A DNA stretch of 63,996 nt, counting the filler, from Stramenopiles sp. TOSAG23-6 (taxonomy: Eukaryota): assembly GCA_900128565.1 (NCBI GenBank). It is 3 parts of 3 records of this genome, joined end to end, with 100 filler letters (N's around TTAATTAATTAA, not from the genome) between each part and the next. Parts side by side here need not be neighbours in the genome. Positions count along the whole stretch, not along the records: positions 25,131 to 50,045 come from LT635999.1; positions 50,146 to 63,996 come from LT636157.1; 1 more part is not named here. One strand, 5' to 3'. The first letter of the stretch is position 1. Each line of letters starts with the position of its first letter. A model generated the notes under the pieces. That model had not been told where the DNA came from and made no database searches. It was given only the letters and a program-made list of their open reading frames with translations. Both the position numbers and the translations under genes were made by a program. Below are positions 1-63,996 of this stretch, piece by piece.

Positions 1-468
1 AATAGTAACCGCCTGCGATATTAACAAGTGATAAACATCAATAGCACTACTTTCTGAAAATTGTGACGAGTAGTTATCATTCAGGAGTTGAAGAAATTCA
101 AGACCTGTTGCTTTGAATGCCCCATAAGTCACAAATGGAACTATTCCACACCATAATAATAATAAAAAGAAAACATAAAGTAAAGTCGGTATTGCCCAAG
201 CTGCGGCGTGTACCATTATCTCCCACATTATCTCCCAGAGGGGTAAAGCTGACTCAGGACTGTGTCCGTTGAGGTATACCGGGTGAAATTTAAATTCGAC
301 TTTACAAGTACTACAAAATCGGTGGCCACTAACTTTTAACCATTGCTTTAAGCATTCTTGATGTACATGCTGGATGCTACCAGAGCACTCGCACGGATGA
401 AATAACGGTCGACTAGGTTCAGCGGGACCACGGCAAACCCGGCACTCTGCGTCACTTACTGAGTCCAT
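1..468 (-). CDS. MARCHF6: N-terminal RING-CH part of MARCH6/Doa10 E3 ligase (inverted relative to the rest of the gene)
   Basis: Own translation from ATG 468: MDSVSDAECRVCRG..PLFHPCECSGSIQHVHQECLKQWL..CSTCK (C4HC3) then TM helices. Its last 33 nt are the exact reverse complement of 901-933 and join ORF 898-4671 in frame. Confidence 0.85.
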   Translation of the reverse strand, partial: MDSVSDAECRVCRGPAEPSRPLFHPCECSGSIQHVHQECLKQWLKVSGHRFCSTCKVEFKFHPVYLNGHSPESALPLWEIMWEIMVHAAAWAIPTLLYVFFLLLLWCGIVPFVTYGAFKATGLEFLQLLNDNYSSQFSESSAIDVYHLLISQAVTI

Positions 469-900
469 CAGTGAAGAAGTTTTGTTGTTTATTGACCTTA
501 GTTTTTCTTTTCTTTTGGCAACGAGATGTTGTAGTGACAAATAAACAGCCCCTGGAATAATGCAATAACGACAATGCAGTTGTAATGATATCAAAAAAAT
601 ATAGCGGATATACAATTAAATCTTTCCACTGTGTAATCAAATTGATTCACTTGGCTACATCTAGTTGCATATCTTAATTCCATCTGGGCACTACCAGAAA
701 CAGTTACAGATATCTGATCGATGGTACCACCACGTGGCAGGTGTGATGGTCTGCTCGACGATTCCAAAATACTTACTATGAATAGTAAGCGGCTACAACG
801 CGTCAACCTGAAAACTGGATTTAGAAAAGTGCACCCAAGATTCAAATTATTGAGAGGCTTAATGTTGCATTACAAATAGAAATATGCAAAGAGACATTTG

Positions 901-3900
901 TATCACTTGTTAATATCGCAGGCGGTTACTATTGCAGTCATATGTATACCTATACTAAATAAATACTTGATATTGCATTGGATGGCACCAGATGATGATG
1001 CTCTTATTCAAATAAATAATTTAGAAGTTGTTGAACAACAACAAGACAATATCGATATCAATAGAATTCCTAATGAAGAACAAGACAATGTTGATGTCAA
1101 TAGAATTCCTAATGAAGAACAAGACAATATCGATATCAATAGAATTCCTAATGAAGAACAAGACAATATCGATATCAATAGAGTTCCCGGTGCATTAAAT
1201 GAACAAGTTACCACTATTAAACAAACCCCCATGAATATCAAAATATTAAGTGACGCGAATTTTAGATTAGGAACTTGTACTACAAACACTAGTGAAGCAC
1301 CAAGTCTGTCTCTCGAAGATGTTGTTTTTGGCACACCCTACGAAATTGCTGGATGGATAGAAAAACGAGGATATTGGTTAAAGCGTTGGAAACTTAAATA
1401 TTGCCGATTGTGTTCTGATAAACTATTATTTTCAAATTTTAAACATGAGAAACAAGAGGAAAAGGTTACTTATATAAGCTTCGATAATTGTTTATCTGTG
1501 AAATGTTTATCTGAAAATCAAAATGTGTTATCTATTATTACGAAGGAAAATGTCCGGAACTTTTTTGTGCGTTTAAAATCGGTCGAAGAATTAAATAGGT
1601 GGAAATATAGTATTGCTTCTGGTATTTTGTTTTCTAGAATTTGTAGAACTTTAGAAATATTTTATCAAAAATATCATGTATCAAAAGTAAAAGATATTAC
1701 TACTGATATTAAATTTTATATGGCACATAGTAATATACAGCAATTATATGCTGATATTCGAAAAGTTTATGGTCTTTCAACGCGTATTGCAGAAGAGATG
1801 TCTCTGAGTTCAGCCGTATTAATACGGACAGCTACAAGTATAAGTGACAGTAGCTTTTTGGAGAATCTCAAAGGGTCGGTTTGCATGGACTCAAAAGACA
1901 GTGTAAAGCAGTGTATTCATTATTTATGTAGAAAAGGAGGTTTGCAAATGATAAAAGATATGGAAACAGAAAGTAAATCTCATCAAGATGACGTTTTGGA
2001 TGATATAGTTCATGTCATGCACAAGTCAAGTATTGAATGTGATCCACAAAGACATAAAAATAATGAGAGGGTCACAGATACAACTCAAAACATTCGTTTG
2101 CAAGATAACAATGTTATAGAGCTTGAAGATGAAGAATTGATTGTTGAAGATAATATAAATAGAGACGCGGATGAAGATACTGTAGTGGCCGATTTTAGAA
2201 GACGTAACGCTATGCTCAAAACTTTCATTCGGTTGGCTTCTGCTTTATGGTGTCATGTTTGTATGGCTGCGAATATCGTTACATGCAATATTTGTTTTCT
2301 TGTTGTATTTCAACTCACCCCTCTTCTATATGGTACATCACTTTGTCACTGTGTGAATCAAATCTTACCAAGGTTCTTGCCATCTGGTGTAAAATCAAAT
2401 TTGTTTAAAATACTGGGTTTATTTAATATGGAACCTGCTTCGTCAGCTCCAATTGCAGTAGGATATGTTGCGGCACTCATGGTCATGATAATCCGTATCA
2501 TAGTTGCTGCTTTTTTTAATTCAGGAACTTCAAAGGCATTTCGCATGATGTGTGAAAGAATCAATACAATTCAAAGTACCATTAAAAGGTTTTTAGTAGA
2601 AACATTCTTTCTTTCATGTGAATGGCTGATAATACCTATAACAGCTGGGACTATTCTAGATAATTCAATTGCTGATTTGATCCAAGAAAATGCTGGTTTT
2701 GAACGTCTTAGTATTTATGCTTTGCAAATGACCAATATACCAATATACGCACATGTATTCTTAAATTGGTTACTCGGTGTTTTCTTTTCCATGTACATTG
2801 GTATATACATTTCCCAGTTACCACTTGTAATACAACCAAAGTTATACGCTTTCATTTTGAAATATAATCCTTATGAAATGAATCGTCGCGGTCATGACCT
2901 TAGAGGAGACATAGACAATAGATTAGATTTGATCAGAATGGGTCGAGAACACGAAAGATTACAGGAACAAAGAATGGAAAGAGAAAGAATTATTGCAATA
3001 ATCAAAAATAGGATACACGTTCGAAAATGTCGAGCTATTGCGCGATTAGTTAAAATAAATTCGACAACAAATATGGCTCAAAAGCGTGATCAGGTTCATA
3101 GAATAATTTCACGAGCTGCGTTTAAGTTGCCCAATAAAAATAGACGTATGGGTTTGAGACATAAACATCAAAAAGAGGAATTCTCTAAATTTATTATTGA
3201 AACGAAAACTGGCGAAGCCATAAATGCAACAATACACACAGGACATAATTTGAATCACTTCGATAAAATACATGTAAATGAGAATACTGAATATTTAGAA
3301 GATGAGAGAGTTGATGAAATACCCGAAGACATACCTCTACCTAATGCTCTGCCTGCTGTTGAAATACCAGAAAATCCACTCCAAAATCATATACCTGAAG
3401 TTCATATGCTTTCGCGCAGGACCAGATTCTATGGAATAATTATAACCGGATTTTTTGTTTGTCTGAGTGCTGTAACATGTGTGATGCTGCCCATTAAGAT
3501 TTCTCGGGCTTTCTTTCAGCATTTATTTCCCTTGCGATTTGCAAATTTTTTTTATGCTCTTGCTGAAACTCAACTCCCGATTGATTTACTTGTGTTTCAT
3601 GTAATACTTCCATTTACCGTTGAAAGGATATCTATTTATAGTATCGTACGGCATACTTTACGTTTGTGGTTAGCACTTCCTTGCAAAATATTAGGTTTTG
3701 AATGTATATTACAAAATGTAATGGACGAAAAAGATAATGCAAATGAGAATAGACGTACTTATAATGATGATTTTGTAATAGGTAATCAAGAATGTATCAA
3801 ACCACTTCCAACAACACTGCGAAGAAGCTCAAATAGACTAGCACTTGATGTAGTTTTATTTATTACTGCTTGCCTTGCAGAAATGGTAATACTTTCAACT

Positions 3901-4671
3901 ATATTGTTTCTTTGTCCACTAGTTATTGGGCGTAATTTTATACATGCATTTACTGTTGGATATGTACCGGATATTTATACTTACACCAGTGGTGTATATA
4001 TTATAGGCTTTCTAGCTTTTAGTTTGAACGAGCTTTACAAAAGACGTCAGTATCTTAACGTATACCCAAAAAAAACAATTTTGGTGTACTCGCTGCGCCT
4101 TGTTAAACATGTATCTGCACTTATATTTATTACTATTGTGTGGCTATTTGTGATTCCTTTACTAATTGGCACAGCATTAAATCTAACACTTGTGATACCA
4201 ATTCGTGTATCCATCAATCAAGTTCCGACAATAAGTATTTATTTAGACTGGGCATTGGGACTTATTGCACTCAAAGTATGGATACGTCTTGTAATGATAG
4301 GACTGATTGGGTTTAACAATGTTTTTAGGGTACAATTGAATAGAGTTATAGATGATGGAATTGGTGGGGTTCAACCAACAACTGTCATTGTAGATATACT
4401 CTGGCCTATTGTAAGAGAGTTAACAACGTTTCTAGCTGTTCCTTTTGTATTTTCGTGTGGAATTGCACCGCTCTTTACACAATCAATCATTCTTCTATCT
4501 GCAATATTCCGATATTCGTTTTTTATTTGGTCTTTGATCATTGTTTCAGTATTTTCAATGTCCACAATTAGAAATCATATAAAAAAAACACATAATTGGA
4601 TTCGAGATTCCAAGTACAAGGTAGGAGCACGGCTTCAGAACTTTGAGCGGCAAACTTTCAAAAAATTATGA
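901..4671 (+). CDS. MARCHF6: MARCH6/Doa10 multi-TM body with inserted PH domain
   Basis: Many TM helices, LDWALGL motif, C-terminal IRDSKYKVGARLQNFE typical of MARCH6; PH motif GWIEKRGYWLKRWKLKY..ELNRWKYSI. Confidence 0.8.
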   Translation, partial: YHLLISQAVTIAVICIPILNKYLILHWMAPDDDALIQINNLEVVEQQQDNIDINRIPNEEQDNVDVNRIPNEEQDNIDINRIPNEEQDNIDINRVPGALNEQVTTIKQTPMNIKILSDANFRLGTCTTNTSEAPSLSLEDVVFGTPYEIAGWIEKRGYWLKRWKLKYCRLCSDKLLFSNFKHEKQEEKVTYISFDNCLSVKCLSENQNVLSIITKENVRNFFVRLKSVEELNRWKYSIASGILFSRICRTLEIFYQKYHVSKVKDITTDIKFYMAHSNIQQLYADIRKVYGLSTRIAEEMSLSSAVLIRTATSISDSSFLENLKGSVCMDSKDSVKQCIHYLCRKGGLQMIKDMETESKSHQDDVLDDIVHVMHKSSIECDPQRHKNNERVTDTTQNIRLQDNNVIELEDEELIVEDNINRDADEDTVVADFRRRNAMLKTFIRLASALWCHVCMAANIVTCNICFLVVFQLTPLLYGTSLCHCVNQILPRFLPSGVKSNLFKILGLFNMEPASSAPIAVGYVAALMVMIIRIIVAAFFNSGTSKAFRMMCERINTIQSTIKRFLVETFFLSCEWLIIPITAGTILDNSIADLIQENAGFERLSIYALQMTNIPIYAHVFLNWLLGVFFSMYIGIYISQLPLVIQPKLYAFILKYNPYEMNRRGHDLRGDIDNRLDLIRMGREHERLQEQRMERERIIAIIKNRIHVRKCRAIARLVKINSTTNMAQKRDQVHRIISRAAFKLPNKNRRMGLRHKHQKEEFSKFIIETKTGEAINATIHTGHNLNHFDKIHVNENTEYLEDERVDEIPEDIPLPNALPAVEIPENPLQNHIPEVHMLSRRTRFYGIIITGFFVCLSAVTCVMLPIKISRAFFQHLFPLRFANFFYALAETQLPIDLLVFHVILPFTVERISIYSIVRHTLRLWLALPCKILGFECILQNVMDEKDNANENRRTYNDDFVIGNQECIKPLPTTLRRSSNRLALDVVLFITACLAEMVILSTILFLCPLVIGRNFIHAFTVGYVPDIYTYTSGVYIIGFLAFSLNELYKRRQYLNVYPKKTILVYSLRLVKHVSALIFITIVWLFVIPLLIGTALNLTLVIPIRVSINQVPTISIYLDWALGLIALKVWIRLVMIGLIGFNNVFRVQLNRVIDDGIGGVQPTTVIVDILWPIVRELTTFLAVPFVFSCGIAPLFTQSIILLSAIFRYSFFIWSLIIVSVFSMSTIRNHIKKTHNWIRDSKYKVGARLQNFERQTFKKL
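1042..1188 (+). repeat. 39-bp coding tandem repeat x~3.8 (QDNIDINRIPNEE)
   Basis: Directly visible units at 1042, 1081, 1120 and 1159. Confidence 0.9.
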
Positions 4672-4709
4672 GAAAAAGAACAAAATTTTAATAGAGACTC
4701 TAATAAACC

Positions 4710-5612
4710 TCATTTTTTTCCTCTGTTTTTTTTACTTTTACTCTTCGTTCGCTTTCCTTTAGGTAGAAGTGATTGAGATGTATTATTTGGCTCGAGTATT
4801 TTTAATTTTTTTAGTCTATTACTTACCCTTCTACGAGACTTTGGGGCCGCGCTTCTTTGTCTATTTCTTTTAGATAGTCTATTACTTACCCTTCTACGAG
4901 GCTTTGGGGTCGCGCTTCGTTGTCTATTTCTTTTAGATAGTGATTTCCCTTTAGGTTGATTATTTGGTTTGGGTGTTTTCCTCCTGCCCGTATTTCTAGG
5001 AGATTTCGGTGTCTTGTTTTGTTGTCTATTTCTTCTGGATGATTTACCACTATTTGGTTTGACAATTTTAATATTTAATCTCTTGTTGCTGATCTTCCTA
5101 CGAGACATTGGGCTTATTTTTCTATTTTGTTTCTGAAACTTTGGACTATTGCTCCTATAACTTCTTTCATATACTTTAGCAAGAACCGTGGGGTCTTTCT
5201 CTTCTGTTTTTCCTGTAGCATTTTTAATGACGTAATCTTGAAATATCTTCTGAAAATGCCTCAAAAAAGCTTCAAGAAAACGGAGATCCAAGAATGCCTG
5301 TGGTGCAATCAGGATATTATTGAAGCGATTTGTCAAAGCACTACGTAAACGATTATTACTTATAATATATGCAACTGCTATACAGAGTAGTGCGACTAAA
5401 AAGTAAAAGAGCAGCAACATCCAGATGCGAAAAAAGATAGACATAGCTACCACTAAAGGATGTATCACAAATGGAAATAATACCATAATCTCAAAGCCTC
5501 TGTGTTTTAATTTTATGATTTCTCTTTTTTCTTCGAGACTCAATGTCGCTTTTACCATATCCAAAGGTACGAAAAGACTTTTGATGTAATACCCAAGCTT
5601 TCTGAATAACAT
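4710..5612 (-). CDS. Hypothetical membrane protein with K/R-rich repetitive tail
   Basis: 300-aa ORF with two hydrophobic helices and repeated LSKRNRQRSA.PK.RRRVSNR. Confidence 0.55.
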   Translation of the reverse strand: MLFRKLGYYIKSLFVPLDMVKATLSLEEKREIIKLKHRGFEIMVLFPFVIHPLVVAMSIFFRIWMLLLFYFLVALLCIAVAYIISNNRLRSALTNRFNNILIAPQAFLDLRFLEAFLRHFQKIFQDYVIKNATGKTEEKDPTVLAKVYERSYRSNSPKFQKQNRKISPMSRRKISNKRLNIKIVKPNSGKSSRRNRQQNKTPKSPRNTGRRKTPKPNNQPKGKSLSKRNRQRSATPKPRRRVSNRLSKRNRQRSAAPKSRRRVSNRLKKLKILEPNNTSQSLLPKGKRTKSKSKKNRGKK

Positions 5613-5864
5613 GAAATTTTTACGTACCTAATCTGGTTCACTCTTTAGTCCTTAATCCTACTTACTACTAATAGTTACAACGTTTTAACCAATACTACTA
5701 GTATAGTTAGCAGGAAAGAAGACGACTGGAAAAAAAATTTAAAAAGAAACCTTTGGTTGGAACAATCCTGTTTCGGGTCATAAAAAAACGTTACAAAAGT
5801 GAAGAATATTATTTTTGTAAATTTATACAAATTTCATTTCAAACATTGCTAAAATAAATTAGTT

Positions 5865-8800
5865 ATGGCAAATCTATTTGTGCGTCGTGCAACTCAGGAT
5901 GATGCCAAACTTGTCAATGATCTAATTGATGCAAATGACGTGTCAACTAAAGAGCGATGGGGCGAGGTAGAAGTCGATGAATGTATCGAGATGTCACTGT
6001 TTTCAGTTGTTGTTCTAGACGGTAGTCGTTTAGTTGGATTTGCTTCTTTTTCTCAGTTTTGTCCGGATAAGGGAAGAACAACAGATTTGTGGTTAGACTT
6101 TATCACAAACAAAGAAATTTGTGTTGCAAATTTACTCTGGTTGACATATTTCGTGGTTGATCCAATGTACGAAATGGAGGTTACAGAACAAGTTATGCGC
6201 ACGACGTTCAATACAATACCACGCCTGGATTTCGTTTTGCTCGTGAGCGCTATCGAAACTCCGCCATTTTTTATTCATGATGTCTTTGTTTCTCTTAAAC
6301 TAGCTCAAGGTGAGCCGTCTGGTGGCCAGACTAACATTCTTAGCTGTCATCGAGACTTTTACCTCTCGAGTTTCACTGTGCGATTAGCTCGTGTAGATGA
6401 TCATGATGACCTAAATCCAATATTTAAGAAACAAGTAGATTATCTACAAGATACATATGGTGAGTTCTTCGTCGCCGATTTAATTGGGGCACAAGACGAA
6501 GAAAATAAGGCCTTGGTCGCGGAAGTTGAAGGTAAGGCTGTTGGATTGCTTGCACTTTCTTCAGATATTGACGTCACCTTACTACAACAATGCTTTGACT
6601 TAGAATCTTATAATGAGCTTATTCGTCACAAAACTGTTGTAGTTAAAGAAGATCCAGTTCTCAGAGACCCGGTACTATTCTTACTGGCTGATGGTGTATT
6701 AGATAGTTTGCGTGTTGAAGTTGACAACGAGGGCATTGGAACAGAAATACCTTCGAATTCTGAAGAGGACGACGAGGACGAGGACGAGGATGAAGATTCT
6801 CCGCCACCTGAATTTGGTATCAAATGGGATGCTTTGAGGGCTACCATTGAAGCTAAAGTCGATGATTCAGATTGGACACACTTAAACATCCCAGTTATGG
6901 TTATGGATCTTGCCAAACTTCTGAAAGAAGAACGGTGGCTAACGGAAGAAAGTATACAAGAGCTCAAAGAAGCGGAAGAAACAGGGCTAGCTGCAAACGC
7001 AGGGAAGGTGTGGTCCTGGAGTGAATTGCTTGAAGTTCTCACAAAATATAAAAATTGCAGAGTGTTATGGAAATCTTGGTTCTATGATAGAAGTAAAGAC
7101 AAATGCAAAAATGTCGTAAAAAAGCTTCCTGAAAATGCCACCACCAAAGATCTCTATGAATATATCATGAATAGTGGGCCTGATAGTGCTGAAAATAAAG
7201 CAACATTAAAGGGTATTTTAGAATCAGCATTTTTACCAGATGATGAAGAAATGAAAGAACTTGCTGATATGGAACTTATAGAAAAGGTATTGAACTTATA
7301 CGCAATCGAAATGCGAAGTGTATCAATTCGCAATTGGGCACCCAAGGGTGGTCTACGTATTTCAGTGACAGGGCCACCAAAAGCGGGTACATCAACCGTT
7401 GCAGCACGTGTTGCATCAGAACTCAATTTACCATGCCTAGAACTTAATGCCGTTCTCGAAGCTGCATCGCAAGATCCAGAGGATGAACGATCTGTTAAAC
7501 TAAAGGAAATGATAGACGCGGGTGAAGTTCCAAATGATATCGCTGCAAAATGGATGGTGGAGCGCCTGGCTGCTTTAGATTGTGCTAATGGTTATGTACT
7601 AGATGGTTTTCCAACGAAAAATTCACAGCAAAGAGAATTTGAGAAAGCTGGAATTGTGTTGGATAAAATACTGGTACTAAAGGTGAGTGACGCTATGGTT
7701 CTTGCTGGTCATACTGGGGAGAAAATTGCACCGGAGAGCGACTTGAGCAAATGGCGAATGGATTTTGGTAACGTGGAAATGTCTGAAGATAAAAGAAAAG
7801 AAGGATCTCGTGTAGCTTCTTGTAAACTCAAGGTGAATACATCAGAAGTCGCTGCTATATCATTAACGTTAGCAAATCTAGATCGATGGCTAGATCCTCC
7901 AGATAAACCACCTAAAACCGAAGTTCTTGAATTGTGTAATGCATTTGCAATCACATTATTTTGTTTAGATGATGCATTTGAGTCGCGTGCAGCAGATTTT
8001 CTCGATATAGCATTTGATTTATTCCCGGAGATTGATTTTTGTATTATTACAATGCCACCAACTGCATCCGAATCTACATTATTGAGACATTTCTCGGTTC
8101 CAAAATCTCGGCCAAATAATACATTTTCTCACGTTATGTACGCCATGCACCGACATGCACTGCTAGGGATTCATGATATCACTGTATCTCGCCTTGGAAG
8201 CTCTGAAGTTGATATTGCACTGTCGACGATAACTAATAATGCTCAAATGAACCAAGTACCATTTTCTGAGTCAATGAAAGAATCAGCTAGAAAACGATTA
8301 CTGAAAGCAATTAGCCTTGAAAACATTGCGCTTATTGATTCTCCTTCAGTTGTTGCATTCAAAGCAGAATGCGTTGGGCAACATATAGCAACCATTGTTA
8401 TCAATTCAAGTCTCACTGATTCTGAGTCGAAATGTCAGAACCTCGCGGAAAACTTTTGTGTGGAAGATGTCGCATGTACGAAATTTCATAAACCATTGCA
8501 ACAAGCTACACTGATAGATTTTTCAATCAATCCAATATTCCAAAGACAAAGTAGATATATTTTACAAGAGATTATGCGACAAGCGAAGAAAACTATAATT
8601 TATATTCATTCTGATCCTAATTCAGTATCATCAGCATTACTCGCGCCTGTGGTATCAGAATTTGTGCAAGTAAAGCCTCAATTAGCTGCCCAGTCTAATC
8701 CATCCCAACTTGTTGCCTTACATGAAGCTAATGTTGCAAAAGGTGACAAAGCTGATGTTGAAGTCGTCAACTTTGCACTATATATACTTCCTCAATGTCT

Positions 8801-10598
8801 TCTGAGCGAACCAAAACAAACAAATAATACGCGCATTGTTGTCGTTGGTGCATCCGACTGTGGTATTGCTGTTTTGGAAGCTCTAAATCTTGTAAGACAT
8901 ACACAATTCACAAATCTCAAGCTCATATCTCCTAGTGGTTTACCTCAAGGTCAACCATCTGTACATGAATTAGGCAATAATTTTGTAGAGCTATTGCATC
9001 CCAGATCGCTGTATAGCGAAATAGAATTGGGACAATTGGGATTAAGCAATCAAGTCACAACAATACCAAAAAAGGTTGTAGCGATTGATCGCAGTGCTTC
9101 CTGTGTTGTTATTCCTGCGGCAAATCAAGCTGTAGAGGATATGGTACCGTATGACATACTAATTCTTACTACTGGATTGCAAGACTGTACTGATACAATC
9201 ATTGGCTATGATGTTGAGCTTCCTGAAGGCGTCCATTTTCTTACGCATGCTGCGACTGCAAATTGTGCAGCAACTGCAATAGAGTATGCTGCTACTCACC
9301 AAAACAAAACTATAGTTTATGGTGGGTCACTACGTGCTCTGGAATCTATTGATGCATTGATTCGAGCAGGATTGAACCCAAACTGTATTTCATGGGTTTA
9401 TAAGAAACTTCCTGAGTGCCTCAAGTCACCTGATTTCATTAAGGAGTTGCTTTTCTCGCGTCTCGATAAAATGGGTGTTCAGTATTTTGGTGGAATGTGT
9501 ATTGAACGATTAAATGGAAACGATGAAGGTAATCTAATATCATGCGTCTTTGTACCTGAAAAAGAAGGTCAAATGCTTAATAAGTCTGAGCTTAGTATAT
9601 TGATGGAGTCATCGCGTCAGGCAAAAAATAAAGTAGTTGCTGAGAATAATCTTGAAACGACAATACCAGCTTCACTTATGTTGTGTGCATCTAAACCTGA
9701 TGTTGATGCTGATATATTTGATGCTGTGAATGAATGTGGATTGGTGTATGATGGGAGGCTGGTCGTTGACGGCAACTTTCAAACTGTAGATTCCAAGATT
9801 TATTCAGCTGGTACAGGTGTGAAGTTCTCTCGACGTCTCCGACCCAAATTTCGTCAAGAAAAGTACAATTCACGAGAGCTAGGCGCAAAATTGGCCACTG
9901 CTGTGTTGAGTTCGCTAGATTCTACAATTGCACATCAAAATGTTGATGGGTTAAAATTGCCATCTTTCCAAGAACCAAAGGTAGTTCAATCAATACTTCC
10001 AGGCAGATTACACTTTGCGCGAGTTGGGGTACACGAAATAGACAAACCATTTAGGTCACTTGTAACTATGACCAAGAAAAATTCAGAAGGTGCAGATGAT
10101 GATAATGAAATTAGTTACTGTCAAGTTTTGCTGGACAGGAACCAGCGTATCGCTGAGATATTATGTGTTACAAGTATGCCTGTAGAAGTGAGAAACCTAT
10201 CAAGGCTTGTTGGTATCCACGAGTCCTTCACCAATAGTATGGTGTATAAATATGATCGCGGTAAAATAGAAGACTTTGTGTCCTTCTTCCGGCAAGATTG
10301 GTGCGCTGCTCTATATCACCCTAGATTTCCACTTTTTTACCGCAATTTGCAAAAGATGATTAGTAGAGACAGTGGTTTGGAACATATTTTAGAGGACATG
10401 AAAAAGTTTTTGTGTTCTACGGAAGTAATTGTTGCGGATGAAACTAAAAAGAGTGATTCAATTCGTCTTCGTCATCAAGAGCTGATAGGAGTTGGTGGTT
10501 CTACGTTGGATAAAATCACCTACAGTAAAATTGAACAAAATATTCTAGACTTTCTGAAAAATAACAAAGGGGTGCTATCCAAAGTGTATTCCATTTAA
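5865..10598 (+). CDS. CFAP61: Cilia- and flagella-associated protein 61 with inserted adenylate-kinase-like domain
   Basis: RLARVDDHDDLNPIF, NAFAITLFCLD, RIVVVGASDCG, LVYDGRLVVD and FFRQDWCAALYH motifs of CFAP61; intronless 1577 aa. Confidence 0.9.
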   Translation: MANLFVRRATQDDAKLVNDLIDANDVSTKERWGEVEVDECIEMSLFSVVVLDGSRLVGFASFSQFCPDKGRTTDLWLDFITNKEICVANLLWLTYFVVDPMYEMEVTEQVMRTTFNTIPRLDFVLLVSAIETPPFFIHDVFVSLKLAQGEPSGGQTNILSCHRDFYLSSFTVRLARVDDHDDLNPIFKKQVDYLQDTYGEFFVADLIGAQDEENKALVAEVEGKAVGLLALSSDIDVTLLQQCFDLESYNELIRHKTVVVKEDPVLRDPVLFLLADGVLDSLRVEVDNEGIGTEIPSNSEEDDEDEDEDEDSPPPEFGIKWDALRATIEAKVDDSDWTHLNIPVMVMDLAKLLKEERWLTEESIQELKEAEETGLAANAGKVWSWSELLEVLTKYKNCRVLWKSWFYDRSKDKCKNVVKKLPENATTKDLYEYIMNSGPDSAENKATLKGILESAFLPDDEEMKELADMELIEKVLNLYAIEMRSVSIRNWAPKGGLRISVTGPPKAGTSTVAARVASELNLPCLELNAVLEAASQDPEDERSVKLKEMIDAGEVPNDIAAKWMVERLAALDCANGYVLDGFPTKNSQQREFEKAGIVLDKILVLKVSDAMVLAGHTGEKIAPESDLSKWRMDFGNVEMSEDKRKEGSRVASCKLKVNTSEVAAISLTLANLDRWLDPPDKPPKTEVLELCNAFAITLFCLDDAFESRAADFLDIAFDLFPEIDFCIITMPPTASESTLLRHFSVPKSRPNNTFSHVMYAMHRHALLGIHDITVSRLGSSEVDIALSTITNNAQMNQVPFSESMKESARKRLLKAISLENIALIDSPSVVAFKAECVGQHIATIVINSSLTDSESKCQNLAENFCVEDVACTKFHKPLQQATLIDFSINPIFQRQSRYILQEIMRQAKKTIIYIHSDPNSVSSALLAPVVSEFVQVKPQLAAQSNPSQLVALHEANVAKGDKADVEVVNFALYILPQCLLSEPKQTNNTRIVVVGASDCGIAVLEALNLVRHTQFTNLKLISPSGLPQGQPSVHELGNNFVELLHPRSLYSEIELGQLGLSNQVTTIPKKVVAIDRSASCVVIPAANQAVEDMVPYDILILTTGLQDCTDTIIGYDVELPEGVHFLTHAATANCAATAIEYAATHQNKTIVYGGSLRALESIDALIRAGLNPNCISWVYKKLPECLKSPDFIKELLFSRLDKMGVQYFGGMCIERLNGNDEGNLISCVFVPEKEGQMLNKSELSILMESSRQAKNKVVAENNLETTIPASLMLCASKPDVDADIFDAVNECGLVYDGRLVVDGNFQTVDSKIYSAGTGVKFSRRLRPKFRQEKYNSRELGAKLATAVLSSLDSTIAHQNVDGLKLPSFQEPKVVQSILPGRLHFARVGVHEIDKPFRSLVTMTKKNSEGADDDNEISYCQVLLDRNQRIAEILCVTSMPVEVRNLSRLVGIHESFTNSMVYKYDRGKIEDFVSFFRQDWCAALYHPRFPLFYRNLQKMISRDSGLEHILEDMKKFLCSTEVIVADETKKSDSIRLRHQELIGVGGSTLDKITYSKIEQNILDFLKNNKGVLSKVYSI

Positions 10599-10754
10599 GC
10601 ATTCAATTCAGAAAAAAAAGTAAGAACATTTTTTTCAGTGAAAAATAAAAGCAAAATTTGTTGATAATCGGATTTTAATTTAAGAAATGTTCTCAATTTC
10701 CCCACTTAAAATAACTCACATATCCTTCATAATACTCAAGCATATAGTCTTTTT

Positions 10755-12785
10755 TTAACTCCCAGAAGACAAAGCATTTTGTACTGAGCAGTCATGCTCA
10801 GTGAATCCAGCAAAGCATTTACATTGTCCAGTACCGTTATCACAGAGGCCACGATTTGAGCATTCGTCATTCTCTTTGTTTCCGTGTGTATACGTTTTGA
10901 CTGTATCATCATAAGTTCCGGGTAAAATTGGGCGATAGATACTGAACATTCCGACTCCTCCACTTGTCGTCACACTCCAAGTACCAGTTACATTTGCATC
11001 TAAATTTTGACACATATACTTGGTGTAAATTTTGTTGCCCCTGTCATCAATGCTGCAGGGTTGTTGAAAGTCACCTCCAGGTGCGTTAGTCATAAGAGTA
11101 CCTTCACTTGTATTCCCAAATCTGTAGCGAGCGCGCATGAGCGGAATAGCGCCTGAATTTTTAAGAAATGTCACATTGAATCCTGTATCAGACCATTCTG
11201 AGTTACCGCTACATTCAGTTTCATTTGATGGCTCTAATTCACCATCCTCTCCAATGCATCGACCCGAAGTCCAAGTATGAGAAGAATCATTAATGCAATC
11301 ATTTTTACTCATACTTACAACTGATGTCGAACTGTCGTTTATGCACTGGGCAAAAGCATTGACCTCAATATCTTGAACGACTTTGTTTGGGAGCGATTCC
11401 AATGCTTGTTTCACATTCACTTCCAGATTAGAGAAATCAAAAAGATTGATAGATTCAGTAATCCACGAGTCTCCCATTTCATCTGTAAACTCCAACGAAA
11501 ATAAAAAAGTGTCACCCATTTTCAGCAAACCATCATTTCCATTCTGAGAGGGATCACCATGAAAATCTGCCATTATATATGCCTCATCTTTATTTTTGAA
11601 TGCGACTGCCTGAACTTCATTTCTGTTGTTAAGGCGTGTAATTGGATCATCCCCCATAGGACACTTTTGTAGAGAACAATCAGTGCCTTTATAACCCGCG
11701 TCACAAACACAACGTTGAGTCTTGTATGCGTCCCATGCGTTGTAGTCGATTCCAACGATGTCAATTAGACGACGACAGAGACCATGTCCAGAGCAATCGT
11801 TTGGACAAGCGGTTCGAGAGCACGCTTCGCCAGTATAACCTGGGAAACATTGGCATTCCCCAGTAGCTCTGTTGCAAGTTCCTTTGTTTGAACACTCCAT
11901 GTAGAAATGAGCTTCGTCAAAATCACTGATATTACCTGCAGATGATTGGGCAATAGCATGAGCATGGTTTGTAGGATAAGCTTCCCACTCATCGGTGTTT
12001 GACCATTGTACCTTATACGTAGATGGTGTAATGCTACAGACAATAGTTGCGGTTCGATGCGCGGAGTTTCCATTTGCGTGGCTACCTCCGGAATAAGTTG
12101 TCGGTGGTGTATCATAGTCGGAGTCTCCACCTGGTTGAACCTTTATTTCGTATATTAAATCGTCATTCGATGGCACTCTGTCATCAGCCGCGTAAATATC
12201 AAAAGCAATTGCGTAGTCCAATTTCATACCAAATGATCGCTGTGTTGAAGTTTTGCAAGCTTCAACATAGCCGTAAATATCATTGGCTTGATACGGCTTT
12301 TGTGGTGATGGAGGATTAAGAGGGTCTTGCGAATACTCAACGATGATGTCCGATAACATTTCGTACTTCGTACCCGTACTTGAACAGTCACCTGATTCAT
12401 CACATACTGAAAAAGTTGTTCTTTCAATAGGTGATTTTGTAACAGTACCCGCAATAGGATCGACAATATCAAGTTCAGCACCCTTCATCGTTTCGGTAAT
12501 TGGAGTTGTGTCGCCGAGTTTTGTAAAAAATGACGCTGTGGAACCAAGAACGACCCGATATGTTGCCCGACTGGTGGATATACGCCCGTCTGCGTTTAAA
12601 TCACCGGTTGGTGTGTCAATAAAACTGTGGCCAAAGCCGCATACTCGTTCCGAACAATCTGCCCCCATAAAGTTACGATAACAATCACATGCAGAGTAAG
12701 TATTGCAGTTTCCATTACCAGAGCAGTCATTAGGACAACTTGCTTTTACTACCCAAAGGCAAGACAAGGCAATAATTACTTTCAT
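10755..12785 (-). CDS. Secreted EGF/tenascin-repeat protein, mastigoneme (Sig1/Ocm-like) type
   Basis: Signal peptide, CPNDCSGNG, ADCSERVC, ECSNKGTCNRATGECQCFPGYTGEAC, CPMGDDP and terminal ECSNRGLCD..C. Confidence 0.75.
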   Translation of the reverse strand: MKVIIALSCLWVVKASCPNDCSGNGNCNTYSACDCYRNFMGADCSERVCGFGHSFIDTPTGDLNADGRISTSRATYRVVLGSTASFFTKLGDTTPITETMKGAELDIVDPIAGTVTKSPIERTTFSVCDESGDCSSTGTKYEMLSDIIVEYSQDPLNPPSPQKPYQANDIYGYVEACKTSTQRSFGMKLDYAIAFDIYAADDRVPSNDDLIYEIKVQPGGDSDYDTPPTTYSGGSHANGNSAHRTATIVCSITPSTYKVQWSNTDEWEAYPTNHAHAIAQSSAGNISDFDEAHFYMECSNKGTCNRATGECQCFPGYTGEACSRTACPNDCSGHGLCRRLIDIVGIDYNAWDAYKTQRCVCDAGYKGTDCSLQKCPMGDDPITRLNNRNEVQAVAFKNKDEAYIMADFHGDPSQNGNDGLLKMGDTFLFSLEFTDEMGDSWITESINLFDFSNLEVNVKQALESLPNKVVQDIEVNAFAQCINDSSTSVVSMSKNDCINDSSHTWTSGRCIGEDGELEPSNETECSGNSEWSDTGFNVTFLKNSGAIPLMRARYRFGNTSEGTLMTNAPGGDFQQPCSIDDRGNKIYTKYMCQNLDANVTGTWSVTTSGGVGMFSIYRPILPGTYDDTVKTYTHGNKENDECSNRGLCDNGTGQCKCFAGFTEHDCSVQNALSSGS

Positions 12786-13168
12786 AATTTTTTGAAATGA
12801 GAAAAAACTTTGTTAGTCTGCAAAAAGAAAGATAATACGAAAGATAATACTATATCTTTTAGTTTAGTTACCGTTGATATTTTGGTTTACGTTGGATTGA
12901 TATAGAGAGATCTCGAGTAGTCAGAGATAAAATGCGCAGTTTCTCTTTTATACGAGTTTCCGTAGTAATATAGAAGGGTGTTCAGCAAAATGACAAAAAA
13001 ATACCTATACCGTTACATCGATCTTTTTTTTCTTCGGAGATTATTTTGGCGAATTCTTCCCGTTTTCAGTAACGGCAGGCTACGTACACGACAACTCTAA
13101 CCTCTACTACTAGTCCTACTATTCTTCCTCAAACTCACGAAAGATCATCGGCACAAATAAAGTTAAAT

Positions 13169-14368
13169 ATGGAAGATGTACCAAACGACAATGTAGTCAC
13201 CGCTGATACCAATAAGGATGAAGTTGCTGGTGATAATAATGTCGACAAACCAAAAGTGAATGCTGTGGATACTTCAGTGAAGGAACAAAAAGGAAGTAGA
13301 GGCGCACCACCAAAACGAGGTCCAAACCCAAAAGTGGCGAATATAAAAACCCCAAGTACCCGTGTCAAGATTGAAACTGGAAAACCAAAACCAACCGCAA
13401 AAGTAGTAGAAGCACCATCTTCATCGTCGTCGTCAGAATCATCATCATCGACAGAATCATCAACTACAGTTTCATCGGCACCACAAAGAAATGTCAAAAA
13501 ATACACTCGATCTTCGATCACGCGAGACAGAGTAATGGCACTGAAAAGAAAAAAACGCAAAGCATTGCGAAAAGAGCAGTGTCCAATAACTCGATTATCA
13601 CCAAGCGAATTTGTTGCGGCTGAGTATTGGACATGGCTTGGTATCAATAGAAGTTCCACGTATTCCATCCCATGCCCAATCATCATTATTGTAGGTAGTT
13701 CACCACTTACAGTGGCAGATGACTCTGATGATACAGATACAGAAGCAAACATTTTACAACAGCATGCACGATTAGCTCGTGTGATGGCTTTTGGTGTACT
13801 GAAAGCAGCTCGACATAGTGGTGCAATTGTAATTGGGGCAGGTGTATCCAGTTCATGGATTGGTAGCCAAGAAACATATAATATGTTGAAAAATGAAGCA
13901 GCATTACGATATCCAGGAAAAGAAAAACGGCCTTCTGGCATAGATGTTCTTGGCGTGAGACCTGAACATGGCGAGGGTGATACTGGAGGCTATAATTTCA
14001 CTAACCAAATTTCATTGACAGGACTGAAAAGCTGGGGTGACGTAGGAAGTAGTGAAGACAACGCTGATCCATTCACATACTCACGTGCAGTAGAAGTAAT
14101 GGCAGATAAATTGACAGCTTCAACTGGAAGTGTTTCAAGAAAGGGCACAGTCATTGCTGTTGTTGGGGGAGATCCAGACCCTGCTTCTAAACCACTTCTA
14201 AAGCTAATACATGACAGGGGATGGGAAGTGATTAAATTGGATGGAACTGGGAGATTAAATCTTCCCAAAACAATGAGTGCTCGGTGCTGTCCATTTCGAT
14301 GTTGTCCAACCGAAATAGCTACTCTAATATACATGCTACAAACCACAACTGCTCTCAATTTATCATGA
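13169..14368 (+). CDS. SLOG/LSDAT-like domain protein
   Basis: PIIIIVG..GVLKAARHSGAIVIGAG..VLGVRP..WGD pattern resembling the TRPM-type SLOG domain. Confidence 0.5.
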   Translation: MEDVPNDNVVTADTNKDEVAGDNNVDKPKVNAVDTSVKEQKGSRGAPPKRGPNPKVANIKTPSTRVKIETGKPKPTAKVVEAPSSSSSSESSSSTESSTTVSSAPQRNVKKYTRSSITRDRVMALKRKKRKALRKEQCPITRLSPSEFVAAEYWTWLGINRSSTYSIPCPIIIIVGSSPLTVADDSDDTDTEANILQQHARLARVMAFGVLKAARHSGAIVIGAGVSSSWIGSQETYNMLKNEAALRYPGKEKRPSGIDVLGVRPEHGEGDTGGYNFTNQISLTGLKSWGDVGSSEDNADPFTYSRAVEVMADKLTASTGSVSRKGTVIAVVGGDPDPASKPLLKLIHDRGWEVIKLDGTGRLNLPKTMSARCCPFRCCPTEIATLIYMLQTTTALNLS

Positions 14369-14447
14369 AAAGGTAAAAGAGAGCAGGATTAAATACATGT
14401 AAACACTATGAAAAATTACAATAAAGGAATACAGTATTTAATTCAAT

Positions 14448-17400
14448 TTAATCAGCTTCACATTGATTTCCTTTCTTCTTCTTACTATTATAAATATCAC
14501 TAGACTGTGACACAAATGGAGGATTGGTTGATGATATGTTTTCTTTTTGTGTAGAATGAAACTCTTCAGTGCTCTCTTGCAAAGAATTTGACACTTTATA
14601 TTTCGGTGAAGAGATTGTAGGTGAATCAATAGCTGATGACAAATTTTGTATAGGTACACTCGATTTACTTCGAGTACGACTATAAGTTATTAGTCGCCTT
14701 CGCAGAGACGACATCTTCTGATTTGTATGGTCACCATCGCCGCCAAAATCACTACTACTTCGACTCTTCACAATGTATACGTTACTATCTCGTTTTTTTA
14801 ACTTTTTACGCATATCCCTACCCAAATACTTAGAAAACATCCTTCTATCTCTATTAGGCACAGAATACCAAACTGGAGTTTGCTCATCACTATAATATGA
14901 ATATGAATCTGAATCATAATCTCGATCGATATCACGCCTCACACGATGCTTCTTATCCCACTTCAGATAGGACCTATTATTACTAGGAGTCTTCATATTT
15001 CGGCGCATTGTACCATTTACTTCAGAGCTAACACCTCCTTCTTCACGTGGCAAAAAACACCTATAAATCCAAGCTACAACCCTGCAGCATGGTAATTGGA
15101 AGCCACAGCATGTGAAACGCAGAACTCTACACATAAAATTATATGGCAAAAGAATACACCAACGGCGCCAACTACGGACTTTTCTATCTCTTGAATTGCG
15201 TTGAACTTCGTCCCGACTATTGAGGTGGTAATAAAACATACATATCAGTAAGAGTGGGATTCGTACTTCATCAGGAGCAACAGCAAATATACAAGCGAAA
15301 ATTATAGTGAGAAGAATGGATCGTAAACATATAAGCAGTAACCAAGAGCCTAGCAAAACCATATACATTTGCTGTAACCATATCTGATGCTGAAGTGCCA
15401 TTGATTCACCAGCACTTTGAAGACCAACAGCATGAATAGCTTCACCAGCACCAGCAACTGCTGCAGCACTACTTGCGGCAATCGAAATACGTAATTCCGA
15501 CATTGCTTTAGATGTCGTCTTATTGAAATGTAAAATAGACTCCTTGTAGGCTGCATAATCTTCCATAATACGTTTACGTTCAACGGCAGCTAATTTATAA
15601 CCGTTAGCAGCTTCAGCTACTTCCGCAGTCAAAGTAGACACATGTGAAACAGATTTTTTCATTGTAGATAAACCAGAAAGAAGCTTAGTATTCATATCAT
15701 TGACAAATTGTTCAAGGACTGTTTGACTCATCTTGATCTGCTTCATTTGTGACGAGATAGTCTCAAAAACATTGAGCATTGACTCTGAAGATTTTGGCCT
15801 CTGTTGAGTTGATTGTCTTTTCTCTTCCTTCGTTTTTGTTTCAATTTGTTTTCTTTCGGTTGATTCAATTGAATTTTTTTCTCTTTTAGGCTTGCTTTCT
15901 GAACTTATTGTATCATTCTTTACTGATTTATTCGTAATTGTTTCTACACTCTTAGCATCTAAATCCTGTGACAACGTCCGGGGATCAATCCCCTGCTTTG
16001 GTCTGTCTTCCTTTATAGTTGGAATCCCCTGCTTTGGTCTGTCTTCCTTTATAGTTGGAATCCCCTCCTTTGGTCTGTCTTCCTTTATAGTTGGAATATT
16101 TTCAGAATCTACCTTAGATGTACTACTAATTTCTGTTTCGGCAGAGGAAGGAACGTTTTGAAAACCTTTTTCCGTTGACTTTTCTCCAGTTGCATCGACA
16201 TTCTCTTCTACGACTTCATTATCTTTCGTAGGTGTATCATTATCCGAAGCTTCAACCTTTTCCACGGGATTTTTATCATGCCCAAGTAATTCTAAAACAA
16301 CTGCTTTCACTTTAGCAACGGGGCCAGTTTGGGAGACAGTTTTATCTTCATCAACAGTCGAGGGGATCAAACCAGTGCTACTCAATTTATCCATTACAGC
16401 GGCAGTTGCTTCTTTAATTGCATCTGCAGCACTTTTATCCTGTGTAGAATCCGGATTGCTCGCTTTATCAGTACCAGAGGGTGCAGAAGTTGAGTTTTTT
16501 TCAAGAGTATTTTTATCAACTGTGTTATTTACTACTTCCTTTTTCATAGGATCGTTTCCACGTTTTGAGTCAACAGTCACCTGTGTGTCAGTGACATAAT
16601 TCTTATCACCATTATTCGAGAGAGAAGAAGCCGAGTTTAACGTTTTGTCAACTTCATCGGCATTTTTGACCTGATTTATTAGCTCTTTACCGTTTCGATT
16701 GATATCTTTTGAATTATTATCAGAAACACTATCACTTTCAGCAGTTCGAGCTTTGTCATCATATGAATCATTATGCGAAGTAGTGCTTTTCGTCACATCG
16801 CTATTCACAGTCATATCGACATTATGAGAAGAAACAGAAGTACCATTTTCATCGCAATTTTCACAGATGTCTGGTACAAGTTCTGTGGAACTTTCACCCT
16901 CATCAATTTTTACATCTTCCTTAGTCTCATTCACATTCTTATTCGTACTCATTGAACTACTATCATTTCCATTGGAATCAATAGATGGAGATGGGTTATT
17001 GTCTTCAATAATATCTGGGATCTGTTGTATTTCATTTTGGGAATTATTTTTTTCATTATCAGGCAAATATTGTAGTTCATCTATTGATGTTTTATTCTCC
17101 TCTCCATTCAATGGCCTAGTTTTAATTTCTAAAGGATCATCTACTTTTTGATCCTCATTTTGTTTTGACAGATCTTCAGAACCAATTATCGTTCCGTCAT
17201 TATCTTCTATTGTTTGTAGATCATCTACATTGAGTTGTTTCTGACTATCGTCTATATCTACTACTTCATCTACAACTTTTCTATTATCTTCGCTTTCACC
17301 ACTTTGTTTAACCCCTGATAAATCATCCTCATCACCTATAGTTTCATCTTTCACGCTGTCCGAATCAGATGTTTCAATTTTGGAAGAGTCACTGCCATTA

Positions 17401-18839
17401 ATATCATTATTTGAGACATCATTATCTGGAAGCTTTTCATCTTCCTCAAGTAAATTCTGAAAATCAGCAACTTCCTCTGACATTTTGACCATTTCATCTC
17501 GAAAACCTTCGAGCGCTGTGTACCCATGTGCCTTAAAAGAAGTTAAAGTACAATAAAATTCACTACCATAATGACTTAGTATTCGCAATTTTAGATATCG
17601 AGCCCATACACGTTTTGGCATAGTAAATTCTTGTACCCCACGCTCTTTACTTGCAGTAAATTGACCGAGCAATATCCACCCTTCAGTAGGATACTGGGAA
17701 GATCCCAAGACTTGGAATCTCTTGACAGAAGATGCATAGTGTTCATAATTAGACAGTGATATAGAAGTCACGGCAATATCTTCGGACAACTGAACAACAA
17801 GCCACCATACGTTACTGGCACAAGGAGTCATCATATACTTATCATTGTCATTCTTGAGAATAACATCACTTGCTTCAATACCATCTGAAACACGAAGCAT
17901 TTTGGCACCAGCATCAAATGAAGCAAAATTAAACTTCTGAATATCATCAGTTGCCTTGGTGACAGCATTTGTTACTTCCACAGTCGCTGTATCACTATCT
18001 TCATCGGAAGTATCAACTGTATCATGTATTGATGATTCAGCAGTCACGGCGGAAGTTTCAGTTGTCGGTATATCTGCTACGTAAGAATCTACACCTTCTT
18101 GTTCTTTCACTTTTTTTTTGTCCTTTCCCTTCTTTTCTTCTTTTACTTTCTTCTCTGCATGTTTCTCAAGCATTTTATCACGATATTTCTCCAGTGAGTT
18201 CCGTTCTTTACCCTCAGGACTTTCATCATCAAAGTCAAGATTATTCGTATTATCATTGCCAATTACATGTTCAATAGTTTTTTCACTATCAACTGCTACA
18301 TCTGTTTTAATATCACGTGTTTCTTCACTTGAGTTTAACCCAAGATCTGTATTTTCTGTAACAATAAATTCAACAGAGGATTCGTCTTCCTTTTTAGACG
18401 TTGGAAGAGACTTAGCTATATTTCCAAGTGAGGTTACAGAAGTTTCGTTGCTAATTTCATCAAAGCTATTGGGTATTATATCCATATCTTCTACATTAAT
18501 ACTAGTATCTGCTTTAATATTTCCTTCAACGTTCTTCTTCGTAGAAGAAGGAATGGGAGTTGTTTTGACCCCCTCGCTTTGATCAGAGAGTTCGACGTTT
18601 TCAGCAACTTCTGAAATTAAAGGAACTTCATCTAATACAGCAACATCAAACAATTCAGGTATGCTCACATTACTATTTTGTTTTGTCTTATTTGAGTTTC
18701 CTTCAGGGGAAAATTGAGTTGTGTTTTCCACTTTAGTTTTGGCATGCGTAATTCGAAACGTCGAGGAAACAAAAACTATGAAACACAGAAGTCGAAAACG
18801 ACAACGAAATATTTCACCACAGTATTTCCTACAACGCAT
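14448..18839 (-). CDS. Mid-SUN domain protein (SUCO/Slp1-like)
   Basis: FNFASFDAGAK..DKYMMTPC..QLSEDI..NYEHYAS..RYLKLRILSHYGSEFYCTLT, followed by coiled coil and TM segments. Confidence 0.85.
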   Translation of the reverse strand: MRCRKYCGEIFRCRFRLLCFIVFVSSTFRITHAKTKVENTTQFSPEGNSNKTKQNSNVSIPELFDVAVLDEVPLISEVAENVELSDQSEGVKTTPIPSSTKKNVEGNIKADTSINVEDMDIIPNSFDEISNETSVTSLGNIAKSLPTSKKEDESSVEFIVTENTDLGLNSSEETRDIKTDVAVDSEKTIEHVIGNDNTNNLDFDDESPEGKERNSLEKYRDKMLEKHAEKKVKEEKKGKDKKKVKEQEGVDSYVADIPTTETSAVTAESSIHDTVDTSDEDSDTATVEVTNAVTKATDDIQKFNFASFDAGAKMLRVSDGIEASDVILKNDNDKYMMTPCASNVWWLVVQLSEDIAVTSISLSNYEHYASSVKRFQVLGSSQYPTEGWILLGQFTASKERGVQEFTMPKRVWARYLKLRILSHYGSEFYCTLTSFKAHGYTALEGFRDEMVKMSEEVADFQNLLEEDEKLPDNDVSNNDINGSDSSKIETSDSDSVKDETIGDEDDLSGVKQSGESEDNRKVVDEVVDIDDSQKQLNVDDLQTIEDNDGTIIGSEDLSKQNEDQKVDDPLEIKTRPLNGEENKTSIDELQYLPDNEKNNSQNEIQQIPDIIEDNNPSPSIDSNGNDSSSMSTNKNVNETKEDVKIDEGESSTELVPDICENCDENGTSVSSHNVDMTVNSDVTKSTTSHNDSYDDKARTAESDSVSDNNSKDINRNGKELINQVKNADEVDKTLNSASSLSNNGDKNYVTDTQVTVDSKRGNDPMKKEVVNNTVDKNTLEKNSTSAPSGTDKASNPDSTQDKSAADAIKEATAAVMDKLSSTGLIPSTVDEDKTVSQTGPVAKVKAVVLELLGHDKNPVEKVEASDNDTPTKDNEVVEENVDATGEKSTEKGFQNVPSSAETEISSTSKVDSENIPTIKEDRPKEGIPTIKEDRPKQGIPTIKEDRPKQGIDPRTLSQDLDAKSVETITNKSVKNDTISSESKPKREKNSIESTERKQIETKTKEEKRQSTQQRPKSSESMLNVFETISSQMKQIKMSQTVLEQFVNDMNTKLLSGLSTMKKSVSHVSTLTAEVAEAANGYKLAAVERKRIMEDYAAYKESILHFNKTTSKAMSELRISIAASSAAAVAGAGEAIHAVGLQSAGESMALQHQIWLQQMYMVLLGSWLLLICLRSILLTIIFACIFAVAPDEVRIPLLLICMFYYHLNSRDEVQRNSRDRKVRSWRRWCILLPYNFMCRVLRFTCCGFQLPCCRVVAWIYRCFLPREEGGVSSEVNGTMRRNMKTPSNNRSYLKWDKKHRVRRDIDRDYDSDSYSYYSDEQTPVWYSVPNRDRRMFSKYLGRDMRKKLKKRDSNVYIVKSRSSSDFGGDGDHTNQKMSSLRRRLITYSRTRSKSSVPIQNLSSAIDSPTISSPKYKVSNSLQESTEEFHSTQKENISSTNPPFVSQSSDIYNSKKKKGNQCEAD

Positions 18840-19157
18840 GATCAAAACTTGATTCTATAAACTCCTCAATGAGAAGATGACATTTGTTTACCTGCGAGTC
18901 AAAACAGTTTATTTTATTGTATATCCAGTAACTACTAGTAGTATGATATCAGAGATCAGGCAGACTCCAGGCAGACGCGACGGAAAACGACGTAGCAATT
19001 TATTTAACCCTAACCCTAGTTAGCATCCGCAATATCCAAGCGGCACACAACGCCACACAACGACGTAGGAGCAGAGCTCTCTATAGCTAGTAGTGAAGAA
19101 GTGCATAAGATAATGACGGTTTGAAATTTAGCAGAATATTCTCATTACCACTAGACG

Positions 19158-21754
19158 ATGAAACGTTTAATTTTTATTTACCATATCCTAATTTGGGTTG
19201 GTGTTTTTGCTCATCCACAATATATTACAAAGTGTGATACAATTCCAACAAAAGTTATGGGTCAGTCAGTTCAAACGGCAACTGGGGGGCAATATACGAT
19301 TGAAACGACAATACCCAAAGATGGTTATGTTTCTGGGCAGGAATACAGTATCACGCTAAAAGGAGATAAGAATAACGCCCACTGGATAGGATCTAGCGTC
19401 GGTGAATTCAAACAAACAAACAAGTGCTATGGGTACACTTCGCAAGTTGATGTTGGACAGGTGGTATGGGTGGCACCAGCAAGTAAAGTAACAGTCACGT
19501 TTACAGCGCTAGAAGCAAAAGGATTTGGACAAGATGTATTCAAGACAACATTGGATGTTTTGGCTAATCAAAGTAATTCTGATACGAAAGAAATATCTGT
19601 ATCAGCTGATACAGGTGATGTGTCTGCGGCCCTCTTAAAAGTTTCGGGATACGAGAAGTTCGTTCAGTTTAATCTTGACAATGGTTCTGAAGAATCAAAT
19701 GTCGGAGTGTCATGGACACTGAATACTGACACTGTGAAAATTGCTATAAAAGCAAAGACAACAGGATATGTCGCGATTGCTTTTTGTAACCCTGAATACC
19801 CAAAACTAATGACGAACGCTGACGCAATTTTTGGTTGGCTCACAGACAATAGTATTGGGTAGCTTATCCACTTGATAAAAGAGATATTCGATCATCTGAA
19901 CCCAAGGCAAGTACCTACGTGACTGACACTAAGGTAGAAGAGATTGATGGGTTTACAACGGTCTCTTTTACGCGAAAGTTGAACACAGGTGTATCAGGTG
20001 ACGTTGTTATATCAGCAGAAAGTTTGATTACTCAAATTTTATTATCAATTAAAACCAGCGATCCGTCAACTGATAAACCTACACATCACACTTTTCGCCA
20101 TTCATTTGGCTTAAATCTAAAAACAGGTGCTTTTACAAGCACAGAATCAAGTGATGATGGTTTTTTATTTTTTTGGCTTCTACTTGCGGCTGTCATCATC
20201 CTTTCGACTGTTATCTCAATATTTTCGACGTCAGGTATCTCACCAAGGTTCCGTCATTGGTGTTCTAGGCGTATTTGTCGTCCACTCGAGAAAACAACAT
20301 CAAGTATTACTACTCTTGATAAGTTAACACTTAATATCCCTACAACACTGATGGACTATACTTTACGCGAATGGTGTTTACTTGTGGCAATATTAGGAGG
20401 AATCATTAGTTTCATTTGGATCAAAGTAAAAATAGATGAAATTTCAACAGCTAAAGCATGGGGTTTTTGTAATTCTTCTCTCTTGTTCGTTGCTACTCTT
20501 CCAACCCATAAACATGGAATCTGGGGAATTGTATTCGGATCTAGCTTTGAGCGCGCTGTTAAGTGGCATCGAATGTGCGCCAGACTTTTCTTATTATCTC
20601 AAATAATTCATCTTTATTATGTTATGAAAATGATGAATGCACTAAAAAATGATACAATTTTTAGTTATGAAGCAGGCTCAATCAAATCGATATATGGATT
20701 TTTGGCGTTTGTTACAACAGTGATTATGGCAAGTCTTGCATTTGAAACAATTCGCCGCAAGAAATATGAGCTATTTTATTATTTCCATGTTCCACTTTTC
20801 CTTTTAATTAATATTTTTGTATGGCTTCATGTTTCATATTGGAAATCAAGATTGATGGTAGGATTATCTGTTGGTCTTTGGATTGCAGATTGGGCTTGGA
20901 GAATATTTCGACTTTCAGTATTACACAAAGTCAAATGCGTGAATGCAGAGGTACTGAAAGGTGGTAAAGATGGAGCTACGAGGCTTTCTCTAAAGACCCT
21001 CAATGGCAAACCTTTCAATTTCAATGCTGGTGACTATGTCTGGATAAATATTCCTGCAATTTCGAGGACACAGAAACATCCATACACTATTAGTTCTTGT
21101 CCAGGAGAACCTGTCTTTATGCTCAATATAAAAAGCCCTGGTATTGGAAGTTTTGGTGGAAATCTACGTCGCTTTATTTCTGCAAAGAAACATCTTGATG
21201 ATTTAACTGTTTATGTAGACGGCCCATATGGAAAGTTGTCTCTAAGTCAGTCGCCCCATTTATTTAATACTGTGATACTCTGTGCTGGTGGAATTGGTAT
21301 TACTCCATTTTATAGCATGTTACTTGATCTAGCAAAGATGTCACAGAATAAGTCATTTCAGTGTAAGACTGTGGAGCTTCATTGGATAGTTCGTACTCAC
21401 CAGGAATCAAAATGGTTTCGTCCAGGAATTCAGTCAGCACTCAATTCAATGAATGTTGGTACTACATTAAATGTGGTGTTTTACATTACAAGACCTGATA
21501 AAGTTAGTCCAACGACGACTCCTGTTTCTGACCAAGAAATGTCTAAAACTGATATTGAAGCTGTTACAAATTTACGAAAAATTAATCTTCTGACAGGAAG
21601 GCCCAATCTTTATGAAATATTGAAAGAAAAATTTTCCGAAAATCAAAATATGGCAATGTTGGCGTGTGGTCCTTCGCATTTGGTTTCTAGTGTCCAAAGA
21701 GCAGCACATGAAATCAAAGGTTGTTCTTTTCACAAGGAATCGTTTGTATTTTAA
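19158..21754 (+). CDS. Reeler-DOMON-ferric reductase (NOX/FRE family), with one frameshift near 19857
   Basis: Signal peptide, Reeler-like and DOMON (GYVAIAF..MTNADAIFGW..VSFTRKL) domains, then KWHR, YYFH, HPYTISS, DGPYG, GGIGITP, CGP, HKESF. The two ORFs join by a 1-nt shift. Confidence 0.8.
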
Positions 21755-22094
21755 AAAAGAAAAAACATCAGTATTTTATAATAATATATGCAGCTTGGTT
21801 TTATTTGATTTAGGTTTGAAGTAAATTAGTTATTGCCCTCAGTCCTGCCACAGTCTGCAGAAACTGAATTCTTAAAAACTTTTTGAAAAATAAATACATT
21901 TTTATTTGAATATATTAAACGAATGATGGTACCAAATATAGCAAGTGCTTACTATTTTTCCTGTTTTCGTGTTTTGTATTGTGCGCATGATCGATGCATC
22001 CATCATCCCGAAACAACGTGCTACTAGCCTACCTTGCAACTTCCTTCGGTTAGTAGAGTATATTATAATACCACAGTCATTGAACCTATATCAA

Positions 22095-22772
22095 ATGGAG
22101 AAGGCATGTTCTTGTCATGTAGATCCAGACGGTTCAAGTAGTATGCGCCGTTCTCTGGTTGCCTTAGCAGAGGCTTGTATGAAAACTGATAGCAGTGCAC
22201 TTAATAATGTTGATCTGGAGTTGGAGCCACTGAAAATAAAGTGTGGAACTCAAGTGGTTGAAAAACAGTCACTCCCAGATGTCTCTTCGATGAGCGCCCT
22301 TGAAATGCTAGATTATTTTCATAAGTTACAAACTGATCGTGTTACAGAGTATAAGGTGTTTCATCGTGACTTCGCGTCGTTATTATCGTCTGGTGATGTC
22401 GTGATGTACCAACAAGCTTGTAGTCTTGTGACAAAAAAGTTTAGTTTTCTTAGTTCCCGTGTAAATTCTATAGTAGATGCACTTCAGAACTTTCCTGTCA
22501 ATGAAGCCGTGTGTGGCGTTGCAGCCAAAGATAGGACAGTACAAAAAATAGCTGCTTGTATTGTTCGTATCCAGCAGCATGAGAAGCAAAAACTATCTCT
22601 CACTGCAAAAGCACAAATTCTACAGCATGCTCTTGCAGCTAACCATGTAGAAGAGGAAGAAGGTTTACCGGCATTGTCTGAATTGCGTTCTATGTTACAT
22701 GAAGAAATGTCGTGTATAAATGATATTTTAGATGAGGTTATGTGCTTTAGATATACGTTAAACAACATGTAA
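22095..22772 (+). CDS. REX1BD: REX1-B domain protein
   Basis: FHKLQTDRVTEYKVF..VTKKFSFLS..IQQHEKQKLSLT..INDILDEV. Confidence 0.65.
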   Translation: MEKACSCHVDPDGSSSMRRSLVALAEACMKTDSSALNNVDLELEPLKIKCGTQVVEKQSLPDVSSMSALEMLDYFHKLQTDRVTEYKVFHRDFASLLSSGDVVMYQQACSLVTKKFSFLSSRVNSIVDALQNFPVNEAVCGVAAKDRTVQKIAACIVRIQQHEKQKLSLTAKAQILQHALAANHVEEEEGLPALSELRSMLHEEMSCINDILDEVMCFRYTLNNM

Positions 22773-22804
22773 GATCAAAAAATATTTTGTTTTATAAATT
22801 ATAA

Positions 22805-25030
22805 CTAAGGAGAATCTTTACCTTGTGTATTTGACGCCGAACTGTAAGATACCGCTAAAGCTGTTTCTCCATCAGTACCTATTTCAAAATTCGACCCATC
22901 TTGAAAACTTTCAATAGGTTTCACAACATCGATATCATCAGCAACTTCGAAAGATGTCGCAGTTCCATGTTCTTCTATGCTCTCACGTCGACAAGGAGAG
23001 TACTCCACTTTACTTGGGTGCACAGCACTGCCCTTTTTGGATGTATTACTTAGTGAAGATGTTATGGAAATTATGCACATTAGACACATAAATGCACCAA
23101 TGACAAATAAAATACCTTCAATGACATATGTAACTTTTTTTTCCCAGTTACTTTCTGTATTATCAATCTTCGAAATGGACTTTGAATATGGAAGCGTCAT
23201 ACAATCAATTCCGGTGTATCCATCCTCACACAAGCAAAAGCAATCTGAAACATCCACTGCTGTATTATTTTTATGATAACTTCCTCCATATCTACCATGT
23301 TCTTGATTACATTTATAGTGTGAAATAACTTCGTCCGTTGCAGTGCAGGGTATAGCCTTTTCATCTATTTTCGTACAATCAAGACCAGAATATTTTCCAG
23401 AGCATTCACAATGGCAACCCAATTTGTTTCCCCTATATACACTACCTACAACCATGCCATTGTCTACCGAACATTCAGGGAAATCAGACAATGTGCACGA
23501 TGTAATGCCACATTCTGGACCAGAGTAACCGTCGAGACATGTGCATTTACATTGCGATGCATCCTTTCCTAACACTTTACCAACAGCATTTCCTCCTTTT
23601 TCATAACATGTTGGTAGATCGCTAATCAAGCACATTCTGATACTACAATCTGACCCGGAATACCCTTCATTACATTCGCATTTGCAAGCTGAAATATCTC
23701 TACCCGACGTCATACCAACAACTGTACCACCTTCATTAAAACATGCTGAAATATCTGACAACTCGCACTTTCTATCTTTAGGAGGGACACATTCAGAACC
23801 ACAACATGTTGGTACTTTGCCCGATAAACTACAATCCGTCCTAGAAAATCCGAGAACTGCATTTTTTCGGTCAAATAAAATATCATAGTTCATCATTAAG
23901 TTATTACCAATTACAAAATCCGGATCACCAAGAATACCAACACAATGTGAACCATTATACTCATATAAATATTGCTCAGGGGGGAAACACAATTTAACAT
24001 CATCATTCATACCCTTGCTCATATCCAAGTTACCATATTGGCCCGATAAACTAAATGTTATAGGAGGCAAGGAAGCCATTAGACTAGACAATGTAGTTGA
24101 CTCGTGCATTCGGATACAATATATTGAGTCTGGGTCACTGCTAGTTTTCGTACCAAGACAATGCTGACTACTTTCGTTACACCAATCTTCAAATACATTC
24201 TTCAGTTTATGTGCTAATGAACGTGGTACGTAAGTATAGGTAGTACCACTGTCAACAATAGGATTTATAGAAGTACTAGAAACTGCTTTACCATTTACAG
24301 TTATGTTATTAACAGTAACGGAAAACCAATTGCCTTTTTCTTTATACTTGACCCATTGCTCCAGACCATAATGATCTTTTTTGTTCCATTCGCCAAGATT
24401 GAAAAAACCTCCAGTAAGACCAAGGCAAAGACTAAATTCATCTTTCTTAAATCGGTTCTGATGATATCGATGTTGTGAAACCTATTGAAAGTTTTNNNNN
24501 NNNNNNNNNNNNNNNNNNNNNNNNNNNNNNNNNNNNNNNNNNNNNNNNNNNNNNNNNNNNNNNNNNNNNNNNNNNNNNNNNNNNNNNNNNNNNNNNNNNN
24601 NNNNNNNNNNNNNNNTCCGTAATATATTTCCCTCCTAAACTGCTACCTTCTGCATAACTTATTGAAAGCCGATTTCCTGAATATTTACCAGTAGAAGACT
24701 TTGAGAGAGAAAAAGGTGTATTCATATGTTTTCCACAATTGTTGCAACCCTCACAGGGGATGACGGTATCACCAGAGCCCGTATCAAGAATTACAGTGAA
24801 CGGCTGTTGTGGTGTGCCGATATCCGTAATATATTTCCCTCCTAAACTGCTACCTTCTGCATAACTTATTGAAAGCCGATTTCCTGAATATTTACCAGTA
24901 GAAGACTTTGAGAGAGAAAAAGGTGTATTCATATGTTTTCCACAATTGTTGCAACCCTCACAGGGGATGACGGTATCACCAGAGCCCGTATCAAGAATTA
25001 CAGTGAACGGCTGTTGTGGTGTGCCGATAT
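22805..25030 (-). CDS. A1 aspartic protease with EGF-like repeats and C-terminal TM (partial, gapped)
   Basis: DIGTPQQPFTVILDTGSG and IVDSGTTYTY catalytic motifs, FPPEQYLY, YDILFDRKN..GFSRTDC, EGF repeats. Confidence 0.8.
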
Positions 25031-25130
25031 NNNNNNNNNNNNNNNNNNNNNNNNNNNNNNNNNNNNNNNNNNNNTTAATTAATTAANNNNNNNNNNNNNN
25101 NNNNNNNNNNNNNNNNNNNNNNNNNNNNNN
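25031..25130. other. Artificial contig linker (N-TTAATTAATTAA-N)
   Basis: Six-frame stop linker inside an N run. Confidence 0.95.
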
Positions 25131-25221
25131 AAAAAAAAAAAAAAAAAAAAAAAAAATTTTTTTAAAAATTTTTTTTTTTTTTTTTTTTGTGGAAAAAAAA
25201 ATTGTACCCAACATTTTTTTT

Positions 25222-27176
25222 TTCCCAATATAATCAAACAGAAATGGCTGGTGGAAAATCTCACTGTTTTCTCATTGAAGAAGTAAATCAACAACAAATG
25301 TCATCAAATTCAAATAATAATAAAAATTCTAAAAATGAGGAGTCAATAACAACATGTATGTTTTATTTTTTTTAATTTCGAATTTTTTTTTTTTTTGTTA
25401 ATAGTAAATTTTGTACCTAAAAATTTTTTTAGAATTTTTTTGAAATATTTTTCCAAAATACATACATATCAAGTTGTGCAGATGAAGCATCAAAATTAAT
25501 CTGGATTCGGACAATTGCTACAGAATGCCTTTTTTATGTATGTTTGGAATTTTGAAATTTTTTTTTATTTTTTTTTTTTCATTTTTTTTATTTTTTATTT
25601 TTTTTTTTCATTTTTTATATTTATTTTTTTCGGTAAAAAAAAAAAAAAAATAGCTGTACAACACATATATTTTTTAATTAAATTGTTTCTTTTGTACATA
25701 TTGTTAAAAAAAAATGCATTACAAAAAAAGGATAATGCCTCTATATTAAAATGCATGTATGTTAATTTTTTTTCAATTTTTTATCTAAATTTTTTTTTGT
25801 AGGAAATTTTGTACCTAACAATTTTTTTTTTTTTTTTTTGAAATATTTTTCCAAAATACATGACCAGTCTGTGCTTAGGACTACTTGCTACGGTTGTGTC
25901 TGGGTTGTACAAGTCACAACCACAATTGTCTATTGCTGCTATGAAAGATCGTAAACAAAGGATTAATCTGTCTCTTGGACGTTTATTACCCACCCTTGAA
26001 ATTTTGAGTGTTCATCCATTAGTAGAAATATCAGAGGCTGCCATGGCTTGTCGTAAAAGTGTTATCACAAATGATGCCGCGTATTGTACAAAAAGTAAAG
26101 AGAATAGTGTTAAGGATATACAATCGACGAATAATACAGTTTCAGAAAGTAAAGGCATTGTAGAAATCACTTCAAATAAGAATAATACAATGAATAAGAA
26201 TAATACAATGAATAAGAATAATATTATAAATTCTGTGTCCAATAAGTCACCCCCAAATCAAGAAAATACAGTAAATGACATGATTTCTGAATATATAAGC
26301 GATATTGGAAGCAATCTAGTACCTATTCGTGCTCATGGTGTTGCCGGTATTGCAAGAATTGTGAAACAATATCCAAAACTGACAGTCGATGATCCAAAAC
26401 AATGTGATATGTTATTGAATATTTTACTTTCTCAAACATTGGATGAAGATTCATATGTGTTTTTAGGTGCAATTAAGGCACTTAAAGAAATGGTAGAAGC
26501 ATCCAAATCAAAGGTTGCCCCAATGATTTGTTGTTTACTGCGTGAATTTTCTGATACCTCACGTTCTCTATGCCAAAGGCTTCGTATTGGAGAAGTTTTA
26601 TCGTGTGCGACAAGACGTCGAGGGGAAGCATTAGCATATTATTCCAAACCTCTCGTCAATGCTTTTATTGCTGGAGCTAGATGTAAATCTTCATTACATA
26701 ATGGCCGTCCAACTCTTCAATCTCATGAGTGTAAGAATATTAGTATAGATGATACTGTAAATAACAATGATGGTGAGGAAACGAAGAGACAGATTACAAA
26801 TACAGCAATGAGGACAAGTTGTATAAGTGCTTTATGTGACATATGTCAAACACTTCCTGCAGGGACTTTGCCTCAGCAGGCAGAAGTAATTGTACTTGCC
26901 CAAGCTGCTCTTCGTTTGGATTCTGATGTAAGAGTGAGACGAGCTGCAGCATTTTTGTTATACCAAGTTGTTTCAAATGTACAAAACGCAGAAGATTTGA
27001 AATCTGTAGCACCTGAAATGAAAGAAGTGTATGAAGGCATCAAAATTGGTACTAATGACGTTGATGCTGTGACAAGATCACATTGTGAAGCAGCTTTGGG
27101 TGAAATTGATAGATCTATCCGAGATTCCTTGTGTTCTGATACATCAAAAAGAGAAGTTCGAATCCGTATTTTATAA
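25222..27176 (+). CDS. TANGO6: TANGO6/RTP1 C-terminal part (5' truncated, multi-exon)
   Basis: LVPIRAHG, DEDSYVFLGAIKAL, RLRIGEVL, RTSCISALCDIC, VRRAAAFLL, DAVTRSHC. The 5' boundary is approximate. Confidence 0.8.
25356..25463 (+). mobile_element. Introner-like GT-AT intron
   Basis: acat|GTATGT..GTACCTAA..CCAAAATACAT|ac; splices ITT-Y-ISSC in frame. Confidence 0.75.
25757..25861 (+). mobile_element. Introner-like GT-AT intron
   Basis: tgcat|GTATGT..TACCTAAC..AAAATACAT|gacc; gives ILKC-M-TSLCLGLL. Confidence 0.8.
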
Positions 27177-27310
27177 AAATAAATTAATGATACTTTTGTT
27201 GCACACATAATAAAAAAGGACTTGGTATATTCCTCGGAGGGCCTCCACCTTGAAGTGAAGCAATAACCTACCAAAACTGCCTTTTTTGTTTTTCCACAAG
27301 CATCGTTTTT

Positions 27311-30052
27311 TTAGTGATCTGACAAGACGCTAATGTCAGCACCAGCAGTGATAAGTAGTTGAACTACTCCTGCATGACCTTCCTGTGAAGCAATATACAA
27401 TGGGGTTCCAACGTAAAATCCTTTTGTCGCAGCCTTATTGACATCAGCACCAGCACCAAGGAGTACTTTAACTACTCCAACATTACCATTCTGTGAAGCA
27501 ACAAACAACGGGGTTTTCCCGTATCCATCAGCATTATTGATCTCAGCACCGTTTTCAAGAAGTAGTTGAACTACTTCATCCTTACCAGACTTTGAAGCAG
27601 CAAACAATGGGGTTTCTCTGTTGTTATTAGCTTCATTGACATTAGCATCAGCAGCGATAAGTTGTGCAACTTCTGCTGCATGACCATTTGCTGAAGCAAT
27701 CCACAATGGGGTAACTCCGTTATAATTTGACTTATTGGCATCAGCCTTAGCATCGATAAGTAGTCGAACTACTTCAACATGACCNCTTGCTGAAGCAATA
27801 AACAGTGGGGTTCTTGTGAGTTTATCAGCCTTATTGACTTTTGCTTTAGCTTTGAGAAGCAGTTCAACTACTTCAACATGACCCCTTTCTGAAGCAATTA
27901 ACAATGGGGTAGTTCCACTCCATAGTCCACTTGTAGGACTCTGATTGATATTAGCACCTGCAGCAATGAGTTGTTGAACTACTCCAACATGACCCTTATT
28001 TGAAGCAATATACAATGGGGTTTCTCCGTCTGTATCAGGCTGATTGACATTAGCACCCTTAGTGATAAGTTGTGCAACTACTCCTGCATGACCTTGCTGT
28101 GAAGCAATCAACAATGGGGTATCTCCGTTTTTGTCAGCCTTATTGACATCAACTTTATCTGCAGCGAGAAGCAATTCAACTACTTTTTCATGACCACTGA
28201 ATGAAGCAGCATACAATGGGGTATTTCCGTCTTCATCAGCCTTATTGAAATCAATTCTAACTACTCCTTCATTTACCTTGTGAGAATACATGCTCTCACT
28301 TCGTCGTCGGGCTTGTGAGCAACTCTCGAAAATGGCCATTTGTTGAGCTTTAATTCGTACAGCATGTCTTGTAATTTCATCGTGTGCAATATCGCTTTGA
28401 CTCCTTTGCCTATCATTGTTATTCAATGTGCCCAACTTTTGTCGGACACAATATAAAAAAGGACTTGGTATATTCCTCGGAGGGCCTCCACGACTCCGAC
28501 TCCGCCATTCTAACAAAGCTTGGCGTACAAAAGGTGAATACGTGTTGGCGTTCATAAGGAAAGTCAACTCTGCATTGGTAGAAACTAAGTCACACACGCG
28601 TCTAGGACGTCTACTATATGGCAAAGCAGCATACAATGGTGTATGTCCGTCTTTGGTAGCCTGATTGACATCAGCACCCTTATCAAGAAGTAGTCGAACT
28701 ACTCCCTCATGACCTTTATATGAAGCAACATACAATGGTGTAGTTCCGGATTTTGTAGCTAGATTGACATTAGCACCTTTACCAAGAAGTAGTCCAACTA
28801 CTCCAACATGACCCCAAATTGAAGCAATATACAATGGGGTAGCTCCTCTCCAATGTCCACTTGTAGGAGCCTGATTGACATCAGCACCTGCCGTGATAAG
28901 TTGTGTCACTACTTTTTCCTCATCTTTTTCTGAAGCAATCATCAATGGTGTAAGTCCATCATTCCTAGCCTGATTGACATCAGCACCAGCAGCAATTAGT
29001 CGAGCAACTTCTCCAACACGCCCATATCGTGAAGCAACATACAATTGAAATGCTTGAAGTTTTATTTTGGCCTTGGCGCGACCAACTCGTCCGCGTTGAA
29101 GTGATTGAATCTTTATAATATTTCCGAGTTTTATTTTGGCCTTGGTGCGACCAATTCGTCCGCGTTGAAGTGATTGAATCTGTATAATATTTCCGAGTTT
29201 TATTTTGGCCTTGGCGCGACCAACTCGTCCGCGTTGAAGTGCCTGAATCCTCCGAATCTTTGTAGCATTTGTAGCATAGTATTCGCGACTATGAAATTTT
29301 GTGAAAGAAACATTTTCATTTGCACTGAAAACTTGTCGACAATTTGGGCAATTTAAATTGGAAGTCATTCTTGCCCATGCATCTATACACTCGGCGCAAA
29401 AAATATGACTACATGGAGTGATTTTTGCTTTTTCGCTTACATTGCCCAAACATATGGAACATCCTCCATCAAAAAATCTTGAGGCAATAGCTTCTGGATT
29501 ACTTACAGTATGGATATGATTACCATTTTCATCTTTTTCATAAAATGCTTCTTCCAATATCTGAGCGATATTAGTCTTATTGTTTATCATTGCAAATTTC
29601 CATCTTGACATTTTCCCACGAGGAGTCAAATCTGCACCAAGACCAATCATGAAGCTGGCAAAGTTTTTACAATCGCCAAGGATTGCTCTGTCGAAGTGAT
29701 CACTCATCTCAGACTTCAATAGTTCCTTCACAAACTCATCAGGCTCTTCGCCATAGCTAAGTAAAAGCTCCACCATTTGATTATTCTTATGCGCTACAGA
29801 AACCAGGAGTGGTGTGTCACCACCGCCATTGCTCTGAGCACCTTCTTCAAGCAGCTTCTCAGCTGCCATTCTGTCCTGAGACTCGACAGCACTTAAAAGT
29901 TCTCGCGAAAGAATTTCGGGACTTCTGGTCGCAGCAACTTTTGCTTCATGTGCGCCGTTGATCCCTTGGATTGCAGAGAGATAAGTTATCATTGTAAGTA
30001 GTGTACAACATGAAATCATTTTATGAAGTTGTTGTATAGCAAATACTTTCAC
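27311..30052 (-). CDS. Ankyrin-repeat protein with RING finger and IQ motifs
   Basis: CSICL..PCSHIFCAECI..CPNCR; three IQ.LQRG..GR motifs; many TPL.IAS..GH ankyrin repeats. Confidence 0.85.
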   Translation of the reverse strand: MKVFAIQQLHKMISCCTLLTMITYLSAIQGINGAHEAKVAATRSPEILSRELLSAVESQDRMAAEKLLEEGAQSNGGGDTPLLVSVAHKNNQMVELLLSYGEEPDEFVKELLKSEMSDHFDRAILGDCKNFASFMIGLGADLTPRGKMSRWKFAMINNKTNIAQILEEAFYEKDENGNHIHTVSNPEAIASRFFDGGCSICLGNVSEKAKITPCSHIFCAECIDAWARMTSNLNCPNCRQVFSANENVSFTKFHSREYYATNATKIRRIQALQRGRVGRAKAKIKLGNIIQIQSLQRGRIGRTKAKIKLGNIIKIQSLQRGRVGRAKAKIKLQAFQLYVASRYGRVGEVARLIAAGADVNQARNDGLTPLMIASEKDEEKVVTQLITAGADVNQAPTSGHWRGATPLYIASIWGHVGVVGLLLGKGANVNLATKSGTTPLYVASYKGHEGVVRLLLDKGADVNQATKDGHTPLYAALPYSRRPRRVCDLVSTNAELTFLMNANTYSPFVRQALLEWRSRSRGGPPRNIPSPFLYCVRQKLGTLNNNDRQRSQSDIAHDEITRHAVRIKAQQMAIFESCSQARRRSESMYSHKVNEGVVRIDFNKADEDGNTPLYAASFSGHEKVVELLLAADKVDVNKADKNGDTPLLIASQQGHAGVVAQLITKGANVNQPDTDGETPLYIASNKGHVGVVQQLIAAGANINQSPTSGLWSGTTPLLIASERGHVEVVELLLKAKAKVNKADKLTRTPLFIASAXGHVEVVRLLIDAKADANKSNYNGVTPLWIASANGHAAEVAQLIAADANVNEANNNRETPLFAASKSGKDEVVQLLLENGAEINNADGYGKTPLFVASQNGNVGVVKVLLGAGADVNKAATKGFYVGTPLYIASQEGHAGVVQLLITAGADISVLSDH

Positions 30053-30407
30053 TGCAACGTTTGCTGCGTGCGCACGATTAAGTAATTACACGTGTTTGTT
30101 TGTAGAGTCAGTACGCACAACAAACAACATATATGGTCTGGCAGTTCCTGGGTCAGCTGACAAAACTTCCTGAACAAACCTGCCCTTTTTGCTATTTGCT
30201 ATCAAAAATTTCTTATGATCAAATCTCAAATCTTGAAACAATAGCGTCATTTTTTCTACTGCAATGCAAAAGTATCTGTGAGCACTACTGCTTTATTAAT
30301 TGAATGATGATTGTAAACTCATTGTATTAACATTTGGATAGGTAATTTGTACATGCATAGGCCCTATAGGATTTGATTATATTCTAGTATTGTAGAAAAA
30401 ATATTAG

Positions 30408-31124
30408 ATGAAAATGCAGAGATTGGAAATGCTGATTAGCACAGCTGTAGTACTTTTCTGTTATTTGGGAGGTCCTATGGAATTCATTCAATTATTCAAT
30501 AACCCCGACGCACCTTCTAGTTCCTTTCGCCAATGTGTAGCATATATTTTAAATGGAGGTCTCACTCATGTTAATTTGTCGCCAAATTTTGTAAAGCGTA
30601 GTAAGTCAGTGGATATGTTGGCAATGAGAGCCGAGGAAGTCAACTACGAGTTGACGACACCAGCTTGGGGAAAACACGCTCCTCATTGGAAGTCAAAACA
30701 CTTTCGGATTAATTTTGGCTTAGGCGTGCATCACAATGATTGGCTCGTAGATCAAGGTGAGTTGTTTGGTCCTCAAATGGGAGGTGCAACATTTGGATGG
30801 CGAGGAGATATTACCCCTAATCCTAATCCTAATCCTAATCATAATCCTAATCCTAATCCTAATCCTAACCAAGAGAATGTACTAAATAATCGAAATGATT
30901 TGTCAGTATATGTTTCACAAAGACAAAACTACATAAATGATGTATCTTCTTCCTATTTACTTGCTTCAGGTCTTTGGGAAATTTTAGTCCCTAATGGGAT
31001 TTATAGATGTGTTCTTATTATTGGTGGTGATGAGAGTGACTATAAAAAACATGAACAAAATGATTTGCATAAAATAAAAAAATTGCAAATACAAAAACAA
31101 ATTTTACTTTTGAAATGTATTTAA
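30408..31124 (+). CDS. Hypothetical protein, possible carbohydrate-binding beta-sandwich, with NP repeat
   Basis: 238-aa ORF; RINFG..DQG..FGW..WEILVPNGIY pattern. Confidence 0.4.
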   Translation: MKMQRLEMLISTAVVLFCYLGGPMEFIQLFNNPDAPSSSFRQCVAYILNGGLTHVNLSPNFVKRSKSVDMLAMRAEEVNYELTTPAWGKHAPHWKSKHFRINFGLGVHHNDWLVDQGELFGPQMGGATFGWRGDITPNPNPNPNHNPNPNPNPNQENVLNNRNDLSVYVSQRQNYINDVSSSYLLASGLWEILVPNGIYRCVLIIGGDESDYKKHEQNDLHKIKKLQIQKQILLLKCI

Positions 31125-31141
31125 TTTTTTTTCATATTTTT

Positions 31142-33648
31142 TTACATATTTTTACATTTAAAATTTTTCCATTCTTTTAAAGTTGTCCGAGCAATAGGAG
31201 ATACATTTAAAGTTCGAGCATTTGCATCATCAACTCGTACAACTACGTAATCTCCACGTTTTAAAAACACATTACTACTACTTTTAATAATCTTAGTATT
31301 ATTATTATTATTATTATTTGTAGTATTATTCAAAAACACACTATTATTATCATTTGTAGTATTATTCAAAAATACACTACTACTACTACTACTACTACTA
31401 CTATTAATAATCTTAGAATCATTATTATTATTATTGTTTGTAGTATTATTCAAAAATACACTATTATCATAATTAATAATCTTCTCATCAATATTATTAT
31501 TATTACTATTATTACACTTTTTTGTATATCCATTGAAAAGACTTAACAACAAAGAAGATTCAACAGGAATATTTTCAAATACACAGCGTTTGTTGGTGTC
31601 AGTACGCCCAGTTAATTGCTCGAGCCCAGAAGCACTCACCGCTCTTCTACTATTTCCTTCAACAAGAACTAAATGAAATTGCCCAATTTCAGATAAAGCT
31701 CGTTTAGTAGCTTGTCTGGTAAACACTTCAATAATTTCACGAAGTCGCCTTTGTTTGGTCTCTTCAGGAATATTATCCTTCATTTTATGATAAGCATGCG
31801 TCCGTTCACGTTCGCTATAAGCAAACATGTATTGTTCAAAAATATTTCAAAAACATTGAAATTCATTAAGTACATAATCTCGAAATATCGGGCGTTTCTT
31901 ATAATAAAAAATCTAGTATGAAAAGAAATTATGTAAAAAATTCATGATGAAAACGTATCGAATAAAAATATTTCAAAAAAAAAAAAACATGATGTAAAAA
32001 ATTCATAATGAAAACGTACATATATGCTTGTTCAAAGCCTACAATTTCCATGAGGCTCAATGTGTCAGCATGTTCATCTTCAGTCTCATCACAAAAACCA
32101 GTGATAAAATCAGAACTGAATGCAACACTTTCCTTACCAAATTTTGTACTTGAGGAATTTTCACCAGAGATTATATTTCGTGCATTATCAATCAGAGTAA
32201 GGTACGCCTCACGAGAATACCCGCGTCGCATTCGTCGTAACACAGATGAACTCCCAGATTGAGCAGGCATGTGTAATTGATTACACAAATTATCTCTTTC
32301 TGCATGAAGCTGTAGCAAGGGCTTTGGAAAATCTTTTGGATGAGGAGAAGTATATCGAACTCTCATTTCAGGATCAATTAGAGTAATTGCATCCAGCAAA
32401 TCAGTAAATCGATGGCCATCACCCTGTCTAAGTTTGTATAAATTAGAAAAACCTTCAGCAATCATATACCCTCCCTCAGCTGCCTCAGTCTCAGCATCAC
32501 CTATAGCACGCGCAGCGGCACCACGTTCCGTTTCTTTTGATCGAGTTATACTTTTATGGTTAGGGTTTTTGTATTGCATTGAACTTTTACCAAGTTGATG
32601 CCAATAACTATTTACATTTTGACCAAGTAACGTTACTTCTTTACACCCATTATCCGACAAAGCACGCACTTCATCCAAAATACTCTCAAAAGGACGACTT
32701 CTCTCACGACCACGGGTGAAGGGTACGATGCAATAACTACATGTATTGTGAAAAAGTATATCAACTTCGAAATTAGGGTCATGGTTAGGACAAAACCTTT
32801 GTAGTAGTAGGTACGAAAAAAATTAAAAAGAATGATGAAAACGTACACATGTTATTACAACCTCTCATGATACTACACCATGCAGAGACATTACTCTTTG
32901 AAGTTCGAACTGGTTTGACGTCTGCATATGTTTCATCAAGACTTAGTTGGACGTTCATTGCCCGCTCACCTCCCTGGACAAGCTTGATTAAGTGTGGCAA
33001 GTCTCTGTAAGCATCAGGTCCAGCGATAAGATCAACAATTTTTTCTTCTTCCAATAACTTTGATTTCAAACGTTCAGCCATACACCCAAGAACACCCACT
33101 ACTTGATTTGGTTTCCGACGTGGAGTGCCATGCTGAGCAACTCTCTGTTTTCTCGTCGAGACAGTTTTGTTCTTCAACTCACGAGCAGCGGCCTTGCGCT
33201 CTCCTGTCATATTCCGAAGTCTATTTCTTATTGTATTTTCGGCTCCATCTCGTATAGCACATGTATTTATTAGGACGATATCTGCTGAATTTTCATCAGT
33301 TGTTTTCTTGAAACCTGCATCATCGAGTAAACTGCACACAATTTCAGTGTCAGAAACATTCATTTGACAACCATACGTCTGAATATAATATGTACTACCC
33401 GGTACTTCCAAAAGAACTTGATCAAGAGCATCGGTATTATGATGACCAAATACATGCGCTTTCTGAAGATCTAAGGAAGAAACGGCTTCATTTGAATTTG
33501 CCATAAAGTGCTTGAGAGATAAAACGTCCTCGTCCTTCAACGTTCGCTTTCCTTTCCTAGCCATTTCTGAACCTTTTGATACCACAACTTGTCGTGCTTT
33601 AGAAGAAAATACACGAGATACAAGGTTACATGGATACAACAATCTCAT
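31142..33648 (-). CDS. CDK5RAP1: Mitochondrial tRNA methylthiotransferase (MiaB family), 3 exons
   Basis: [24 protein letters not shown], spliced [38 protein letters not shown] domain. Confidence 0.92.
31827..32019 (-). mobile_element. Diverged GT-AT intron
   Basis: tatat|GTACGT..ACAATACAT|gttt; restores QAY-M-FAYS. Confidence 0.8.
32741..32846 (-). mobile_element. GT-AT intron inside the radical-SAM motif
   Basis: atgt|GTACGT..CCTAAC..ACAATACAT|gtagt; restores CNNM-C-SYC. Confidence 0.88.
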
Positions 33649-33847
33649 TCTTTAGGTATATGGAATAAAAGTGTACACAGTAATGTACTGTCTCGTTTGA
33701 AGTGTCAATTAATTCAGTTAGACTACGGCTTTCGTACTCTAGTTAGTCGTACGTAGTACGCTACAAATTTGAAGAAGTCAAAATTATCGCGAATTTTCGC
33801 TGAACTTATTAAAATTGAATTTCAAATTTCCGGATTTGTCCGATACT

Positions 33848-33910
33848 ACTGGTATCCACGGGTAACTGGTATCCACGGGTAACTGGTACCCACGGGTACT
33901 ACTACCCGTG
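33848..33910. repeat. 17-bp tandem repeat x3 ending in a hairpin
   Basis: ACTGGTAYCCACGGGTA x3; CACGGGTA-CTAC-TACCCGTG stem-loop. Confidence 0.85.
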
Positions 33911-34037
33911 CTACGTACGCGTACGACGGGAGTCATACGGAGACAGGTACATGTAAAATGCTCTGCACCACAATTTTATTATTAGAAAGTAAAATCAAAA
34001 CAAAAAAAATCAATCAAAATTTTTGAAAAAAATTATT

Positions 34038-37000
34038 TTATATCTGCTGTTGTGAATTCGAGAGCATTTGCATCATTAACTGTCGCTGTTGCATTAATCT
34101 CAACTGCAGTTGCTGTTGTTGCTGCTGTTGTTGTTGTTGTTGTGGTTGCTGCTGTTGTTGTTGCTGTTTCTGTTGTAGTTGTTGTTGCTGCTGTGTTTGT
34201 TGTTGTTGTTGTTTTTGTTGCTGCTGTTGCTGTTGTTGCTGTTTTTGTTGCTGTTGTTGTTGTTGTTGCTGCCGTTGTTGCTGTATGTAATGCATCTGCT
34301 GCATCCGTTGCTGAGCAAGTTGATACTGTAACAGTTGCTGCTGTCGTTGCATTAAATAATTATGTTGTTGTTGTTGATATTGTTGTTGCTGTTGTTGGTA
34401 TTGTTGTTGCTGTTTTTGTTGTTGTTGTTGTTGTAGCTGTTTTTGTTGTTGTTGTTGTTGTTGCTGTTGTTGATACTGTTGTCGCTGTTGTTGTTTTTGT
34501 TGTTGTAGTTGTTGTTGTGCGTATTGGTATTGTTGTTGTAGTTGTTGTTGTAGCCGTAATTGATGCTGATATTGTTGTTGTATTTCGTTATTTCCTACTT
34601 GTTTGTTAATATTTCGACTATTTCCTACATGATCGTGAATATTCCGACTATTTCCTTGTGATATCAATGAGTTTCTATCAGTTTGTTGTTGTGATACATT
34701 TTTTTTCTTCCCATTCGATTTTGATGATTTGGACGAAATTCGAGCTTTTTTATAATTCTTTTTCAATTCCTCTTCATTTTTTCTTTTTTTAGTTTTCTTC
34801 ATCCCAGAAAAATCAGTAAACCAAGTTAAACTATTCAAAGTTTCATTGAGCATTTTTGAAGATTTTGTTATCTTTTTAACTTTATTTTTTAAATTATTTG
34901 CTTCGAGAGTTAATGCTTTTGCAGTAAAAGGTTTGACGACCCAATCATGTATTNTGAAAAAAAAANTCGTATAAANTNCGTTAGGTACAAAATTTTCTAT
35001 GAAAAAAATAAATAAATTTGAAATTGATAAAACGTACATGATGTCGTTTCTTGAAAAGATTACCCAAGCGATGAGCATACTTAAAATAAATCGAGTCTCC
35101 TGGATTGTACAATTTAGCATTACGAAAAATCAATTCCATGTCAAGCTTAAATTGTGTATATAATTTTAGGAAAATATTTCAAAACTTTCAACTCAATTAG
35201 GTATAGTACAAAAAAAAATCATTACAGATTGATCAAAAAAAAAAAAGAAAAAAAAATGTTAGGTACAAAATTGTGTACGAAAAAAAAACAAAAAGATAAC
35301 ATACATGACTTCGATATTTTCCATCCATTAGTTTTCGTTGTACTTCAATCAGAGACATAGGTTGTTCAATTATTGTATAATACTGAGGAGCGACTTCTTC
35401 AGTAACTGGGTGTAAAAAAGGCTCTGATATATCAAGTTCATTGATACTTGCCCAAACTGCTGCACAATTTCTTAATTTTTTTTCAGGATTTGTTAAATTT
35501 TTTCGTTTCGGTTTTGTTTTTTTAACGATTTTTTTTTTAGTGATTTTACTTGAATTTTCTTTTACGTATACTTTTTTACTATCATTATCATTCGTTCTCG
35601 GAGTATTGTCATCAAAACATTCTTTTGCTAATTGATCCAATTCAAAATCAAGATTAATGCGAGGTTTTGTATTTTTTCGAAGTTTTGGTTGAAGATGATC
35701 AGGGATCAGAGAATCATCACATTCAAGCCCCTGGCGTTTTTGATTAAATCGCCATTGTCGCAATGCACTTCGTCGTTCTCTTTCTTCCCTTGCTTCTTTT
35801 TCTTCTTCTGTTTTTTGTTCAGCAAAAGCAATCATTAACAACTGCTTCCTTTTACTATACTGGGCCTTACTATTTTCGCGACGTTCCAGGCGAAGCCGAC
35901 GAGATTCTTGTTCTCTGAACTCTTTTTCAGCTTTATCTGCTTTTTCTCGTTCAATTCTCTCCTTTTCCCTCTTTGCCTGTTCTAATTCAGCTTCTCTTTT
36001 TCGACGCTCACGTAACTCTTTTGCCTTCTCCTTATTTAACAACAACTGTGCTTCTCTTCTAAAACGCTCTTCTCGTTCTTTTTTTTCTATTTCTTCTCGC
36101 TGGGCAGTATTTTGTGCAACACGAGATGACCGTTTACGTGGCATTAAACTGATGAGCCGTTGTTTCTCTTCTTTCGCTTTTTGCTTTTCTAAAACTTCCT
36201 TTTGTTCATCCCAATCAGAGATGTATTCTAGGAAAATATTTCGAAAATGTGAAATTCGTCAGGTACAAAGTTTAAAAAAAAATGTTTTTTTTTGTTACGT
36301 ATGAAATTTCGTATGAAAAAAAAGTAAAGAAAATGTAGGCAAAACATTCTAGGTAATATTTCAAAATTTTTTTTGAAAAATTGTTAGGTACAAAATTTCG
36401 TACGAAAAAAAAAATAGAACGCACATCATCGTTTCAAGGTGATCTCGAATCGGTTGCTCCAAGTCCCAAAATTCTTTATTTTTTTTTCTTGATTCGCGTT
36501 CTTCTTTTGCTTTCTTCAATTCCGCTTTTGCTTTCTTCAATTCCGCTTTACTTGCTTTTTTATTTTTTTTATTTTTTTGAGTTTTCTTGTTTTTTTTTGT
36601 TTTTCTCAAAGGTTTTACAGCCTTCTTTGTAAATTGACTTAACAATTCACGAATATTAGCAATACCCGAAGCAACTAATGTCCATTTTGGCTCCGCGAAA
36701 TTTTTCCAGGAAGAGATTCGTTTTGAAGTCTCCTCTATAAAATTACGATGCTCACAAAGTTCACCATCAGAATCAACATCTTCACTTGCAACAAAATTAC
36801 ATTGTTTTTCGTGTTGGTTCACTTCATCTAAAGTTCCTTCAAAAGGACAACCATTTGTCTCGCATTCATATTCAGCCTCTGTTTTGTCTTCACATTTTCG
36901 TTGTACGGTTTGTCTGTAGACACGAAATTCTTTCCAGAAGGATTCAAACCAAAAATATCTAAATCCATTACGATCTACCGCAAATGGTTCGACTCGAAGA

Positions 37001-37935
37001 TCATTATTTTCATATTCATTAATAATATCTATTGTTGCTGGATTGACAAACAAATGATAATCGCATAGGGCTGCTAAAATATGAACTTTTTCTGTAGGAC
37101 TGATTTTATTGAAGTCTTTTGTTTTTTTTGTAGGATCTTGATCTTTTTCTATATTTTTTTCAATATTTTTTTTAATATCAAATGTACCAGACATAGGACA
37201 AGCATCAATTTGTTCTATATAGGACAAAGATTGTCCAATAGGAGGATGGTTTCCTAGAGGCGCCAACAAGGCATCAAGTATTGCAATTTGTGCCTCAGCC
37301 TCATCCACGTTGAAGTCTTTTGGAGGAAAACCCCAACGTTCCTGACGTAAATATTGAAGTTTTGCATCATTATTTCCCATATTAGGATCATTAGGATTAT
37401 CTGTATTTTCTACTATGTCTTCTGGTGTATTACTAGCTGCTGCACCTTTTTCAAGGGGCTCTGGGCCTTTTTCAAGGGGCTCTTCTGGTGTATTACTAGC
37501 TGCTGGACCTTTTTCAAGGGGCTCAAGCGGAGCGCTCACATGTACTTCGGAATCGGCAAGTAAACACCAGGCGCGGTGATTTGCACGTTGCAAATACCAA
37601 CCATGAACAAAACGTTCAAGCCGAGGACCCCAAAAAAAGTAAGGCTTTGTTTCTCCATTTTCAAATTTTTTTGCAAGAGAAGTACCAGTCCATTCTAAAA
37701 GTCTTGGAACAATGGCATTCAAGACGTGACTATCCGAGGAGTTTATTAGACCACGCTCAAAATCAATCATTGAAAACATTCTCGTCATTTTCATAGGACC
37801 ATTGAACAACCAAATATATTGCGCAATAGCAGGCACTTGCCATAGACTCTGTACTTCAGCGAGTTGTTTTTTTACTTCTTCTGTCTCGAAACTAGACGCG
37901 TCGAGCTTCTCCTCCTTGGATTGTACCATACTCAA
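34038..37935 (-). CDS. CECR2-like bromodomain chromatin protein with poly-Q tail, 4 exons
   Basis: WQVPAIAQYIWLF, LRVEPFAVDRNGFRYFWF, PRKRSSR; spliced bromodomain EPFLHPV..APQYYTIIEQPMSL..Y..FKLDMELIFRNAKLYN. Confidence 0.8.
34078..34583 (-). repeat. CAA/CAG poly-glutamine tract
   Basis: Long TTG/CTG run on the + strand. Confidence 0.9.
34947..35037 (-). mobile_element. Introner-like GT-AT intron
   Basis: catcat|GTACGT..TACCTAAC..AATACAT|gattgg; in frame (contains a few N). Confidence 0.75.
35158..35304 (-). mobile_element. GT-AT intron in the bromodomain
   Basis: agtcat|GTATGT..AAAATTATAT|acacaa; gives GKYRSH-TQFKLDMELIF. Confidence 0.82.
36221..36424 (-). mobile_element. Double-length GT-AT intron
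   Basis: atgat|GTGCGT..CCTAGAATACAT|ctct; joins the 524-aa and 303-aa ORFs in frame. Confidence 0.78.
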
Positions 37936-38320
37936 AGAATAAAAATAAGCTAAATATTGTAGAGTCCCCGCTTGCTTAATAGAGGATGCAATTTATTGAG
38001 ACTGGTAAAATGTGAAACCTGTCAATAAATTATATTGCAATTCAATTAAATACTCAAGTTAATCGATAAACGACTTTGTGCAACTGCTTACATAAAAAGA
38101 CAAGTTTTGACACAACTTTCGCGCGTGATCATGAGAAGGAGGAGTCAGTCTTATTTATATCGTCCTTGATTTGACACGTGGCATTAGTACATTTTGTAAG
38201 ATACTATACGTAGGGTACCTGAACCAAGGTTATAACCTTGACTGAACAAAGGGGTATCCTGGTTTATTCTGCAAGATAGCCCTCCAGGTGGGAGTCACAC
38301 GCCGGTTCGTTCGCGGAACG

Positions 38321-38695
38321 ATGGGCGCGAAGGCGTCGAAGGCGCCCAAGCCCACCCTCGATCTTGGCCACCTGAGCCAGCGAAAGCTCGCCTCAGCGAT
38401 CGAGTCCTATGTGTCAACCCATGGCGAGAGCTTTGGGCTGCTCCAGCGATATCAGCGCGCCGACCGCATCGTCTATGCCCAACCGGGGTTCGAAATTGGT
38501 GCCGCTGACGAAGATCAAGGCTCAGTCTGGAAAGCCGACCTTCGCGTGGTGGCGTGGCTCGACGACACAGCCGATGGTGACGCAGGGATTGATGCTGACA
38601 GTGAGAACGAAGACGATGGCGAGGAGGGAGACTTCGTCTTCTCAGTGCGCATCGAGCGGGGCAAGTACACGTGTACCGCCGCGGAGAGGGCATGA
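38321..38695 (+). CDS. GC-rich hypothetical protein (124 aa)
   Basis: ATG-started ORF MGAKASK.. coinciding with a sharp GC-rich island. Confidence 0.5.
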   Translation: MGAKASKAPKPTLDLGHLSQRKLASAIESYVSTHGESFGLLQRYQRADRIVYAQPGFEIGAADEDQGSVWKADLRVVAWLDDTADGDAGIDADSENEDDGEEGDFVFSVRIERGKYTCTAAERA

Positions 38696-38944
38696 CCTGC
38701 ACATAGCGTGTGCAACGTTATATCATGCGATCGAGCGATGCTACGATAATCTCGAAATAATAAAAAATCCTAAAAAATTATAATATGGAAAGAAATATAT
38801 AAAACAGAAAGTCTTCACCCTTTTTAAACAAAACTGCATAAACAATGAGTGATGTTTTGTACAAATATTTATTATTTCTGTCCAATTATAAGGCGCTTCG
38901 CGGAGACCAAAATAAATATATAAACTTTGAATTTTTCTTCTCAT

Positions 38945-40606
38945 TTAAGTAGATTTATTTGCATCAGCCCAAAGATCAAGACCACTTTTAAAAAGTGTTC
39001 TATCTAATGTTGACGTCATATCTGAAGCTTCCCCCAATAAAGAATGAACCTGTGACAAACCAATAGTATCTCGTCTTTCTCGTTTATGCGGTTTGTCGAC
39101 TATTTGTTCTTGTTCTTCACCTTGTTCGACGAAAGATGGGAAACTTCTCAATGATTTCAATGAGTGTGAAACTTGTTGCAGTGGATAATTCCATGTACTT
39201 GTATTCCCAGCAGAAGCTTCAGAAAAGTTTGATGTACCATTGTTAGAACCGTTACTAAAACCATATTGCACACTATTTTTCTTGGTATCAGTATTGTCCT
39301 CCCAAACAGATTCACCTGTGGATTCATTATAATAATAATATGCATTTTGCATTTCATCAAAAGCTCTAAACCAACCGTCATTTTCACTATAATTATTGTT
39401 TGTGTGACTACTATATTCACCAGTATCCGTACTTTGGTGAGATGATTCTTGAGGTATAGACCAAACACTCTCGCCAGTAATGTTATTTATATAATAGTAT
39501 GCGTTTGACGTGGAATCGAAACGTTTCTCCCACTGAGATGCTGTTGTATTAGGGTTAGGGTAATTGTCTACATTATCATCCTCGCTGCTACTGGTACCAG
39601 TATAAGTGCTACCACTAGAGCTTGTATCAGTATCCACTGCATTATCAAATACGGGCGATGCAGGGTTGCTATCGTTTTCTTGTTCACTATCATGCTCCAG
39701 TTCCTCTATTGAATCTATCTCAGCTTCTAATTCTCCTGCTCTGATCTCACCAGTGACCAAATGCTCGAAGTAGTCAACCCCCCAGTCATTATCATGTTTA
39801 CGGACCCAATTTGCATCTGTCTGCCAGTCATAATCAGGTGGTAGTGGTGGATTGAAGGATGAACTTTCGTGGGCTGATGATGGGTTAGAGTTAATGCCAT
39901 CCACTAAATAGTTGGGTAAGGACCCGTCGGAATCTTTCATTAAATCATCCGCCGTGTATGCAGCTGGTGTATATTTATTACTTGTATCATGAGAAATATC
40001 ATCCAAAGATAATTCAACCTCTGTACAGTCTCCAAGTACATTTGAGACCATCGTTCTTCCAGAATCTCCCATTGCGAGCTCTTGAAAGTCTAAATTTACA
40101 CTATTGTTATTATTATTTGTTGCTACCATATTCGAAATGATAGCATCGGTACCAGATGCCTGTCCGACTTCAGTAGAATTAGTGTGCTCAGTATTGAATG
40201 TCTTTGTTTCTTGAATTCTTTTTTGAGCTTCCAGTACAGCCAAGTCAGCATTCATTTTTGCTTGTGATTTATGGCGCCCAAGATGGAGAAGTCGTTCTAT
40301 AGATCTCATCCAAGACTCTCTATTTTCCACAGTTTCAGAAAAAAGTTCGATAGAAAATTTACTCTTTTTTCTAACTCCTGTTGCACGAAAACCAAACAAA
40401 TCATCCAATTCCTTTTTTGGAGCTTCGTCTATAACTTCAACAAATGCACCTTCAGCACTGAGGTCAATTCGACCCTTTTGTGTGTCGCACGCTGGACTCT
40501 CATACCATATGAGTTGACCTGTCCGATTATGCACCACAAAATACTTCTCAGAGAAACTGACACGTCCAAATATCCCATGTTTTACTAAAATTAGAGGTCC
40601 TCTCAT
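38945..40606 (-). CDS. PH and WW domain protein
   Basis: N-terminal PH (LIWYE..KGRIDL..RESWMRSI); WW motifs W....D....YYY.N..TGESVW. Confidence 0.8.
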   Translation of the reverse strand: MRGPLILVKHGIFGRVSFSEKYFVVHNRTGQLIWYESPACDTQKGRIDLSAEGAFVEVIDEAPKKELDDLFGFRATGVRKKSKFSIELFSETVENRESWMRSIERLLHLGRHKSQAKMNADLAVLEAQKRIQETKTFNTEHTNSTEVGQASGTDAIISNMVATNNNNNSVNLDFQELAMGDSGRTMVSNVLGDCTEVELSLDDISHDTSNKYTPAAYTADDLMKDSDGSLPNYLVDGINSNPSSAHESSSFNPPLPPDYDWQTDANWVRKHDNDWGVDYFEHLVTGEIRAGELEAEIDSIEELEHDSEQENDSNPASPVFDNAVDTDTSSSGSTYTGTSSSEDDNVDNYPNPNTTASQWEKRFDSTSNAYYYINNITGESVWSIPQESSHQSTDTGEYSSHTNNNYSENDGWFRAFDEMQNAYYYYNESTGESVWEDNTDTKKNSVQYGFSNGSNNGTSNFSEASAGNTSTWNYPLQQVSHSLKSLRSFPSFVEQGEEQEQIVDKPHKRERRDTIGLSQVHSLLGEASDMTSTLDRTLFKSGLDLWADANKST

Positions 40607-40960
40607 CGTAAAAAAATGCCCCTTTTAGGTATTTATTTATGCTTTGCTTTACAAAGATATAAAAAGGTCTTGCTTTTTTTCGTAACGTTTTTGAGACTGA
40701 CTAATCAACCTATCCTAATAATCAGGTTTGTGCCACACTGCGACTGCCTGAAAAAAAGTTTTGAATTTAAAATTTTTTGAATTGAATTCTCTCTCTCCTC
40801 TTTCTCTTTCTTGTTGGTGTTTCACTCTTTTTTTGTTTGTGTGTGTAGATCAGATTAGTTGATCATATTGCAATATTATAACATCGGATACAGTGATTTA
40901 TATTTCCAGAAGTCATATATCTCAATATCTGAAACAACGCAATTATATCGTTGTATTAAA

Positions 40961-41548
40961 ATGGCTATCGTCTTTGGTGTAGATATTCAAAATAATGACG
41001 TCGCACATAAAACACAAAAAGTTTTGAACATTTCTCTTGCAATTTTGGTCTTGGTTATTGTTCAAGCAGTAGCAACAAGCGTAGTTCATACAAACAATCG
41101 ATCGCAACAAGTGGATTCCGTAATGGCACGTATTCTCATTGGTCTTATGCTACCTGTTATCGGATATATGGGAGCTCGTTTGCGGAATCGTTCTCTTGTC
41201 GGGTGCTTTGCATGTTGCAATGTTGCTGCTATTGTTTTTTTCCTCGTCACTTTATATATTTTATTCTCAGGCCTTGGCAAACTCTCTGATTGGCAAAATG
41301 CATGCATATCACAAGCACAGTTACAAGGTATGCCTACAGATCAATGTAGCAGTATCCGAACAAAATATATGAAGTTGATGGCAGCAAACTTAGTCTTTGG
41401 AGGAACGGCCTTTTTATTCAACTTATTAGGTTGTATCTGGGGTTTTCAATTATTTCAGCATGAGTATTACAACTACGGTAGTTCAGGCGGTAGCTATGGT
41501 TCAGGAGCGGTACAGAAGGATAAAGATCGTAGTTGGTATACTGTCTAA
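40961..41548 (+). CDS. Small four-TM membrane protein
   Basis: Four hydrophobic segments and a Cys pair in the loop. Confidence 0.6.
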   Translation: MAIVFGVDIQNNDVAHKTQKVLNISLAILVLVIVQAVATSVVHTNNRSQQVDSVMARILIGLMLPVIGYMGARLRNRSLVGCFACCNVAAIVFFLVTLYILFSGLGKLSDWQNACISQAQLQGMPTDQCSSIRTKYMKLMAANLVFGGTAFLFNLLGCIWGFQLFQHEYYNYGSSGGSYGSGAVQKDKDRSWYTV

Positions 41549-41962
41549 ATTGTACTGAACTTTTACGTAGAGGATTATTTTTTATTCGTACAAAATTTTT
41601 AGTAATATTTAACTTTTTTCTACCAATCAAGTTTTTCATATTCAAAGTGGGACTTGGAGTATTACATTGTTGATTTTGCGTTTTTAATGTCGATATCATT
41701 TATAAAATTATAATAACGATTGGTATCAATGATATTTGGTACTTATATTTATTTACTCTAGCTAGAGATATACTAGCTAGTTGTAGTAGTAGTAAAAAAT
41801 ATCAAAAAAATATCAACTTTTCCATTCAGTCCAATTTTTCAGTGACTGGCCTATACTATTACCTACTAACATACTACCTAACGAAGTAGCTACTATCTAT
41901 ACTGTAGCAAGGAATACCTGTATCTCTTTCTGATTACTTATAGAAGTCGTGGTCCTTTTAAA

Positions 41963-43093
41963 ATGTCATTTTCGAGCATTCGCGTGAACGCGTTGAAAAC
42001 CCTGCTCTCCAATATTGAAGAAAGTTACTCTATTGTTGAAATTCTTCCTTGTGAAGCAGGAACTGGAGCCCACAGTGATGAAGTTGACAAAATGGCACAG
42101 TGGAGAAAGTCTTACGATGATGCTGCAGCGTCAGTTGCACACGCATCAACGAAGTTTTCCCTTGGTATAATGCCTATTCACACCAAAGACGCTGCCGTGA
42201 GCATTTGCAAGCAACTTGAGACACCTTGTATGTCTTTAACACAGAGCTGCGTAGGACTCTATGCGTATATCACTTCGCTTTGCTATCGCAGGGAACTACT
42301 CTCTATTACAAAAAAAATTATTTCTTCAGTCAAAATTTTAGTTACTAAAATAATCGAAGATATCCACGATGTTGATCATACAGATTATAAACCTCCGGCA
42401 CCATTGACAGGAAAAATTTGGTCTCTATGTGAAGATGCCGAAAAGCTTCCACGATCCGAACGTCTTTTTTATCTACGTCTCATTTTTCAGACTTTTACAA
42501 CTCTACGAGACACGGCTGACGAGTTCGCTGAAGAACTTGAAGAGAATGATGACAGTGATGTTGGTGGTTGGGGTAGTTTTGATGAGTCAGATGAAGAGCC
42601 TATGTCTGAAAAAGAAAGAGTAATTACTTCAGCTGTTGTACAACTTGTCCGCATGAGCCAACGTTTGGTCCGACGGGTCTATCAGTTAGTAAAAGTCACT
42701 GGAAATACATGTCAACCATATAGTATAGCTGCAATAGACGTAGCTGTCCGTCAATTGAAAGATCTTATTAATTCAGTGACTGACTTGGGGATGTGTCTAT
42801 ACAGGCCTCTCAATATTCCTGGCATTGTTTCGTTTTCTTCAGAGGTAGTAAAGGTTGCAATACATGTTGGAGAGTGTTTTTTAGTAGAAGGAAAAACAAA
42901 GATATGTGATAAATCTGCTGATGGAGATTGTCCAGACTCTCTCTCGTCACATTTAACAAAGTTGAGCATAACGGCTGATGACATCACCAATGATTCCTCA
43001 ACCAATGAAAAAATCAATACAGAAAGAAAAGAACTATTAATTCGTATCCATGCACTACAAGAAGCAGCGACTCACGTCCAGAAAGTTATTTGA
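41963..43093 (+). CDS. CCNDBP1: GCIP/cyclin-D1-binding protein 1 family
   Basis: TGKIWSLCE, LRDTADEF, acidic loop, VTDLGMCLYRP. Confidence 0.65.
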   Translation: MSFSSIRVNALKTLLSNIEESYSIVEILPCEAGTGAHSDEVDKMAQWRKSYDDAAASVAHASTKFSLGIMPIHTKDAAVSICKQLETPCMSLTQSCVGLYAYITSLCYRRELLSITKKIISSVKILVTKIIEDIHDVDHTDYKPPAPLTGKIWSLCEDAEKLPRSERLFYLRLIFQTFTTLRDTADEFAEELEENDDSDVGGWGSFDESDEEPMSEKERVITSAVVQLVRMSQRLVRRVYQLVKVTGNTCQPYSIAAIDVAVRQLKDLINSVTDLGMCLYRPLNIPGIVSFSSEVVKVAIHVGECFLVEGKTKICDKSADGDCPDSLSSHLTKLSITADDITNDSSTNEKINTERKELLIRIHALQEAATHVQKVI

Positions 43094-43343
43094 AGATTTT
43101 CATTGATGGTTTTACATTAAATAAAAATAGTATAGAGTATATATTTTAATATATGGAATGCAACAATAATTTGAATTCAAATACGTATAGAAACAAAAGA
43201 AGTTTTTGTAGTGAAAAGTATCTAAAGAATTTATGAGGGTAGTTTTATTCAAAAAAAAGGTGTATGAAAATTTAGCAAATTCGACATGAAATCTGCAATT
43301 TCTAATCACCTATGGGATTCTTATTAAGTCAAGTTTTCAAATT

Positions 43344-46033
43344 TTAACTTCTTTCACACGTACTAACTCTTTTATTACCCTGGATTGGATTTTGACTATC
43401 CACTACATCATGAGGATCAGGATCTCCTTGAGGGAAACCTAACAACCATGTATTTTGGGAAAATATTTCAAAAAAAAAAACTAAAATTTGTTAGGTACAA
43501 AATGTCGTACGAAAAAAAAACTCGAATTTGAAAAAAAATAAAACATACATAGACAAGCTGATGATTTTCTTTCTGAAACTAAATTATTTAACATGTCACA
43601 CAAAATGTCACTACTCGATTCAAGTAATACTAAAGTTACCAAACGCTCATAACACGTGAAACTTTCATATTCTCCAGTATTTCCTTTGTTTTTACGCATA
43701 TTTGCTAGATATTTATCAAGATGTTTTTTTGCGGTCCTTGCGTCATTGACATTTAGAAGATTCTTAATTTCACATAAGGAATATAAAGTGACATCCGATT
43801 CACTACAGAATTGTCGCAGAGTTGCTGCAGTTGTTTTATGAGTAAATGTAATATTTTCAGGAATTGTTGAAATATCACAATTCCCATTGTTTTCTTTGAT
43901 TAATCCATATCTTCCTAAAAATTTATCATTTCTTGAAGACTTTTTGAAGAATTTGATAGTTTTACAAATTAATGATTCAGTTACGTTTAGGTTTGGTTCA
44001 TTAGATTCACTCGGAGTATTAAATTCTATAGTATCATGTATTGAATCGCCTATTGTAGAAATTGTAGAAATTGTAGAACTAGGGTTAGGGTTAGTAGAAG
44101 GGACAGTCACTTCTGGACTAATTACTGTAGATAAATTAGTTGTTGAAGTTTTGCCTTCACCAACAGACAAATTAGTTGTTGAAGTTTTGCCTTCACCAAC
44201 AGACAAAATAATATCTCCATTCGTATTATTGGTTGCTGCCGCTGTCTTTATTTCTATAGAATTTGTAGATGTAGGAACATCATTCATTTTACAATCTATT
44301 TCATGAAATGCTCTTTTCCGAGCCACGCGTTTTATTATTGGAGAATCTGTATCACATTTCGTCTCTAACGAATTTTGAATTTGTGTCTTCTCAGCATCAT
44401 CCTCTCTAGCATCAACAATATCAGTCTCATCTAAAATGTCCATATTTGTCAAATTAAGTAATCTATCATTTAACTCAGCATCTTTAGAAAGACCTTTCTT
44501 ACATGAAGAAATTAGTTTATCCACAAAAAGTTGAACTTCTTCATATATTCGATGATTACTATTATGGATTGTTAGAGTAATTGAATTATCCTTTGTGCGT
44601 TGGGATGAAATTTGAGTATTTGTAGCTTTGGAAGCATTATCATCATTCACAAGCTTTCGAAGAAGCAATTCCAGAACATTTTGACTAAACAAATGTGCAA
44701 ATGCTTTATCAATGACGACAGTATAAGGAATTTGAATATTTGCAGTTTCTTTTAATAACATTTCTTCTTCATTCACTGTAAAATCTTCTGCTCCTTTTAG
44801 TTTCATTTCTTCTTCATCCACTGTAAAATCTTCTGCTCCTTTTAGTTTCATTTCTTCTCTATACGCCTCAAGATCTTCTGCAACATTTGATTCCATTCGA
44901 TATGCTTCAAGATCTCCTTCAAGATCACCAGAGTCAGAGTCACATTCGTCGTTTTTCATTTTAGAGGTTTTAGATTTTTTTGACTTTTGTCTCTTCGATT
45001 GTGAATGTTTTGGAGAGTTAGAATTAGGAATCTTCCTTTTTTTTGATTCCTCTTTTTTTTTAGTGAATGAAGGTGATTTATCGCCGTCCATTCCAACAAA
45101 ATTAAATTTAACTTTGTCTCTACCTCGGGGTCTATGTATTTTGGAAAAATATTTCAAAAACAATTGTTAGGTACAAAATTTCGTACGAAAAAAAAATTCG
45201 AATTTGAAAAAAATAAAACATACAAATTCCTGATGTCGGATTTCTGCGACTGGCCATTGATTTTCGGATACAACAGTATGACTGTAACATTTTTCAGGAA
45301 TTAAATTTACATCAATGTCTAACACTCTCTGTAACTCTACTGAAGAGCGACAGGTTTTTGAAAGACTGGCATTATGATAGTAGACATCAGCTCTTCTAGA
45401 CCCATTTTTTTGAGGTTTTTTACGCCAATTTAGTTTAATAACCCAACCAGGGGGAGGCCATGATAATGATTTCTTTCCTCTTCTAGCACCTTTTGGACTC
45501 TTCTTTTTTATTACTTTTTTTACTACTTTTTTTACTACTTTTTTTACTTTTTTACTTTTTTTGGTAATTTCATTATGAAACATACTATCCGATATACTAT
45601 CCAAGGGATCTAACACTTTCACTCTTCGCAAACCACTCTGTGGTACTTTTGAAACCACAGATGTTTTCAAAGCCGAATATCTCCTTTTATTTTCTTTTTT
45701 TCTTTGTTCGCTGGCTAAGTCTCCTATAGACGGAAAAGTAGCTTTCGGAGTTTTGGACTTAGATTTTGATATACTTGGATGCTTTTTTTTATTACTAATT
45801 GACTTCCTCAACACTGATTTATTACTGATGCTAACTTTTCCAGAGAATTTAGATGAAGGCTTGTGCGAAGTTATTGTTGACTTAAACTTTTTAGGTCGCG
45901 TAGTAGTTGTGGTTACTTTTACTTGCTTTGGTTCACTTTGAATTTCCTCCACATCATTGAATATATCCATAATATCATCAGACAAATCCATATTGCAACT
46001 CTCTGAAAAATCGACCTCTGTCATTGTGATCAA
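43344..46033 (-). CDS. MBD (methyl-CpG-binding-like) domain protein, 3 exons
   Basis: PPPGW....RK......RADVYY......CRSSVEL motif; ORFs joined by the introns at 45134-45223 and 43448-43548. Confidence 0.6.
43448..43548 (-). mobile_element. Introner-like GT-AT intron
   Basis: ctat|GTATGT..TACCTAAC..CCCAAAATACAT|gg; an in-frame AG 9 nt downstream also exists. Confidence 0.7.
45134..45223 (-). mobile_element. Introner-like GT-AT intron
   Basis: gaattt|GTATGT..TACCTAAC..AAAATACAT|agaccc; in frame only with the AT acceptor. Confidence 0.82.
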
Positions 46034-46376
46034 TCAAAAGTAACTACAATATAACAATTGGAGCTGACCCGAATGAGCTCGAATACAATTTATGTATAAT
46101 TTACTTTAATAGAAGATGCCGAGATACCTATTATTGTAATACAAGTCTTTCGCGCGTGCCTGTCAAGGTTGATTTTTAGTTGATTTAGATTGTGTTTTTT
46201 TTTGGGAGTGTTTTCGCGCGTGCCAAAGTCGAAAAACAAAAGAAACATGCTGGTACCGGGTATCTATATCGCTGTCATAAAAAATTGCTGGTATAATTTT
46301 GATATATGATATCAATTCAATCCAACAAGTTGTTGCAGTTTGCACTTATTTACTGTTTTTTTATTTCTACAATACA

Positions 46377-46985
46377 ATGCGTCTCTTTTTAGTTGCTTGT
46401 GCGATCGTCTTTACCAGTATATATGGTGAAGATATGCGAATTCTTGTTGGAGAGGTGAAGGGGGATTTTGAATTACTCGGTTCCCTATGCTTTGAACAAA
46501 CGATGGACGAACAAGACAAAGTAACTACGTTGAATATTACACTAAATGCTAAAACGGGAGGTACCCTTATGTTCTTCGATGACCAAGCTAGTTCATTTAT
46601 AGCTGTGGATTCGGCACCTGAAGTCAATAGTAAAATGCTAACTTGTGAAGATAAAGTAAACCTTGCCAAAACGGGACGAATTAGCTACGGTCCCGGAGAA
46701 ACGACGACAACATATACTATCACAGAGCATTACAAACGGCAGTGGTATGCTGTCGCCGCAAATTGTGGCGGAAAGGTGGAATTGAATTCTTACGAAATTA
46801 CCTCCTCCGGAGCAATTGACTGTTCTGATGTCCATGATGAAAGATCGCTCGCGCCTTACACAGTATCAATTGTTTTCCTCAGTGTTATTGCCGTTGTTCT
46901 TGTTGGTGTTTCGGCAATGCTCTTTCAACATGGCAAACGATCTCCTGTTGTGGAAGACTCTTCCCTCACATACAATGAGTTATAA
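46377..46985 (+). CDS. Single-pass membrane protein, GPR180/TMEM145 ectodomain-like
   Basis: Signal peptide, LGSLCF, RQWYAVAANCG, one C-terminal TM. Confidence 0.55.
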   Translation: MRLFLVACAIVFTSIYGEDMRILVGEVKGDFELLGSLCFEQTMDEQDKVTTLNITLNAKTGGTLMFFDDQASSFIAVDSAPEVNSKMLTCEDKVNLAKTGRISYGPGETTTTYTITEHYKRQWYAVAANCGGKVELNSYEITSSGAIDCSDVHDERSLAPYTVSIVFLSVIAVVLVGVSAMLFQHGKRSPVVEDSSLTYNEL

Positions 46986-47348
46986 TCTTTTGAATATTTA
47001 TGAGCAGCTGTCTTTGTTATCTATCTTGAATTTAAGCTATTAATTTAAGCTATTATTGAATTTTGTTAGACGTATCGTATAGTTGATTAGTCAGAACCAA
47101 TCTTTTTTATTTTCATAGGATTTTCATAGGAATTCCGCAAACAAGCTTACGAAAACGCAACAGGACAAAATGGTCAATCTATTCTATTTTATTTTTTATA
47201 TTCTATCTTTTTATTTCTAATAAAAAATATACAGAATGTTTTAAAATTGTACTTGGTATTTTTCTGTTTACCATGAAAAATTAATATATTATATTAGAAA
47301 AAAACCCGTCAAGGTTTAGTTAATGGTTTCCTATTAGAAAAAACCCCG

Positions 47349-48752
47349 TCAAGGTTTAGTTAATGGTTTCCTAGCGGTAAAAAATGCAGTGTTATAAACA
47401 GTTCCCATCATAGATAATCCATCGGAAGCATATGTCGAATGTCGTTTTTCTTCTCTTCTTATTATAAAACCGAAAGACTTAACTACATATTTTGTAAAAA
47501 AATATGTCAAGTTTGCATTTTGTTAGATCTAAAAAAATATAGGATTTGAAATTGAATAGGTACAAAGAAAAACATAGAAACTAAAAGTAACGAAGAAAAC
47601 TTACATGAATGAGTTCATCATAGCTCAGCTCTATTGACTGCTCATATCGACAATCATTTTCACCCACTGAAGCATTAGCCCAATGATACAAAAGAGGTCC
47701 CATATTTATCCACACACCTCCGGGTTTTAATAATTTCCATATTAATTTGATATATCGTGAAAACATATATTACATTTGAAATTTGTTAGGTATGGAATTC
47801 TCATTGATTATTTTTTTTAAATATTGATGAAAACATACATATAATCAAATATATTCGGTGCTGTATCTATAAAAAAACATGTCAAAATAGCATCCCAGTT
47901 ACTAGATTGCTTACTATACACTTCCAAAAACTCACCAGCACACATCGAAACATTCAGGCCAGGATTTTTATGCATTACGTCCATTGGAGATAGGTCTGGA
48001 ATATATATAGGTCGCGCCATGTTGGCATTTGACCAATTATTGCATCTCTTATCTATCCAAGGATGAATACAAATTTCGTCGACATGAGAAGTTTTATTGA
48101 GCATATAGGTACTGGCTAATAACATAACATATGAAAATTCATTGCCCTGAACTTCATATCCTCGACTGGCCAACTCAAGTACGAGCCTACCCGCGCCACA
48201 ACCTGGGGCAAGAACTCGCTGTACGTTTTTATTGGCGTCAGTTACCGGAAGACAATTTTCCAACTCTTCTAACATTGGAATCATACACTGTGATCGCTCT
48301 TCAGAACCTTCAGACGACCACTCTCTAGAAAGTTGATGGAGAGTACTAACTACTTTTGACATACTATGTCCACTACTTTCGATAACAATATCGTCTCTCT
48401 CAGGAATATGACTTTCATTAGCAATATTTGGTAACGACTGTCGCCCATCAAGTCGCTCTTCCTCTGTAGTTGATTGTTCATGTTGAAAACTATTATAACT
48501 GCTCGCGATTTTCCAACATAAAGAGTTATTCGTATGCACTGCATTCACCAACATATCAATATTGCAACATACACCTTTTTTGCCTCCAGGAAGACGCGAT
48601 AACTGGTCAGGTGAAAGTGATAACATATTGTTTCTTTTTCTGATCACGTCCTTCATAGCATACGCACCATACTCGTTGTAAGATTTAACAACATCAAGAA
48701 AATGTCTACGTTCTTCCTCACTACCCACTTCGGGTAACTTTCCAGATGACAT
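47349..48752 (-). CDS. CARNMT1: Carnosine N-methyltransferase (N2227 family), 3 exons
   Basis: [58 protein letters not shown]. Confidence 0.9.
47487..47604 (-). mobile_element. Diverged GT-AT intron
   Basis: attcat|GTAAGT..TCTAAC..CAAAATAT|gtagtt; gives ELIH-VVKSFGF. Confidence 0.78.
47750..47838 (-). mobile_element. GT-AT intron
   Basis: tatat|GTATGT..TACCTAAC..GATATAT|caaa; gives [16 protein letters not shown]. Confidence 0.82.
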
Positions 48753-49176
48753 TGGATTGAATAAAAATAATTTCGACAAGCTTTAGCTTCAGATAAGTCT
48801 ACAACGGGTAGTGCCACTTAGCCCTGGGGTAGCTAGCTACGAAGTAATACAAGTAGGAGTTTACTACTAGATTCGCTAAGTACTCTATATGTAGTACCTG
48901 TGTAGGTACTTAATGTAATAGTAGTAGTAGTAGTGATGACATTGTGTCTTTGAAAGAGAGTCAGCGCGACGTCGACGTCACGAATTTTGATTTTTTGGCA
49001 TATCGGGATTTTTCGTGTACTACGCTATAACCCCAACCCTAGGTTAGCCAACGGTATTTTGCGCAGTTACAACTTACAAGTATCATCTTTTCTTGTAGTC
49101 TCTGTCAAGTTGATCTGCTCGTTCTTTTAGACGCAATAAACTGACTATCTCAAAACAGTAATAAAACAAAGGTAGC

Positions 49177-49479
49177 ATGGCTGATTATGAAGGATATTCA
49201 AGTCGAGAGGAAGAGGTTGCCGCAATGTTTGCCGCTTGCGACACTGACGGAGATGGTTACGTTGACAACGAAGAACTAGCCAATTTGTTTGTCCAGCTAG
49301 GTTTTGAAGACACCGACAACGACAATTTTGTTAAATACATATCAGAAGTTGCACCTGCAGCATGGTTTGACGATGATCAAAATCAAAAATTAGATTACGA
49401 GGAGTTCGTTATGCTGTATAACTATCTTGTCGATGGTGGTGAGGCTGGAAATGAATATGAAGAAGAGGAAGATTACTAA
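49177..49479 (+). CDS. Small EF-hand calcium-binding protein
   Basis: DTDGDGYVDNEE and DDDQNQKLDYEE loops. Confidence 0.8.
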   Translation: MADYEGYSSREEEVAAMFAACDTDGDGYVDNEELANLFVQLGFEDTDNDNFVKYISEVAPAAWFDDDQNQKLDYEEFVMLYNYLVDGGEAGNEYEEEEDY

Positions 49480-49645
49480 CGAGAAGATACTGAACATTGG
49501 CTGTCTTTATTTTATAAAATAACAAAGAAATATAACTTCTTTGATATATATATCATGAAGTTTTGCTTTAAAAATAAAAAATATTCATATAGAAACTTTT
49601 TTTGAACGTCCATCGTAACACCTTTATTGATTTTCTTATATTATT

Positions 49646-49991
49646 TTATTGGTTTTCTTGTATTATTTTTGGATATATTATATCATAATGACCAGGTCTA
49701 AAAAGGAGCAAGACTAAAGGGTTTTCACTCTCAGGAAACGTGTGATGGTTTAACGTGCCACCAGTGCCATCCAAATAAGCTATACGACATGCTACATTTG
49801 GTAAAGCAGAACTTAAAGCAGTGATCTGAACTTGATCAACATCTTTTGCCATAGCTTCTACCTGAGAAGAACAAAATTTCTCAATGCCAAGGCCAGGGTG
49901 TAACGCATCTATAAATGGAACGAAGCTGTTTGGATTTTCCTTTATGTGAACCGCAGTGAGTACACGTAAGTAACAAACAATATAATCCGAA
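49646..49991 (-). CDS. OTUB1: Otubain deubiquitinase, last exon (5' part lost at contig end)
   Basis: SDYIVCYLRVLT..FVPFI..FC...VEAM..D.VQITAL..YLD..LLFRPGHYDIIY. Confidence 0.85.
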
Positions 49992-50045
49992 ATGTATTTT
50001 GGAAAAATATTTCAAAAAAAAATCGTTAGGTACAAAATTTCGTAC
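49992..50045 (-). mobile_element. 3' half of introner, truncated by contig end
   Basis: GTACGAAATTTTGTACCTAAC..CCAAAATACAT|. Confidence 0.8.
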
Positions 50046-50145
50046 NNNNNNNNNNNNNNNNNNNNNNNNNNNNNNNNNNNNNNNNNNNNTTAATTAATTA
50101 ANNNNNNNNNNNNNNNNNNNNNNNNNNNNNNNNNNNNNNNNNNNN
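50046..50145. other. Artificial contig linker (N-TTAATTAATTAA-N)
   Basis: Six-frame stop linker inside an N run. Confidence 0.95.
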
Positions 50146-50228
50146 GNAAAAATNTTTNAAAAAAAAAAACGTTAGGTACAACATTTCGTACGAAAAAAAA
50201 ATCGAAATTGAAAAAAAATAAAAAATAT
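50146..50228 (-). mobile_element. Introner copy at contig edge, donor reads ATATTT
   Basis: Internal TTTCGTACGAAATGTTGTACCTAAC matches the family; low-quality edge. Confidence 0.65.
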
Positions 50229-51224
50229 ATATTTCCATGCATTGCGCCAAACTATACTAGTTAATGCAAAAATAGCAGCATCTTTAGGAAGTTGTTTAAT
50301 AATTTTGTCCCAATTTACTTTTGGTAATTTTGCAATGCGTTCAAGACTGTGCCAATATGGATTATAATGCCAATGCGCTGGTTCTGTTTTACTATTATCA
50401 ATATCTTTACTATGAATAGTATTATTATTATGATTATCTTTACTATGATTATTATTACTATTACGAATATCTGTACCAACAACAGAACCAAAATAATAAA
50501 TTTCCAAAGGTTGTAGAGCTCCAGAGGAAGGATTGGCTCGGAGAGAATATTTAACACCTCTTCCTTGACTTTTCCAAGCTGTTAGACCTGCCGCGTCATG
50601 AAGAAGTACACCGAGAGATTCTATGGACCATATCTTGGTTTTAAAAGGTAGTTTTGTAGATATACTCGATTGAGGAAGATCTATACTCATAGAGCCAAGA
50701 ATACGCCTAAATTTGTCAGGTTGATTTTCCCAGTCCATTTGACCGCCAGAAGCATATAAACCAGGTCTCACATGGCACGATTTAGCGTGATAGCGAATCA
50801 CAGTCGCAACAGTAGGTGAAATATCCATTTCTTCTGCAGCTATTAATTGCTCAGATTTCAAGCGTTCTGCATCACGAGACAAAGCCTGAGTCAAACGTGC
50901 CCTTTTCTGCATCTTTACAATATCTTTTTCTTTCGCTTCCCGTACATATCCTGAATCATCAATGGGTACATATGCCATACCTCCTTGGTCAAGTTCAACC
51001 AAATATGGAGCAACTTGATCAGATGACCAGTGAGATTCTCTGTGATGTAAACTTATAATACGAGCAACTTTCCATCCACTACGACCCATATTGACAAGTA
51101 CAGTATCGTCGACATTAAAACGTAAATCTGTACAAGTTCCTTCGCCAACACAAGTTTCGTCTTCCATCTTTGCAGAAATTATTCCAAAAAAACAACAAAT
51201 GAATAAAAATGATATTCTTGGCAT
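50229..51224 (-). CDS. SagB/ThcOx-type nitroreductase-family protein with signal peptide (3' truncated)
   Basis: MDWENQPDKFR, YSLRANPSSGALQPLEIY, YNPYWHSLE, SIVWRNAWKY. Confidence 0.75.
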
Positions 51225-51642
51225 ATTACGAATGTATCGTGATTAGCGTATACTAGAAACAGACAACAACTTGATTTAGCTAATGATGAATAGTACTCAA
51301 ATTCGTGGTAGCTTTTTTTTGTTATTCAATCTGAAATCAATCTGATTTTAAAAATGCAATCTGAAATCTGAAAATGTAATCTGAAATCAATTCAATCATA
51401 ATGTTTTGTGTGCGTTTTGTGTGAGTTTGTGTTCGTGTTTGTCATCTGATGTCAAAACACGACCGTTTTTTTCAGTTAAAATTTCCAAATCTATCACTAC
51501 TATCTACAGTATAATAATAATAATCATCACATAAAATATACACAAAAATTTCTCTAGTTCCTAGGCTATAGCTACCATACTACAAAAGTAAATTTTCAAC
51601 AAAAACATATTTTTCAAACTTTTAATTTATTTTCATCAAAAG

Positions 51643-53687
51643 TTATGGAAGTTGAGAATTACACGGCCATTGAGGACTATTAAGAGGATCAAATGTCTCT
51701 TTGATTGTCCTTGCAGAAGTCCATTTTAAGTTATTCAATATGGTACCTGTCTTATCATTCGTACCTGATTTACGAGAGCCACCAAAGGGTTGTTCCCCAA
51801 CAGCAGCACCTGTACATTTATCATTTACATAAAAGTTACCAGCTGCATTTTGTAGTATGTTTTTTGGAAAAATATTTGAAAAAAAAAAACTTAAATTTGT
51901 TAGGTACAACATTTCGTACGAAAACCAAAAAAAAAAATCGAATTTAAAAAAAAATAAAACATACATAGAGTCTGCAACACGAACTGCTCGTCTGCATTCA
52001 GAAAATATTGAGCCAGTCAGAGCATATTCAGATGTTTCATTACATATCTCAAGTGTTGCTTCATAATCTGCTGCATCATACGTATGTATTTTGGAAAAAT
52101 ATTTAAAAAACAAAATCTAAAAAAAATTGTTAGGTACAAAATTTCGTACGAAACCAAAAAAAAACAAAAAAAAAAACAATTCAAATTTTCAAAAAAATAA
52201 AACATACATATACTGTTAGTACAGGTCCAAATAATTCATCACACATTGTCGAATATTTTGGATTCTTGGTAACAATAATTGTAGGTTCAATGAAAAATCC
52301 CTTTGAATCATCATATTTTCCTCCTACAAGAACTTCACAATCAGATGATGCATTTGCTTCATCAAGATACTTTGCAATATTATCAAACGAGCTACGATCA
52401 ATTACAGCCGTCATGAAACTGCCAAAATCAGTTGAACAACCTACTTTTAGTGTATTTGTAGCTGCAATGAGTTTATCCTTTACCTCATTCTCCCAGGAAT
52501 GTTCTGGAATATATGTATTATGAAGAAATATTTTACATTCAAAAGTAAAAAAAAATGTTAGGTACAAAATTGTCTATGAAAAAAAAAAAAAAATTCGAAA
52601 TTGAAAAAAAATAAAACATACATAATCGACTTGTGGCTGAACATTTTTGGCCTTGATAATCAAATGCTCCACGTGCAGTATGATTCACTACAGAATCCAT
52701 GTCTGCACTCTCATGTACGAAATGAAAGTTTTTACCTCCCGTTTCTCCAACGACACGCGGATATGATTTGTAACTTGCAATATTTTCAGCAACACACTGC
52801 CAAATTGTATGAAACGTACCAGTACTACCCGTGAAATTTACTCCACCAAGATCTTTGTGTGGAATCGCAACATTGCCTACTGTTGATCCACTACAAGGGA
52901 TGAAATTAATTACACCATCAGGAAGTCCAGCTTCCTTGAAAATTTTCATGACAAGCCAACTTTCGTGTACAGCAGTAGATGAAGGTTTAAAAAGGACAGT
53001 ATTTCCCATTAACGCTGGAATTCCAGATAAATTTGCACCAAGAGCACAAAAATTAAATGGAGCAACCGCCAAGACAAAACCTTCTAATGCACGATGTTCA
53101 ATACGATTCCAGTAGTTTTGAGCGCGGTACAAGGAAGGTGGTTGAATACTGTAAATCTCGGATGCATTCTTTACACCAAAGCGGANAAAATCTGAAATCT
53201 CTGAATTATCAATATCAGCTTCACGAGGAGTTTTTCCTGTACCCAACATTATAGAGGCATTTAGTTCTTCACGGTATTTTCCAGCACATAAGTCTGCAAC
53301 TTTAAGAAATACAGCAGCTCGGTCTTCAAACGGCCAATTAGCCCATTCACGTGCCTCTGTGCTCATGGCCGCATCTATTGCTGACTGAATTGTAGCTTCA
53401 TCTGCCAGATGGAATTTACAAATCTCGTGACCATGCTCCGTTGGCATAACCTGACTTACCGTGTTTCCAGTAAAGACATCTTTACCATTGATAATGCATG
53501 GAATTTCCACATGGCTTGCATACAACTTGTCTACTTCTTCTCGAAGCTTGGCACGATCCGAAGAACCAGGAGCGTACGTCTTTGGAATCTCATTTCGAAT
53601 CCAACTGAAATCCCAATTAGCAAAACCTGATACAGCTCGCGTTGGTAGCCTAGCTAAAGTCATCCTACGTACACTAGAGGAAAGCAT
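51643..53687 (-). CDS. ALDH4A1: Delta-1-pyrroline-5-carboxylate dehydrogenase, 4 exons
   Basis: APFNF, FTGSTGTF, GETGGKNFH, GQKCSA, ELFGPVL, AAGNFYVNDKCTGA, QPFGGSRKSGTNDK. Confidence 0.93.
51857..51964 (-). mobile_element. Introner-like GT-AT intron
   Basis: tctat|GTATGT..TACCTAAC..CCAAAAAACAT|acta; gives ADS-I-LQNAAGNFY. Confidence 0.85.
52084..52207 (-). mobile_element. Introner-like GT-AT intron
   Basis: gtatat|GTATGT..AAAATACAT|acgtat; gives GPVLTVY-TYD. Confidence 0.83.
52513..52621 (-). mobile_element. Introner-like GT-AT intron
   Basis: ttat|GTATGT..TACCTAAC..TAATACAT|atatt; gives KCSATSRL-Y-IP. Confidence 0.87.
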
Positions 53688-54004
53688 CTTCTTGTTTTTT
53701 TGAGCCAATCTATTTTTTAACTGTGTTTCTTCTAAAGTTTGTGTGTTTGTTTCTAACTTTTTCGCAAATCAAAATAAAATCAATCGAAATGGACGGTCAA
53801 AATTTGATCATTAATAAATTTGTTATTTAGGGTTAGGGTTCAGGTTCAGATTGAACTTTGTGTTCAAATCAAAATCAAATATAACCATTAATAATAATAT
53901 ATAGTAGTAGATCCTAATGACTAATCATATATACAAAAAACACAAAAAACAATTATTTTTTTAAAAAACTTGTATTCATTTATCTTTCAATTTCTCAAGT
54001 TATC

Positions 54005-54853
54005 TCAATTTAGCTTGAGAAAAAAATGTTTGATTTGTTCATAAGAACAAAAAAATGCAATAGTCCATGGAACATTTCTTGCACAATAAGGAATAAAACC
54101 TTTATAAAATGATCTTGGTCCTTCATGTTTTAATACTTGTTGAATGCAATGTATTGTTCCACGATACATTTTTGGATCTTCGGCAGTCATGCGTCTAGTT
54201 TTAATAAAATCTAATGGAGTTGTTAAAGAAGCCCCGACAAGACCAGAACATATTCCAGAGAAAATATGCAAATCCATTCGATCCGCATATCCTCTTTCAA
54301 TACATGCTGTTTTAACAGCATCATATGTCACCAGTTCAGACGCGTTTGCAACCGCAGCTCTTTGAACAGTTTGACCAACACCTAGGTATAAACCTCTAAA
54401 TCCAGTTTCCTTTATAATAGTTCTAAAAGTATGATATACTCCACGATATTTGTTCATTCCGTGAGACTGATTCTGTAATAATAAACGTACTCGGTCAGTT
54501 GGTGAAGCAATTGCAGATGCTACTGAACCTGAGAACAATCCTGCGGTAACTTTCTGATAGAAAGAGACAACACCATCCTGAGATTTTGAGAGGCTATTCT
54601 TCACAGAGTCATACATACCAACACGCAAAGTTCCATAAATTGCCTGACGCATTAAACTTGGTACTATACCTTTCCAAAATGCAAATGGTCCCTCTTTATT
54701 CAGTATATTCATAATGAGTGAACTAGAAGGAATAGCTCTTCCTATTGTGTTTTGTCTCCTTACTTTAATAACGTCAAATGGGGATGAAACTACGTCGCCT
54801 ACCATGCAAGCCACTCCTCCTGATATAAATTTTAAAGGAATAGATTCTGTCAT
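54005..54853 (-). CDS. Mitochondrial carrier (SLC25, UCP-like)
   Basis: Three Px[D/E]xx[K/R] motifs (PFDVIK, PTDRVR, PLDFIK). Confidence 0.9.
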   Translation of the reverse strand: MTESIPLKFISGGVACMVGDVVSSPFDVIKVRRQNTIGRAIPSSSLIMNILNKEGPFAFWKGIVPSLMRQAIYGTLRVGMYDSVKNSLSKSQDGVVSFYQKVTAGLFSGSVASAIASPTDRVRLLLQNQSHGMNKYRGVYHTFRTIIKETGFRGLYLGVGQTVQRAAVANASELVTYDAVKTACIERGYADRMDLHIFSGICSGLVGASLTTPLDFIKTRRMTAEDPKMYRGTIHCIQQVLKHEGPRSFYKGFIPYCARNVPWTIAFFCSYEQIKHFFLKLN

Positions 54854-55132
54854 TCTTCTCTACAGTCGTTGTAAAGATAAAAAATATAAAATGGTGAAAA
54901 TCGAAGGATGTGCGTTGGAATAAATATTTCTTCGCACCACGATGTACTAGCTAGGATCTTTTTATAGTTTGTAGTACTTGTATATATATAGTAGTATATA
55001 GTACACAAGAAGCTAGTCACGTGACTATGATTTGAAATTTCCAAGGAACTTTCGGTTTCAAATTCAAAATCAACCGTTATTAAAAAAATATATTGGAACA
55101 AACATGTTTTTCTAATTATTTATATTCAATTT

Positions 55133-55703
55133 TCATATATTATGCTGATTACAAGCGTTCACCGGTTCGTATTCAATCAGCGATACATTATTATCAGACG
55201 CAATACTCTTAGGAGCAGCTGGTGTTGATTGGACGTCATCTGGGAATGGTGAAACTTTCCCCCACTTATCTACAGAAAGACGCATAAAATTTCCTACCAT
55301 GTATTTTGGAAAAATATTTAAAAAAAAAATCGTTAAGTACAAAATTTCGTACGAAAAAAAATAAATTCGAAATTAAAAAAAATAAAACGTACATTATCAC
55401 TTTACTATTGCGTAAAACTACAACATTATTTTCTTGGAGAATTTTTATCTGCTTATCCTGTGCTGAAAACAATACACAACCAGACTCATCCCCAATGAGT
55501 ACATCGGCTTCAAGTAAAACCCTTCCATTAGGGAAATTTGTTTCAAAGATTGTTTTGATTTCTATTACTTTTACAACTAGATTTGCACCACACTCATTTG
55601 GATCTAACTGAGATATAGTAAGATATGATGCTCGAGCAAGATTTGCTCTTTCTGGTGAATTTTCAATAGTATTGGCTGTTGCGTCCAAGGTTGAGTGTTG
55701 CAT
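55133..55703 (-). CDS. Small OB-fold nucleic-acid-binding protein, 2 exons
   Basis: NLVVKV..LIGDESGCVLFSA..LRNSKVIM...MRLSVDKWGKV..NNVSLIEYE. Confidence 0.8.
55299..55392 (-). mobile_element. Introner-like GT-AT intron
   Basis: ataat|GTACGT..TACTTAAC..AAAATACAT|ggta; gives SKVI-M-VGNFMRL. Confidence 0.85.
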
Positions 55704-56242
55704 GATAAATACTGTAGATAATAAGGTCTCTTGAGTGAAATAATAATCGCTTATATGGCTATTATTCTTATAATGTCGACACAGAGTACACAATACTGAT
55801 TCAAATATTTTCAATCAATAGAGTGATGACCTCGACTTTTTCATGTTCTGTCACGATAAACAATGCAAATTCCAATGTTGATTTTCAACTCAACAACATC
55901 AATAATGATCGCGCCGGATCTTGGGGGAGAGAGAGAGAAAGAGAGAGTCTCCCGAGAGAGAATCTTGAAGATCATGAACATCACATCACAATCAAATCAT
56001 GATTGCTTCCGATTATTTATTGATCCGTTAATTAGTAACCGTCGCTTGTTATTGTGTGCTTGTATACGTAGGCAAGTATAATATCATAATAGTTCAAGTT
56101 TCAAGTTTGATAATAAATACACCAGGCACCAAAGTTCAATCTATATCTACATTATTTTATGGAGGAAACTCTTTACCAGGCTGCCACCGATATATCTATA
56201 TATATATATCATCAGAAAACTATTTTCATATAGTTAAATAGT

Positions 56243-59152
56243 ATGAGTAGTGAGAGTCACAAAAAAGATTTGAATAAAAAACAGTCGTCGTTGAGGCTTG
56301 AGGCAATTGGTTTCGGTGCCTCAACTAAAAAAATCATCGGTGCCTCGACTACAACTGCACAATCAACACCAGAGTTGTTGAAATATTCAAGTACAAATAC
56401 TTATAATGAAATTCCTATTTCTTCATATGATATTAAAACTTCTCAAAAAAGTGTAGCACCTCTAGCTTCAATTCAACCAGCTTCATCTACTGTAGAAGTG
56501 TTTGCCAAAAATGGAGGTAAATCAGAGGTAGATTCTAAAGGAAAATATGAATATAGAAGAGTTATAAACAGTACTTTTAAAAAGCAAATTCAAGATGAGG
56601 ATAAAAAAGCTTTTCCGCCATCAAGTGTAGTAGATAAAGAGAAAAAAAATAGATCAAAAACGAGTTTTCTAACAAAACAAACTACACAGAATTCAAAAAC
56701 CACTATTGATAGTACACAAAGAGTAAGTAATAAACAAAAAANAAAACAAAATAATAGTACAATAAAGAATGTAGGTGCTTCTTTTACCCGATCTACAAAA
56801 TCTACAAAATCTAAAAAAATAAATACATTACACCCAAACAATAAAAATCAGAAAAAAATGACTATAAAGTCAAGAAGAAAAACTCTCCGTTTTAACACAA
56901 TGTCGCCAACACCAAGTTTGCAAACAAAAAAGGAAAGAGCTCTTCGGTATGCTAATGCAGCGCAGCAGAGGAAACAAATGCGTTCATTCAAACCATTACA
57001 AAATAAAGATCTTGTTGAAAAAACGGCTCCTCTCCTAAAATCGATTTTAGAACCGAAAATTAAAATATCAATTTTAGAACCGAAAACTAAAACTGTAAAA
57101 AAATCTGATGATATTATCAATTTGAAGGCTGTACATCCAGTGAAAAGTAATTATGTCAATGATTCTATCTCACCGATATATAAAAATATAAAACCAAGTA
57201 TGAGAGGCAGGCAAATTTCATTAGTAGAATCGGGGGATATGTATGTTTTATTTTTTTTTTTTTTTTCGGTAAAAAAAAATCGAATTTATTTTTCGTACGA
57301 AATTTTGTACCTAACATTTTTTTTTTGAAATATTTTCCTACAATAAATACGAAAACAAAATAATTTGTTCTTAGATTTAGATATACTGCGTATTCAGCAG
57401 GAGTATGAAGACAAATTAGAATTAGAAGAGTGTCAACTTTCACCTGGTGGTACGTATAAAGCTGGCCCTGATTGGCGCATTAAACAAGAAGGAATTACAA
57501 ATCCGCCGTCTGGAACCTCAAAGGCTGTACGTCTGAGATATCGTACTGTTTCCGCACGAGCTCGAAGTAGACGAGGCAGTTTAAAGGATGAATTTCTGAC
57601 ATTAACAAATCTTGGTCGGGGTGGTTCTAGTGTTGTATTTAAAGTGATACATGTTCCATCTTTACAAGTTGCTGCAATTAAAAGAATTCGAGTTGGTAGC
57701 AAACAAAAATGTGAAGTTGTTCGACATGAACTTCAGGCACTACATGCTAATATTGTCCCATTGGGAACTGTAGTGACACAGTCACCGTGTCCTAATATAG
57801 TAACATTTCATGATGCTTACACAGATATCCAAGAAATGAGTGTCGGTCTTGTGCTACAATATATGGATGCAGGTTCTCTTCAGGATTGTGTAAATGATTT
57901 TCCCACGACCCGAACTTTAAATGGAAAAATAATTCCAAAACGTCCAGAAGATTGGACCGAAAAATCAATTTCTATAGTTTTATATGGTATTTTGAAAGGT
58001 ATTGAATATTTGCATTCACAACAAAAACTTCATCGAGACATCAAACCTTCAAATGTATTGCTATCATCAGCTGGTGAAGTTAAAGTATCTGATTTTGGTA
58101 TTGCGCGTACTATATCTGAAATATCAAGCGGGGTAAATGACTCTATTTATAATCATAATACTAATAATAGTATCGATACCAAAGAAAGCACAAATAGCGA
58201 TACACTTTCGACTACAAAACTAAATCGACCAAAACAATCTATCTTATCTCTTGAATCAAATAGTTTAGATAGTGTCAATTTTCATGGCCAAAAAACATTC
58301 ACTGGGACAATGCTCTATATGTCGCCTGAACGTCTTGAAGGATTGCATTATTCCTACGCATCCGATATTTGGTCAGTAGGACTAATCATTATGGTCATGG
58401 CATTGGGTCAATTACCTTTTCAGGGAGTCGATGGTTTTTGGGGAATGAAAGAAGCTTTGAAGACATCAAATGGCATTCGGAAGATTGCTGATAAAATGAT
58501 GCAAGGAAAACATTCATTATCATCTGATTTATGTGATTTTTGTAAACAATGTTTGCAAATGGATCCAAATAAACGACCATCAGCAAAGCAACTTTTACAA
58601 CATAAGTTCCTATCATCGGCAGCAAAAGCTACTATAGGGCAGCGTAGGAGAACTGTAAAAAAAATGATAGGTAGTAGGATTCCATCCTATGAATACCGTG
58701 TGAGAGAACTTGAACATATAGCGGATGTAATTGCTCAAGAGTATAATGCACGTCTTCTCCGAAGCCGACCATCATCTGCACCAATACTACCAACTGATGA
58801 TAGGAAAAGTAATCGAATCGCTACATTGAAATCATTACGACATATTCCTAAAAAATTTCCAATTATCAAAACTTCAATAAATAACAACAATACAGATCGA
58901 ACGCCTTCGCCGCCTTCTAGACAAAAATACACACAAAAAAATGAGTATAATAGTTATGATGCCGGTGTTGGGGAATCTGGATTACAACGTCCAGCTGCTG
59001 ATGCAATTGCTCGCCTTGCAGTGCAACTTGGTCTTCCGGTTGAAACAGCACAATTAGTATTTATAGATGCTTTTTCAAAAAATATGAAAGATTCGCGTAA
59101 AACTAAATCTTATTCAACAACTATACGCGCAAAAAAGCAAAGTATTCAATAG
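56243..59152 (+). CDS. MAP kinase kinase (STE7-like) with long basic N-terminus, 2 exons
   Basis: LGRGGSSVV, AIKRI, YMDAGSL, HRDIKPSN, SDFG, TFTGTMLYMSPERL, SDIWSVG. Confidence 0.85.
57241..57348 (+). mobile_element. Introner-like GT-AT intron (AAT end)
   Basis: gatat|GTATGT..TACCTAAC..CAATAAAT|acga; joins the two ORFs in frame; downstream AGs are out of frame. Confidence 0.72.
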
Positions 59153-59215
59153 TAACAGAATAATAATGATATTTTAAATATCTATGTTTTGAAAAAATAA
59201 AAAATATAACTCATT

Positions 59216-60139
59216 TTAGCATATTCCAAATACTTCAGACACTTTGGGTGAATCTGGAACTAGATCTTCTACAGATTTTCGTACTATTTCTCCTGAGCTT
59301 AAATGACTCAATACGTCACATCTTAAAAAATCGTATTCAAAAAGAAAAGACCGTGCGTTAGCAAATGGGGCATGAAGAATTCCCCATTGATCTGTTTGTA
59401 TAACTAAAATAGGTTCGATATTTTTTTTTTTTGTAATTAATATATCTTTTATAAGAAGTACAGTAGCCTCAATTGTGTTTCCATATTCCATCGCTTTTAC
59501 ACATAATGATGTTGAAACTGAACCATCCGAAAATAAGACACCAGCTGCATAGTTCACTGGGTGAATTTTATTCCCTATTACGTTTGTCTCTTGAGCAAGG
59601 CGAAATACACTTTCATATAATTTTAACTCGTCACTTGACTTTGAAAATTCACTAAATTTTTTCATGTTTGATGAAAAATCTATACTAAATAAGACTAAAT
59701 TATTACGATTGATACCATTGTGTACTGAAAGACATGGGTAGAGTTGGCCTAATGTCGTTTCACGTATGGTTGATTCAATAATTTTGTCTTCTTTTGTTCC
59801 TGCCATTACAATTCTGACCTTTGAAGTAAAATGTGGTTGGGATGATAAATATTCTCTACAGAGAAGACCAGGAGTCAGACAATCACTCATATCTGCACAT
59901 AAGTAAATACTACCGATTCGTGCAACAGACCTTTCACGAAGCTGAACGGCTGCACTTCGTTCAGCACAAAGACAACTGCCTATGAAACAACATTCCGAGT
60001 TTGTTCCTGTCGAATATTCCCACTGACCGAGGTTGTCTTGATATGTAATAATACTATATACGCGAAATAAACTTTGAGACGGTGGTGTGATTGCGTGCTT
60101 TCTCTTGGCTGCAATAGTCAGCCATTTTATATCATCCAT
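59216..60139 (-). CDS. Two-domain cytidine-deaminase-like protein
   Basis: P.S.FRV, GTNSE, CAERSA, TPGLLCRE; degenerate second domain. Confidence 0.75.
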   Translation of the reverse strand: MDDIKWLTIAAKRKHAITPPSQSLFRVYSIITYQDNLGQWEYSTGTNSECCFIGSCLCAERSAAVQLRERSVARIGSIYLCADMSDCLTPGLLCREYLSSQPHFTSKVRIVMAGTKEDKIIESTIRETTLGQLYPCLSVHNGINRNNLVLFSIDFSSNMKKFSEFSKSSDELKLYESVFRLAQETNVIGNKIHPVNYAAGVLFSDGSVSTSLCVKAMEYGNTIEATVLLIKDILITKKKNIEPILVIQTDQWGILHAPFANARSFLFEYDFLRCDVLSHLSSGEIVRKSVEDLVPDSPKVSEVFGIC

Positions 60140-60427
60140 GCCAAACGAATATTACTCTATCCATGAAGTCGCCATGAAGTCCTGCAAAACAAAACATTTT
60201 CAATTTGAATCAATCATTCAAATTTAAAAAATTTTTCTGACTTTTGAAAAAAAAGTCAATCACGAAATAAATCCCAAAAAAAGGTACGTTTAAAAAAACT
60301 TAACGTTTTTCACTTTGTTCAAAACTACTACAAACTATTAATATCAACAACGACAAACAGAATGAAAGAGAGAATATAATACTATCCTCGCGAATATAAT
60401 GGATAGGCAGTTATAGTTTTGTCAATT

Positions 60428-63082
60428 ATGGACATTGATAGTAAAGATGCAGTGGTCGAAGACAATACAAATTTGGATGAAATTGAACTTGCCCCTTGGA
60501 CAAGTAAAAGTCTCACTGTTCCAATTCCTATTGTACCAATTAACCAAAGAATGTTCCAAGCGGCTTTAGATGGAAATTCTTTGCAATTAGAGCGACTCAT
60601 TGGTCAACATGGGGGAGATCCATACTTGCGTGATCGCAATGGTTGTACATTGGCGCATTATTCTCTCATGCATCGAGATTCATCACGCTGCGTCGCTATT
60701 CTTAGTGAATATGCGAGTGAAATTTTGGAGTTGAGCGATTCTCGAGGGAACCAGCCACTTCATTATGCTGCGTTACGTGGTTGGACTTATTCTACAAAAG
60801 CACTACTAGAGTGCGCTGTGAATCCACTAGTGGCTAATATGAAAGGTCGAACAGCATTGGGTCTTGCTACAGGAACAGGAAATCAACGTTTAATGCAAGC
60901 CCTTTATAAATACTGCAATTATCGCAATGATTGGGTTTCTCTCCCAGGTGAAATTAATGAAGGACCAACCTCAGAAGACCGCAAATTACAACGAGCACTC
61001 CAAGTAAGTTGGGAACAACGCAAATCTTCAAAACAAAAATCAAAAATGTTTTCCAGAAATCAAAAAAACAAGATGAATGATACTAGTAAACCGTACAAAA
61101 AAGTAGCAGACAAAATATTGAGTGAAGGTCCAGCCGTATGTCGATTATTAAGTGTATGGAATGCAGCGATTGGTAGAGCGTCCTCTAGACCTGTGACTCA
61201 GAGACTTAATATCACACAATTGGCTGCACTTCATGATTGGTCCACTGATGATTCGGATGATGTAAGTGATTATGATGATTCCCAAGAAACGGATACAGTA
61301 CAAGAATCAAATAAAAGACAACTGGAATTGCAGAAGGAGCGTATTGCTCAAGAAATAAAGGCATCACAGGCTGAAATTCAGGCGATTGTATCTCGGAATC
61401 AAAAGCATACAAATAAATCAAATAAGGATGATTCCACAGAAACATGGGGTGATGTTTGGTCGCAGTTGAATGATGAAAGATATTGGGAAGGAGGAGGCGA
61501 AAAATCAAATCTACAACAAAAATCAAAAGTAGGAGAAAAAGATGATGCTGTTAGTACAAATATTCCTGATTCGCTTTTAAAAGTCAATCAGATAATATTT
61601 GTAGATTATGAAAATATTTGGTATGAAGCAACAATAATCAAACTTGATAAAGAGGGTGTAACTGTATCCTATACACAAGATAATTCAATAGAAGTAATAC
61701 CTTCGATGGATTTAATTAAAAGAATTTATAGAGAAAGTGACGATAATATTTCAGCAGACAAAAATGAAAACAAAAATAGTAGTAGCACAATGGTGACTGG
61801 TACCGTGGGAGAACAAAATTCCATAGATGTAAAACAGGGAGGTTACCTATATTTAGTCAGGTCACAGGTTAGAAAATGTCAATGGTTATGGTTTAAGATT
61901 GTAAAAAATAAAGACGATGAAGGCCAATCTCTTGTGACATTTAGCAAAAGTGGAAAAAAGAGACAATTTGATCTCCATACTGGGTTTGAATTACTGCTTG
62001 GGCACTCGGCTTTAGTCTTTCGAAATCAGCAGTTTAATGATGATAATTCTACGCTACCAGCACCCGAACTTTGTTTTGCTTTAGCTTTTCACCCAAAAGG
62101 TTCATCAAGTTCTGAAAAATATAAAACTATTGCACTTGCTGCAGATTCTGAAGCTGAAGCTAAAGTATGGATTAAAGAGTTACAAGCCCTTAGCGCTTCT
62201 CTAATTCCAAATACGATAAAGGCCACGAAAAATGAATCCTCAAATACAAATCGAAAGAATGCAAGCCACCATAAACGAAGTCGATTTTTTGTAGGTCCGC
62301 TCCCTGGTGAAGATGGTTACAATCGTCGACGTAGATATCGACCACATGTAATTAAGAGTCGATTGCATGAAAGTAAAAATAGAAAGGAAGAAAAAGCTAT
62401 TCGTAATATTGTTGGTGCAACTCATAAATTACCAAATAACGTTCCACCTCAGCCTCCAACAACTACATTAATAGAAAATGCTCAACGGACAACATTCTTT
62501 CCTCCACCACCTCCACCAAGAGCAACAAAAACTCCCCCACCACCACCACCACCACAAACGATAATACATATACAAAATACTATGGGGCACTCTTCATCTT
62601 CTTCGCCGCCGCCACCACCACCACCGCCTATTTCAAATAAAATACGCCAAACACAAGATTTTATAAAGTTGTGGAAAAGTGCTAGTGGTGGCAAAGAAAT
62701 AGTAACATACTTATCTTCATGGAGAGTCTCACGTTTAATTAATTCTCTGTGTCTCTCAGGATTAGAATATGCTGTACGTCCGTGGTCAAAACCTTCAGCA
62801 TATGACAAAGGTAATTCTATTTTGCCTGCTTGTCTGGTAGGTCAAAAACAACAATTCAATAATGGGCAAAACTCAATCATGTGGTTAATGTGTGAAATTT
62901 CAAACGTTAAAGATCAATTAGATAAAGTTCGTATACGCTGTAAGTCATACAGCATGATGAATTCATTTCATCACGAATCTGTTCATGGTTCAGACGTTGC
63001 ATTTAGAGCATTGATTGAAGGTATTGTTGTACCTCTTATGCTTGAAGAGCAAACAGAAAGAAAAGATGACGAAGATACTTGA
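60428..63082 (+). CDS. Ankyrin, Tudor-like, PH and proline-rich protein
   Basis: GNQPLHYAA ankyrin, WYEATII, KQGGYL..EAKVWIKEL PH, poly-Pro. Confidence 0.7.
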   Translation: MDIDSKDAVVEDNTNLDEIELAPWTSKSLTVPIPIVPINQRMFQAALDGNSLQLERLIGQHGGDPYLRDRNGCTLAHYSLMHRDSSRCVAILSEYASEILELSDSRGNQPLHYAALRGWTYSTKALLECAVNPLVANMKGRTALGLATGTGNQRLMQALYKYCNYRNDWVSLPGEINEGPTSEDRKLQRALQVSWEQRKSSKQKSKMFSRNQKNKMNDTSKPYKKVADKILSEGPAVCRLLSVWNAAIGRASSRPVTQRLNITQLAALHDWSTDDSDDVSDYDDSQETDTVQESNKRQLELQKERIAQEIKASQAEIQAIVSRNQKHTNKSNKDDSTETWGDVWSQLNDERYWEGGGEKSNLQQKSKVGEKDDAVSTNIPDSLLKVNQIIFVDYENIWYEATIIKLDKEGVTVSYTQDNSIEVIPSMDLIKRIYRESDDNISADKNENKNSSSTMVTGTVGEQNSIDVKQGGYLYLVRSQVRKCQWLWFKIVKNKDDEGQSLVTFSKSGKKRQFDLHTGFELLLGHSALVFRNQQFNDDNSTLPAPELCFALAFHPKGSSSSEKYKTIALAADSEAEAKVWIKELQALSASLIPNTIKATKNESSNTNRKNASHHKRSRFFVGPLPGEDGYNRRRRYRPHVIKSRLHESKNRKEEKAIRNIVGATHKLPNNVPPQPPTTTLIENAQRTTFFPPPPPPRATKTPPPPPPPQTIIHIQNTMGHSSSSSPPPPPPPPISNKIRQTQDFIKLWKSASGGKEIVTYLSSWRVSRLINSLCLSGLEYAVRPWSKPSAYDKGNSILPACLVGQKQQFNNGQNSIMWLMCEISNVKDQLDKVRIRCKSYSMMNSFHHESVHGSDVAFRALIEGIVVPLMLEEQTERKDDEDT

Positions 63083-63172
63083 TAGAAAGTATTGAACATA
63101 TATAAAATGTTTCTATATTTTATACTATTAGATTTATTTACAAATTTCAAATTTACAACACTACAATTAGAA

Positions 63173-63941
63173 TTATGCCCTTCTTGATCTACGCAATGGC
63201 GTACTTCGTTTCAAGCCTTTTTTCTTTGTTATCTTTGTAGTTTTCTTTGACTTCTTGTCATGTGTATCATCTATTATATCCCAAGTAAATTTTTTGGGGT
63301 CAATTATTTTAGCTTTACATACCATCACTGAAGACACGGCATGGCAGTATTGAGCTTCGACACCAATTTCACCACCATCCACTAACTTCCAACGGATACG
63401 ACCACCACGTTGCCCTCGTTTATCGAAATATCCAACAGGTTTTAAAGGTAGTAGTTGACAATGTGGTGGATTACATGCAACATCGTACCTCACAACAAAG
63501 AAATATTTTGGACTAGAGTTACTCGTCATTCGACTCTCAAATGTACTATCACATTGAGATCTAGGCGATAATGTATGTCGCCATGTTACTGGTTTACCTT
63601 GAAGTCTTGCGCGTGTTAGTCGTAGTGGTGCTCCAAGTTGAGCTTTTGAATCAATTCTTACCACTTTATTTAAAAGACGTAACAGCTCCGTTTCTTTCGA
63701 CTTTAACAACGTATCATTTATTTTGCCTGTTTTACTTTTAACTGTATCACCTTTGAAATTGTATTTTTTCTTCAGATTATGTTTTTTGACATACACTTTT
63801 AATGATGTATGCTTCTCTAACTTGCCTCTTTTTCTATCAAGAATTTCTTTATTTCTTTTCGTACTAGTAGTTGTGCGAGTAGTTGACCGAGAGGAGCGAG
63901 TTGTTCGTTTTGACTTTTGTTCCATTTCACTTTTAGAACTT
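63173..63941 (-). CDS. Last exon of a basic hypothetical protein
   Basis: Open frame extending up to an introner acceptor at 63942. Confidence 0.55.
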
Positions 63942-63996
63942 ATGTATTTTGGAAAAATATTTCAAAAAAAAATTCGTTAGGTACAAAATTTCGTAC
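63942..63996 (-). mobile_element. 3' half of introner, truncated at window/contig end
   Basis: GTACGAAATTTTGTACCTAAC..CCAAAATACAT|. Confidence 0.8.

Follow-up and report, generated by a model that had tools for sequence, protein, structure and literature searches.

Few nucleotides in eukaryotic genes are as strongly conserved as the G that ends an intron, and the locus described here raises the question of how to read a set of short inserts which interrupt protein-coding genes, begin with a textbook 5′ splice site and end in AT. The window, i.e. the whole stretch of DNA analysed (63,996 nt), consists of three contigs (A, B and C) joined by artificial linkers:

25031..25130, no strand: artificial contig linker (N44, TTAATTAATTAA, N44)
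50046..50145, no strand: artificial contig linker (N44, TTAATTAATTAA, N44)

The named proteins nearest to those of the window are from stramenopiles, the nearest named entry being labelled MAST-3-like. Rfam and tRNA scans of the whole window gave no match.

In total, 16 complete inserts were confirmed in eight genes (3 on the plus and 13 on the minus strand), every one of them (16/16) in the sense of its host gene:

25356..25463, plus strand: insert 1 of the RTP1-like gene; GTATGT..ACAT, 108 nt, phase 1; placed by ORF continuity only, from the ATG at 25244
25757..25861, plus strand: insert in the RTP1-like gene; GTATGT..ACAT, 105 nt; placed by ORF continuity only
31827..32019, minus strand: insert in the MiaB/CDK5RAP1-like gene; GTACGT..ACAT, 193 nt; the gene as spliced is a 736-aa ORF
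32741..32846, minus strand: insert in the MiaB/CDK5RAP1-like gene, splitting the radical-SAM CxxxCxxC; GTACGT..ACAT, 106 nt; upstream exon ends GT, not AT
34947..35037, minus strand: insert in the bromodomain gene; GTACGT..ACAT, 91 nt, holding 4 single N
35158..35304, minus strand: insert splitting the bromodomain; GTATGT..TATAT, 147 nt; internal second partial copy
36221..36424, minus strand: insert in the bromodomain gene; GTGCGT..ACAT, 204 nt; 3′ module present twice in tandem
43448..43548, minus strand: insert in an unknown 832-aa gene; GTATGT..ACAT, 101 nt
45134..45223, minus strand: insert in the same 832-aa gene; GTATGT..ACAT, 90 nt; upstream exon ends TT, not AT
47487..47604, minus strand: insert in the carnosine N-methyltransferase gene; GTAAGT..ATAT, 118 nt, diverged copy
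47750..47838, minus strand: insert in the carnosine N-methyltransferase gene; GTATGT..TATAT, 89 nt, diverged copy
51857..51964, minus strand: insert in the P5C dehydrogenase (P5CDH) gene; GTATGT..AACAT, 108 nt; colinear with 9 homologues
52084..52207, minus strand: insert in the P5CDH gene; GTATGT..ACAT, 124 nt; colinear with homologues
52513..52621, minus strand: insert in the P5CDH gene; GTATGT..ACAT, 109 nt; colinear with homologues
55299..55392, minus strand: insert in the SSB-like OB-fold gene; GTACGT..ACAT, 94 nt
57241..57348, plus strand: insert whose removal fuses two ORFs to a 936-aa kinase protein; GTATGT..AAAT, 108 nt

All 16 inserts begin with GT and end with AT. Their 5′ hexamers are GTATGT (10), GTACGT (4), GTAAGT (1) and GTGCGT (1); GTAYGT, present in 14/16, has the GTRNGT-like form of a U2-type 5′ splice site. 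The final triplets are CAT (12), TAT (3) and AAT (1), and the terminal YAG of U2-type introns is absent, with AG as the end of 0/16. Further invariant positions (16/16 each) are +5G, +6T and +7T and, counted from the 3′ end, −2A, −4A and −9A. Upstream, the exon carries T at −1 in 16/16 and A at −2 in 14/16; an exon end in AT at 14/16 inserts has P = 4e-13 at the window AT frequency of 0.094. A YTRAY branch-like motif, mostly GTACCTAAC, lies 33–46 nt from the 3′ end in 15/16 inserts, and the remaining one carries the variant GTACCTAAA (CTAAA).

The insert boundary is ambiguous by 2 nt in 14/16 cases, and GT..AT is the sole register that is invariant across 16/16. Moved by −1, the ends read TG..CA/TA/AA; moved by −2, they read AT (14/16)..AC (12/16). 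When both ends are shifted by +4, a GT..AG reading becomes available for 2/16 inserts (32741–32846 and 47487–47604), the other 14/16 having no same-length GT..AG register; several inserts have other GT..AG pairs within 15 nt that keep the frame. A preliminary description of this DNA had reported 16 host-sense GT..AT inserts with these hexamers and CAT, TAT or AAT ends, GT..AT as the only invariant register and a YTAAC-like branch motif in most inserts, roughly 25–50 nt from the end. Our recount gave identical figures for the inserts and bore out the uniqueness of the register, and the motif falls within the narrower span given above.

Although the inserts, 89–204 nt in length, are a multiple of three in only 5/16 cases, their removal leaves one open frame per gene. 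By automated check, 15/16 junctions lie inside one long ORF, and the sixteenth (25356–25463) is in frame once the ORF is started at the ATG at 25244 and not at 25245; intron phases 0/1/2 are 5/4/7. Conserved alignments or domains are restored at 7/16 junctions: three in P5CDH, one at the LKPGG block of the carnosine N-methyltransferase (CARNMT1), one at the radical-SAM motif, one in the bromodomain and one in the OB fold. The earlier statement that each removal restores both frame and motifs thus holds for the frame in all genes, and for conserved motifs or domains at these seven junctions. The companion statement that no GT-AG intron is required stands overall, with two qualifications, namely the two +4 readings and a further, degenerate insert which the RTP1-like gene needs:

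25538..25670, plus strand: probable 17th, degenerate insert in the RTP1-like gene; clear 5′ end, tat followed by GTATGTTTGG; 25670 is one in-frame AT-ending candidate 3′ end

The 3′ end of this insert is left unfixed because the frame stays open throughout.

Several junctions bear directly on the register. In the MiaB-like gene, GT..AT splicing of 32741–32846 gives CNNMCSYC and the +4 GT..AG reading gives CNNMCTYC, which is also possible; the −2 register puts Ile at the position before the second Cys, where homologues have Met in 70/74 and Ile in 0/74. The register was read here from this homologue motif tally, the best transcript match to the junction being only 56% identical. The Pfam Bromodomain profile ends at 53 in the exon upstream of 35158–35304 and resumes at 55 downstream, and the OB profile reaches 78 in the exon upstream of 55299–55392 and resumes at 83 in the downstream exon. 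In the CARNMT1 gene, GT..AT splicing of 47750–47838 restores the LKPGG block (17 residues), ungapped against 10 relatives. The public coding sequence P0142, in which GT-AG ends are forced, lacks this block: it translates intron sequence (12 residues), deletes a conserved 11-residue block and uses the +4 GT..AG reading at 47487–47604 (Val to Ile). Judged by the alignment, this one public gene model compared is wrong.

RNA evidence comes from the P5CDH gene. Assembled contigs from marine metatranscriptomes of two different studies (polyA RNA run X2 and cDNA run X8, the latter flagged “probably DNA”) were compared over 50159–63996, a region with five complete inserts. The exon joint 52512->52622 is exact in X2 (side 255) and in X8 (side 101), with a 2-nt ambiguity, and the joint 52083->52208 is exact in X8 (side 113, ambiguity 2). 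At the third site, X8 contig 24 runs up to 51859 and continues at 51971, with 3 letters in between; on balance 108 nt are removed, and the boundary lies within a 6-letter stretch. No exon-bridging contig was found at 55299–55392 or 57241–57348. Absence from mature RNA is therefore exact at two inserts and takes the form of a net skip of 108 nt at one more, and this support for 3/16 inserts comes from assembled contigs ~1% different from the window. The exact joints allow only GT..AT, TG..CA or AT..AC, never AG. A comparison of RNA with the junctions had been proposed in the preliminary description as a check of its reading, and at the P5CDH sites the outcome agrees with it.

Splicing also bypasses AGs that lie between branch motif and 3′ end. 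At 52084–52207, the RNA contigs leave unused an AG 13 nt after the branch A, behind a T-run. Judging from frame or motif, a CCTAG 7 nt before the end of 36221–36424 likewise appears unused, and an AG 24 nt before the end of 32741–32846 is probably passed over as well. The P5CDH proteins of relatives (64–83% identity, 9 aligned homologues) are ungapped at the three insert sites. One relative (L001) has an uninterrupted 580-aa P5CDH ORF with the three sites empty; in a second (L002) the three sites are also empty, and one GTACGT..CAG intron lies elsewhere in the gene. On this comparison, the P5CDH inserts are a recent gain at 3/3 sites, as is typical of introners.

The 16 inserts belong to one repeat family. 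They have in common a yeast-like 5′ site of the form GTAYGTT, the branch motif TGTACCTAAC and a 3′ end extended to AAUAYAU, and the core copies are 85–97% alike. Allowing ≤1 mismatch, the 10-mer TGTACCTAAC occurs 19 times, compared to 3.2 ± 1.9 expected (0/100 shuffles reach 19). A profile of the 3′ 62 nt (nhmmer) detected three further partial copies (E 4.7e-13 to 7.8e-6), all co-oriented with ORFs, and a fourth is uncertain:

49992..50045, minus strand: additional copy truncated by the end of contig B, 3′ part; nhmmer E 4.7e-13
50147..50193, minus strand: additional partial copy where contig C starts; nhmmer E 7.8e-6
63942..63995, minus strand: additional copy, 3′ part, at the window's end; nhmmer E 9.4e-13
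25131..25231, plus strand: possible 3′ part of a copy (uncertain) where contig B starts, within the 5′ leader of the RTP1-like gene; TGTACCCAAC at 25203–25212, then a T-run and CCCAATAT

Overall, 16 complete and 3 partial copies lie in 38.8 kb, the three or four partials at contig ends, and contig A (the first 25 kb) holds 0/19 family copies (P = 7.8e-5 under uniform density). In run X1, the summed contig depth over the family is ~13,000, compared to ~1–7 on the listed exon contigs. Multiple copies of similar introns in unrelated genes are what defines introners. Since all 16 inserts share descent, their invariant ends partly reflect one ancestor and do not represent 16 independent tests. The preliminary description listed the 16 inserts and did not contain their membership in a single repeat family, the 2-nt ambiguity of their boundaries or the make-up of the window from three contigs.

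The AT before 14/16 inserts and at the end of 16/16 resembles a target-site duplication, with a length of only 2 nt. Terminal inverted repeats were not above chance (6.0/12 matches vs 5.86 ± 0.26 in shuffles), which makes the transposon part of the model weak. Neither conserved RNA structure nor stable end-joining pairing, the latter a trait of euglenid nonconventional introns, was significant in the 12/16 introns that were folded (z −1.09 to +1.37); a 4-bp GUAU/AUAC closing helix occurs in 4/12 of these, and nothing longer. An exact 22-mer of the intron 3′ end had 0 matches in metagenome, viral and prokaryote genome contigs.

Taken together, we consider it probable (roughly 75%) that the inserts are spliceosomal introns, most likely U2-type, which form one multi-copy introner-like family ending in AU instead of AG. 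Each copy brings along a strong GTAYGTT 5′ splice site and, 33–46 nt from the end, a yeast-like branch motif (TGTACCTAAC), together with a spacer rich in U and the extended 3′ signal A-N-A-A-U-A-Y-A-U. Removal would be carried out by the major spliceosome, with the G of GTAYGT as the first and the U of the terminal YAU as the last intron nucleotide, which would make AU the 3′ splice site. Copies are almost always found directly behind an exonic AT, a pattern expected if the family spread as an inserted element that duplicates or targets AT. Because the copies follow exonic AT, the intron ends in the same dinucleotide that precedes it, and its removal restores the coding sequence exactly.

The same property leaves room for a different placement of the cuts, 2 nt upstream at both ends, which would turn the family into AT..AC introns. 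With AT upstream and ACAT at the end, 12/16 inserts can be read in this way without any change to the mRNA, the 2-nt ambiguity of the RNA joints is precisely of this kind, and no non-GT-AG pair other than AT..AC is known to suit the chemistry of spliceosomes. We nevertheless regard it as unlikely: the register varies at both ends (5′ AT in 14/16, 3′ AC in 12/16), at 32741–32846 it predicts CNNIC against the Met of homologues, and the 5′ end would read ATGTATGT, unlike GTAYGT, a standard 5′ splice site. Ordinary GT-AG introns with misplaced boundaries, as the public coding sequence assumes, are barely credible. Such pairs do exist, in the two +4 readings and within 15 nt of several other inserts, and P0142 uses them; however, the RNA joints at two sites exclude AG, 14/16 inserts offer no same-length register, and P0142 itself pays with translated intron and a lost block. 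The GT-AG reading is refuted at the P5CDH and CARNMT1 sites and is left with 32741–32846 and 47487–47604 only. Removal or absence at the DNA level, by programmed elimination or presence/absence polymorphism, appears very improbable. Because the intron-less contigs are ~1% different from the window, transcripts of intron-less alleles are formally possible; X8 may contain DNA, and relatives lack the inserts. On the other side, all inserts in the eight genes lie in sense with a 5′ splice site and branch motif, the exon ORFs are intact in spite of insert lengths that mostly break the frame, and one intron-less contig comes from the polyA RNA library X2. We know of no DNA elimination in stramenopiles.

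A further alternative keeps the termini and changes the machinery, the family being processed by the minor (U12-type) spliceosome, which tolerates varied 3′ ends, or by a derivative of it. U12-type introns have the 5′ consensus RTATCCTTT and a branch site ~10–20 nt from the 3′ end. GTATGTTTT matches this 5′ consensus at 7/9 positions, and TACCTAAC matches TCCTTAAC at 6/8; yet 0/16 inserts carry CC at +5/+6, as RTATCCTT would demand, and their branch motif lies 33–46 nt from the 3′ end. The pairing of GTAYGT with CTAAC is typical of intron-poor U2-type systems. As far as the accessible part of the source goes, GT-AT is among the listed non-canonical termini of minor introns, and in Blastocystis, itself a stramenopile, minor introns number in the hundreds and the four minor snRNAs are all present (bioRxiv 10.1101/2022.09.24.509304). 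The rare GT-AT subtype described in that part shares the terminal dinucleotides with our inserts but consists of isolated, conserved minor introns with U12-type signals, in contrast to the many copies here, whose 5′ site is U2-like and whose branch motif lies far from the 3′ end. Overall, we judge processing by a U12-type machinery to be rather improbable.

Among known systems, the inserts resemble the yeast-like U2-type introns of intron-poor genomes, GTATGT...TACTAAC...YAG. They have in common the 5′ hexamer, the CTAAC-type branch motif, the short length and a gene-dense, intron-poor genome, whereas the introns here end in U in place of G and appear to skip well-placed AGs upstream.

A systematic non-AG, AT-ending class is not unprecedented, because 3′-AT is the commonest 3′ terminus in Fritillaria (44% in F. 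pellucida, 34% in F. borealis), according to the accessible portion of Soo et al. 2026 (PMC13326754). The same portion describes YAY before the 5′ site and as the 3′ end, lineage-specific introns ascribed to inserted elements, restoration of the target sequence upon removal, and AG/AC and AG/AT as the main F. borealis classes; an earlier Fritillaria study, Henriet et al. 2019, is known to us as cited there and in a review (PMC11282704). Our inserts resemble this pattern, with YAT upstream in 12/16 and terminal YAT in 15/16. They differ in a 5′ end that is GT in 16/16 and not AG/AC or AG/AT, in the strong CTAAC branch motif, in forming one uniform family as opposed to many diverse termini, and in the host, a stramenopile protist and not a chordate; inverted terminal repeats were not found here. 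A larvacean tunicate origin of the window, suspected from the YAY pattern, was rejected, as the nearest named proteins are from stramenopiles. The preliminary description named Fritillaria among the lineages with non-canonical introns and knew of no systematic GT-AT class; it did not mention the AT-ending class of Fritillaria, and it agrees with the literature in so far as no description of AT-ending introns in marine stramenopiles was found in main texts including PMC5778133, PMC8163842, PMC12614181, PMC12130899 and bioRxiv 10.64898/2026.04.17.719054, whose supplements may hold intron statistics.

Introners are described for Micromonas, Aureococcus, fungi and dinoflagellates in the accessible parts of PMC11282704, Gozashti et al. 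(PMC12130899) and bioRxiv 10.1101/2022.06.06.494994. By this account, the inserts share with them many near-identical short introns in unrelated genes, sites absent from relatives, co-orientation with transcription, an aquatic protist host and splice signals of their own, and differ in that neither a TIR nor an autonomous partner was seen. The curation step given in the part of PMC12130899 available to us accepted 3′ sites AG and AC only, so that an AT-ending family would have looked “unfamiliar” there. The introners of Amoebophrya, also repeat-derived introns of a marine protist that break the GT-AG rule, have highly variable termini, TIRs and 3–5 nt TSDs in the available portions of PMC11282704 and PMC7789003; in contrast, the stramenopile termini are uniformly GT..AT, with a canonical 5′ site and branch motif.

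How far these findings extend beyond the window is a matter of graded expectation. The choice of 3′ site in this lineage may have shifted from YAG to YAU, and the scope could be genome-wide and the spliceosome altered, as the preliminary description proposed. In its full form, which we put forward only tentatively and hold to be doubtful, this stramenopile lineage would have replaced the 3′ rule YAG by YAU, essentially all of its introns, thousands from one introner-like family, would be GU-AU, and AGs would be ignored. The underlying change might lie in Prp8, Slu7, Prp18, the RNA core or U2AF1, would be independent of Fritillaria and would leave the 5′ and branch sites canonical.

For annotation, gene finders that enforce GT-AG would mis-annotate the lineage in the manner of P0142, where the missing block belongs to a conserved catalytic domain, and reference proteomes used in plankton ’omics may hold similar errors at other such introns. 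Surveys of introners that accept only AG or AC as 3′ ends would miss the family. Insertion-derived introns ending in AT are already published for Fritillaria, and nothing comparable for stramenopiles was found in the literature accessible to us. If true, our reading would describe a free-living, abundant marine protist whose introns combine textbook 5′ and branch sites with a terminal U, leaving the choice of the 3′ site as the single changed variable. As a natural experiment, this would be cleaner than Fritillaria, whose introns vary at the two ends alike. The family would further represent a second, independent origin of AT-ending, insertion-derived introns, and would support the view that spliceosomes are driven to loosen or change their rules by successive waves of intron-generating elements.

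All 16 inserts of the preliminary description were recovered at their positions, in sense orientation and within eight genes, and each of them starts with GT and ends with AT, as had been claimed. Their lengths range between 89 and 204 nt. The 5′ hexamers are GTATGT (10/16), GTACGT (4), GTAAGT (1) and GTGCGT (1), with +5G, +6T and +7T invariant beyond GT. The last triplets are CAT in twelve inserts, TAT in three and AAT in one; positions -9A, -4A, -2A and -1T are invariant, giving the 3′ consensus C-A-N-A-A-T-A-Y-A-T. The branch-like motif reported before, mostly GTACCTAAC, lies 33-46 nt from the 3′ end in 15/16 inserts, with one CTAAA variant. Removal of the inserts had been said to restore the frame, and an automated check indeed yielded one long ORF per gene, with 15/16 junctions inside it. 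The first insert (25356-25463) is in frame from an ATG at 25244; its RTP1-like gene requires another, degenerate insert from 25538, of which only the 5′ end is fixed. Phases 0/1/2 are distributed 5/4/7, as expected for unselected insertion sites. Homology backs seven junctions:

Three junctions in the P5C dehydrogenase (P5CDH) gene: colinear with nine homologues
47750-47838: restores a 17-residue block of carnosine N-methyltransferase
32741-32846: restores the radical-SAM motif CNNMCSYC
35158-35304 (- strand): bromodomain profile split between 53 and 55
55299-55392: OB fold split between 78 and 83

Four studies contributed twelve metatranscriptome runs of marine origin, which contained 5-16% of the words sampled from 43400-53399; contigs of four runs were aligned to 50159-63996. 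Position 52512 is joined to 52622 in contigs of both X2 (polyA RNA) and X8 (cDNA), and 52083 to 52208 in an X8 contig; both joints are exact, with flanks of 101-255 nt and a positional ambiguity of 2 nt. The latter contig also jumps from 51859 to 51971, leaving three intervening letters, so that 108 nt net are missing. In this transcript check, which agrees with the preliminary description, all three covered inserts (3/16) are absent from the RNA/cDNA contigs and an AG acceptor is excluded at the joints; the support consists of assembled contigs about 1% divergent from the window, and X8 carries a flag as a possible DNA run. Read on the gene strand, the joints allow GT..AT, TG..CA or AT..AC only. 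In 52084-52207, an AG that is preceded by a T-run and sits 13 nt past the branch A is skipped.

Because the upstream exon ends in AT in 14/16 cases (P = 4e-13), the cut sites carry a 2-nt ambiguity, and a shift by -2 would read 12 of the introns as AT..AC. The GT..AT register, which proved to be the sole one invariant across all 16 inserts, is favoured on sequence grounds by this invariance, by the type of 5′ site (GTAYGT is a standard 5′ site, ATGTATGT is not) and by a residue at 32741-32846. Here, the upstream exon ends in GT and the -2 register would give CNNIC; the position before the second Cys is Met in 70 and Ile in none of the 74 homologues with the motif, out of 120 fetched. A +4 shift could turn 32741-32846 and 47487-47604 into GT..AG introns, a reading that may hold at these two sites because the resulting Thr (for Ser) and Ile (for Val) both occur in homologues. 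Two well-placed AGs appear to be skipped, as judged from frame and motif: the frame would shift if 36221-36424 ended at its CCTAG, located 7 nt short of the end, and eight residues would enter CxxxCxxC if the AG 24 nt short of the end of 32741-32846 were used. Nearly all copies also carry a YAT 15 nt upstream of the end, which is left unused in P5CDH, so the acceptor is defined by more than "YAT", plausibly by an extended AAUAYAU context or by distance.

A point absent from the preliminary description is that, by their sequence similarity, the 16 inserts are a single repeat family. A profile of their last 62 nt returned 24 rows, of which 16 are the inserts that built the profile, two are second copies inside the two longest inserts, three are additional partial copies at 49992-50045, 50147-50193 and 63942-63995 (E 4.7e-13 to 7.8e-6), and three are noise (E > 0.1); the start of contig B (25131-50045) holds a possible additional fragment. 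Core copies are 85-97% alike, three having diverged to about 70%, and the 10-mer TGTACCTAAC occurs 19 times with at most one mismatch, versus 3.2 +/- 1.9 expected. Two contig breaks fall inside copies, and contigs B and C (from 50146) start or stop there, as would be expected of an assembly broken at repeats. Contig A (1-25030) harbours none of 19 copies (P = 7.8e-5 under uniform density); possible reasons are local spread or regional heterogeneity, or that it is a close relative's contig in a pooled assembly. Internal copies of the branch-to-3′ module, at 35252-35280 in 35158-35304 (- strand) and 36355-36405 in 36221-36424 (- strand), suggest tandem duplication or nested insertion within introns. 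In the RNA-labelled run X1, over a thousand intron-family contigs were found. Its depth over the family sequence, up to ~13,000 versus ~1-7 on the exon contigs listed, points to a very high copy number, but does not count copies, being summed over all 1,167 aligned contigs, those of other organisms included; it could reflect excised introns, unspliced RNA or DNA carry-over.

The contigs are joined by artificial six-frame-stop linkers (N44, TTAATTAATTAA, N44) at 25031-25130 and 50046-50145, and probably stem from one organism, since codon usage agrees across A, B and C (r = 0.93-0.97). The window is AT-rich (GC 27-42% per 2 kb) and gene-dense, with long uninterrupted ORFs. Its Pfam content is ordinary eukaryotic: CFAP61, a SUN-domain protein, ankyrin/RING proteins, a MiaB/CDK5RAP1-like radical-SAM enzyme, a bromodomain protein, carnosine N-methyltransferase, P5C dehydrogenase, a mitochondrial carrier, an SSB-like OB fold and a kinase. 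The methyltransferase exon matches an entry labelled GSMAST32..., which we take to be a MAST-3-type marine stramenopile, in 373/399 aligned columns; a 14-residue gap in exon 1 and the two insert junctions account for all differences bar one. Oomycetes, Blastocystis and other stramenopiles follow as the next named matches. Three further features were observed:

24616-25030 (end of contig A): ~207-nt unit twice in tandem inside an aspartyl-protease/EGF gene, adjoining a 120-N gap (24496-24615); probably an assembly artefact
19850-19862: frame change within ~10 nt in a DOMON/ferric-reductase gene (ORFs 19155-19862 and 19853-21754), across which the DOMON domain runs; likely a 1-nt assembly error, not an intron
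31142-31826 (- strand): C-terminal part of the MiaB-like protein, with long Asn-/Ser-rich low-complexity repeats (runs such as NNNNN and SSSSSSSS; repeated unit SVFLNNTT)

Relatives' P5CDH proteins (64-83% identity) have their full length and no gap at the three insert sites. In one related contig (L001, GC 0.51) the gene is an uninterrupted 580-aa ORF; in another (L002, GC 0.44, protein 73% identical) the three inserts are likewise absent. These empty sites indicate that the inserts are recent, lineage-specific gains. L002 has a 128-nt canonical GTACGT..CAG intron at a different position (L002:1142-1269), so AG acceptors are still in use in a related lineage. The AT that precedes and terminates the copies resembles, from sequence, either a duplicated 2-nt target or the mark of a target preference. 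Terminal inverted repeats in the inserts were not above chance, and folding of 12/16 introns gave no significant RNA structure. The family may have spread as a DNA element with a tiny duplication, by insertion into A^T without duplication, or by reverse splicing.

The closest precedent is Fritillaria, for which the published account describes 3′-AT as the commonest 3′ terminus (44% in F. pellucida, 34% in F. borealis), a YAY triplet before the 5′ site and as the 3′ end, introns linked to inserted elements, and proposed adaptations in the form of duplicated U2AF subunits and altered snRNA m6A (PMC13326754). The AT end and the insertion logic are shared, and the YAY pattern recurs here in 12/16 upstream and 15/16 3′ positions. 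Unlike Fritillaria, as far as that account describes it, the stramenopile window combines a canonical GT 5′ site, a strong branch motif and one uniform family without terminal inverted repeats. Processing by the minor (U12-type) spliceosome is retained as an alternative because GT-AT is described as a rare U12-type subtype and the stramenopile Blastocystis as having many minor introns (bioRxiv 10.1101/2022.09.24.509304), but neither the 5′ motif nor the branch distance in the window fits. Introners are described from many aquatic protists (PMC11282704, PMC12130899), and a curation step described in one study takes AG and AC 3′ sites only (PMC12130899). Our searches of the literature on these protists and introners, supplements aside, turned up no AT-ending introns for marine stramenopiles.

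Overall, for this intron family the proposal of AT as the 3′ splice site has good support. Putative genome-wide use of such acceptors and a putatively altered spliceosome are plausible. In the public coding sequence of the methyltransferase (P0142), GT-AG is forced on the gene, so that 36 nt of intron are translated as 12 residues and an 11-residue block is dropped, whose LKPGG core is conserved in relatives; the second intron follows the +4 GT..AG reading. P0142 also omits 42 in-frame nt of exon 1 bounded by GT and AG (48396-48437, - strand; 14 residues); their removal is required by nothing in the window, and the prediction of an intron here may be spurious.

What the first reader, a model, noticed from the sequence alone, without database searches (positions are those of the whole stretch)
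32730..32860. Decisive locus: an insert splits the CxxxCxxC motif of MiaB and only a non-AG junction repairs it
Seen: AAC ATG T|GTACGT..ATACAT|GT AGT TAT TGC gives CNNMCSYC. The AG 4 nt downstream gives a frameshift, or CNNIYC (motif destroyed) with the alternative upstream GT. The exon ends in GT rather than AT, so an AT-AC reading is impossible here. Known: the three Cys ligate the essential 4Fe-4S cluster of radical-SAM enzymes.
Basis: partly seen in the sequence, partly recalled or inferred. Interest (0 to 1): 0.8.

Follow-up and report, generated by a model that had tools for sequence, protein, structure and literature searches.

The report
MiaB intron ending in AT
A 106-base insert really does split the iron-sulfur motif of a mitochondrial MiaB gene in a marine protist, and it belongs to a repeated family of introns that all appear to end in AT instead of the usual AG, although at this one site an ordinary GT-AG cut could also repair the motif.

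Summary
The sequence is as described. On the minus strand a CDK5RAP1/MiaB gene is split by a 106-nt insert (32846-32741) inside CxxxCxxC.

The claim that only a non-AG junction repairs the motif is wrong. GT at 32842 paired with AG at 32737 is in frame and gives CNNMCTYC. A public gene model (P0001) uses this pair, and Thr occupies that position in 32 of 193 homologues.

The wider idea holds. I examined 16 inserts in the window. All lie on the coding strand, start GT[A/G]NGT and end AT, and all restore the flanking frames when cut as GT..AT. For none does a GT/GC-AG pair give the same mRNA, and three have no such pair nearby.

The second MiaB insert (32019-31827) has the same termini. Its only in-frame GT-AG option deletes the [F/Y]xYS block that 205 of 206 homologues align from exon 3's first residue. 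Three inserts in a P5C-dehydrogenase gene abut exactly, or within one residue, on the family profile.

The inserts are a multi-copy, MITE-like "introner" family with yeast-like 5' and branch signals.

No RNA contig bridges a junction, so splicing itself remains inferred. I found no report of this in the searched papers on MAST-3 stramenopiles.

The parts
32847..33648 (-). MiaB/CDK5RAP1 exon 1. The start is uncertain (ATG at 33648 or 33564). It ends ...RGCNNM plus the first base of the split Cys codon.
   Evidence: translation. UPF0004 hit at 3.7e-27. TIGR00089 profile positions 1-151. 62% identity to P0002 residues 562-799.
32741..32846 (-). Insert 1, the finding: a 106-nt intron read as GT..AT (GTACGTTTTCAT...CACAATACAT). 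Branch-like TCCTAAC and CCCTAAT lie upstream of the 3' end.
   Evidence: It is present in an independent DNA contig. It shares its 13-nt 5' end and 10-nt 3' end with insert 2.
32737..32842 (-). Alternative canonical GT-AG intron (GTTTTC...ATGTAG), also 106 nt. It gives CNNMCTYC and is the choice made in public model P0001.
32020..32740 (-). MiaB exon 2: the last two bases of the Cys codon, then [15 protein letters not shown]...GFEQAYM.
   Evidence: Radical_SAM hit at 1.6e-14. TIGR01574 alignment ends at profile position 332. 70% identity to P0002 residues 801-1019.
31827..32019 (-). Insert 2: a 193-nt intron read as GT..AT, with the same termini as insert 1. It holds an internal duplicate of its own 5' part. 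Its 3' part matches the family profile.
   Evidence: (E 2.5e-5). DNA depth is 116-350 against about 8 in the exons.
31145..31826 (-). MiaB exon 3: [10 protein letters not shown]...KNM, followed by a stop. It includes an Asn-rich low-complexity insert and the TRAM region.
   Evidence: TIGR01574 alignment starts at profile position 333. 205 of 206 homologues align from residue 1.
52513..52621 (-). Family intron in the P5C-dehydrogenase (ALDH4A1-like) gene, read GT..AT. The GT-AG option at 0/+9 creates a stop.
52084..52207 (-). Family intron in the P5C-dehydrogenase gene. The exons abut at TIGR01236 profile positions 426|427.
51857..51964 (-). Family intron in the P5C-dehydrogenase gene. The exons abut at profile positions 465|(split Ile)|467.
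45134..45223 (-). Family intron whose upstream exon ends TT rather than AT. Only GT-AT or TG-CA give the open frame (more than 100 codons on each side).
43448..43548 (-). Family intron, GT..AT.
47750..47838 (-). GT..AT intron in a gene I take, from recall, to be a carnosine N-methyltransferase-like gene. No GT/GC-AG pair lies within +-21 nt of its ends.
47487..47604 (-). GTAAGT..ATAT intron followed by GTAG. Like insert 1, it also allows a +4/+4 GT-AG reading.
55299..55392 (-). Family intron, GT..AT.
57241..57348 (+). Family intron ending AAAT. No GT/GC-AG pair lies within +-21 nt. The flanking ORFs are 364 and 601 codons.
25356..25463 (+). Family intron, GT..AT.
25757..25861 (+). Family intron, GT..AT.
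36221..36424 (-). Composite 204-nt intron (GTGCGT..ACAT) holding two partial copies of the element. It lies in a gene whose downstream exons read like a bromodomain (label recalled).
35158..35304 (-). Family intron ending TATAT, in the same gene.
34947..35037 (-). Family intron (contains N) in the same gene. No GT/GC-AG pair lies within +-21 nt.

Best explanation
The insert at 32846-32741 is a spliceosomal intron in a functional nuclear gene for mitochondrial MiaB/CDK5RAP1. The organism is a marine protist. The label on the closest database model suggests a MAST-3 stramenopile.

The intron belongs to a multi-copy, MITE-like 'introner' family. The family carries strong U2-type signals: a 5' GTAYGT, a branch site TACCTAAC 32-46 nt from the 3' end, and a T-run. 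Its 3' end is ...A(C/T)AT, not AG.

The element (GTAT...ATAC, short inverted ends) sits between a duplicated AT. The intron is the element plus the downstream AT copy, so removing it restores the original coding sequence exactly. Here that gives TGT AGT TAT TGC, which is CNNMCSYC.

Shown: the anatomy, the copy number, the coding-strand orientation, frame restoration, and exact colinearity with homologues.

Inferred: that RNA splicing occurs, that a U2-type spliceosome does it, and that the cuts fall at G|...T| rather than one base to the left.
For: (1) Gene identity. UPF0004, Radical_SAM and TRAM hits lie on three colinear exons. The exons abut on five orthologues with exactly one residue left for the split codon.

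(2) Sixteen of 16 inserts start GT[A/G]NGT and end AT. All 16 lie on the coding strand of their flanking ORFs (p about 1.5e-5). All 16 restore long open frames when cut as GT..AT; a 1-in-3 chance at each gives about 2e-8.

(3) The only boundary pairs that give the required mRNA in all 16 are GT-AT and the pair one base to the left (TG-NA). AT-AC fails in 6 of 16. No GT/GC-AG pair gives the same mRNA in any of the 16. Three inserts have no GT/GC-AG pair within +-21 nt.

(4) The two MiaB inserts share 13 nt at the 5' end and 10 nt at the 3' end. Insert 2's only in-frame GT-AG turns AYMFAYSER into AYIER. Yet 205 of 206 homologues align from exon 3 residue 1, with [F/Y]xYS in all the tallied classes, and TIGR01574 reads 332|333 across the junction.

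(5) In the P5C-dehydrogenase gene, TIGR01236 profile coordinates read 426|427 and 465|(I)|467. The third junction fits within one residue. Canonical options delete 3-6 residues or create a stop.

(6) Repeat nature. An nhmmer profile built from 8 copies gave 17 hits at E <= 1.4e-4, the 8 training copies among them. Mean pairwise identity is 84%. Metagenome DNA depth is 116-350 over insert 2 against about 8 over the exons.

(7) Exon stretches occur at 99% identity or more in contigs of three RNA libraries.

(8) The first AG downstream is out of frame in 11 of 16.
Against: No RNA contig or database protein bridges any junction, so splicing itself is not shown.

At this locus a GT-AG pair at +4/+4 also keeps the frame and the motif (CNNMCTYC). 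Thr is found there in 32 of 193 homologues, one of which is P0001 itself.

GTAG directly follows the AT end in 2 of 16 inserts, which is more than chance allows (p about 0.0015). I cannot explain this.

The exon base before GT is T in 16 of 16, so GT-AT and TG-NA cannot be told apart from sequence.

A terminal stem appears in only 4 of 7 folds, and the folding energies are no better than shuffled sequences.

The 3' motif alone is not enriched in the window: 12 matches against 8.2 expected.

One stretch (25538-25756) did not resolve under the GT..AT rule.

Population variants in the MiaB exons are 5 synonymous to 5 non-synonymous, which is only weak evidence of constraint.
Confidence: 0.7

Rival explanations
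1. At this locus the intron is an ordinary GT-AG intron (32842-32737, GTTTTC...ATGTAG). The protein then reads CNNMCTYC, as in public model P0001.
For: The pair is in frame, has the same 106-nt length, and leaves the motif intact. Thr occupies that position in 32 of 193 homologues. A second insert (47604-47487) has the same GTAG arrangement and the same +4/+4 option. Two of 16 is more than chance.
Against: The donor would be GTTTTC, with a consensus GTACGT only 4 nt upstream. Every one of the 16 inserts carries GT[A/G]NGT at that upstream position.

Insert 2 has the same termini but no AG at +4. Its only in-frame GT-AG deletes a universally conserved block.

Fourteen other inserts have no equal-length AG option.

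The closest orthologue, P0002, has Ser.

P0001 looks like a homology-driven model. It also removes six open, in-frame stretches of 36-84 nt.
Confidence: 0.17
2. The inserts are removed from RNA at the same junctions but not by the standard spliceosome pathway. Examples would be removal guided by pairing of the intron ends, as proposed for euglenid, diplonemid or Amoebophrya non-conventional introns, or cuts one base to the left (TG..CA).
For: The ends are short inverted repeats ([A]TGTAT/ATACAT). They pair in 4 of 7 minimum-energy folds. Direct repeats overlap the boundaries. T precedes GT in 16 of 16.
Against: Consensus GTAYGT, TACCTAAC and a T-run are present in nearly all copies. According to the review passages read, euglenid non-conventional introns lack such a pyrimidine tract. 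The stems are weak and not better than shuffles.
Confidence: 0.07
3. The inserts are transposon insertions that are not removed, so MiaB and the other host genes are dead. Alternatively, the inserts are cut out of the DNA in another nuclear form.
For: No spliced RNA was seen. The family is repetitive.
Against: All 16 inserts are in sense orientation, and all 16 have intact flanking frames that are colinear with homologues. Exon sequences appear in RNA libraries. The only DNA form seen in an independent metagenome holds the insert, at exon depth.
Confidence: 0.04

Closest known systems
Introner elements: MITE-like, transposon-derived spliceosomal introns of Micromonas, Aureococcus, dinoflagellates and others (review PMC11282704, passages read)
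   Same: Many near-identical short introns, with short inverted ends and a duplicated target at the boundaries. One splice site is carried by the element and the other is formed at the duplication. The genes are otherwise intron-poor.
   Different: As the review describes them, the classical families are spliced at GT-AG. Here the duplicated target is AT and the 3' end is AT in 16 of 16. No transposase was seen in the window.
Non-canonical MITE-derived introns of the tunicate Fritillaria borealis (described in PMC11282704; abstract of PMC13326754 seen in the listing)
   Same: Introns of transposon origin at species-specific positions, with non-GT-AG borders, thought to be handled by a modified U2 spliceosome.
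   Different: There the commonest borders are AG-AC and AG-AT, so the 5' GT is lost. Here the 5' site is a textbook GTAYGT and only the last base departs from the rule. The host is a stramenopile protist, not an animal.
Amoebophrya introners and non-canonical introns (PMC7789003, passages read)
   Same: Repeated introns with inverted repeats of 8-20 nt and direct repeats of 3-5 nt overlapping the boundaries. More than 60% of introns are non-canonical. GT-AG-based gene predictors fail.
   Different: In Amoebophrya no dinucleotide signature dominates. Here one signature (GT..AT) and one element family account for every insert examined.
Rare GT-AT introns of mammals: a U2-type example in DGCR2, and 7 U12-type GT-AT introns in human plus mouse (PMC1557818, passages read)
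   Same: The same terminal dinucleotides. They show that both spliceosomes can process GT-AT.
   Different: Those are isolated exceptions among hundreds of thousands of introns. Here GT-AT is the rule in the window. The family lacks the U12 5' box (ATCC). Its branch motif lies 32-46 nt from the 3' end.
Non-conventional introns of euglenids and hemistasiid diplonemids (PMC12621601 abstract; PMC11282704 passages)
   Same: Non-AG ends, repeats at the junctions, and possible pairing of the intron ends.
   Different: Those lack conserved GT and a pyrimidine tract. Both are present here.
CDK5RAP1 / MiaB tRNA methylthiotransferases
   Same: UPF0004, radical-SAM and TRAM architecture. The three N-terminal Cys contexts (YGCQMN, NTCAIR, GCMAE) and CxxxCxxC are all present.
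   Different: Lineage-specific low-complexity inserts. The summed TIGR01574 score of the separate exons (about 321 bits) is below the 355-bit cut-off for the bacterial equivalog.

Membership tests
MiaB/CDK5RAP1 methylthiotransferase | N-terminal UPF0004 domain with three conserved Cys | tested here: met
   PF00919 hit at 3.7e-27 on exon 1. YGCQMN, NTCAIR and GCMAERL are seen in the translation. The assignment of these Cys to the second cluster is recalled knowledge.
MiaB/CDK5RAP1 methylthiotransferase | Radical-SAM CxxxCxxC followed by the core domain | tested here: met
   The motif is restored either as CNNMCSYC (GT..AT) or as CNNMCTYC (GT-AG at +4/+4). PF04055 hit at 1.6e-14 on exon 2. 193 of 240 retrieved homologues show CxxxCxxC, and the other 47 show no match to the pattern.
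MiaB/CDK5RAP1 methylthiotransferase | C-terminal TRAM domain | tested here: inconclusive
   PF01938 scores 17.1 bits, below the 21-bit cut-off. TIGR01574 aligns exon 3 to profile positions 333-410.
U2-type GT-AG spliceosomal intron | 5' GT with a consensus hexamer | tested here: met
   GTATGT 10, GTACGT 4, GTAAGT 1, GTGCGT 1, out of 16.
U2-type GT-AG spliceosomal intron | Branch-site motif and pyrimidine tract upstream of the 3' end | tested here: met
   A CTRAY motif, mostly TACCTAAC, lies 32-46 nt from the 3' end in 13 of 16 by my pattern. T-runs follow it. Branch-point use was not tested.
U2-type GT-AG spliceosomal intron | 3' terminal AG | tested here: not met
   All 16 end in AT. No GT/GC-AG pair gives the frame-restoring mRNA in any of them. 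Only insert 1 and 47604-47487 have an equal-length AG alternative.
U12-type (AT-AC or GT-AG) intron | 5' box RTATCCTT, and a branch box TCCTTAAC 10-26 nt from the 3' end (consensus recalled) | tested here: not met
   The 5' end is GTATGTTTT or GTACGTTTT, without the CC. The branch-like motif lies 32-46 nt from the end. There were no snRNA hits in the window.
Introner element (MITE-like intron family) | Many similar copies, all inside genes and in sense orientation | tested here: met
   17 nhmmer hits at E <= 1.4e-4, 8 of them the training copies. 16 of 16 examined are in sense and between same-strand ORFs. Metagenome depth is raised over the inserts. Only this window was examined, not the genome.
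Introner element (MITE-like intron family) | Terminal inverted repeats and a target-site duplication | tested here: inconclusive
   GTAT...ATAC ends with an imperfect 9-nt inverted repeat. AT precedes the element in 14 of 16 and follows it in 16 of 16. No empty site or autonomous element was found.
Euglenid-type non-conventional intron | No conserved GT, no pyrimidine tract, and a stable stem joining the ends | tested here: not met
   GT and T-runs are present. The terminal stem appears in 4 of 7 folds, with z-scores from -1.65 to +1.70.
DNA-level eliminated sequence (ciliate IES type) | A DNA form without the insert | tested here: not met
   The only DNA contig across the site holds the insert. 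No joint at 32741/32846 was reported in the one DNA run laid, X3. Contigs can hide rare forms.

The most novel reading that the evidence does not exclude
In this marine stramenopile lineage most introns are young, transposon-derived introners that a U2-type spliceosome removes at GU...AU. If so, the 3' splice-site dinucleotide has shifted from AG to AU for the dominant intron class of a genome, and the elements spread because 'element plus one AT target copy' is excised exactly. Published GT-AG-only gene models for such genomes would then be systematically wrong.
Probability: 0.5. Interest if true: 0.8.

Novelty: new variant of a known kind. Interest (0 to 1): 0.66.

Why it matters
A dominant intron class ending in AU would give a natural system for asking how the spliceosome picks the 3' splice site. 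From recall, in solved spliceosome structures the last G pairs with the first G. Here a U would take that place while the A at -2 is kept.

It would also add a stramenopile case to the short list of lineages where transposon-derived introns went along with relaxed splice-site rules. The review read names Fritillaria, Amoebophrya and euglenids.

There is a practical consequence too. The public model of this very gene (P0001) forces GT-AG. It loses the conserved MFAYS block and removes six open in-frame stretches. Gene counts, completeness scores and calls of pseudogenes for such single-cell genomes could be distorted in the same way. The three papers on MAST genomes that I term-searched do not discuss splice sites: 'splice' and 'canonical' each 0 times in PMC5778133 ('intron' twice), 'intron' 0 times in PMC8163842 and in PMC12614181. 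Their supplements were not seen.

Tried and rejected
RNA evidence.
- The one read-laying run put three metatranscriptome runs and one DNA run on 31000-33800. The RNA contigs cover only exon pieces: 33199-33349, 33497-33647, 32284-32446 and 32935-33175. None bridges either insert.
- The joints it reported (for example 32022->32741 and 31958->32741) join ends of different element copies. Similar ones occur in DNA too, so they reflect other loci, not splicing.

Database searches.
- Exon 1, longer proteins: the only near-identical hit is gene model P0001.
- Exon 2, similar lengths: best 56% identity.
- P5C-dehydrogenase exon B: best 59% identity.
- None of these gave a transcript-derived protein of the same species.
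- Metagenome loci: best 51% identity, so no close relative, no empty site and no cDNA-like contig.

Other attempts.
- No genome is held for the window.
- Earlier notes of this scan returned nothing.
- Rfam gave no hits in the window.

Readings considered and rejected.
- AT-AC: fails in 6 of 16.
- A TA target duplication with TG..CA element ends: this would leave 2 extra bases, but the P5C-dehydrogenase junctions are colinear with the profile.
- Use of an internal AG 24-33 nt before the 3' end: such an AG is present in only some copies, and at insert 1 it gives C-x11-C.
- U12-type introns: the boxes and the spacing do not fit.

Terminal stems are not significant.

Literature. No paper in the library combines 'introner' with MAST-3, MAST-4, Incisomonas, Solenicola or Nanomonadea. 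None combines 'GT-AT', 'introns', 'non-canonical' and 'protist'.
Full report
**What is there**

The gene lies on the minus strand. Three open stretches encode a CDK5RAP1/MiaB-type tRNA methylthiotransferase.
- Exon 1 runs from the start (33648 or 33564) to 32847. It carries UPF0004 (3.7e-27) and ends ...SIMRGCNNM plus one base.
- Exon 2 (32740-32020) begins with the last two bases of a Cys codon, then [15 protein letters not shown]. It carries Radical_SAM (1.6e-14).
- Exon 3 (31826-31145) begins [10 protein letters not shown] and holds the TRAM region, which scores 17.1 bits, below the cut-off.

Against five orthologues, exon 1 ends one residue before exon 2 begins. For P0002 the coordinates are 799 and 801. 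Exon 2 abuts exon 3 exactly, 1019|1020 in P0002.

Two inserts interrupt the gene. Insert 1 is 32846-32741 (106 nt). Insert 2 is 32019-31827 (193 nt).

**Checking the observation**

The quoted text is correct. Five boundary pairs (TG-CA, GT-AT, TA-TG, AC-GT, CG-TA) give the mRNA ...ATG TGT AGT TAT TGC, which is CNNMCSYC. GTACGT with the AG 4 nt downstream gives a frameshift. The upstream GT with that AG gives CNNIYC.

With the same AG (32738-32737) it gives a 106-nt GT-AG intron, in frame, reading CNNMCTYC.

I enumerated 117 GT-AG, GC-AG and AT-AC pairs around the insert. Thirty-seven keep the frame open. This pair is the only one that keeps CxxxCxxC at the orthologous spacing.

Thr at that position is natural. 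Among 193 homologues that show the motif, 132 have Ser, 32 have Thr and 29 have Ala (one of the Thr cases is P0001).

P0001 is a database protein whose nine blocks match the window's translation exactly, and it uses this GT-AG pair. So "only a non-AG junction repairs it" is not true, and this locus is not decisive on its own.

The insert itself is real. An independent seawater DNA contig (X3) is colinear over 31939-33296, including insert 1, at exon depth.

**The inserts are a family**

The two MiaB inserts share TGTACGTTTTCAT at the 5' end. With up to 2 mismatches this motif has 12 matches in the window against 3.3 expected, and 0 of 100 shuffles reach that number. The only two exact matches are these two inserts. 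They also share CAATACATGT at the 3' end. That motif is not enriched by itself, with 12 matches against 8.2 expected.

Self-comparison and a fuzzy search turned up a much larger family of 90-125 nt: exon...AT|GTATGTTTTATTTTTTTT-AAATTCGA-T-run-CGTACGAAATTTTGTACCTAAC-T-run-GAAATATTTTTCCAAAATACAT|exon.

A profile built from 8 copies gave 17 hits at E <= 1.4e-4, the 8 training copies among them. The 3' part of insert 2 is hit at 2.5e-5. Insert 1 is too diverged to be hit. The 8 copies are 84% identical on average.

In the metagenome DNA run, depth over insert 2 is 116-350 and over insert 1 is 19-30, against about 8 over the exons (at 90% likeness).

**Sixteen of sixteen behave as GT..AT introns**

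I defined 16 inserts, 14 and 2 more, tabulated.
- All lie between ORFs of the same strand, in sense orientation (p about 1.5e-5).
- All begin GT[A/G]NGT: GTATGT 10, GTACGT 4, GTAAGT 1, GTGCGT 1.
- All end in AT.
- Thirteen have a CTRAY branch-like motif, mostly TACCTAAC, 32-46 nt from the 3' end, followed by T-runs.
- Cutting at G|...T| restores a long open frame in all 16. A 1-in-3 chance at each gives about 2e-8.

The boundary pairs that give the same mRNA differ from copy to copy. Only GT-AT and the pair one base to the left (TG-NA) are common to all 16.

AT-AC fails in 6 of 16. The upstream exon ends TT at 45223 and GT at insert 1. The 3' end is not AC at 57348, 35158, 47487 and 47750.

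No GT/GC-AG pair gives the frame-restoring mRNA in any of the 16. Three inserts (57241-57348, 35037-34947, 47838-47750) have no GT/GC-AG pair within +-21 nt of their ends. The first AG downstream is out of frame in 11 of 16.

**Where the protein decides**

Insert 2's only in-frame GT-AG (0/+12) replaces AYMFAYSER with AYIER. Of 206 homologues that match the start of exon 3, 205 align from its first residue, with [F/Y]xYS, preceded mostly by A[YF][ML], which is how exon 2 ends. TIGR01574 reads 332|333 across the junction.

In the P5C-dehydrogenase gene (53768-51646, minus strand), three family introns leave exons whose TIGR01236 coordinates read 324|(Tyr)|about 326, 426|427 and 465|(Ile)|467. 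The summed score is about 648 bits against a cut-off of 613.6. The canonical alternatives there delete 3-6 residues or create a stop.

The logic for the MiaB gene follows. Insert 1 rules out AT-AC but allows GT-AG at +4/+4. Insert 2 rules out AG but allows AT-AC. The two inserts share their termini, so a single rule that serves both must be GT-AT or a neighbouring shift. Across all 16, only GT-AT or TG-NA remains. Because GTAYGT is the standard 5' splice-site hexamer, GT-AT is the economical reading.

**Mechanism, shown and inferred**

Shown:
- the repeat family and its orientation;
- the conserved 5', branch and T-run signals;
- the invariant AT end;
- exact restoration of the coding sequence.

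Inferred:
- The element proper is GTAT...ATAC, with short imperfect inverted ends, flanked by a duplicated AT. AT precedes the element in 14 of 16 and follows it in 16 of 16.
- The intron is the element plus the downstream AT, so excision recreates the pre-insertion sequence. This is the introner logic described in the review read, except that the duplicated target supplies AT rather than AG.
- A TA duplication with TG..CA ends is rejected, because it would leave two extra bases.

The intron ends can pair ([A]UGUAU with AUACAU). Such a stem appears in 4 of 7 minimum-energy folds, but the energies are not better than shuffles. I therefore treat end pairing as possible help, not as the mechanism.

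From recall, in solved spliceosomes the A at -2 of the 3' site pairs with the branch A, and the last G pairs with G1. Here the A is kept and U replaces G.

**Is the gene alive?**

All catalytic motifs are present. Exon pieces occur at 99% identity or more in contigs of three RNA libraries, although the tool warns that DNA can be present in such libraries. Ten population differences in the exons split 5 synonymous to 5 non-synonymous, which is only a weak sign of constraint.

**What is missing**

No RNA contig and no database protein bridges a junction. No close relative or empty site was found in metagenome contigs. No genome is held for the window. Splicing is therefore inferred.

Three things remain unexplained or unresolved.
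- GTAG follows the AT end in 2 of 16 inserts, insert 1 and 47604-47487 (p about 0.0015).
- T precedes GT in all 16.
- The stretch 25538-25756 did not resolve under the rule.

**Comparison with what is known**

GT-AT introns exist as rare exceptions in mammals: a conserved U2-type case in DGCR2, and 7 U12-type cases in human plus mouse (PMC1557818, passages).

Transposon-derived introns with non-canonical borders are known in three places:
- Fritillaria, with AG-AC and AG-AT borders;
- Amoebophrya, where more than 60% of introns are non-canonical and no dinucleotide dominates;
- euglenids (PMC11282704 and PMC7789003 passages) and hemistasiid diplonemids (PMC12621601 abstract).

The present family differs in keeping a textbook 5' site, branch site and T-run while changing only the last base, and in being uniform.

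It is not U12-type. The ATCC box is absent and the branch motif lies 32-46 nt from the 3' end.

The label of P0001 suggests a MAST-3 stramenopile. I did not trace the sample. Papers on MAST genomes that I term-searched do not discuss splice sites. No paper in the library combines 'introner' with MAST-3-related names. The supplements of these papers were not seen.

**Verdict**

The claim of decisiveness is wrong. The underlying phenomenon, a family of introner-type introns ending in AT, is well supported by sequence and comparison and appears to be unreported, but it awaits RNA proof.

For insert 1 itself I put GT..AT at about 0.7-0.75 and the GT-AG +4/+4 reading at about 0.17.

Noticed in passing
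31145-33504, minus strand (P0001 mapped on the window): Public gene model P0001 has 8 introns. Six of them (84, 57, 57, 36, 75 and 48 nt) are multiples of three and lie inside the uninterrupted open frames of my exons 1-3. They look like poorly conserved protein segments cut out by a homology-driven predictor, not real introns.
   Followed up: partly
36221-36424, minus strand: A 204-nt intron holding two partial tandem copies of the element (two CGTACGAAATTT...CCTAAC-type cores). It still restores the frame as GT..AT.
   Followed up: partly
31921-32018, minus strand: Insert 2 carries an internal duplicate of its own 5' part (32018-31981 against 31957-31921, 89% over 38 nt).
   Followed up: no
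49992-50222; also 25031-25130 and 24496-24615: Runs of N, two of them split by TTAATTAATTAA, sit inside or next to family copies. The assembly seems to break at this repeat. The copy at 50222 also starts ATAT instead of GTATG.
   Followed up: no
25538-25756, plus strand: A stretch between two family introns that starts GTATGT but did not give a consistent frame under the GT..AT rule. It may hold a small exon or may be low-complexity non-coding sequence.
   Followed up: partly
19853-19859, plus strand: Two long ORFs overlap by 7 nt in different frames, with no insert between them. The downstream one is a ferric-reductase-like gene by Pfam. This may be a one-base assembly error or a frameshift.
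   Followed up: no
880-4668, 5853-10595, 14451-18854, 27314-30085, 60407-63079: Very long uninterrupted ORFs of 891-1581 codons: MARCHF6-like, CFAP61-like, SUN-domain, ankyrin/RING and ankyrin. Apart from the repeat family, the genes in the window are intron-poor, which fits recent intron gain. No transposase domain was found among the nine large ORFs scanned.
   Followed up: partly
32741/32022 and 31958/32741 (joints): Contigs in an RNA run (X7) and in the DNA run (X3) join the 3' end of a MiaB-type element almost directly to the 5' end of another. Other loci of this genome probably carry adjacent copies of this sub-family.
   Followed up: no
47487-47604 and 32741-32846, minus strand: In both inserts the seven exon bases after the AT end are the same (GTAGTTA). 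Both allow an equal-length GT-AG reading shifted by 4 nt. I have no explanation for this.
   Followed up: partly

Follow-up and report, generated by a model that had tools for sequence, protein, structure and literature searches.

Introners are the only known explanation for bursts of intron gain; those of Micromonas pusilla and Aureococcus anophagefferens were reportedly described by Huff, Zilberman and Roy in 2016. The family that we describe here resembles them in three respects: the elements are short and non-coding, a marine picoeukaryote carries many of them as near-identical introns in genes that are not related to one another, and excision is exact, leaving one copy of the target. The differences lie at the ends: a canonical AG end and, in Micromonas, a 3-nt duplication, against an AT end and a putative 2-nt duplication in our family. 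A further likeness is to Micromonas IE1, in which the element furnishes one splice site and duplication of the target is proposed to furnish the other (available text of PMC11282704).

Two other systems come close to the present one. According to the accessible portions of PMC11282704, a duplication that supplies a non-AG acceptor is already on record in an animal, the larvacean Fritillaria borealis, and F. borealis and F. pellucida use a 3' AT acceptor genome-wide, in 34% and 44% of introns (PMC13326754, PMC11282704, both in excerpt). In the same sources, Fritillaria introns are MITE-derived, with inverted repeats and duplications, exon sequence forms their non-canonical 3' site, and their positions are species-specific, but GT stands at only a minority of their 5' ends, AG-AC and AG-AT being the prevailing pairs, and their termini are very diverse, whereas the family described here has a textbook GTATGT, a yeast-like branch box and one pair of termini in 16 of 16 copies. 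Amoebophrya sp. A25/A120, a marine protist, likewise has repeated introns with direct repeats over the exon-intron boundaries, complementary ends and non-GT-AG boundaries; as excerpted from PMC7789003, however, the repeats are of 3-5 nt, the inverted repeats are of 8-20 nt and predicted to form hairpins, and no dinucleotide pair dominates, where our family has a 2-nt repeat, minimal complementarity of the ends, no significant fold and one uniform pair. In the literature searched, systematic GT..AT introns are not described for any protist, and splice sites go unmentioned in the available parts of two papers on marine stramenopile single-cell genomes (PMC5778133, PMC5269757).

The window, by which we mean the whole stretch of DNA that was analysed (63,996 nt), holds 16 complete introns of one introner-type family, together with four copies cut by contig or window ends (Table 1). 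The preliminary description had flagged the element at 45134-45223 and a consensus shared with others; its minus strand does read GTATGTTTTATTTTTTTCAAATTCGAATTT-T9-CGTACGAAATTTTGTACCTAAC-AATTGTTTTT-GAAATATTTTTCCAAAATACAT, and the introner-type relationship claimed for it holds, the copies being 67-92% alike along their whole length, beyond the splice signals, in unrelated host genes (P5CDH, a kinase, a bromodomain protein, and CDK5RAP1-like, CARNMT1-like and RTP1-like proteins). Mean pairwise identity is 81.5% among ten copies, and a 22-mer core of the family has 12 matches with up to 3 mismatches, against 0 expected from 100 shuffles. A census by profile had been proposed; run on the window, a profile built from eight seed copies matches 17 stretches with E <= 2.4e-4, the eight seeds included, all confined to positions 25,177-63,996. 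The diverged members at 32846, 47838 and 47604 were added by eye and reading frame, beyond the profile matches.

All 16 complete copies lie in the sense orientation of their host genes, as do the four partial copies, judged by context, and no antisense or clearly intergenic copy was seen in the window. Each complete copy begins with GT (GTATGT in 10, GTACGT in 4, GTGCGT and GTAAGT in 1 each), and an ACCTAAC-like box and T runs are present in the family, the box lying 31-45 nt short of the intron end in those 12 copies for which the search pattern sat on it. With the flagged copy removed, the frame is open for 810 nt upstream and 1650 nt downstream; its host gene has no Pfam match, and an MBD-like motif there was read by eye only. 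Twin 36221..36424 consists of two elements head to tail that form one intron when spliced, while twin 31827..32019 belongs to a subfamily with 5' GTACGTTTTCAT. As for the cut copies, the contig-end linker beside 49992..50045 consists of N runs and TTAATTAATTAA, the 5' end of 50146..50228 reads ATATTT in low-quality sequence with single Ns, and 25131..25234, which lies about 10 nt before an ATG, is a possible 5'-UTR intron.

Table 1. Copies of the family in the window, with length, splice-site features, codon phase and supporting evidence
Position	Strand	Copy	Length (nt)	Ends	Phase	Evidence
45134..45223	-	Flagged copy	90	GTATGT...CCAAAATACAT	0	E 4.7e-18
43448..43548	-	Same gene as flagged copy	101		1	E 6.5e-21
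52513..52621	-	First P5CDH intron	109		1	Direct RNA evidence
52084..52207	-	Second P5CDH intron	124		0	Profile, homologues, frame
51857..51964	-	Third P5CDH (ALDH4A1-like) intron	108		2	Profile, homologues
55299..55392	-	Copy	94	5' GTACGT	2	Profile, frame
25356..25463	+	Copy	108		1	Profile, frame
25757..25861	+	Upstream of RTP1-like ORF	105		2	Profile, frame
57241..57348	+	Protein kinase gene	108		2	Profile, frame
34947..35037	-	Bromodomain gene	91	5' GTACGT	0	Profile, frame
35158..35304	-	Longer copy inside bromodomain	147		0	Frame, Pfam profile
36221..36424	-	Twin copy	204	5' GTGCGT	2	Two profile matches
31827..32019	-	Twin, second CDK5RAP1/MiaB-like intron	193		2	Profile, frame
32741..32846	-	Diverged copy splitting radical-SAM CxxxCxxC motif	106	Upstream GT		
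47750..47838	-	Diverged copy, carnosine N-methyltransferase-like gene	89	Ends ...CGATATAT	2	
47487..47604	-	Diverged copy	118	5' GTAAGT, ends ...ACAAAATAT	0	5yf0_A numbering
49992..50045	-	3' half, cut by contig end				E 2.2e-11
50146..50228	-	5' part, cut by contig end				E 1.6e-9
63942..63996	-	3' half, cut by window end				E 1.6e-10
25131..25234	+	Probable 3' part just after linker		Putative end		Weak, E 0.017

One explanation for such likeness is that these are ordinary old introns, held alike by strong constraint on the splicing signals of an intron-poor, A/T-rich genome. Intron-poor protists often carry extended conserved splice motifs, and T runs make up much of the element. Against this, three conserved blocks (CAAATTCGAATTT, CGTACGAAATTTT and GAAATATTTTTCC) have no known splicing role and lie outside any splice signal, the profile matches span the whole length of the element, and codon phases are about even (phase 0 in 5, phase 1 in 4 and phase 2 in 7 of the 16 introns), whereas old introns favour phase 0. 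The relatives point the same way. Old introns at orthologous positions, which the preliminary description had named as a refutation, are absent from the three P5CDH sites: the gene is uninterrupted in L001, L003, L004 and L011, and in L002 none of the three introns is present, its one GT..AG intron lying at another place, it being important to note that this is a comparison of one gene and that of the five only L002, by virtue of its own GT..AG intron, is certainly DNA. The three P5CDH introns are lineage-specific, that is, recently gained. Protein identity to these relatives is 72-79% at P5CDH, their DNA being too diverged to display a single AT, and the closest P5CDH matches (72-83%) are metagenome or EukProt gene models; a search with the ferric reductase of the window likewise returned no close relative with a name. 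The family profile found no copy (E <= 0.01) in 20 P5CDH-relative loci, 83 kb in all. Finally, element-bearing contigs number thousands in seawater DNA: 7830 contigs of run X3 map onto 13.8 kb of the window, with a summed depth of 1864-11543 in element-holding bins and 0.8-9.4 elsewhere, figures that are rough and do not represent a copy number. We consider the old-intron explanation extremely improbable.

Searches further afield with the 21-mer core gave 0 matches in bacterial and archaeal genomes and 0 in viral contigs. The 3' block did give matches there (4 bacterial or archaeal, 1 viral), all five covering only the last 20-26 model positions, and these we attribute to chance.

Excision of the introns is exact and in frame, as had been claimed. 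When the stretch from GT to AT is removed, all 16 host frames read open over a long distance, and for seven introns homologues, a Pfam profile or a solved structure places the junction to the exact codon. RNA bears directly on two introns, on one of them over its full length and on the other only through a contig end: a polyA RNA contig (X6 record 18) covers 52248-52512 and continues at 52622-52959 with no letters between, thereby skipping exactly 52513-52621, while an RNA contig of X7 (record 24), at the third P5CDH intron, stops at 51858. Each of the three P5CDH junctions is spanned by the alignments of all eight homologues. At the first (360/361 in homologue numbering) the residues are consecutive in seven of the eight, the eighth overlapping by 4, and at junction 3 the unspliced gene has 36 extra codons relative to 8/8 homologues, which is the length of the 108-nt intron. 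Left unspliced, P5CDH would meet a stop after 80 nt of the first intron and 24 nt of the second, the third staying open and adding its 36 codons. Elsewhere, the Pfam Bromodomain match is continuous (53/54, then 55) across the junction of 35158..35304, position 53 being ORF residue 317 in an exon that ends at 318 and position 55 the first residue of the next exon, and in the CARNMT1-like gene the 5yf0_A numbering runs 277/278/279 at the 47838 junction and 319/320 at the 47604 junction.

The same skip could be produced without any intron, either by elimination at the DNA level, as with the internal eliminated sequences of ciliates, or by RNA from a strain free of the insertions. Only one RNA contig shows the skip, and in form the elements, with inverted termini between short direct repeats, are like eliminated sequences bounded by TA. 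However, contigs of bulk seawater DNA (X3) carry the elements at the same sites, record 3 entering 28 nt into the copy at 55299, record 8 entering 27 nt into that at 63942 and record 5 starting inside 57241..57348, so that removal takes place at the RNA level. In addition, the standard genetic code yields ORFs of >1000 codons in the window, the orientation is strictly sense, GTATGT and ACCTAAC signals are present, and P5CDH would be dead or altered unless spliced, since three copies interrupt this conserved enzyme gene. We give elimination or an insertion-free strain hardly any credence.

We think it likely that the copies form a single introner family of spliceosomal introns, carried by an uncultured marine protist, and that a short element inserting into genes spread them. 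A copy would be transcribed in sense within its host gene; the strong yeast-like 5' site GTAYGT(TTT) would mark the donor, and the branch-site-like box (T)ACCTAAC, some 31-45 nt before the 3' end, would be followed by a T-rich tract. Removal would then run exactly from G1 of GT through the T of the terminal YAT, with YAU/ in place of the YAG/ of other eukaryotes. Going by resemblance of motifs, the U2-type spliceosome is the probable agent, given that the GT donor, the branch-site-like box and the T tract are those of a canonical U2-type GT-AG intron and only the YAG acceptor is lacking.

The last two intron bases are AT in 16 of 16 introns, a count that is partly by construction, the AT end of the four diverged copies being the in-frame end nearest the consensus. 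These introns use a non-AG end. Six of the 16 copies do have an AG downstream of the branch box but still inside the intron, yet it is not the frame-keeping end; another, 4 nt beyond the end of 47487..47604, would be out of frame, and the use of one 4 nt downstream of the end of 32846-32741 breaks either the frame or the CxxxCxxC motif. That motif is kept only by removal of 106 nt, the GT..AT register giving CNNMCSYC with Met at the junction, where a shift by -2 gives Ile. Since no RNA-derived protein spans this junction, we relied instead on conservation of the Met, which is present in 40 of 41 homologue fragments; the protein search returned none above 57% identity over most of the query, and 87% only over 41% of it. 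Pairing of the two intron ends is unsupported as the definer of the 3' site, because no consensus pairs were found and a single copy folds no better than its shuffles (z -0.80, 47 of 200 shuffles folding as well). Rfam and tRNA scans of the window gave no match, hence no snRNA to inspect.

The register itself deserves comment. GT..AT and TG..CA cannot be distinguished from each other, exon base -1 being T in 16/16, and RNA alone cannot fix the register because both RNA-covered introns have AT on both sides; we infer GT..AT. A different possibility is that these are AT..AC introns, in which the 5' AT of the duplication is the donor, the last AC of the element is the acceptor, and A1 pairs with C(-1), a pairing that spliceosomes are known to tolerate. 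U12-type introns have the 5' box /RTATCCTT and, 10-20 nt before the intron ends, the branch box TCCTTAAC. The flanks AT/GT...AC/AT do permit an AT..AC reading in 12 of 16 copies, those with AT upstream and AC at -4,-3, and it would yield the same mRNA. Furthermore, AT-AC is an accepted splice pair, while the usual lists of such pairs do not include a 3' AT (PMC12130899, in the available text). However, AC is missing from -4,-3 in four copies (57241, 35304, 47838 and 47604) and AT is missing upstream in two (45223 and 32846). The invariant GTAYGT would fall at +3 to +8, out of register with textbook U1 and U6 pairing. Nor do the introns look U12-like, the 5' end being GTAYGTTTT without the U12 5' box, with no ATATCCTT and with the ACCTAAC box unfitly spaced at 31-45 nt from the end, and the conserved Met at 32846, which would become Ile, excludes the register in that copy. 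We regard AT..AC introns as very unlikely. Intron base -3 is C in 12 copies, T in 3 (35158..35304, for example, ends ...AAAATTATAT) and A in 1 (57241..57348, which ends ...CAATAAAT and so has no AC). The acceptor is YAT/ rather than AC, and the C at -3 is dispensable.

The origin of this acceptor is a separate matter. AT directly precedes GT in 14 of 16 copies, the exceptions being TT at 45223 and GT at 32846, although AT makes up 9.45% of the dinucleotides of the window (P for at least 14 of 16, 4.5e-13). The same 14 have AT on both sides of the intron; Y at exon base -3 and R immediately after the intron are each seen in 14 of 16 as well. The preliminary description had arrived at identical counts, that of the AT ends included. 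It had proposed that an AT target-site duplication supplies the acceptor, and we find such an origin plausible: the terminal AT may have begun as one copy of a 2-bp AT duplication, a proposition to which we give slightly less than an even chance. No empty allele, at which a single AT had been expected, was found. The family would then have spread as a short non-autonomous element inserted into genes at Y-A-T/R sites, each insertion creating a new, lineage-specific intron. Its remark that AT is an unusual duplication does not stand, given that ISL2EU (PHIS) transposons are defined by 5'-AT-3' target-site duplications in A/T-rich targets (available text of PMC4482050). The likeness has its limits, for the ISL2EU target is A/AT/T and that of the family Y/AT/R, the AT being present with flanks that are not A and T. 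Of the hallmark ISL2EU proteins set out in the same excerpt, the window yielded neither the DDE/THAP transposase nor the protein with a YqaJ domain. A longer, transposase-encoding element had been suggested too; none appeared among the 30 ORFs scanned (of 38 listed, of at least 200 aa) in the 64-kb window, which is weak evidence. As for the imperfect inverted termini, most copies show complementarity of the form GTAT(G)TTT / AAAATAC, over a short length of 4 perfect base pairs, or 7 with a bulge. This inverted repeat overlaps the 5' splice site, and the GTACGT copies show no covariation. A 5' splice site combined with A/T-rich sequence might give as much complementarity.

The main alternative takes the AT as part of the element itself and the upstream AT as a site preference or an exon-end consensus. 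The family and its GT..YAT splicing would be the same, with no target-site duplication; excised introns would reverse-splice into transcripts that are then reverse-transcribed and recombined into the genome, or would insert with no duplication, and the exon-end Y-A-T would be a proto-splice-site or a U1/U5 preference, amounting to MAG/GT..YAG/R with both G changed to T. Reverse splicing directly predicts the sense orientation of all judged copies (16 complete and 4 partial), none of them clearly intergenic, but where ~90% of a genome is coding, antisense copies would be purged by selection alone. Exon base -1, T in all 16, is more constant than the A at -2 (14/16), as in a splice-site consensus, and the young-looking flagged copy at 45223 already has TT upstream. 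A clear counter-example is copy 32846-32741, which sits between conserved codons, for Met and Cys, of the GCNNMCSYC motif, with GT upstream, and still ends in AT; before the insertion the site read ATG TGT, into which a duplicated AT does not fit, and this copy argues against a strict AT duplication. On the other side, the Y-AT-R site is palindromic, as expected of a transposase target, the termini ATGTAT..ATACAT are inverted repeats, and the two tandem twins, whose halves meet at an AT, are what repeated insertion into a duplicated site would give. AT duplications are a known product of ISL2EU elements, and most described introner families are DNA transposons (available text of PMC11282704). 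We judge an AT intrinsic to the intron unlikely, and the mode of mobility would most probably be that of a short inserted element.

Element-forced non-canonical splice sites reveal the limits of what the spliceosome tolerates. Among known non-AG systems, those of Fritillaria, Amoebophrya and euglenids lack uniformity and have odd 5' ends as well, whereas in the window family everything is canonical but one base, YAG to YAU, in every intron seen. This single-base change isolates the reading of the last intron base in the second catalytic step, and makes the family a simple natural case in which to study the spread of mobile introns together with the choice of intron end, with the link between target-site duplication and splice-site consensus open to test. 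Public seawater metagenomes and polyA metatranscriptomes contain the wild population, so that junctions, branch points and presence/absence alleles can be read without culture. A metatranscriptome contig could in principle stem from a strain whose DNA lacks intron 52513-52621. Gene finders that require AG will mis-annotate the genes of this organism.

A non-exhaustive scan of the window for 5'-site-like sequences ending long ORFs gave only family members and unconvincing sites, and no canonical GT..AG intron; the AT end may be a trait of the family or a rule of the whole organism. Tentatively, and with less conviction than we attach to the duplication origin, we suggest that the lineage may have replaced AG by AU at its 3' splice sites throughout, such that essentially all of its introns are GU...YAU copies of a single introner family, itself seeded by an AT-duplicating transposon of ISL2EU type. 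If true, a lineage-wide YAU would be the first homogeneous non-AG splicing system in a unicellular organism, with textbook 5' and branch sites kept. Under this lineage-wide reading the introns could number thousands, the duplicated target would serve both as exon-end consensus (YAU/GU) and as acceptor (YAU/), and the second-step machinery would have been re-tuned to U at -1.

The preliminary description had singled out an intron at 45223 to 45134 (minus strand), and reading the window sequence confirms both its coordinates and its consensus exactly: GTATGTTTTATTTTTTTCAAATTCGAATTT, a run of nine T residues, CGTACGAAATTTTGTACCTAAC, AATTGTTTTT and GAAATATTTTTCCAAAATACAT. A 22-nt core of this element occurs 12 times at no more than three mismatches, where 100 shuffles give an expectation of zero. 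A family profile, built from eight full copies and run on the window, matched 17 stretches at E ≤ 2.4e-4, the eight seeds among them, spanning 25.2-64.0 kb. Together with introns of diverged interior and family-like ends, the family comprises 16 complete copies in the window and four cut at contig or window ends. Pairwise likeness among ten well-aligned copies is 67-92% (mean 81.5%), and conservation extends to blocks other than the splice signals. Among the conserved inner blocks are two perfect palindromes of 12 nt, AAATTCGAATTT and TTTCGTACGAAA (e.g. 45186-45197), the latter found seven times in the window and the former exactly once; a dimeric DNA-binding protein might recognise them. At the joints of the twin introns the inner ends are damaged (...CCTAGA-AT-GTTTTG... 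and ...ATTCG-AT-ACGTTTTC...), so that each twin is spliced as a single long intron.

Introns of the family discussed individually
Feature	Coordinates	Strand	Remark
Diverged interior, family-like ends (CDK5RAP1/MiaB-like gene)	32846-32741	minus	found via reading frames
Diverged interior, family-like ends (carnosine N-methyltransferase-like gene)	47838-47750	minus	found via reading frames
Diverged interior, family-like ends (carnosine N-methyltransferase-like gene)	47604-47487	minus	found via reading frames
Head-to-tail twin intron	36424-36221	minus	two element copies
Head-to-tail twin intron	32019-31827	minus	two element copies
P5CDH (ALDH4A1-like gene), junction 1	52621-52513	minus	
P5CDH, junction 2	52207-52084	minus	
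P5CDH, junction 3	51964-51857	minus	

Cutting the copies out from GT through the final AT connects long open frames in every one of the 16. Without splicing, a stop is met within 17-124 nt at nine of the ten copies first tested; the frame through copy 51964 stays open for 319 nt, given that this 108-nt intron has no in-frame stop. External comparison pins seven junctions to the codon. All eight P5CDH homologues align across the three junctions of that gene: at the first, residue numbers are consecutive in seven homologues (e.g. 360 then 361) and overlap by four in the eighth, while at the third the unspliced frame holds 36 extra codons relative to all eight, which is the 108-nt intron. In the bromodomain gene, Pfam position 53 coincides with ORF residue 317, one residue before the exon ends at 318; the following exon opens with position 55. 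The two methyltransferase junctions leave the numbering of the solved human enzyme (5yf0_A) unbroken, at 277, 278 and 279 and at 319 and 320. The seventh junction, within the radical-SAM motif, is treated below.

Seawater libraries add RNA and DNA to these comparisons. A 603-nt contig from a polyA metatranscriptome (X6, record 18) aligns to 52248-52512 and, from its next letter onward, to 52622-52959, so that exactly the 109-nt copy is skipped. A second RNA contig (X7, record 24) stops at 51858, where the 3' border of another copy lies; 185 of its letters are unplaced in the matches shown. Contigs from the DNA metagenome X3 reach into the copies at 55299, 57348 and 63942 by 27-42 nt. Thus, wild DNA carries the elements and RNA lacks them. 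The reading of the elements as an introner family with GT..AT splicing has good support.

Most copies have AT on both sides, in which case GT..AT, TG..CA and AT..AC yield identical mRNA. The 32846 copy, which interrupts the radical-SAM motif GC-N-N-M-C-S-Y-C, is more telling. The CxxxCxxC spacing survives only if 106 nt are removed, and use of an AG 4 nt downstream would give a frameshift or CxxxxC. Because GT lies upstream, the three registers predict Met, Ile or Thr; Met stands at this site in 40 of the 41 homologue fragments that cover it, and only GT..AT or the 1-nt-shifted TG..CA fits. The TG..CA register can never be separated from GT..AT, given that exon base -1 is T in 16/16. At the 47604 intron, an AG 4 nt beyond the AT is likewise out of frame. 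In six of the 16 copies an AG lies between the branch box and the 3' end, and it is not the frame-keeping site. Acceptor position -3 varies (C 12, T 3, A 1) and positions -2 and -1 are AT in 16/16, the end of four diverged copies having been set as the in-frame AT nearest the consensus; the conserved signal is therefore YAT/, i.e. canonical YAG/ with its last base altered. On sequence grounds, we conclude that the acceptor is AT rather than AG or AC.

The 5' ends are GTATGT (10), GTACGT (4), GTGCGT (1) and GTAAGT (1), and an ACCTAAC box followed by T runs lies 31-45 nt before the intron end. A 5' GT site, a branch box and T runs are signals of U2-type splicing; U12 boxes are absent from the copies. 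The first splicing step would then follow normal chemistry, and the second would have to accept U at -1. The idea that paired intron ends define the 3' site finds no support in a conserved RNA structure (0 pairs in the consensus fold; single-copy fold z -0.80).

The three P5CDH introns are absent from five relatives whose P5CDH is 72-79% identical; at that divergence the relatives are too distant to serve as empty sites. One relative locus, L002, is certainly genomic DNA, since it carries its own GT..AG intron elsewhere. The relatives' own introns lie at other positions (L002 1136-1251, L007 2230-2317; P5CDH 63-74% identical), and these intron-bearing relatives have higher G+C. The L002 intron is canonical (GTACGT...CACAG), which places the switch to AT ends after the divergence from these relatives. 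Codon phases of the 16 introns are spread evenly (phase 0, five; phase 1, four; phase 2, seven), and this, like the absence from relatives, fits recent insertion.

Whether the terminal AT arose through a DNA transposon duplicating an AT target site, as had been suggested, is a closer question. AT precedes 14/16 copies (P = 4.5e-13 against a window AT share of 9.45%), with Y at exon -3 in 14/16 and R after the intron in 14/16 (each P = 0.002), exactly the counts first reported; the flanks thus form a palindromic Y-AT-R site, and twins joined at AT are consistent with repeated insertion at a duplicated site. Against this origin, the 32846 copy separates T from GT in the conserved codons ATG TGT, where no AT was available to be duplicated, and ends in AT nonetheless. 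Furthermore, all copies are in the sense orientation, and no transposase was found among 30 ORFs scanned in the window. An alternative that fits equally well is that YAT/GT...YAT/R is the local form of the consensus MAG/GT...YAG/R, with spread by reverse splicing or duplication-free insertion; it accounts for the flanks as well as duplication does. We give target-site duplication slightly less than an even chance.

Introners that use a duplicated target as one splice site were reportedly described in Micromonas by Huff et al. (2016). Published sources offer several comparisons. One splice site of Micromonas introners comes from the duplicated target, and AG-AC and AG-AT introns of Fritillaria have inverted repeats and duplications, with the 3' site formed by exon sequence (PMC11282704). 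Acceptors reading 3' AT outnumber every other class in both Fritillaria pellucida (44%) and its relative F. borealis (34%; PMC13326754). Amoebophrya introners have direct repeats of 3-5 nt and inverted repeats of 8-20 nt, with no dominant termini (PMC7789003). An AT duplication is not unusual: ISL2EU transposons duplicate AT at A/AT/T (PMC4482050), although the present family has different flanks, Y/AT/R. The accepted 3' sites listed in a recent introner survey are AG and AC (PMC12130899). Within the searchable literature we came across no account of uniform GT..AT introns in a protist. What is distinctive here is that only the last intron base is non-canonical, in every intron seen across 39 kb.

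Over 13.8 kb of the window, 7830 X3 contigs and 2922 contigs of a second DNA metagenome (X4) matched, nearly all at copies. Summed X3 depth, which does not equal copy number, is 1864-11543 in copy-bearing bins versus 0.8-9.4 elsewhere; this points to a family numbering in the hundreds to thousands in that wild population. In the polyA RNA run X7, 1461 contigs matched the stretch, mostly at element copies, so many copies occur in RNA libraries, whether as carried-over DNA or as introns left unspliced or retained.

The window (G+C ~35%) is crowded with long ORFs in the standard code, whose products are eukaryotic: CFAP61, a SUN-domain protein, ferric reductase, kinase, mitochondrial carrier, P5C dehydrogenase, a CDK5RAP1/MiaB-like enzyme, a carnosine N-methyltransferase-like enzyme and a bromodomain protein. 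Contig joints are N runs with a TTAATTAATTAA linker (24496-24615, 25031-25130, 50046-50145). The contig ends 50045 and 50146 both lie inside element copies, as expected of an assembler breaking at a repeat, and single Ns lie in or near copies (34954-34978, 50147-50158). The contig at 1-24495 (24.5 kb, long ORFs) is without a family copy (best profile matches E 0.5 and 4.3), and 20 copies lie in 39 kb on the other two contigs (25131-63996); introns must then be very unevenly distributed, unless the contigs come from more than one genome.

Immediately after an N run, 24616-25029 holds two tandem 207-nt units, 100% identical, which may have arisen artificially in assembly or amplification. ORFs 19155-19862 and 19853-21754 (plus strand) lie in different frames with a 10-nt overlap and no intron-like sequence between them; their best homologue, P0001 (1062 aa), has a DOMON domain fused to ferric reductase, and a frameshift, real or a sequencing error, is likely. 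A long ankyrin-repeat ORF (27311-30085, minus strand) has a 99-nt repeat unit, and 34026-34500 is a low-complexity coding stretch of 9-12-nt period. Short telomere-type motifs, each of two TTAGGG/CCCTAA units, occur four times: at 19008-19018 and 53827-53838, between ORFs, and at 39549-39560 and 44080-44090, inside long ORFs.

Follow-up and report, generated by a model that had tools for sequence, protein, structure and literature searches.

AT-ended introns of an introner family and a matching U1 snRNA in an uncultured marine protist

Introduction

Analysis of a 63,996-nucleotide stretch of DNA (referred to as the window) from Stramenopiles sp. TOSAG23-6 (GCA_900128565.1), combined with genome-wide searches, suggests that the splicing machinery of this uncultured marine protist has adjusted to an invasion by introns. 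The introns derive from an introner of ~100 nt; most copies end in AT, and canonical AGs near these ends are left unused. The AG at the 3' end of introns is near-universal and among the most conserved of eukaryotic signals. Thousands of GT-starting, AT-ending introns together with a fitted U1 would represent a spliceosome that co-evolves with a mobile intron. The system offers a natural test of second-step docking of the last intron base, and also of whether U1 pairing maintains the exonic AG before donors, as a change at the exon end is matched here by one at position 9 of U1. It further allows candidate factors to be named, the loss of which would relax acceptor choice. In this genome, standard gene prediction will choose exactly the AGs described below and thereby produce mis-spliced models.

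Results

A preliminary description of the window had identified five AT acceptors close to a YAG whose use gives an early stop. All five were recovered at the same positions on the minus strand; in each case the AT junction preserves the reading frame, while the nearby YAG leads to a stop within 0-9 codons. The GT..AT family intron at 45134..45223 (90 nt, predicted branch A at 45167), which follows an exon ending in TT, was placed by frame: translation from its CAT|AG acceptor stays open over the full 300 codons examined, and the TAG at +2 gives a stop after 3 codons (a Pfam search with this gene gave no match). In a carnosine N-methyltransferase gene, a degenerate family intron at 47487..47604 (118 nt, GTAAGT..TAT, predicted CTAAC branch A at ~47523) was placed by Pfam continuity, i.e., the AT junction yields the final 45 amino acids (Pfam CARME positions 226-267 of 268) and the TAG at +4 gives a stop after 6 codons. 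An upstream GT..AT family intron of the same gene (47750..47838, minus strand) was located from sequence and exon translation, with the donor set by eye at 47838. At 55299..55392 (94 nt, GTACGT..CAT), placed by profile continuity, the AT junction brings an Ssb-like OB fold to completion (profile positions 1-81, followed by 83-96) and the TAG at +5 gives a stop after 9 codons; no RNA joint across this site is among the joints listed. The partly duplicated family intron at 36221..36424 (204 nt, GTGCGT..CAT, placed by frame) has its unused TAG at -7, 3' of the predicted branch site, and splicing there gives a stop after 4 codons. At the fifth site, 52513..52621, use of the CAG at +9 creates a stop codon right at the junction. 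RNA support is direct at this one of the five sites, while 45134, 47487 and 36221 rest on frame or Pfam continuity. The RNA comparison used contigs from four of the nine listed runs and covered a part of the window that takes in 52513 and 55299; neither gaps in RNA cover nor the high contig depth over the repeats counted as evidence.

The intron at 52513..52621 (109 nt, predicted branch A at 52558) is the first of three GT..AT introns in a P5C dehydrogenase (ALDH4-type) gene of four exons and 567 amino acids (51643..53687, minus strand), delineated by homolog alignment and Pfam. Intron 2 (52084..52207, 124 nt) is placed by homologs, translation and indirect RNA evidence, and intron 3 (51857..51964, 108 nt) by homologs and indirect RNA evidence. 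Homologs align without a gap at all three AT junctions, and every AG within 30 nt of these junctions truncates the protein. RNA contigs from runs X2 and X5, which belong to two studies, join 52512 to 52622, i.e., the exact AT splice. A comparison of AT and AG junctions in RNA, proposed in the preliminary description, favors AT at this sole directly listed junction, with no AG joint among the RNA-contig joints listed; 15 joints exist beyond those listed, and the underlying Logan contigs drop rare variants, and joints at repeats were excluded from the listing. The joint has a 2-nt ambiguity, so that RNA alone does not fix the intron register. Intron removal is indirectly supported at three further junctions. 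For intron 2, an X3 RNA piece of the same depth stops at 52083; for intron 3, X3 record 17 ends at 51858 with 185 letters beyond; and for the 3' portion of a family intron truncated where the window stops (63942..63996, minus strand, also supported by translation), X5 record 30 spans 63771-63943 plus 31 letters beyond. Two in-frame AGs beside these introns appear to be skipped, and NMD would be unable to mask their use: a TAG 33 nt before the 52084 AT and an AAG 3 nt after the 63942 AT (indirect evidence, one contig each). All three introns of the dehydrogenase gene are absent from six related loci with 70-76% identity, among which three contigs are shorter than 2 kb, so that they possibly represent transcripts, while one locus (L122) is partial.

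Elsewhere in the window, GT..AT family introns were placed by frame only at 43448..43548 (minus strand, TAG at -33 and +9), 34947..35037 (minus), 25356..25463 (plus) and 25757..25861 (plus, CAG at +6). Two GT..AT introns on the minus strand lie in what we take to be a MiaB/CDK5RAP1-like gene, one at 32741..32846, where translation across the AT junction gives CxxxCxxC and a TAG at +4 is unused, and one of 193 nt at 31827..32019 (frame only). A GT..AAT family intron is found in a protein kinase gene (57241..57348, plus; Pfam and translation), and a degenerate family intron ending in TAT in a bromodomain gene (35158..35304, minus), where the acceptor was set by eye from the reading frame at 35158, the alternative at 35160 being out of frame. 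The earlier observation that canonical AGs near AT acceptors are ignored is borne out by frame, homologs and, at 52513, RNA. There is no enrichment of such AGs: a YAG lies 2-9 nt past the acceptor in 9/61 AT-ended introns as against 88/549 exonic 10-nt windows (16% background), i.e., at chance level. The point of interest is that adjacent AGs go unused rather than that they are present.

The introns display the introner trait of numerous similar copies inserted in unrelated genes on the sense strand. Most family copies carry the 13-nt branch motif GTACCTAAC, of which there are 7,547 exact copies genome-wide compared with one for a reversed control, and the terminal motif of the element is TTTTYCMMAATAY. 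Approximately 80% of the donors are GT, with a minority of AT, GC, GA and GG, some of them mis-anchored. Genome-wide, 3,313 family matches end in AT and 158 (4.6%) in AG; the YAG acceptor of U2-type introns is hence the rarer form, and AG-ended introns, the existence of which had been raised as a question, are present. Among 96 intron ends, 75 are AT, 7 GT, 6 TT, 5 AG, 2 AC and 1 AA.

The final two intron bases mostly repeat the end of the upstream exon, as in a 2-bp target duplication, which is why GT, TT and AG ends also occur. In 58 introns with GT donors, AT precedes the donor in 42, and the same non-AT dinucleotide is found at both ends in 9 (shuffle mean 0.99; 0/10,000 shuffles reach 9). 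AT is intact on the intron side in 6 and on the exon side in 3; a larger asymmetry of 16 versus 3 fell to these values with GT donors only. Target-site duplication at AT sites largely accounts for the dominance of AT. The proposal that AT is preferred rather than tolerated stands in part, i.e., AT dominates, but mostly through the 2-bp duplication, with AG-, GT- and TT-ended members in existence and an excess of 6 versus 3. By eye, five of five AG-ended copies had AG upstream, a pattern that failed on a larger set: in the 24 copies that remained after removal of 5/29 rows with no readable donor, the upstream dinucleotide was AG in 4, AT in 15 and another in 5. The 15 copies with AT upstream could reflect drift or selection back toward AG. 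A TT-end count of 23/145 was inflated by false anchors and was discarded. Viral-contig matches to the branch-plus-end pattern were rejected as family members (donor in 0/29), and a de novo codon-model search for non-family introns yielded chiefly gaps between genes and decayed copies of the family (60 of 908 candidates listed).

At the acceptors of 79 introns, position -3 is Y in 100%, -2 is A in 84% and -1 is U in 94%, G in 4%, C in 3% and A in 0%, which fits the U-1/G+1 model in the cited part of PMC10711555. Altered 3' site selection, as suggested in the preliminary description, is supported by the skipped AGs, including the two in-frame ones at 52084 and 63942; control by distance or structure is not. 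The predicted branch A lies 22-55 nt from the intron end with peaks at 33-36 and 42-46, i.e., ~10 nt apart, which argues against a fixed ruler, and use of the first YAT past the branch was rejected as a rule with an earlier YAT in 58/61 introns. A general stem that pairs the intron ends is weak, with a median end-to-end pairing probability of 0.01 and values above 0.3 in 13/42 introns compared with 3/42 controls. The acceptor follows the terminal motif of the element, neither a fixed distance nor a stable stem.

A single U1 snRNA was found; it bears three changes at its 5' end that make it complementary to CAT|GTAYGTTT, and judging from its sequence, this U1 appears to have been retuned to match the family donors. 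In the GT register it forms 9.2 Watson-Crick pairs, as against 7.0 for the Rfam-consensus U1 5' end (duplex -10.0 against -2.3 kcal/mol), and its position 9 (C to A) reads exonic U-1. The U2, the U5 loop and the U6 ACAGAGA are conventional. The GT donor can pair with U1 and U6, as in U2-type introns, and the branch site with GUAGUA of the canonical U2, presumably with one extra bulge or mismatch. Neither the repeat origin of the introns nor the matching U1 change was part of the preliminary description.

Ten spliceosomal proteins were found (PRP8, U2AF65-like, Slu7, PRPF4, FAM32A, CWC24-like, Cwc15, Prp38, Isy1 and Prp31), while U2AF35, Prp18, Cactin, SF1 and U1C were not found in the draft assembly, which is fragmented (21 Mb in 6,236 contigs, some duplicated). 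These searches had no positive-control genome and may miss small domains, and both protein sets were selected partly after the results were known. The one match to a U2AF35 motif pattern fell within an unrelated ORF, and not in its reading frame; a similar pattern matched nothing in prokaryotic or viral contigs, and there was consequently no U2AF35 protein to serve as query. Around its 3'-site docking loop, PRP8 is conventional, and a change in this loop was dismissed as a cause. The single U2AF65-like gene is of the ordinary stramenopile type; its double RRM1-type layout, considered as an adaptation, is common to other stramenopiles.

Discussion

The introns are probably U2-type members of one introner family that acquired their AT ends via target preference and U1 co-adaptation, and in which AGs outside the motif slot would be ignored. 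The element would bring the donor GTAYGTTT, the branch site, U tracts and the terminal motif. Its insertion would duplicate a 2-bp target, mostly AT, and the downstream copy would form the last two intron bases, so that splicing restores the gene exactly. The retuned U1 is predicted, at the sequence level, to pair across CAT|GTAYGTTT, with canonical U6 and U2. At the acceptor, the spliceosome may select the site by means other than a search for the first YAG; positioned by the U-rich terminal motif, the base three positions beyond this motif would enter the active site, where Y-3 and A-2 would dock normally and U-1 would replace G-1 opposite G+1, as proposed for Prp18-lacking yeast. G-1 would remain functional, as suggested by the AG-ended members, with C and A rare at -1. 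AT would be the commonest end because of the target preference of the element plus U1 co-adaptation, and neighboring AGs would be ignored because they lie outside the motif-defined slot; as ~20% of the ends are non-AT, any such mechanism has to be permissive. AT ends might conceivably be made possible by the AG-checking factors U2AF35, Prp18 and Cactin having been lost or having diverged strongly. A further-reaching possibility, which we put forward tentatively, is that after the invasion the lineage rebuilt splice reading around AU, i.e., that U1 reads CAU|GU, that U2AF35, Prp18, Cactin and perhaps SF1 and U1C are truly lost, and that YAU is the default even in old introns. If so, this would be a natural major spliceosome operating on G+1/U-1 docking.

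An active preference for AT, in which an altered second-step site or a novel 3'-end reader switched the specificity from YAG to YAU and left AG-ended introns as the weaker class, is unlikely. Such a switch would agree with the predominance of U-1 (94%), with in-frame AGs that appear skipped and with the exonic AU read by U1, as well as with an FAA-hydrolase gene (L198; one gene, with a putative micro-exon) where two degenerate introns that lack an intact family motif seem to read GT..YAT, one of them at CAT|AG. However, intron ends track the upstream exon dinucleotide, 158 copies end in AG and, where their donor can be read, mostly have AT upstream, the asymmetry is merely 6 versus 3 and the PRP8 docking region is unchanged. 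Still less probable is mere tolerance of AT, i.e., an ordinary spliceosome that often uses the nearby AG, with NMD clearing the products and the AT product surviving. All five reported AGs lead to early stops and would be hidden by NMD, and contigs lose rare isoforms, but the two in-frame, stop-free AGs at 52084 (-33) and 63942 (+3) appear unused on indirect evidence, the cost across thousands of introns would presumably be very high, and U1 has co-adapted.

The junctions could also be read 2 nt further upstream as AT-AC introns, removed by a minor-type or U2-type AT-AC route, in which case the AG question would be moot. At the 39/58 junctions that are AT/AT the registers are indistinguishable, and the RNA joint has the same 2-nt ambiguity, but U1 pairing is confined to the GT register (2.5-3.7 pairs in shifts of 1-2 nt), the would-be AC reads AT in 18%, and of 30 discordant junctions where the frame is open, 3 acquire a stop in the AT-AC register and none in the GT register. 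U12-type introns have an RTATCCTT donor and a branch site near the 3' end; here the donor is GTAYGTTT, the branch site is 22-55 nt from the end, and U12 and U6atac were not found in the draft genome. The AT-AC register is very improbable, and we give even less credence to structure-guided removal, perhaps spliceosome-free, where paired inverted ends join the junctions as in euglenid nonconventional introns. The family ends do form short, imperfect inverted repeats (GTAT..ATAC, 7 nt with one bulge), pairing exceeds that of controls and the 52513 intron is predicted to fold end to end, but the introns at 45134 and 55299 are predicted to fold differently, the median pairing is low, donor and branch site fit U1, U6 and U2, and non-AT flanks are direct rather than inverted copies.

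Comparison with known systems

The reading as U2-type introns of one introner family can be set against several systems, as described in the cited parts of the respective sources. In Fritillaria borealis and F. pellucida, AT is the commonest 3' end (34% and 44%) and GT-AG introns are a minority; the U2 spliceosome handles the non-canonical introns, YAY often precedes the donor and is found at the intron end, AG-AC and AG-AT are the main classes, donors are diverse, U1 retains its usual 5' ends and U2AF has undergone duplication (PMC13326754). These introns are MITE-like in origin (review PMC11282704). The mobile-element origin, the YAY-type ends and AT as the commonest 3' end are shared with the introns described here, where Y occupies acceptor -3 in 100% but exon -3 in just ~57%. 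In contrast to Fritillaria, which is an animal, the present organism is likely a stramenopile with ~80% GT donors, one dominant family, a U1 that itself has changed and no U2AF35 found; AG-start donors, a duplicated U2AF and an unchanged U1 were not observed.

Introners of the Chrysochromulina type carry the donor and obtain the acceptor from a target duplication of 4 bp (bioRxiv 10.1101/2022.06.06.494994; PMC12130899), and the usual 3' ends in a 2025 introner survey are AG and AC (PMC12130899). High-copy, similar sense-strand introns, locus-specific duplication and exact removal are common to both, whereas the duplication here is 2 bp and gives AT, GT, TT or AG. In yeast with a prp18 deletion, the non-G ends that are used best are CAU and UAU, their use is helped by U tracts, and U-1 is modeled to pair with G+1 while C or A at -1 clash (PMC10711555); there, non-G ends are a minor error class in a mutant, whereas here they are the normal route for thousands of introns. 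In Entamoeba, U1 has evolved together with GTTTGT donors and has an A that reads +7, and U1C is highly diverged (bioRxiv 10.1101/2022.06.08.495308). An altered U1 5' end that pairs fully with the donor of the genome is a shared feature, and U1C was not found here, but in Entamoeba the altered U1 bases read positions within the intron, and the genome is poor in introns, while position 9 here reads exonic U-1 and U1 matches an invading repeat with AT ends. Finally, the Amoebophrya introners are repeat-derived and in the majority non-canonical, with U1 apparently absent according to the cited parts of PMC7789003 and PMC11282704, whereas in the present genome U1 is present and, it appears, retuned.

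Results

AT acceptors and the neighbouring YAGs

A preliminary description of this DNA had assigned AT to the 3′ ends of the introns at 45134, 47487, 55299, 52513 and 36221 (all minus strand), where use of an adjacent YAG was said to give an early stop. Both statements hold. With AT as the acceptor the reading frame is open at each site, at 45134 and 36221 for the entire 300 codons that were translated, and at 47487, 55299 and 52513 for 45, 55 and 110 aa, respectively, up to the gene end or the next intron; the neighbouring YAG leads to a stop after 3 (45134), 6 (47487), 9 (55299), 0 (52513) and 4 (36221) codons. In the P5C dehydrogenase gene (51643..53687, minus strand; introns 52513-52621, 52084-52207 and 51857-51964), every acceptor ≤30 nt from each of the three introns was scanned against nine homologs, and AT was top-scoring at 3/3 introns. 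The junctions are gap-free in an alignment with 12 homologs, and each AG ≤30 nt from the three acceptors yields a truncated protein. Pfam profiles run on across the junctions at 47487 and 55299. The nearness of YAGs to AT acceptors is due to chance, the crowding at +2 to +9 being 9/61 compared with 88/549 control windows.

Assembled RNA contigs from four of nine metatranscriptome runs were aligned to 50200-63996. The intron 52513-52621 is exactly skipped by contigs of runs X2 and X5, which belong to two studies (shorter side of the joint 255 and 80 letters, respectively), and RNA contigs give indirect support to three further AT sites. No AG joint is found among the 15 of 30 joints listed for this segment, repeat-located joints excluded; assembled contigs are unable to yield isoform ratios. 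A contig of run X3 ends its alignment at 51858, with 185 letters remaining. One contig piece of equal depth, which ends at 52083, rules out the in-frame TAG 33 nt upstream, and one X5 contig reaches 63943, where the in-frame AAG at +3 stays exonic (both table readings); these contigs carry weight because NMD is unable to clear in-frame AG products there. Over the repeats of 51857-63996, runs X1 and X3 contribute hundreds of contigs that consist of the intron repeat and together reach a high depth; these could be unspliced RNA, excised introns or DNA. The AT junctions, taken as a whole, are confirmed.

The introner family and its target-site duplication

The short mobile introns of G000, the draft genome (GCA_900128565.1), form a single repeat family of about 80-180 nt, laid out as a GTAYGTTT donor, the branch motif GTACCTAAC, U tracts and the terminal motif TTTTYCMMAATAY followed by two bases. 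The genome has 7,547 copies of the 13-nt branch motif, a number raised by duplicated contigs, and branch-anchored ends comprise 3,313 AT and 158 AG, the latter including a few matches located beyond a true AT end. Since 158 family copies end in AG, GT-AG introns, whose existence here had been raised as a question, are present, at about 4.6% of the AT+AG comparison. In 628 kb sampled, the 96 anchored ends are AT (75), GT (7), TT (6), AG (5), AC (2) and AA (1).

The intron end is often identical to the last two exon bases. AT/AT is found in 39 of 58 frame-checked GT-donor introns, and non-AT identical pairs in 9/58 (TT 4, GT 3, CT 1, AG 1), where 0.99 are expected. The introner inserts with a 2-bp target-site duplication, and the element ends are short imperfect inverted repeats. 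Related P5C dehydrogenase genes are without the three introns of the gene at 51643..53687, and the introns of two related P5C dehydrogenase genes (70-74% identity) appear GT-AG-like by eye. By the testable criteria, this is an introner family.

Relaxed donors also occur, with AT, GC, GA and GG starts ahead of an intact AYGTTT, AT..AT introns included. One gene at locus L075 (G000:C27), which we take to be GAA1-like, holds at least six family introns, with three AG|GT..AG having diverged donors, and the family intron of the PRPF4 gene (locus L207, about 1990-2110) has an apparent CTG end by eye. Branch-motif copies at loci L198 (about 2490-2570) and L049 (plus strand) are incomplete at one or both ends of the element, possibly as remnants between genes; the family copy at 50146-50230, with donor ATATAT, is cut off by the contig end.

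Changed U1 and the intron register

One U1 locus was found in the draft genome (two identical contigs), inside a U5-U2-U1-U4 cluster. Its 5′ end, AAACGUACAUG, departs from the Rfam consensus AUACUUACCUG by three changes, which pair with +7 U, with either pyrimidine at +4 and with the exonic −1 U; these are the consensus bases of the family donor (+7 T 95%; +4 T 67%, C 30%; exon −1 T 80%). For 58 donors, this U1 forms 9.2 Watson-Crick pairs, the consensus U1 end 7.0, and the same U1 in shifted registers 2.5-3.7. It scores 54 bits, below the U1 family cut-off of 69.5, but with a full-model alignment (E 3e-12). The complementarity of U1 to the introner donors is established. U2, the U5 loop, the U6 ACAGAGA and the surroundings of the PRP8 docking loop, whose position within the protein we assume, are conventional. 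At locus L051 (9-645; G000:C1146), U5, U2, U1 and U4 stand head to tail in 640 nt with a spacing of 2-23 nt, and the U1-70K and U1A loops of U1 also depart from the Rfam consensus. Looking up this snRNA locus by its sequence gave no match. PRP8 (locus L095) has one short stretch unlike the human protein (about residues 1439-1450) in near-identical surroundings.

Because most junctions read AT|GT...AC AT|, the GT-AT and AT-AC registers are both conceivable, and the introns could be AT-AC instead. The AT-AC register, however, gives stops at 3/30 open-frame discordant junctions and the GT register at 0/30 (38 more rows, closed in every register, were left out), U12 and U6atac were not found in the draft, and the U1 pairing suits the GT register alone. 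By stops, the U12/U6atac result and the U1 fit, the GT-AT register is favoured.

Host genome and contigs

The three contigs of the window come from an AT-rich marine eukaryote draft of 21.1 Mb in 6,236 contigs. In a PRP8 tree (34 rows, quick method) the genome groups towards oomycetes and Aureococcus, amid environmental sequences (99% SH-aLRT), and the closest named matches of its U2AF65-like protein are brown algae and relatives; judged from these sequences, the host is likely an uncultured stramenopile. Positions 1-25030 contain long unbroken ORFs and 0 branch-motif matches and the other two contigs are copy-rich, which could reflect patchy insertion or mixed binning. ORFs 19155-19862 and 19853-21754 overlap at 19853-19862 and resemble one frameshifted gene without an intron, the frameshift being probably an assembly error. 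At 24616-25029, adjoining a gap, an aspartic-protease-like ORF contains 207 nt repeated exactly in tandem, likely an assembly artefact.

Discussion

The AT acceptors had been read as a sign of altered 3′ site selection, with AT preferred or positioned by distance or structure. That reading is supported in part. Positioning by distance does not hold, as the branch-to-end distance is 22-55 nt with two peaks, nor does general stem pairing as a guide. A first-YAG rule meets a YAG between branch and end in 7/61 introns, and a first-YAT rule an earlier YAT in 58/61; both were rejected. What stands is altered 3′ site selection: the terminal motif is the constant feature, and the intron is cut three bases downstream of it. 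Outside the anchored bases, every −3 position holds a pyrimidine; A occupies −2 in 84%, and the −1 base is U (94%), G (4%), C (3%) or A (0%). The two distance peaks, 33-36 and 42-46, lie about 10 nt apart, roughly one DNA helical turn.

As regards preference, the skipping of AGs is supported indirectly, through one contig each, at the in-frame AGs by 52084 (−33) and 63942 (+3). Most of the AT excess is accounted for by the 2-bp duplication without any preference. Among the 58 GT-donor introns, AT is kept only at the acceptor in 6 and only in the exon in 3, a slim basis for selection on AT. AT lies upstream in 15/24 AG-ended copies, which counts against a strict preference. In an FAA-hydrolase gene, two decayed introns, both YAT-ended and one of them CAT|AG, flank an inferred micro-exon and may point to a wider rule of YAT ends; PDB alignments have a 4-residue gap where this micro-exon would give 5.

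Ten other spliceosomal proteins were found in the draft genome, where Prp18, Cactin and SF1 were not found, U2AF35 was not found either (0 of 17 CCCH matches, and no genuine match to its motif), and U1C was not found, the sole zinc-finger match being a 509-aa protein. U2AF35, Cactin, SF1 and U1C are site-reading or fidelity factors, and Prp18, the fifth missing factor, is of the same class. This shared role is suggestive only, as a pattern in a draft without a positive control, with small domains and partly post hoc sets. The terminal motif may guide docking of the 3′ end, and factor loss could have relaxed the reading of the acceptor. In yeast without Prp18, PMC10711555 gives CAU and UAU as the best-used non-G ends, promoted by U tracts, and its authors propose that U−1 pairs with G+1 and that C or A clash. 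By analogy, G+1 and U−1 would dock in the same manner here.

In a literature search that covers subscription papers poorly, neither a genome dominated by GT-AT introns nor a U1 matching exonic AU came up, and the phrase "GT-AT introns" gave 0 matches; tables of the introner surveys could list the family. U1 co-evolution is already known from Entamoeba. The Fritillaria system shares with the present genome YAY at both junctions and AT as the commonest 3′ end; the present genome differs in its GT donors, its changed U1 and in that no U2AF duplication was seen. The present system works like that of Fritillaria but is not a member of it.
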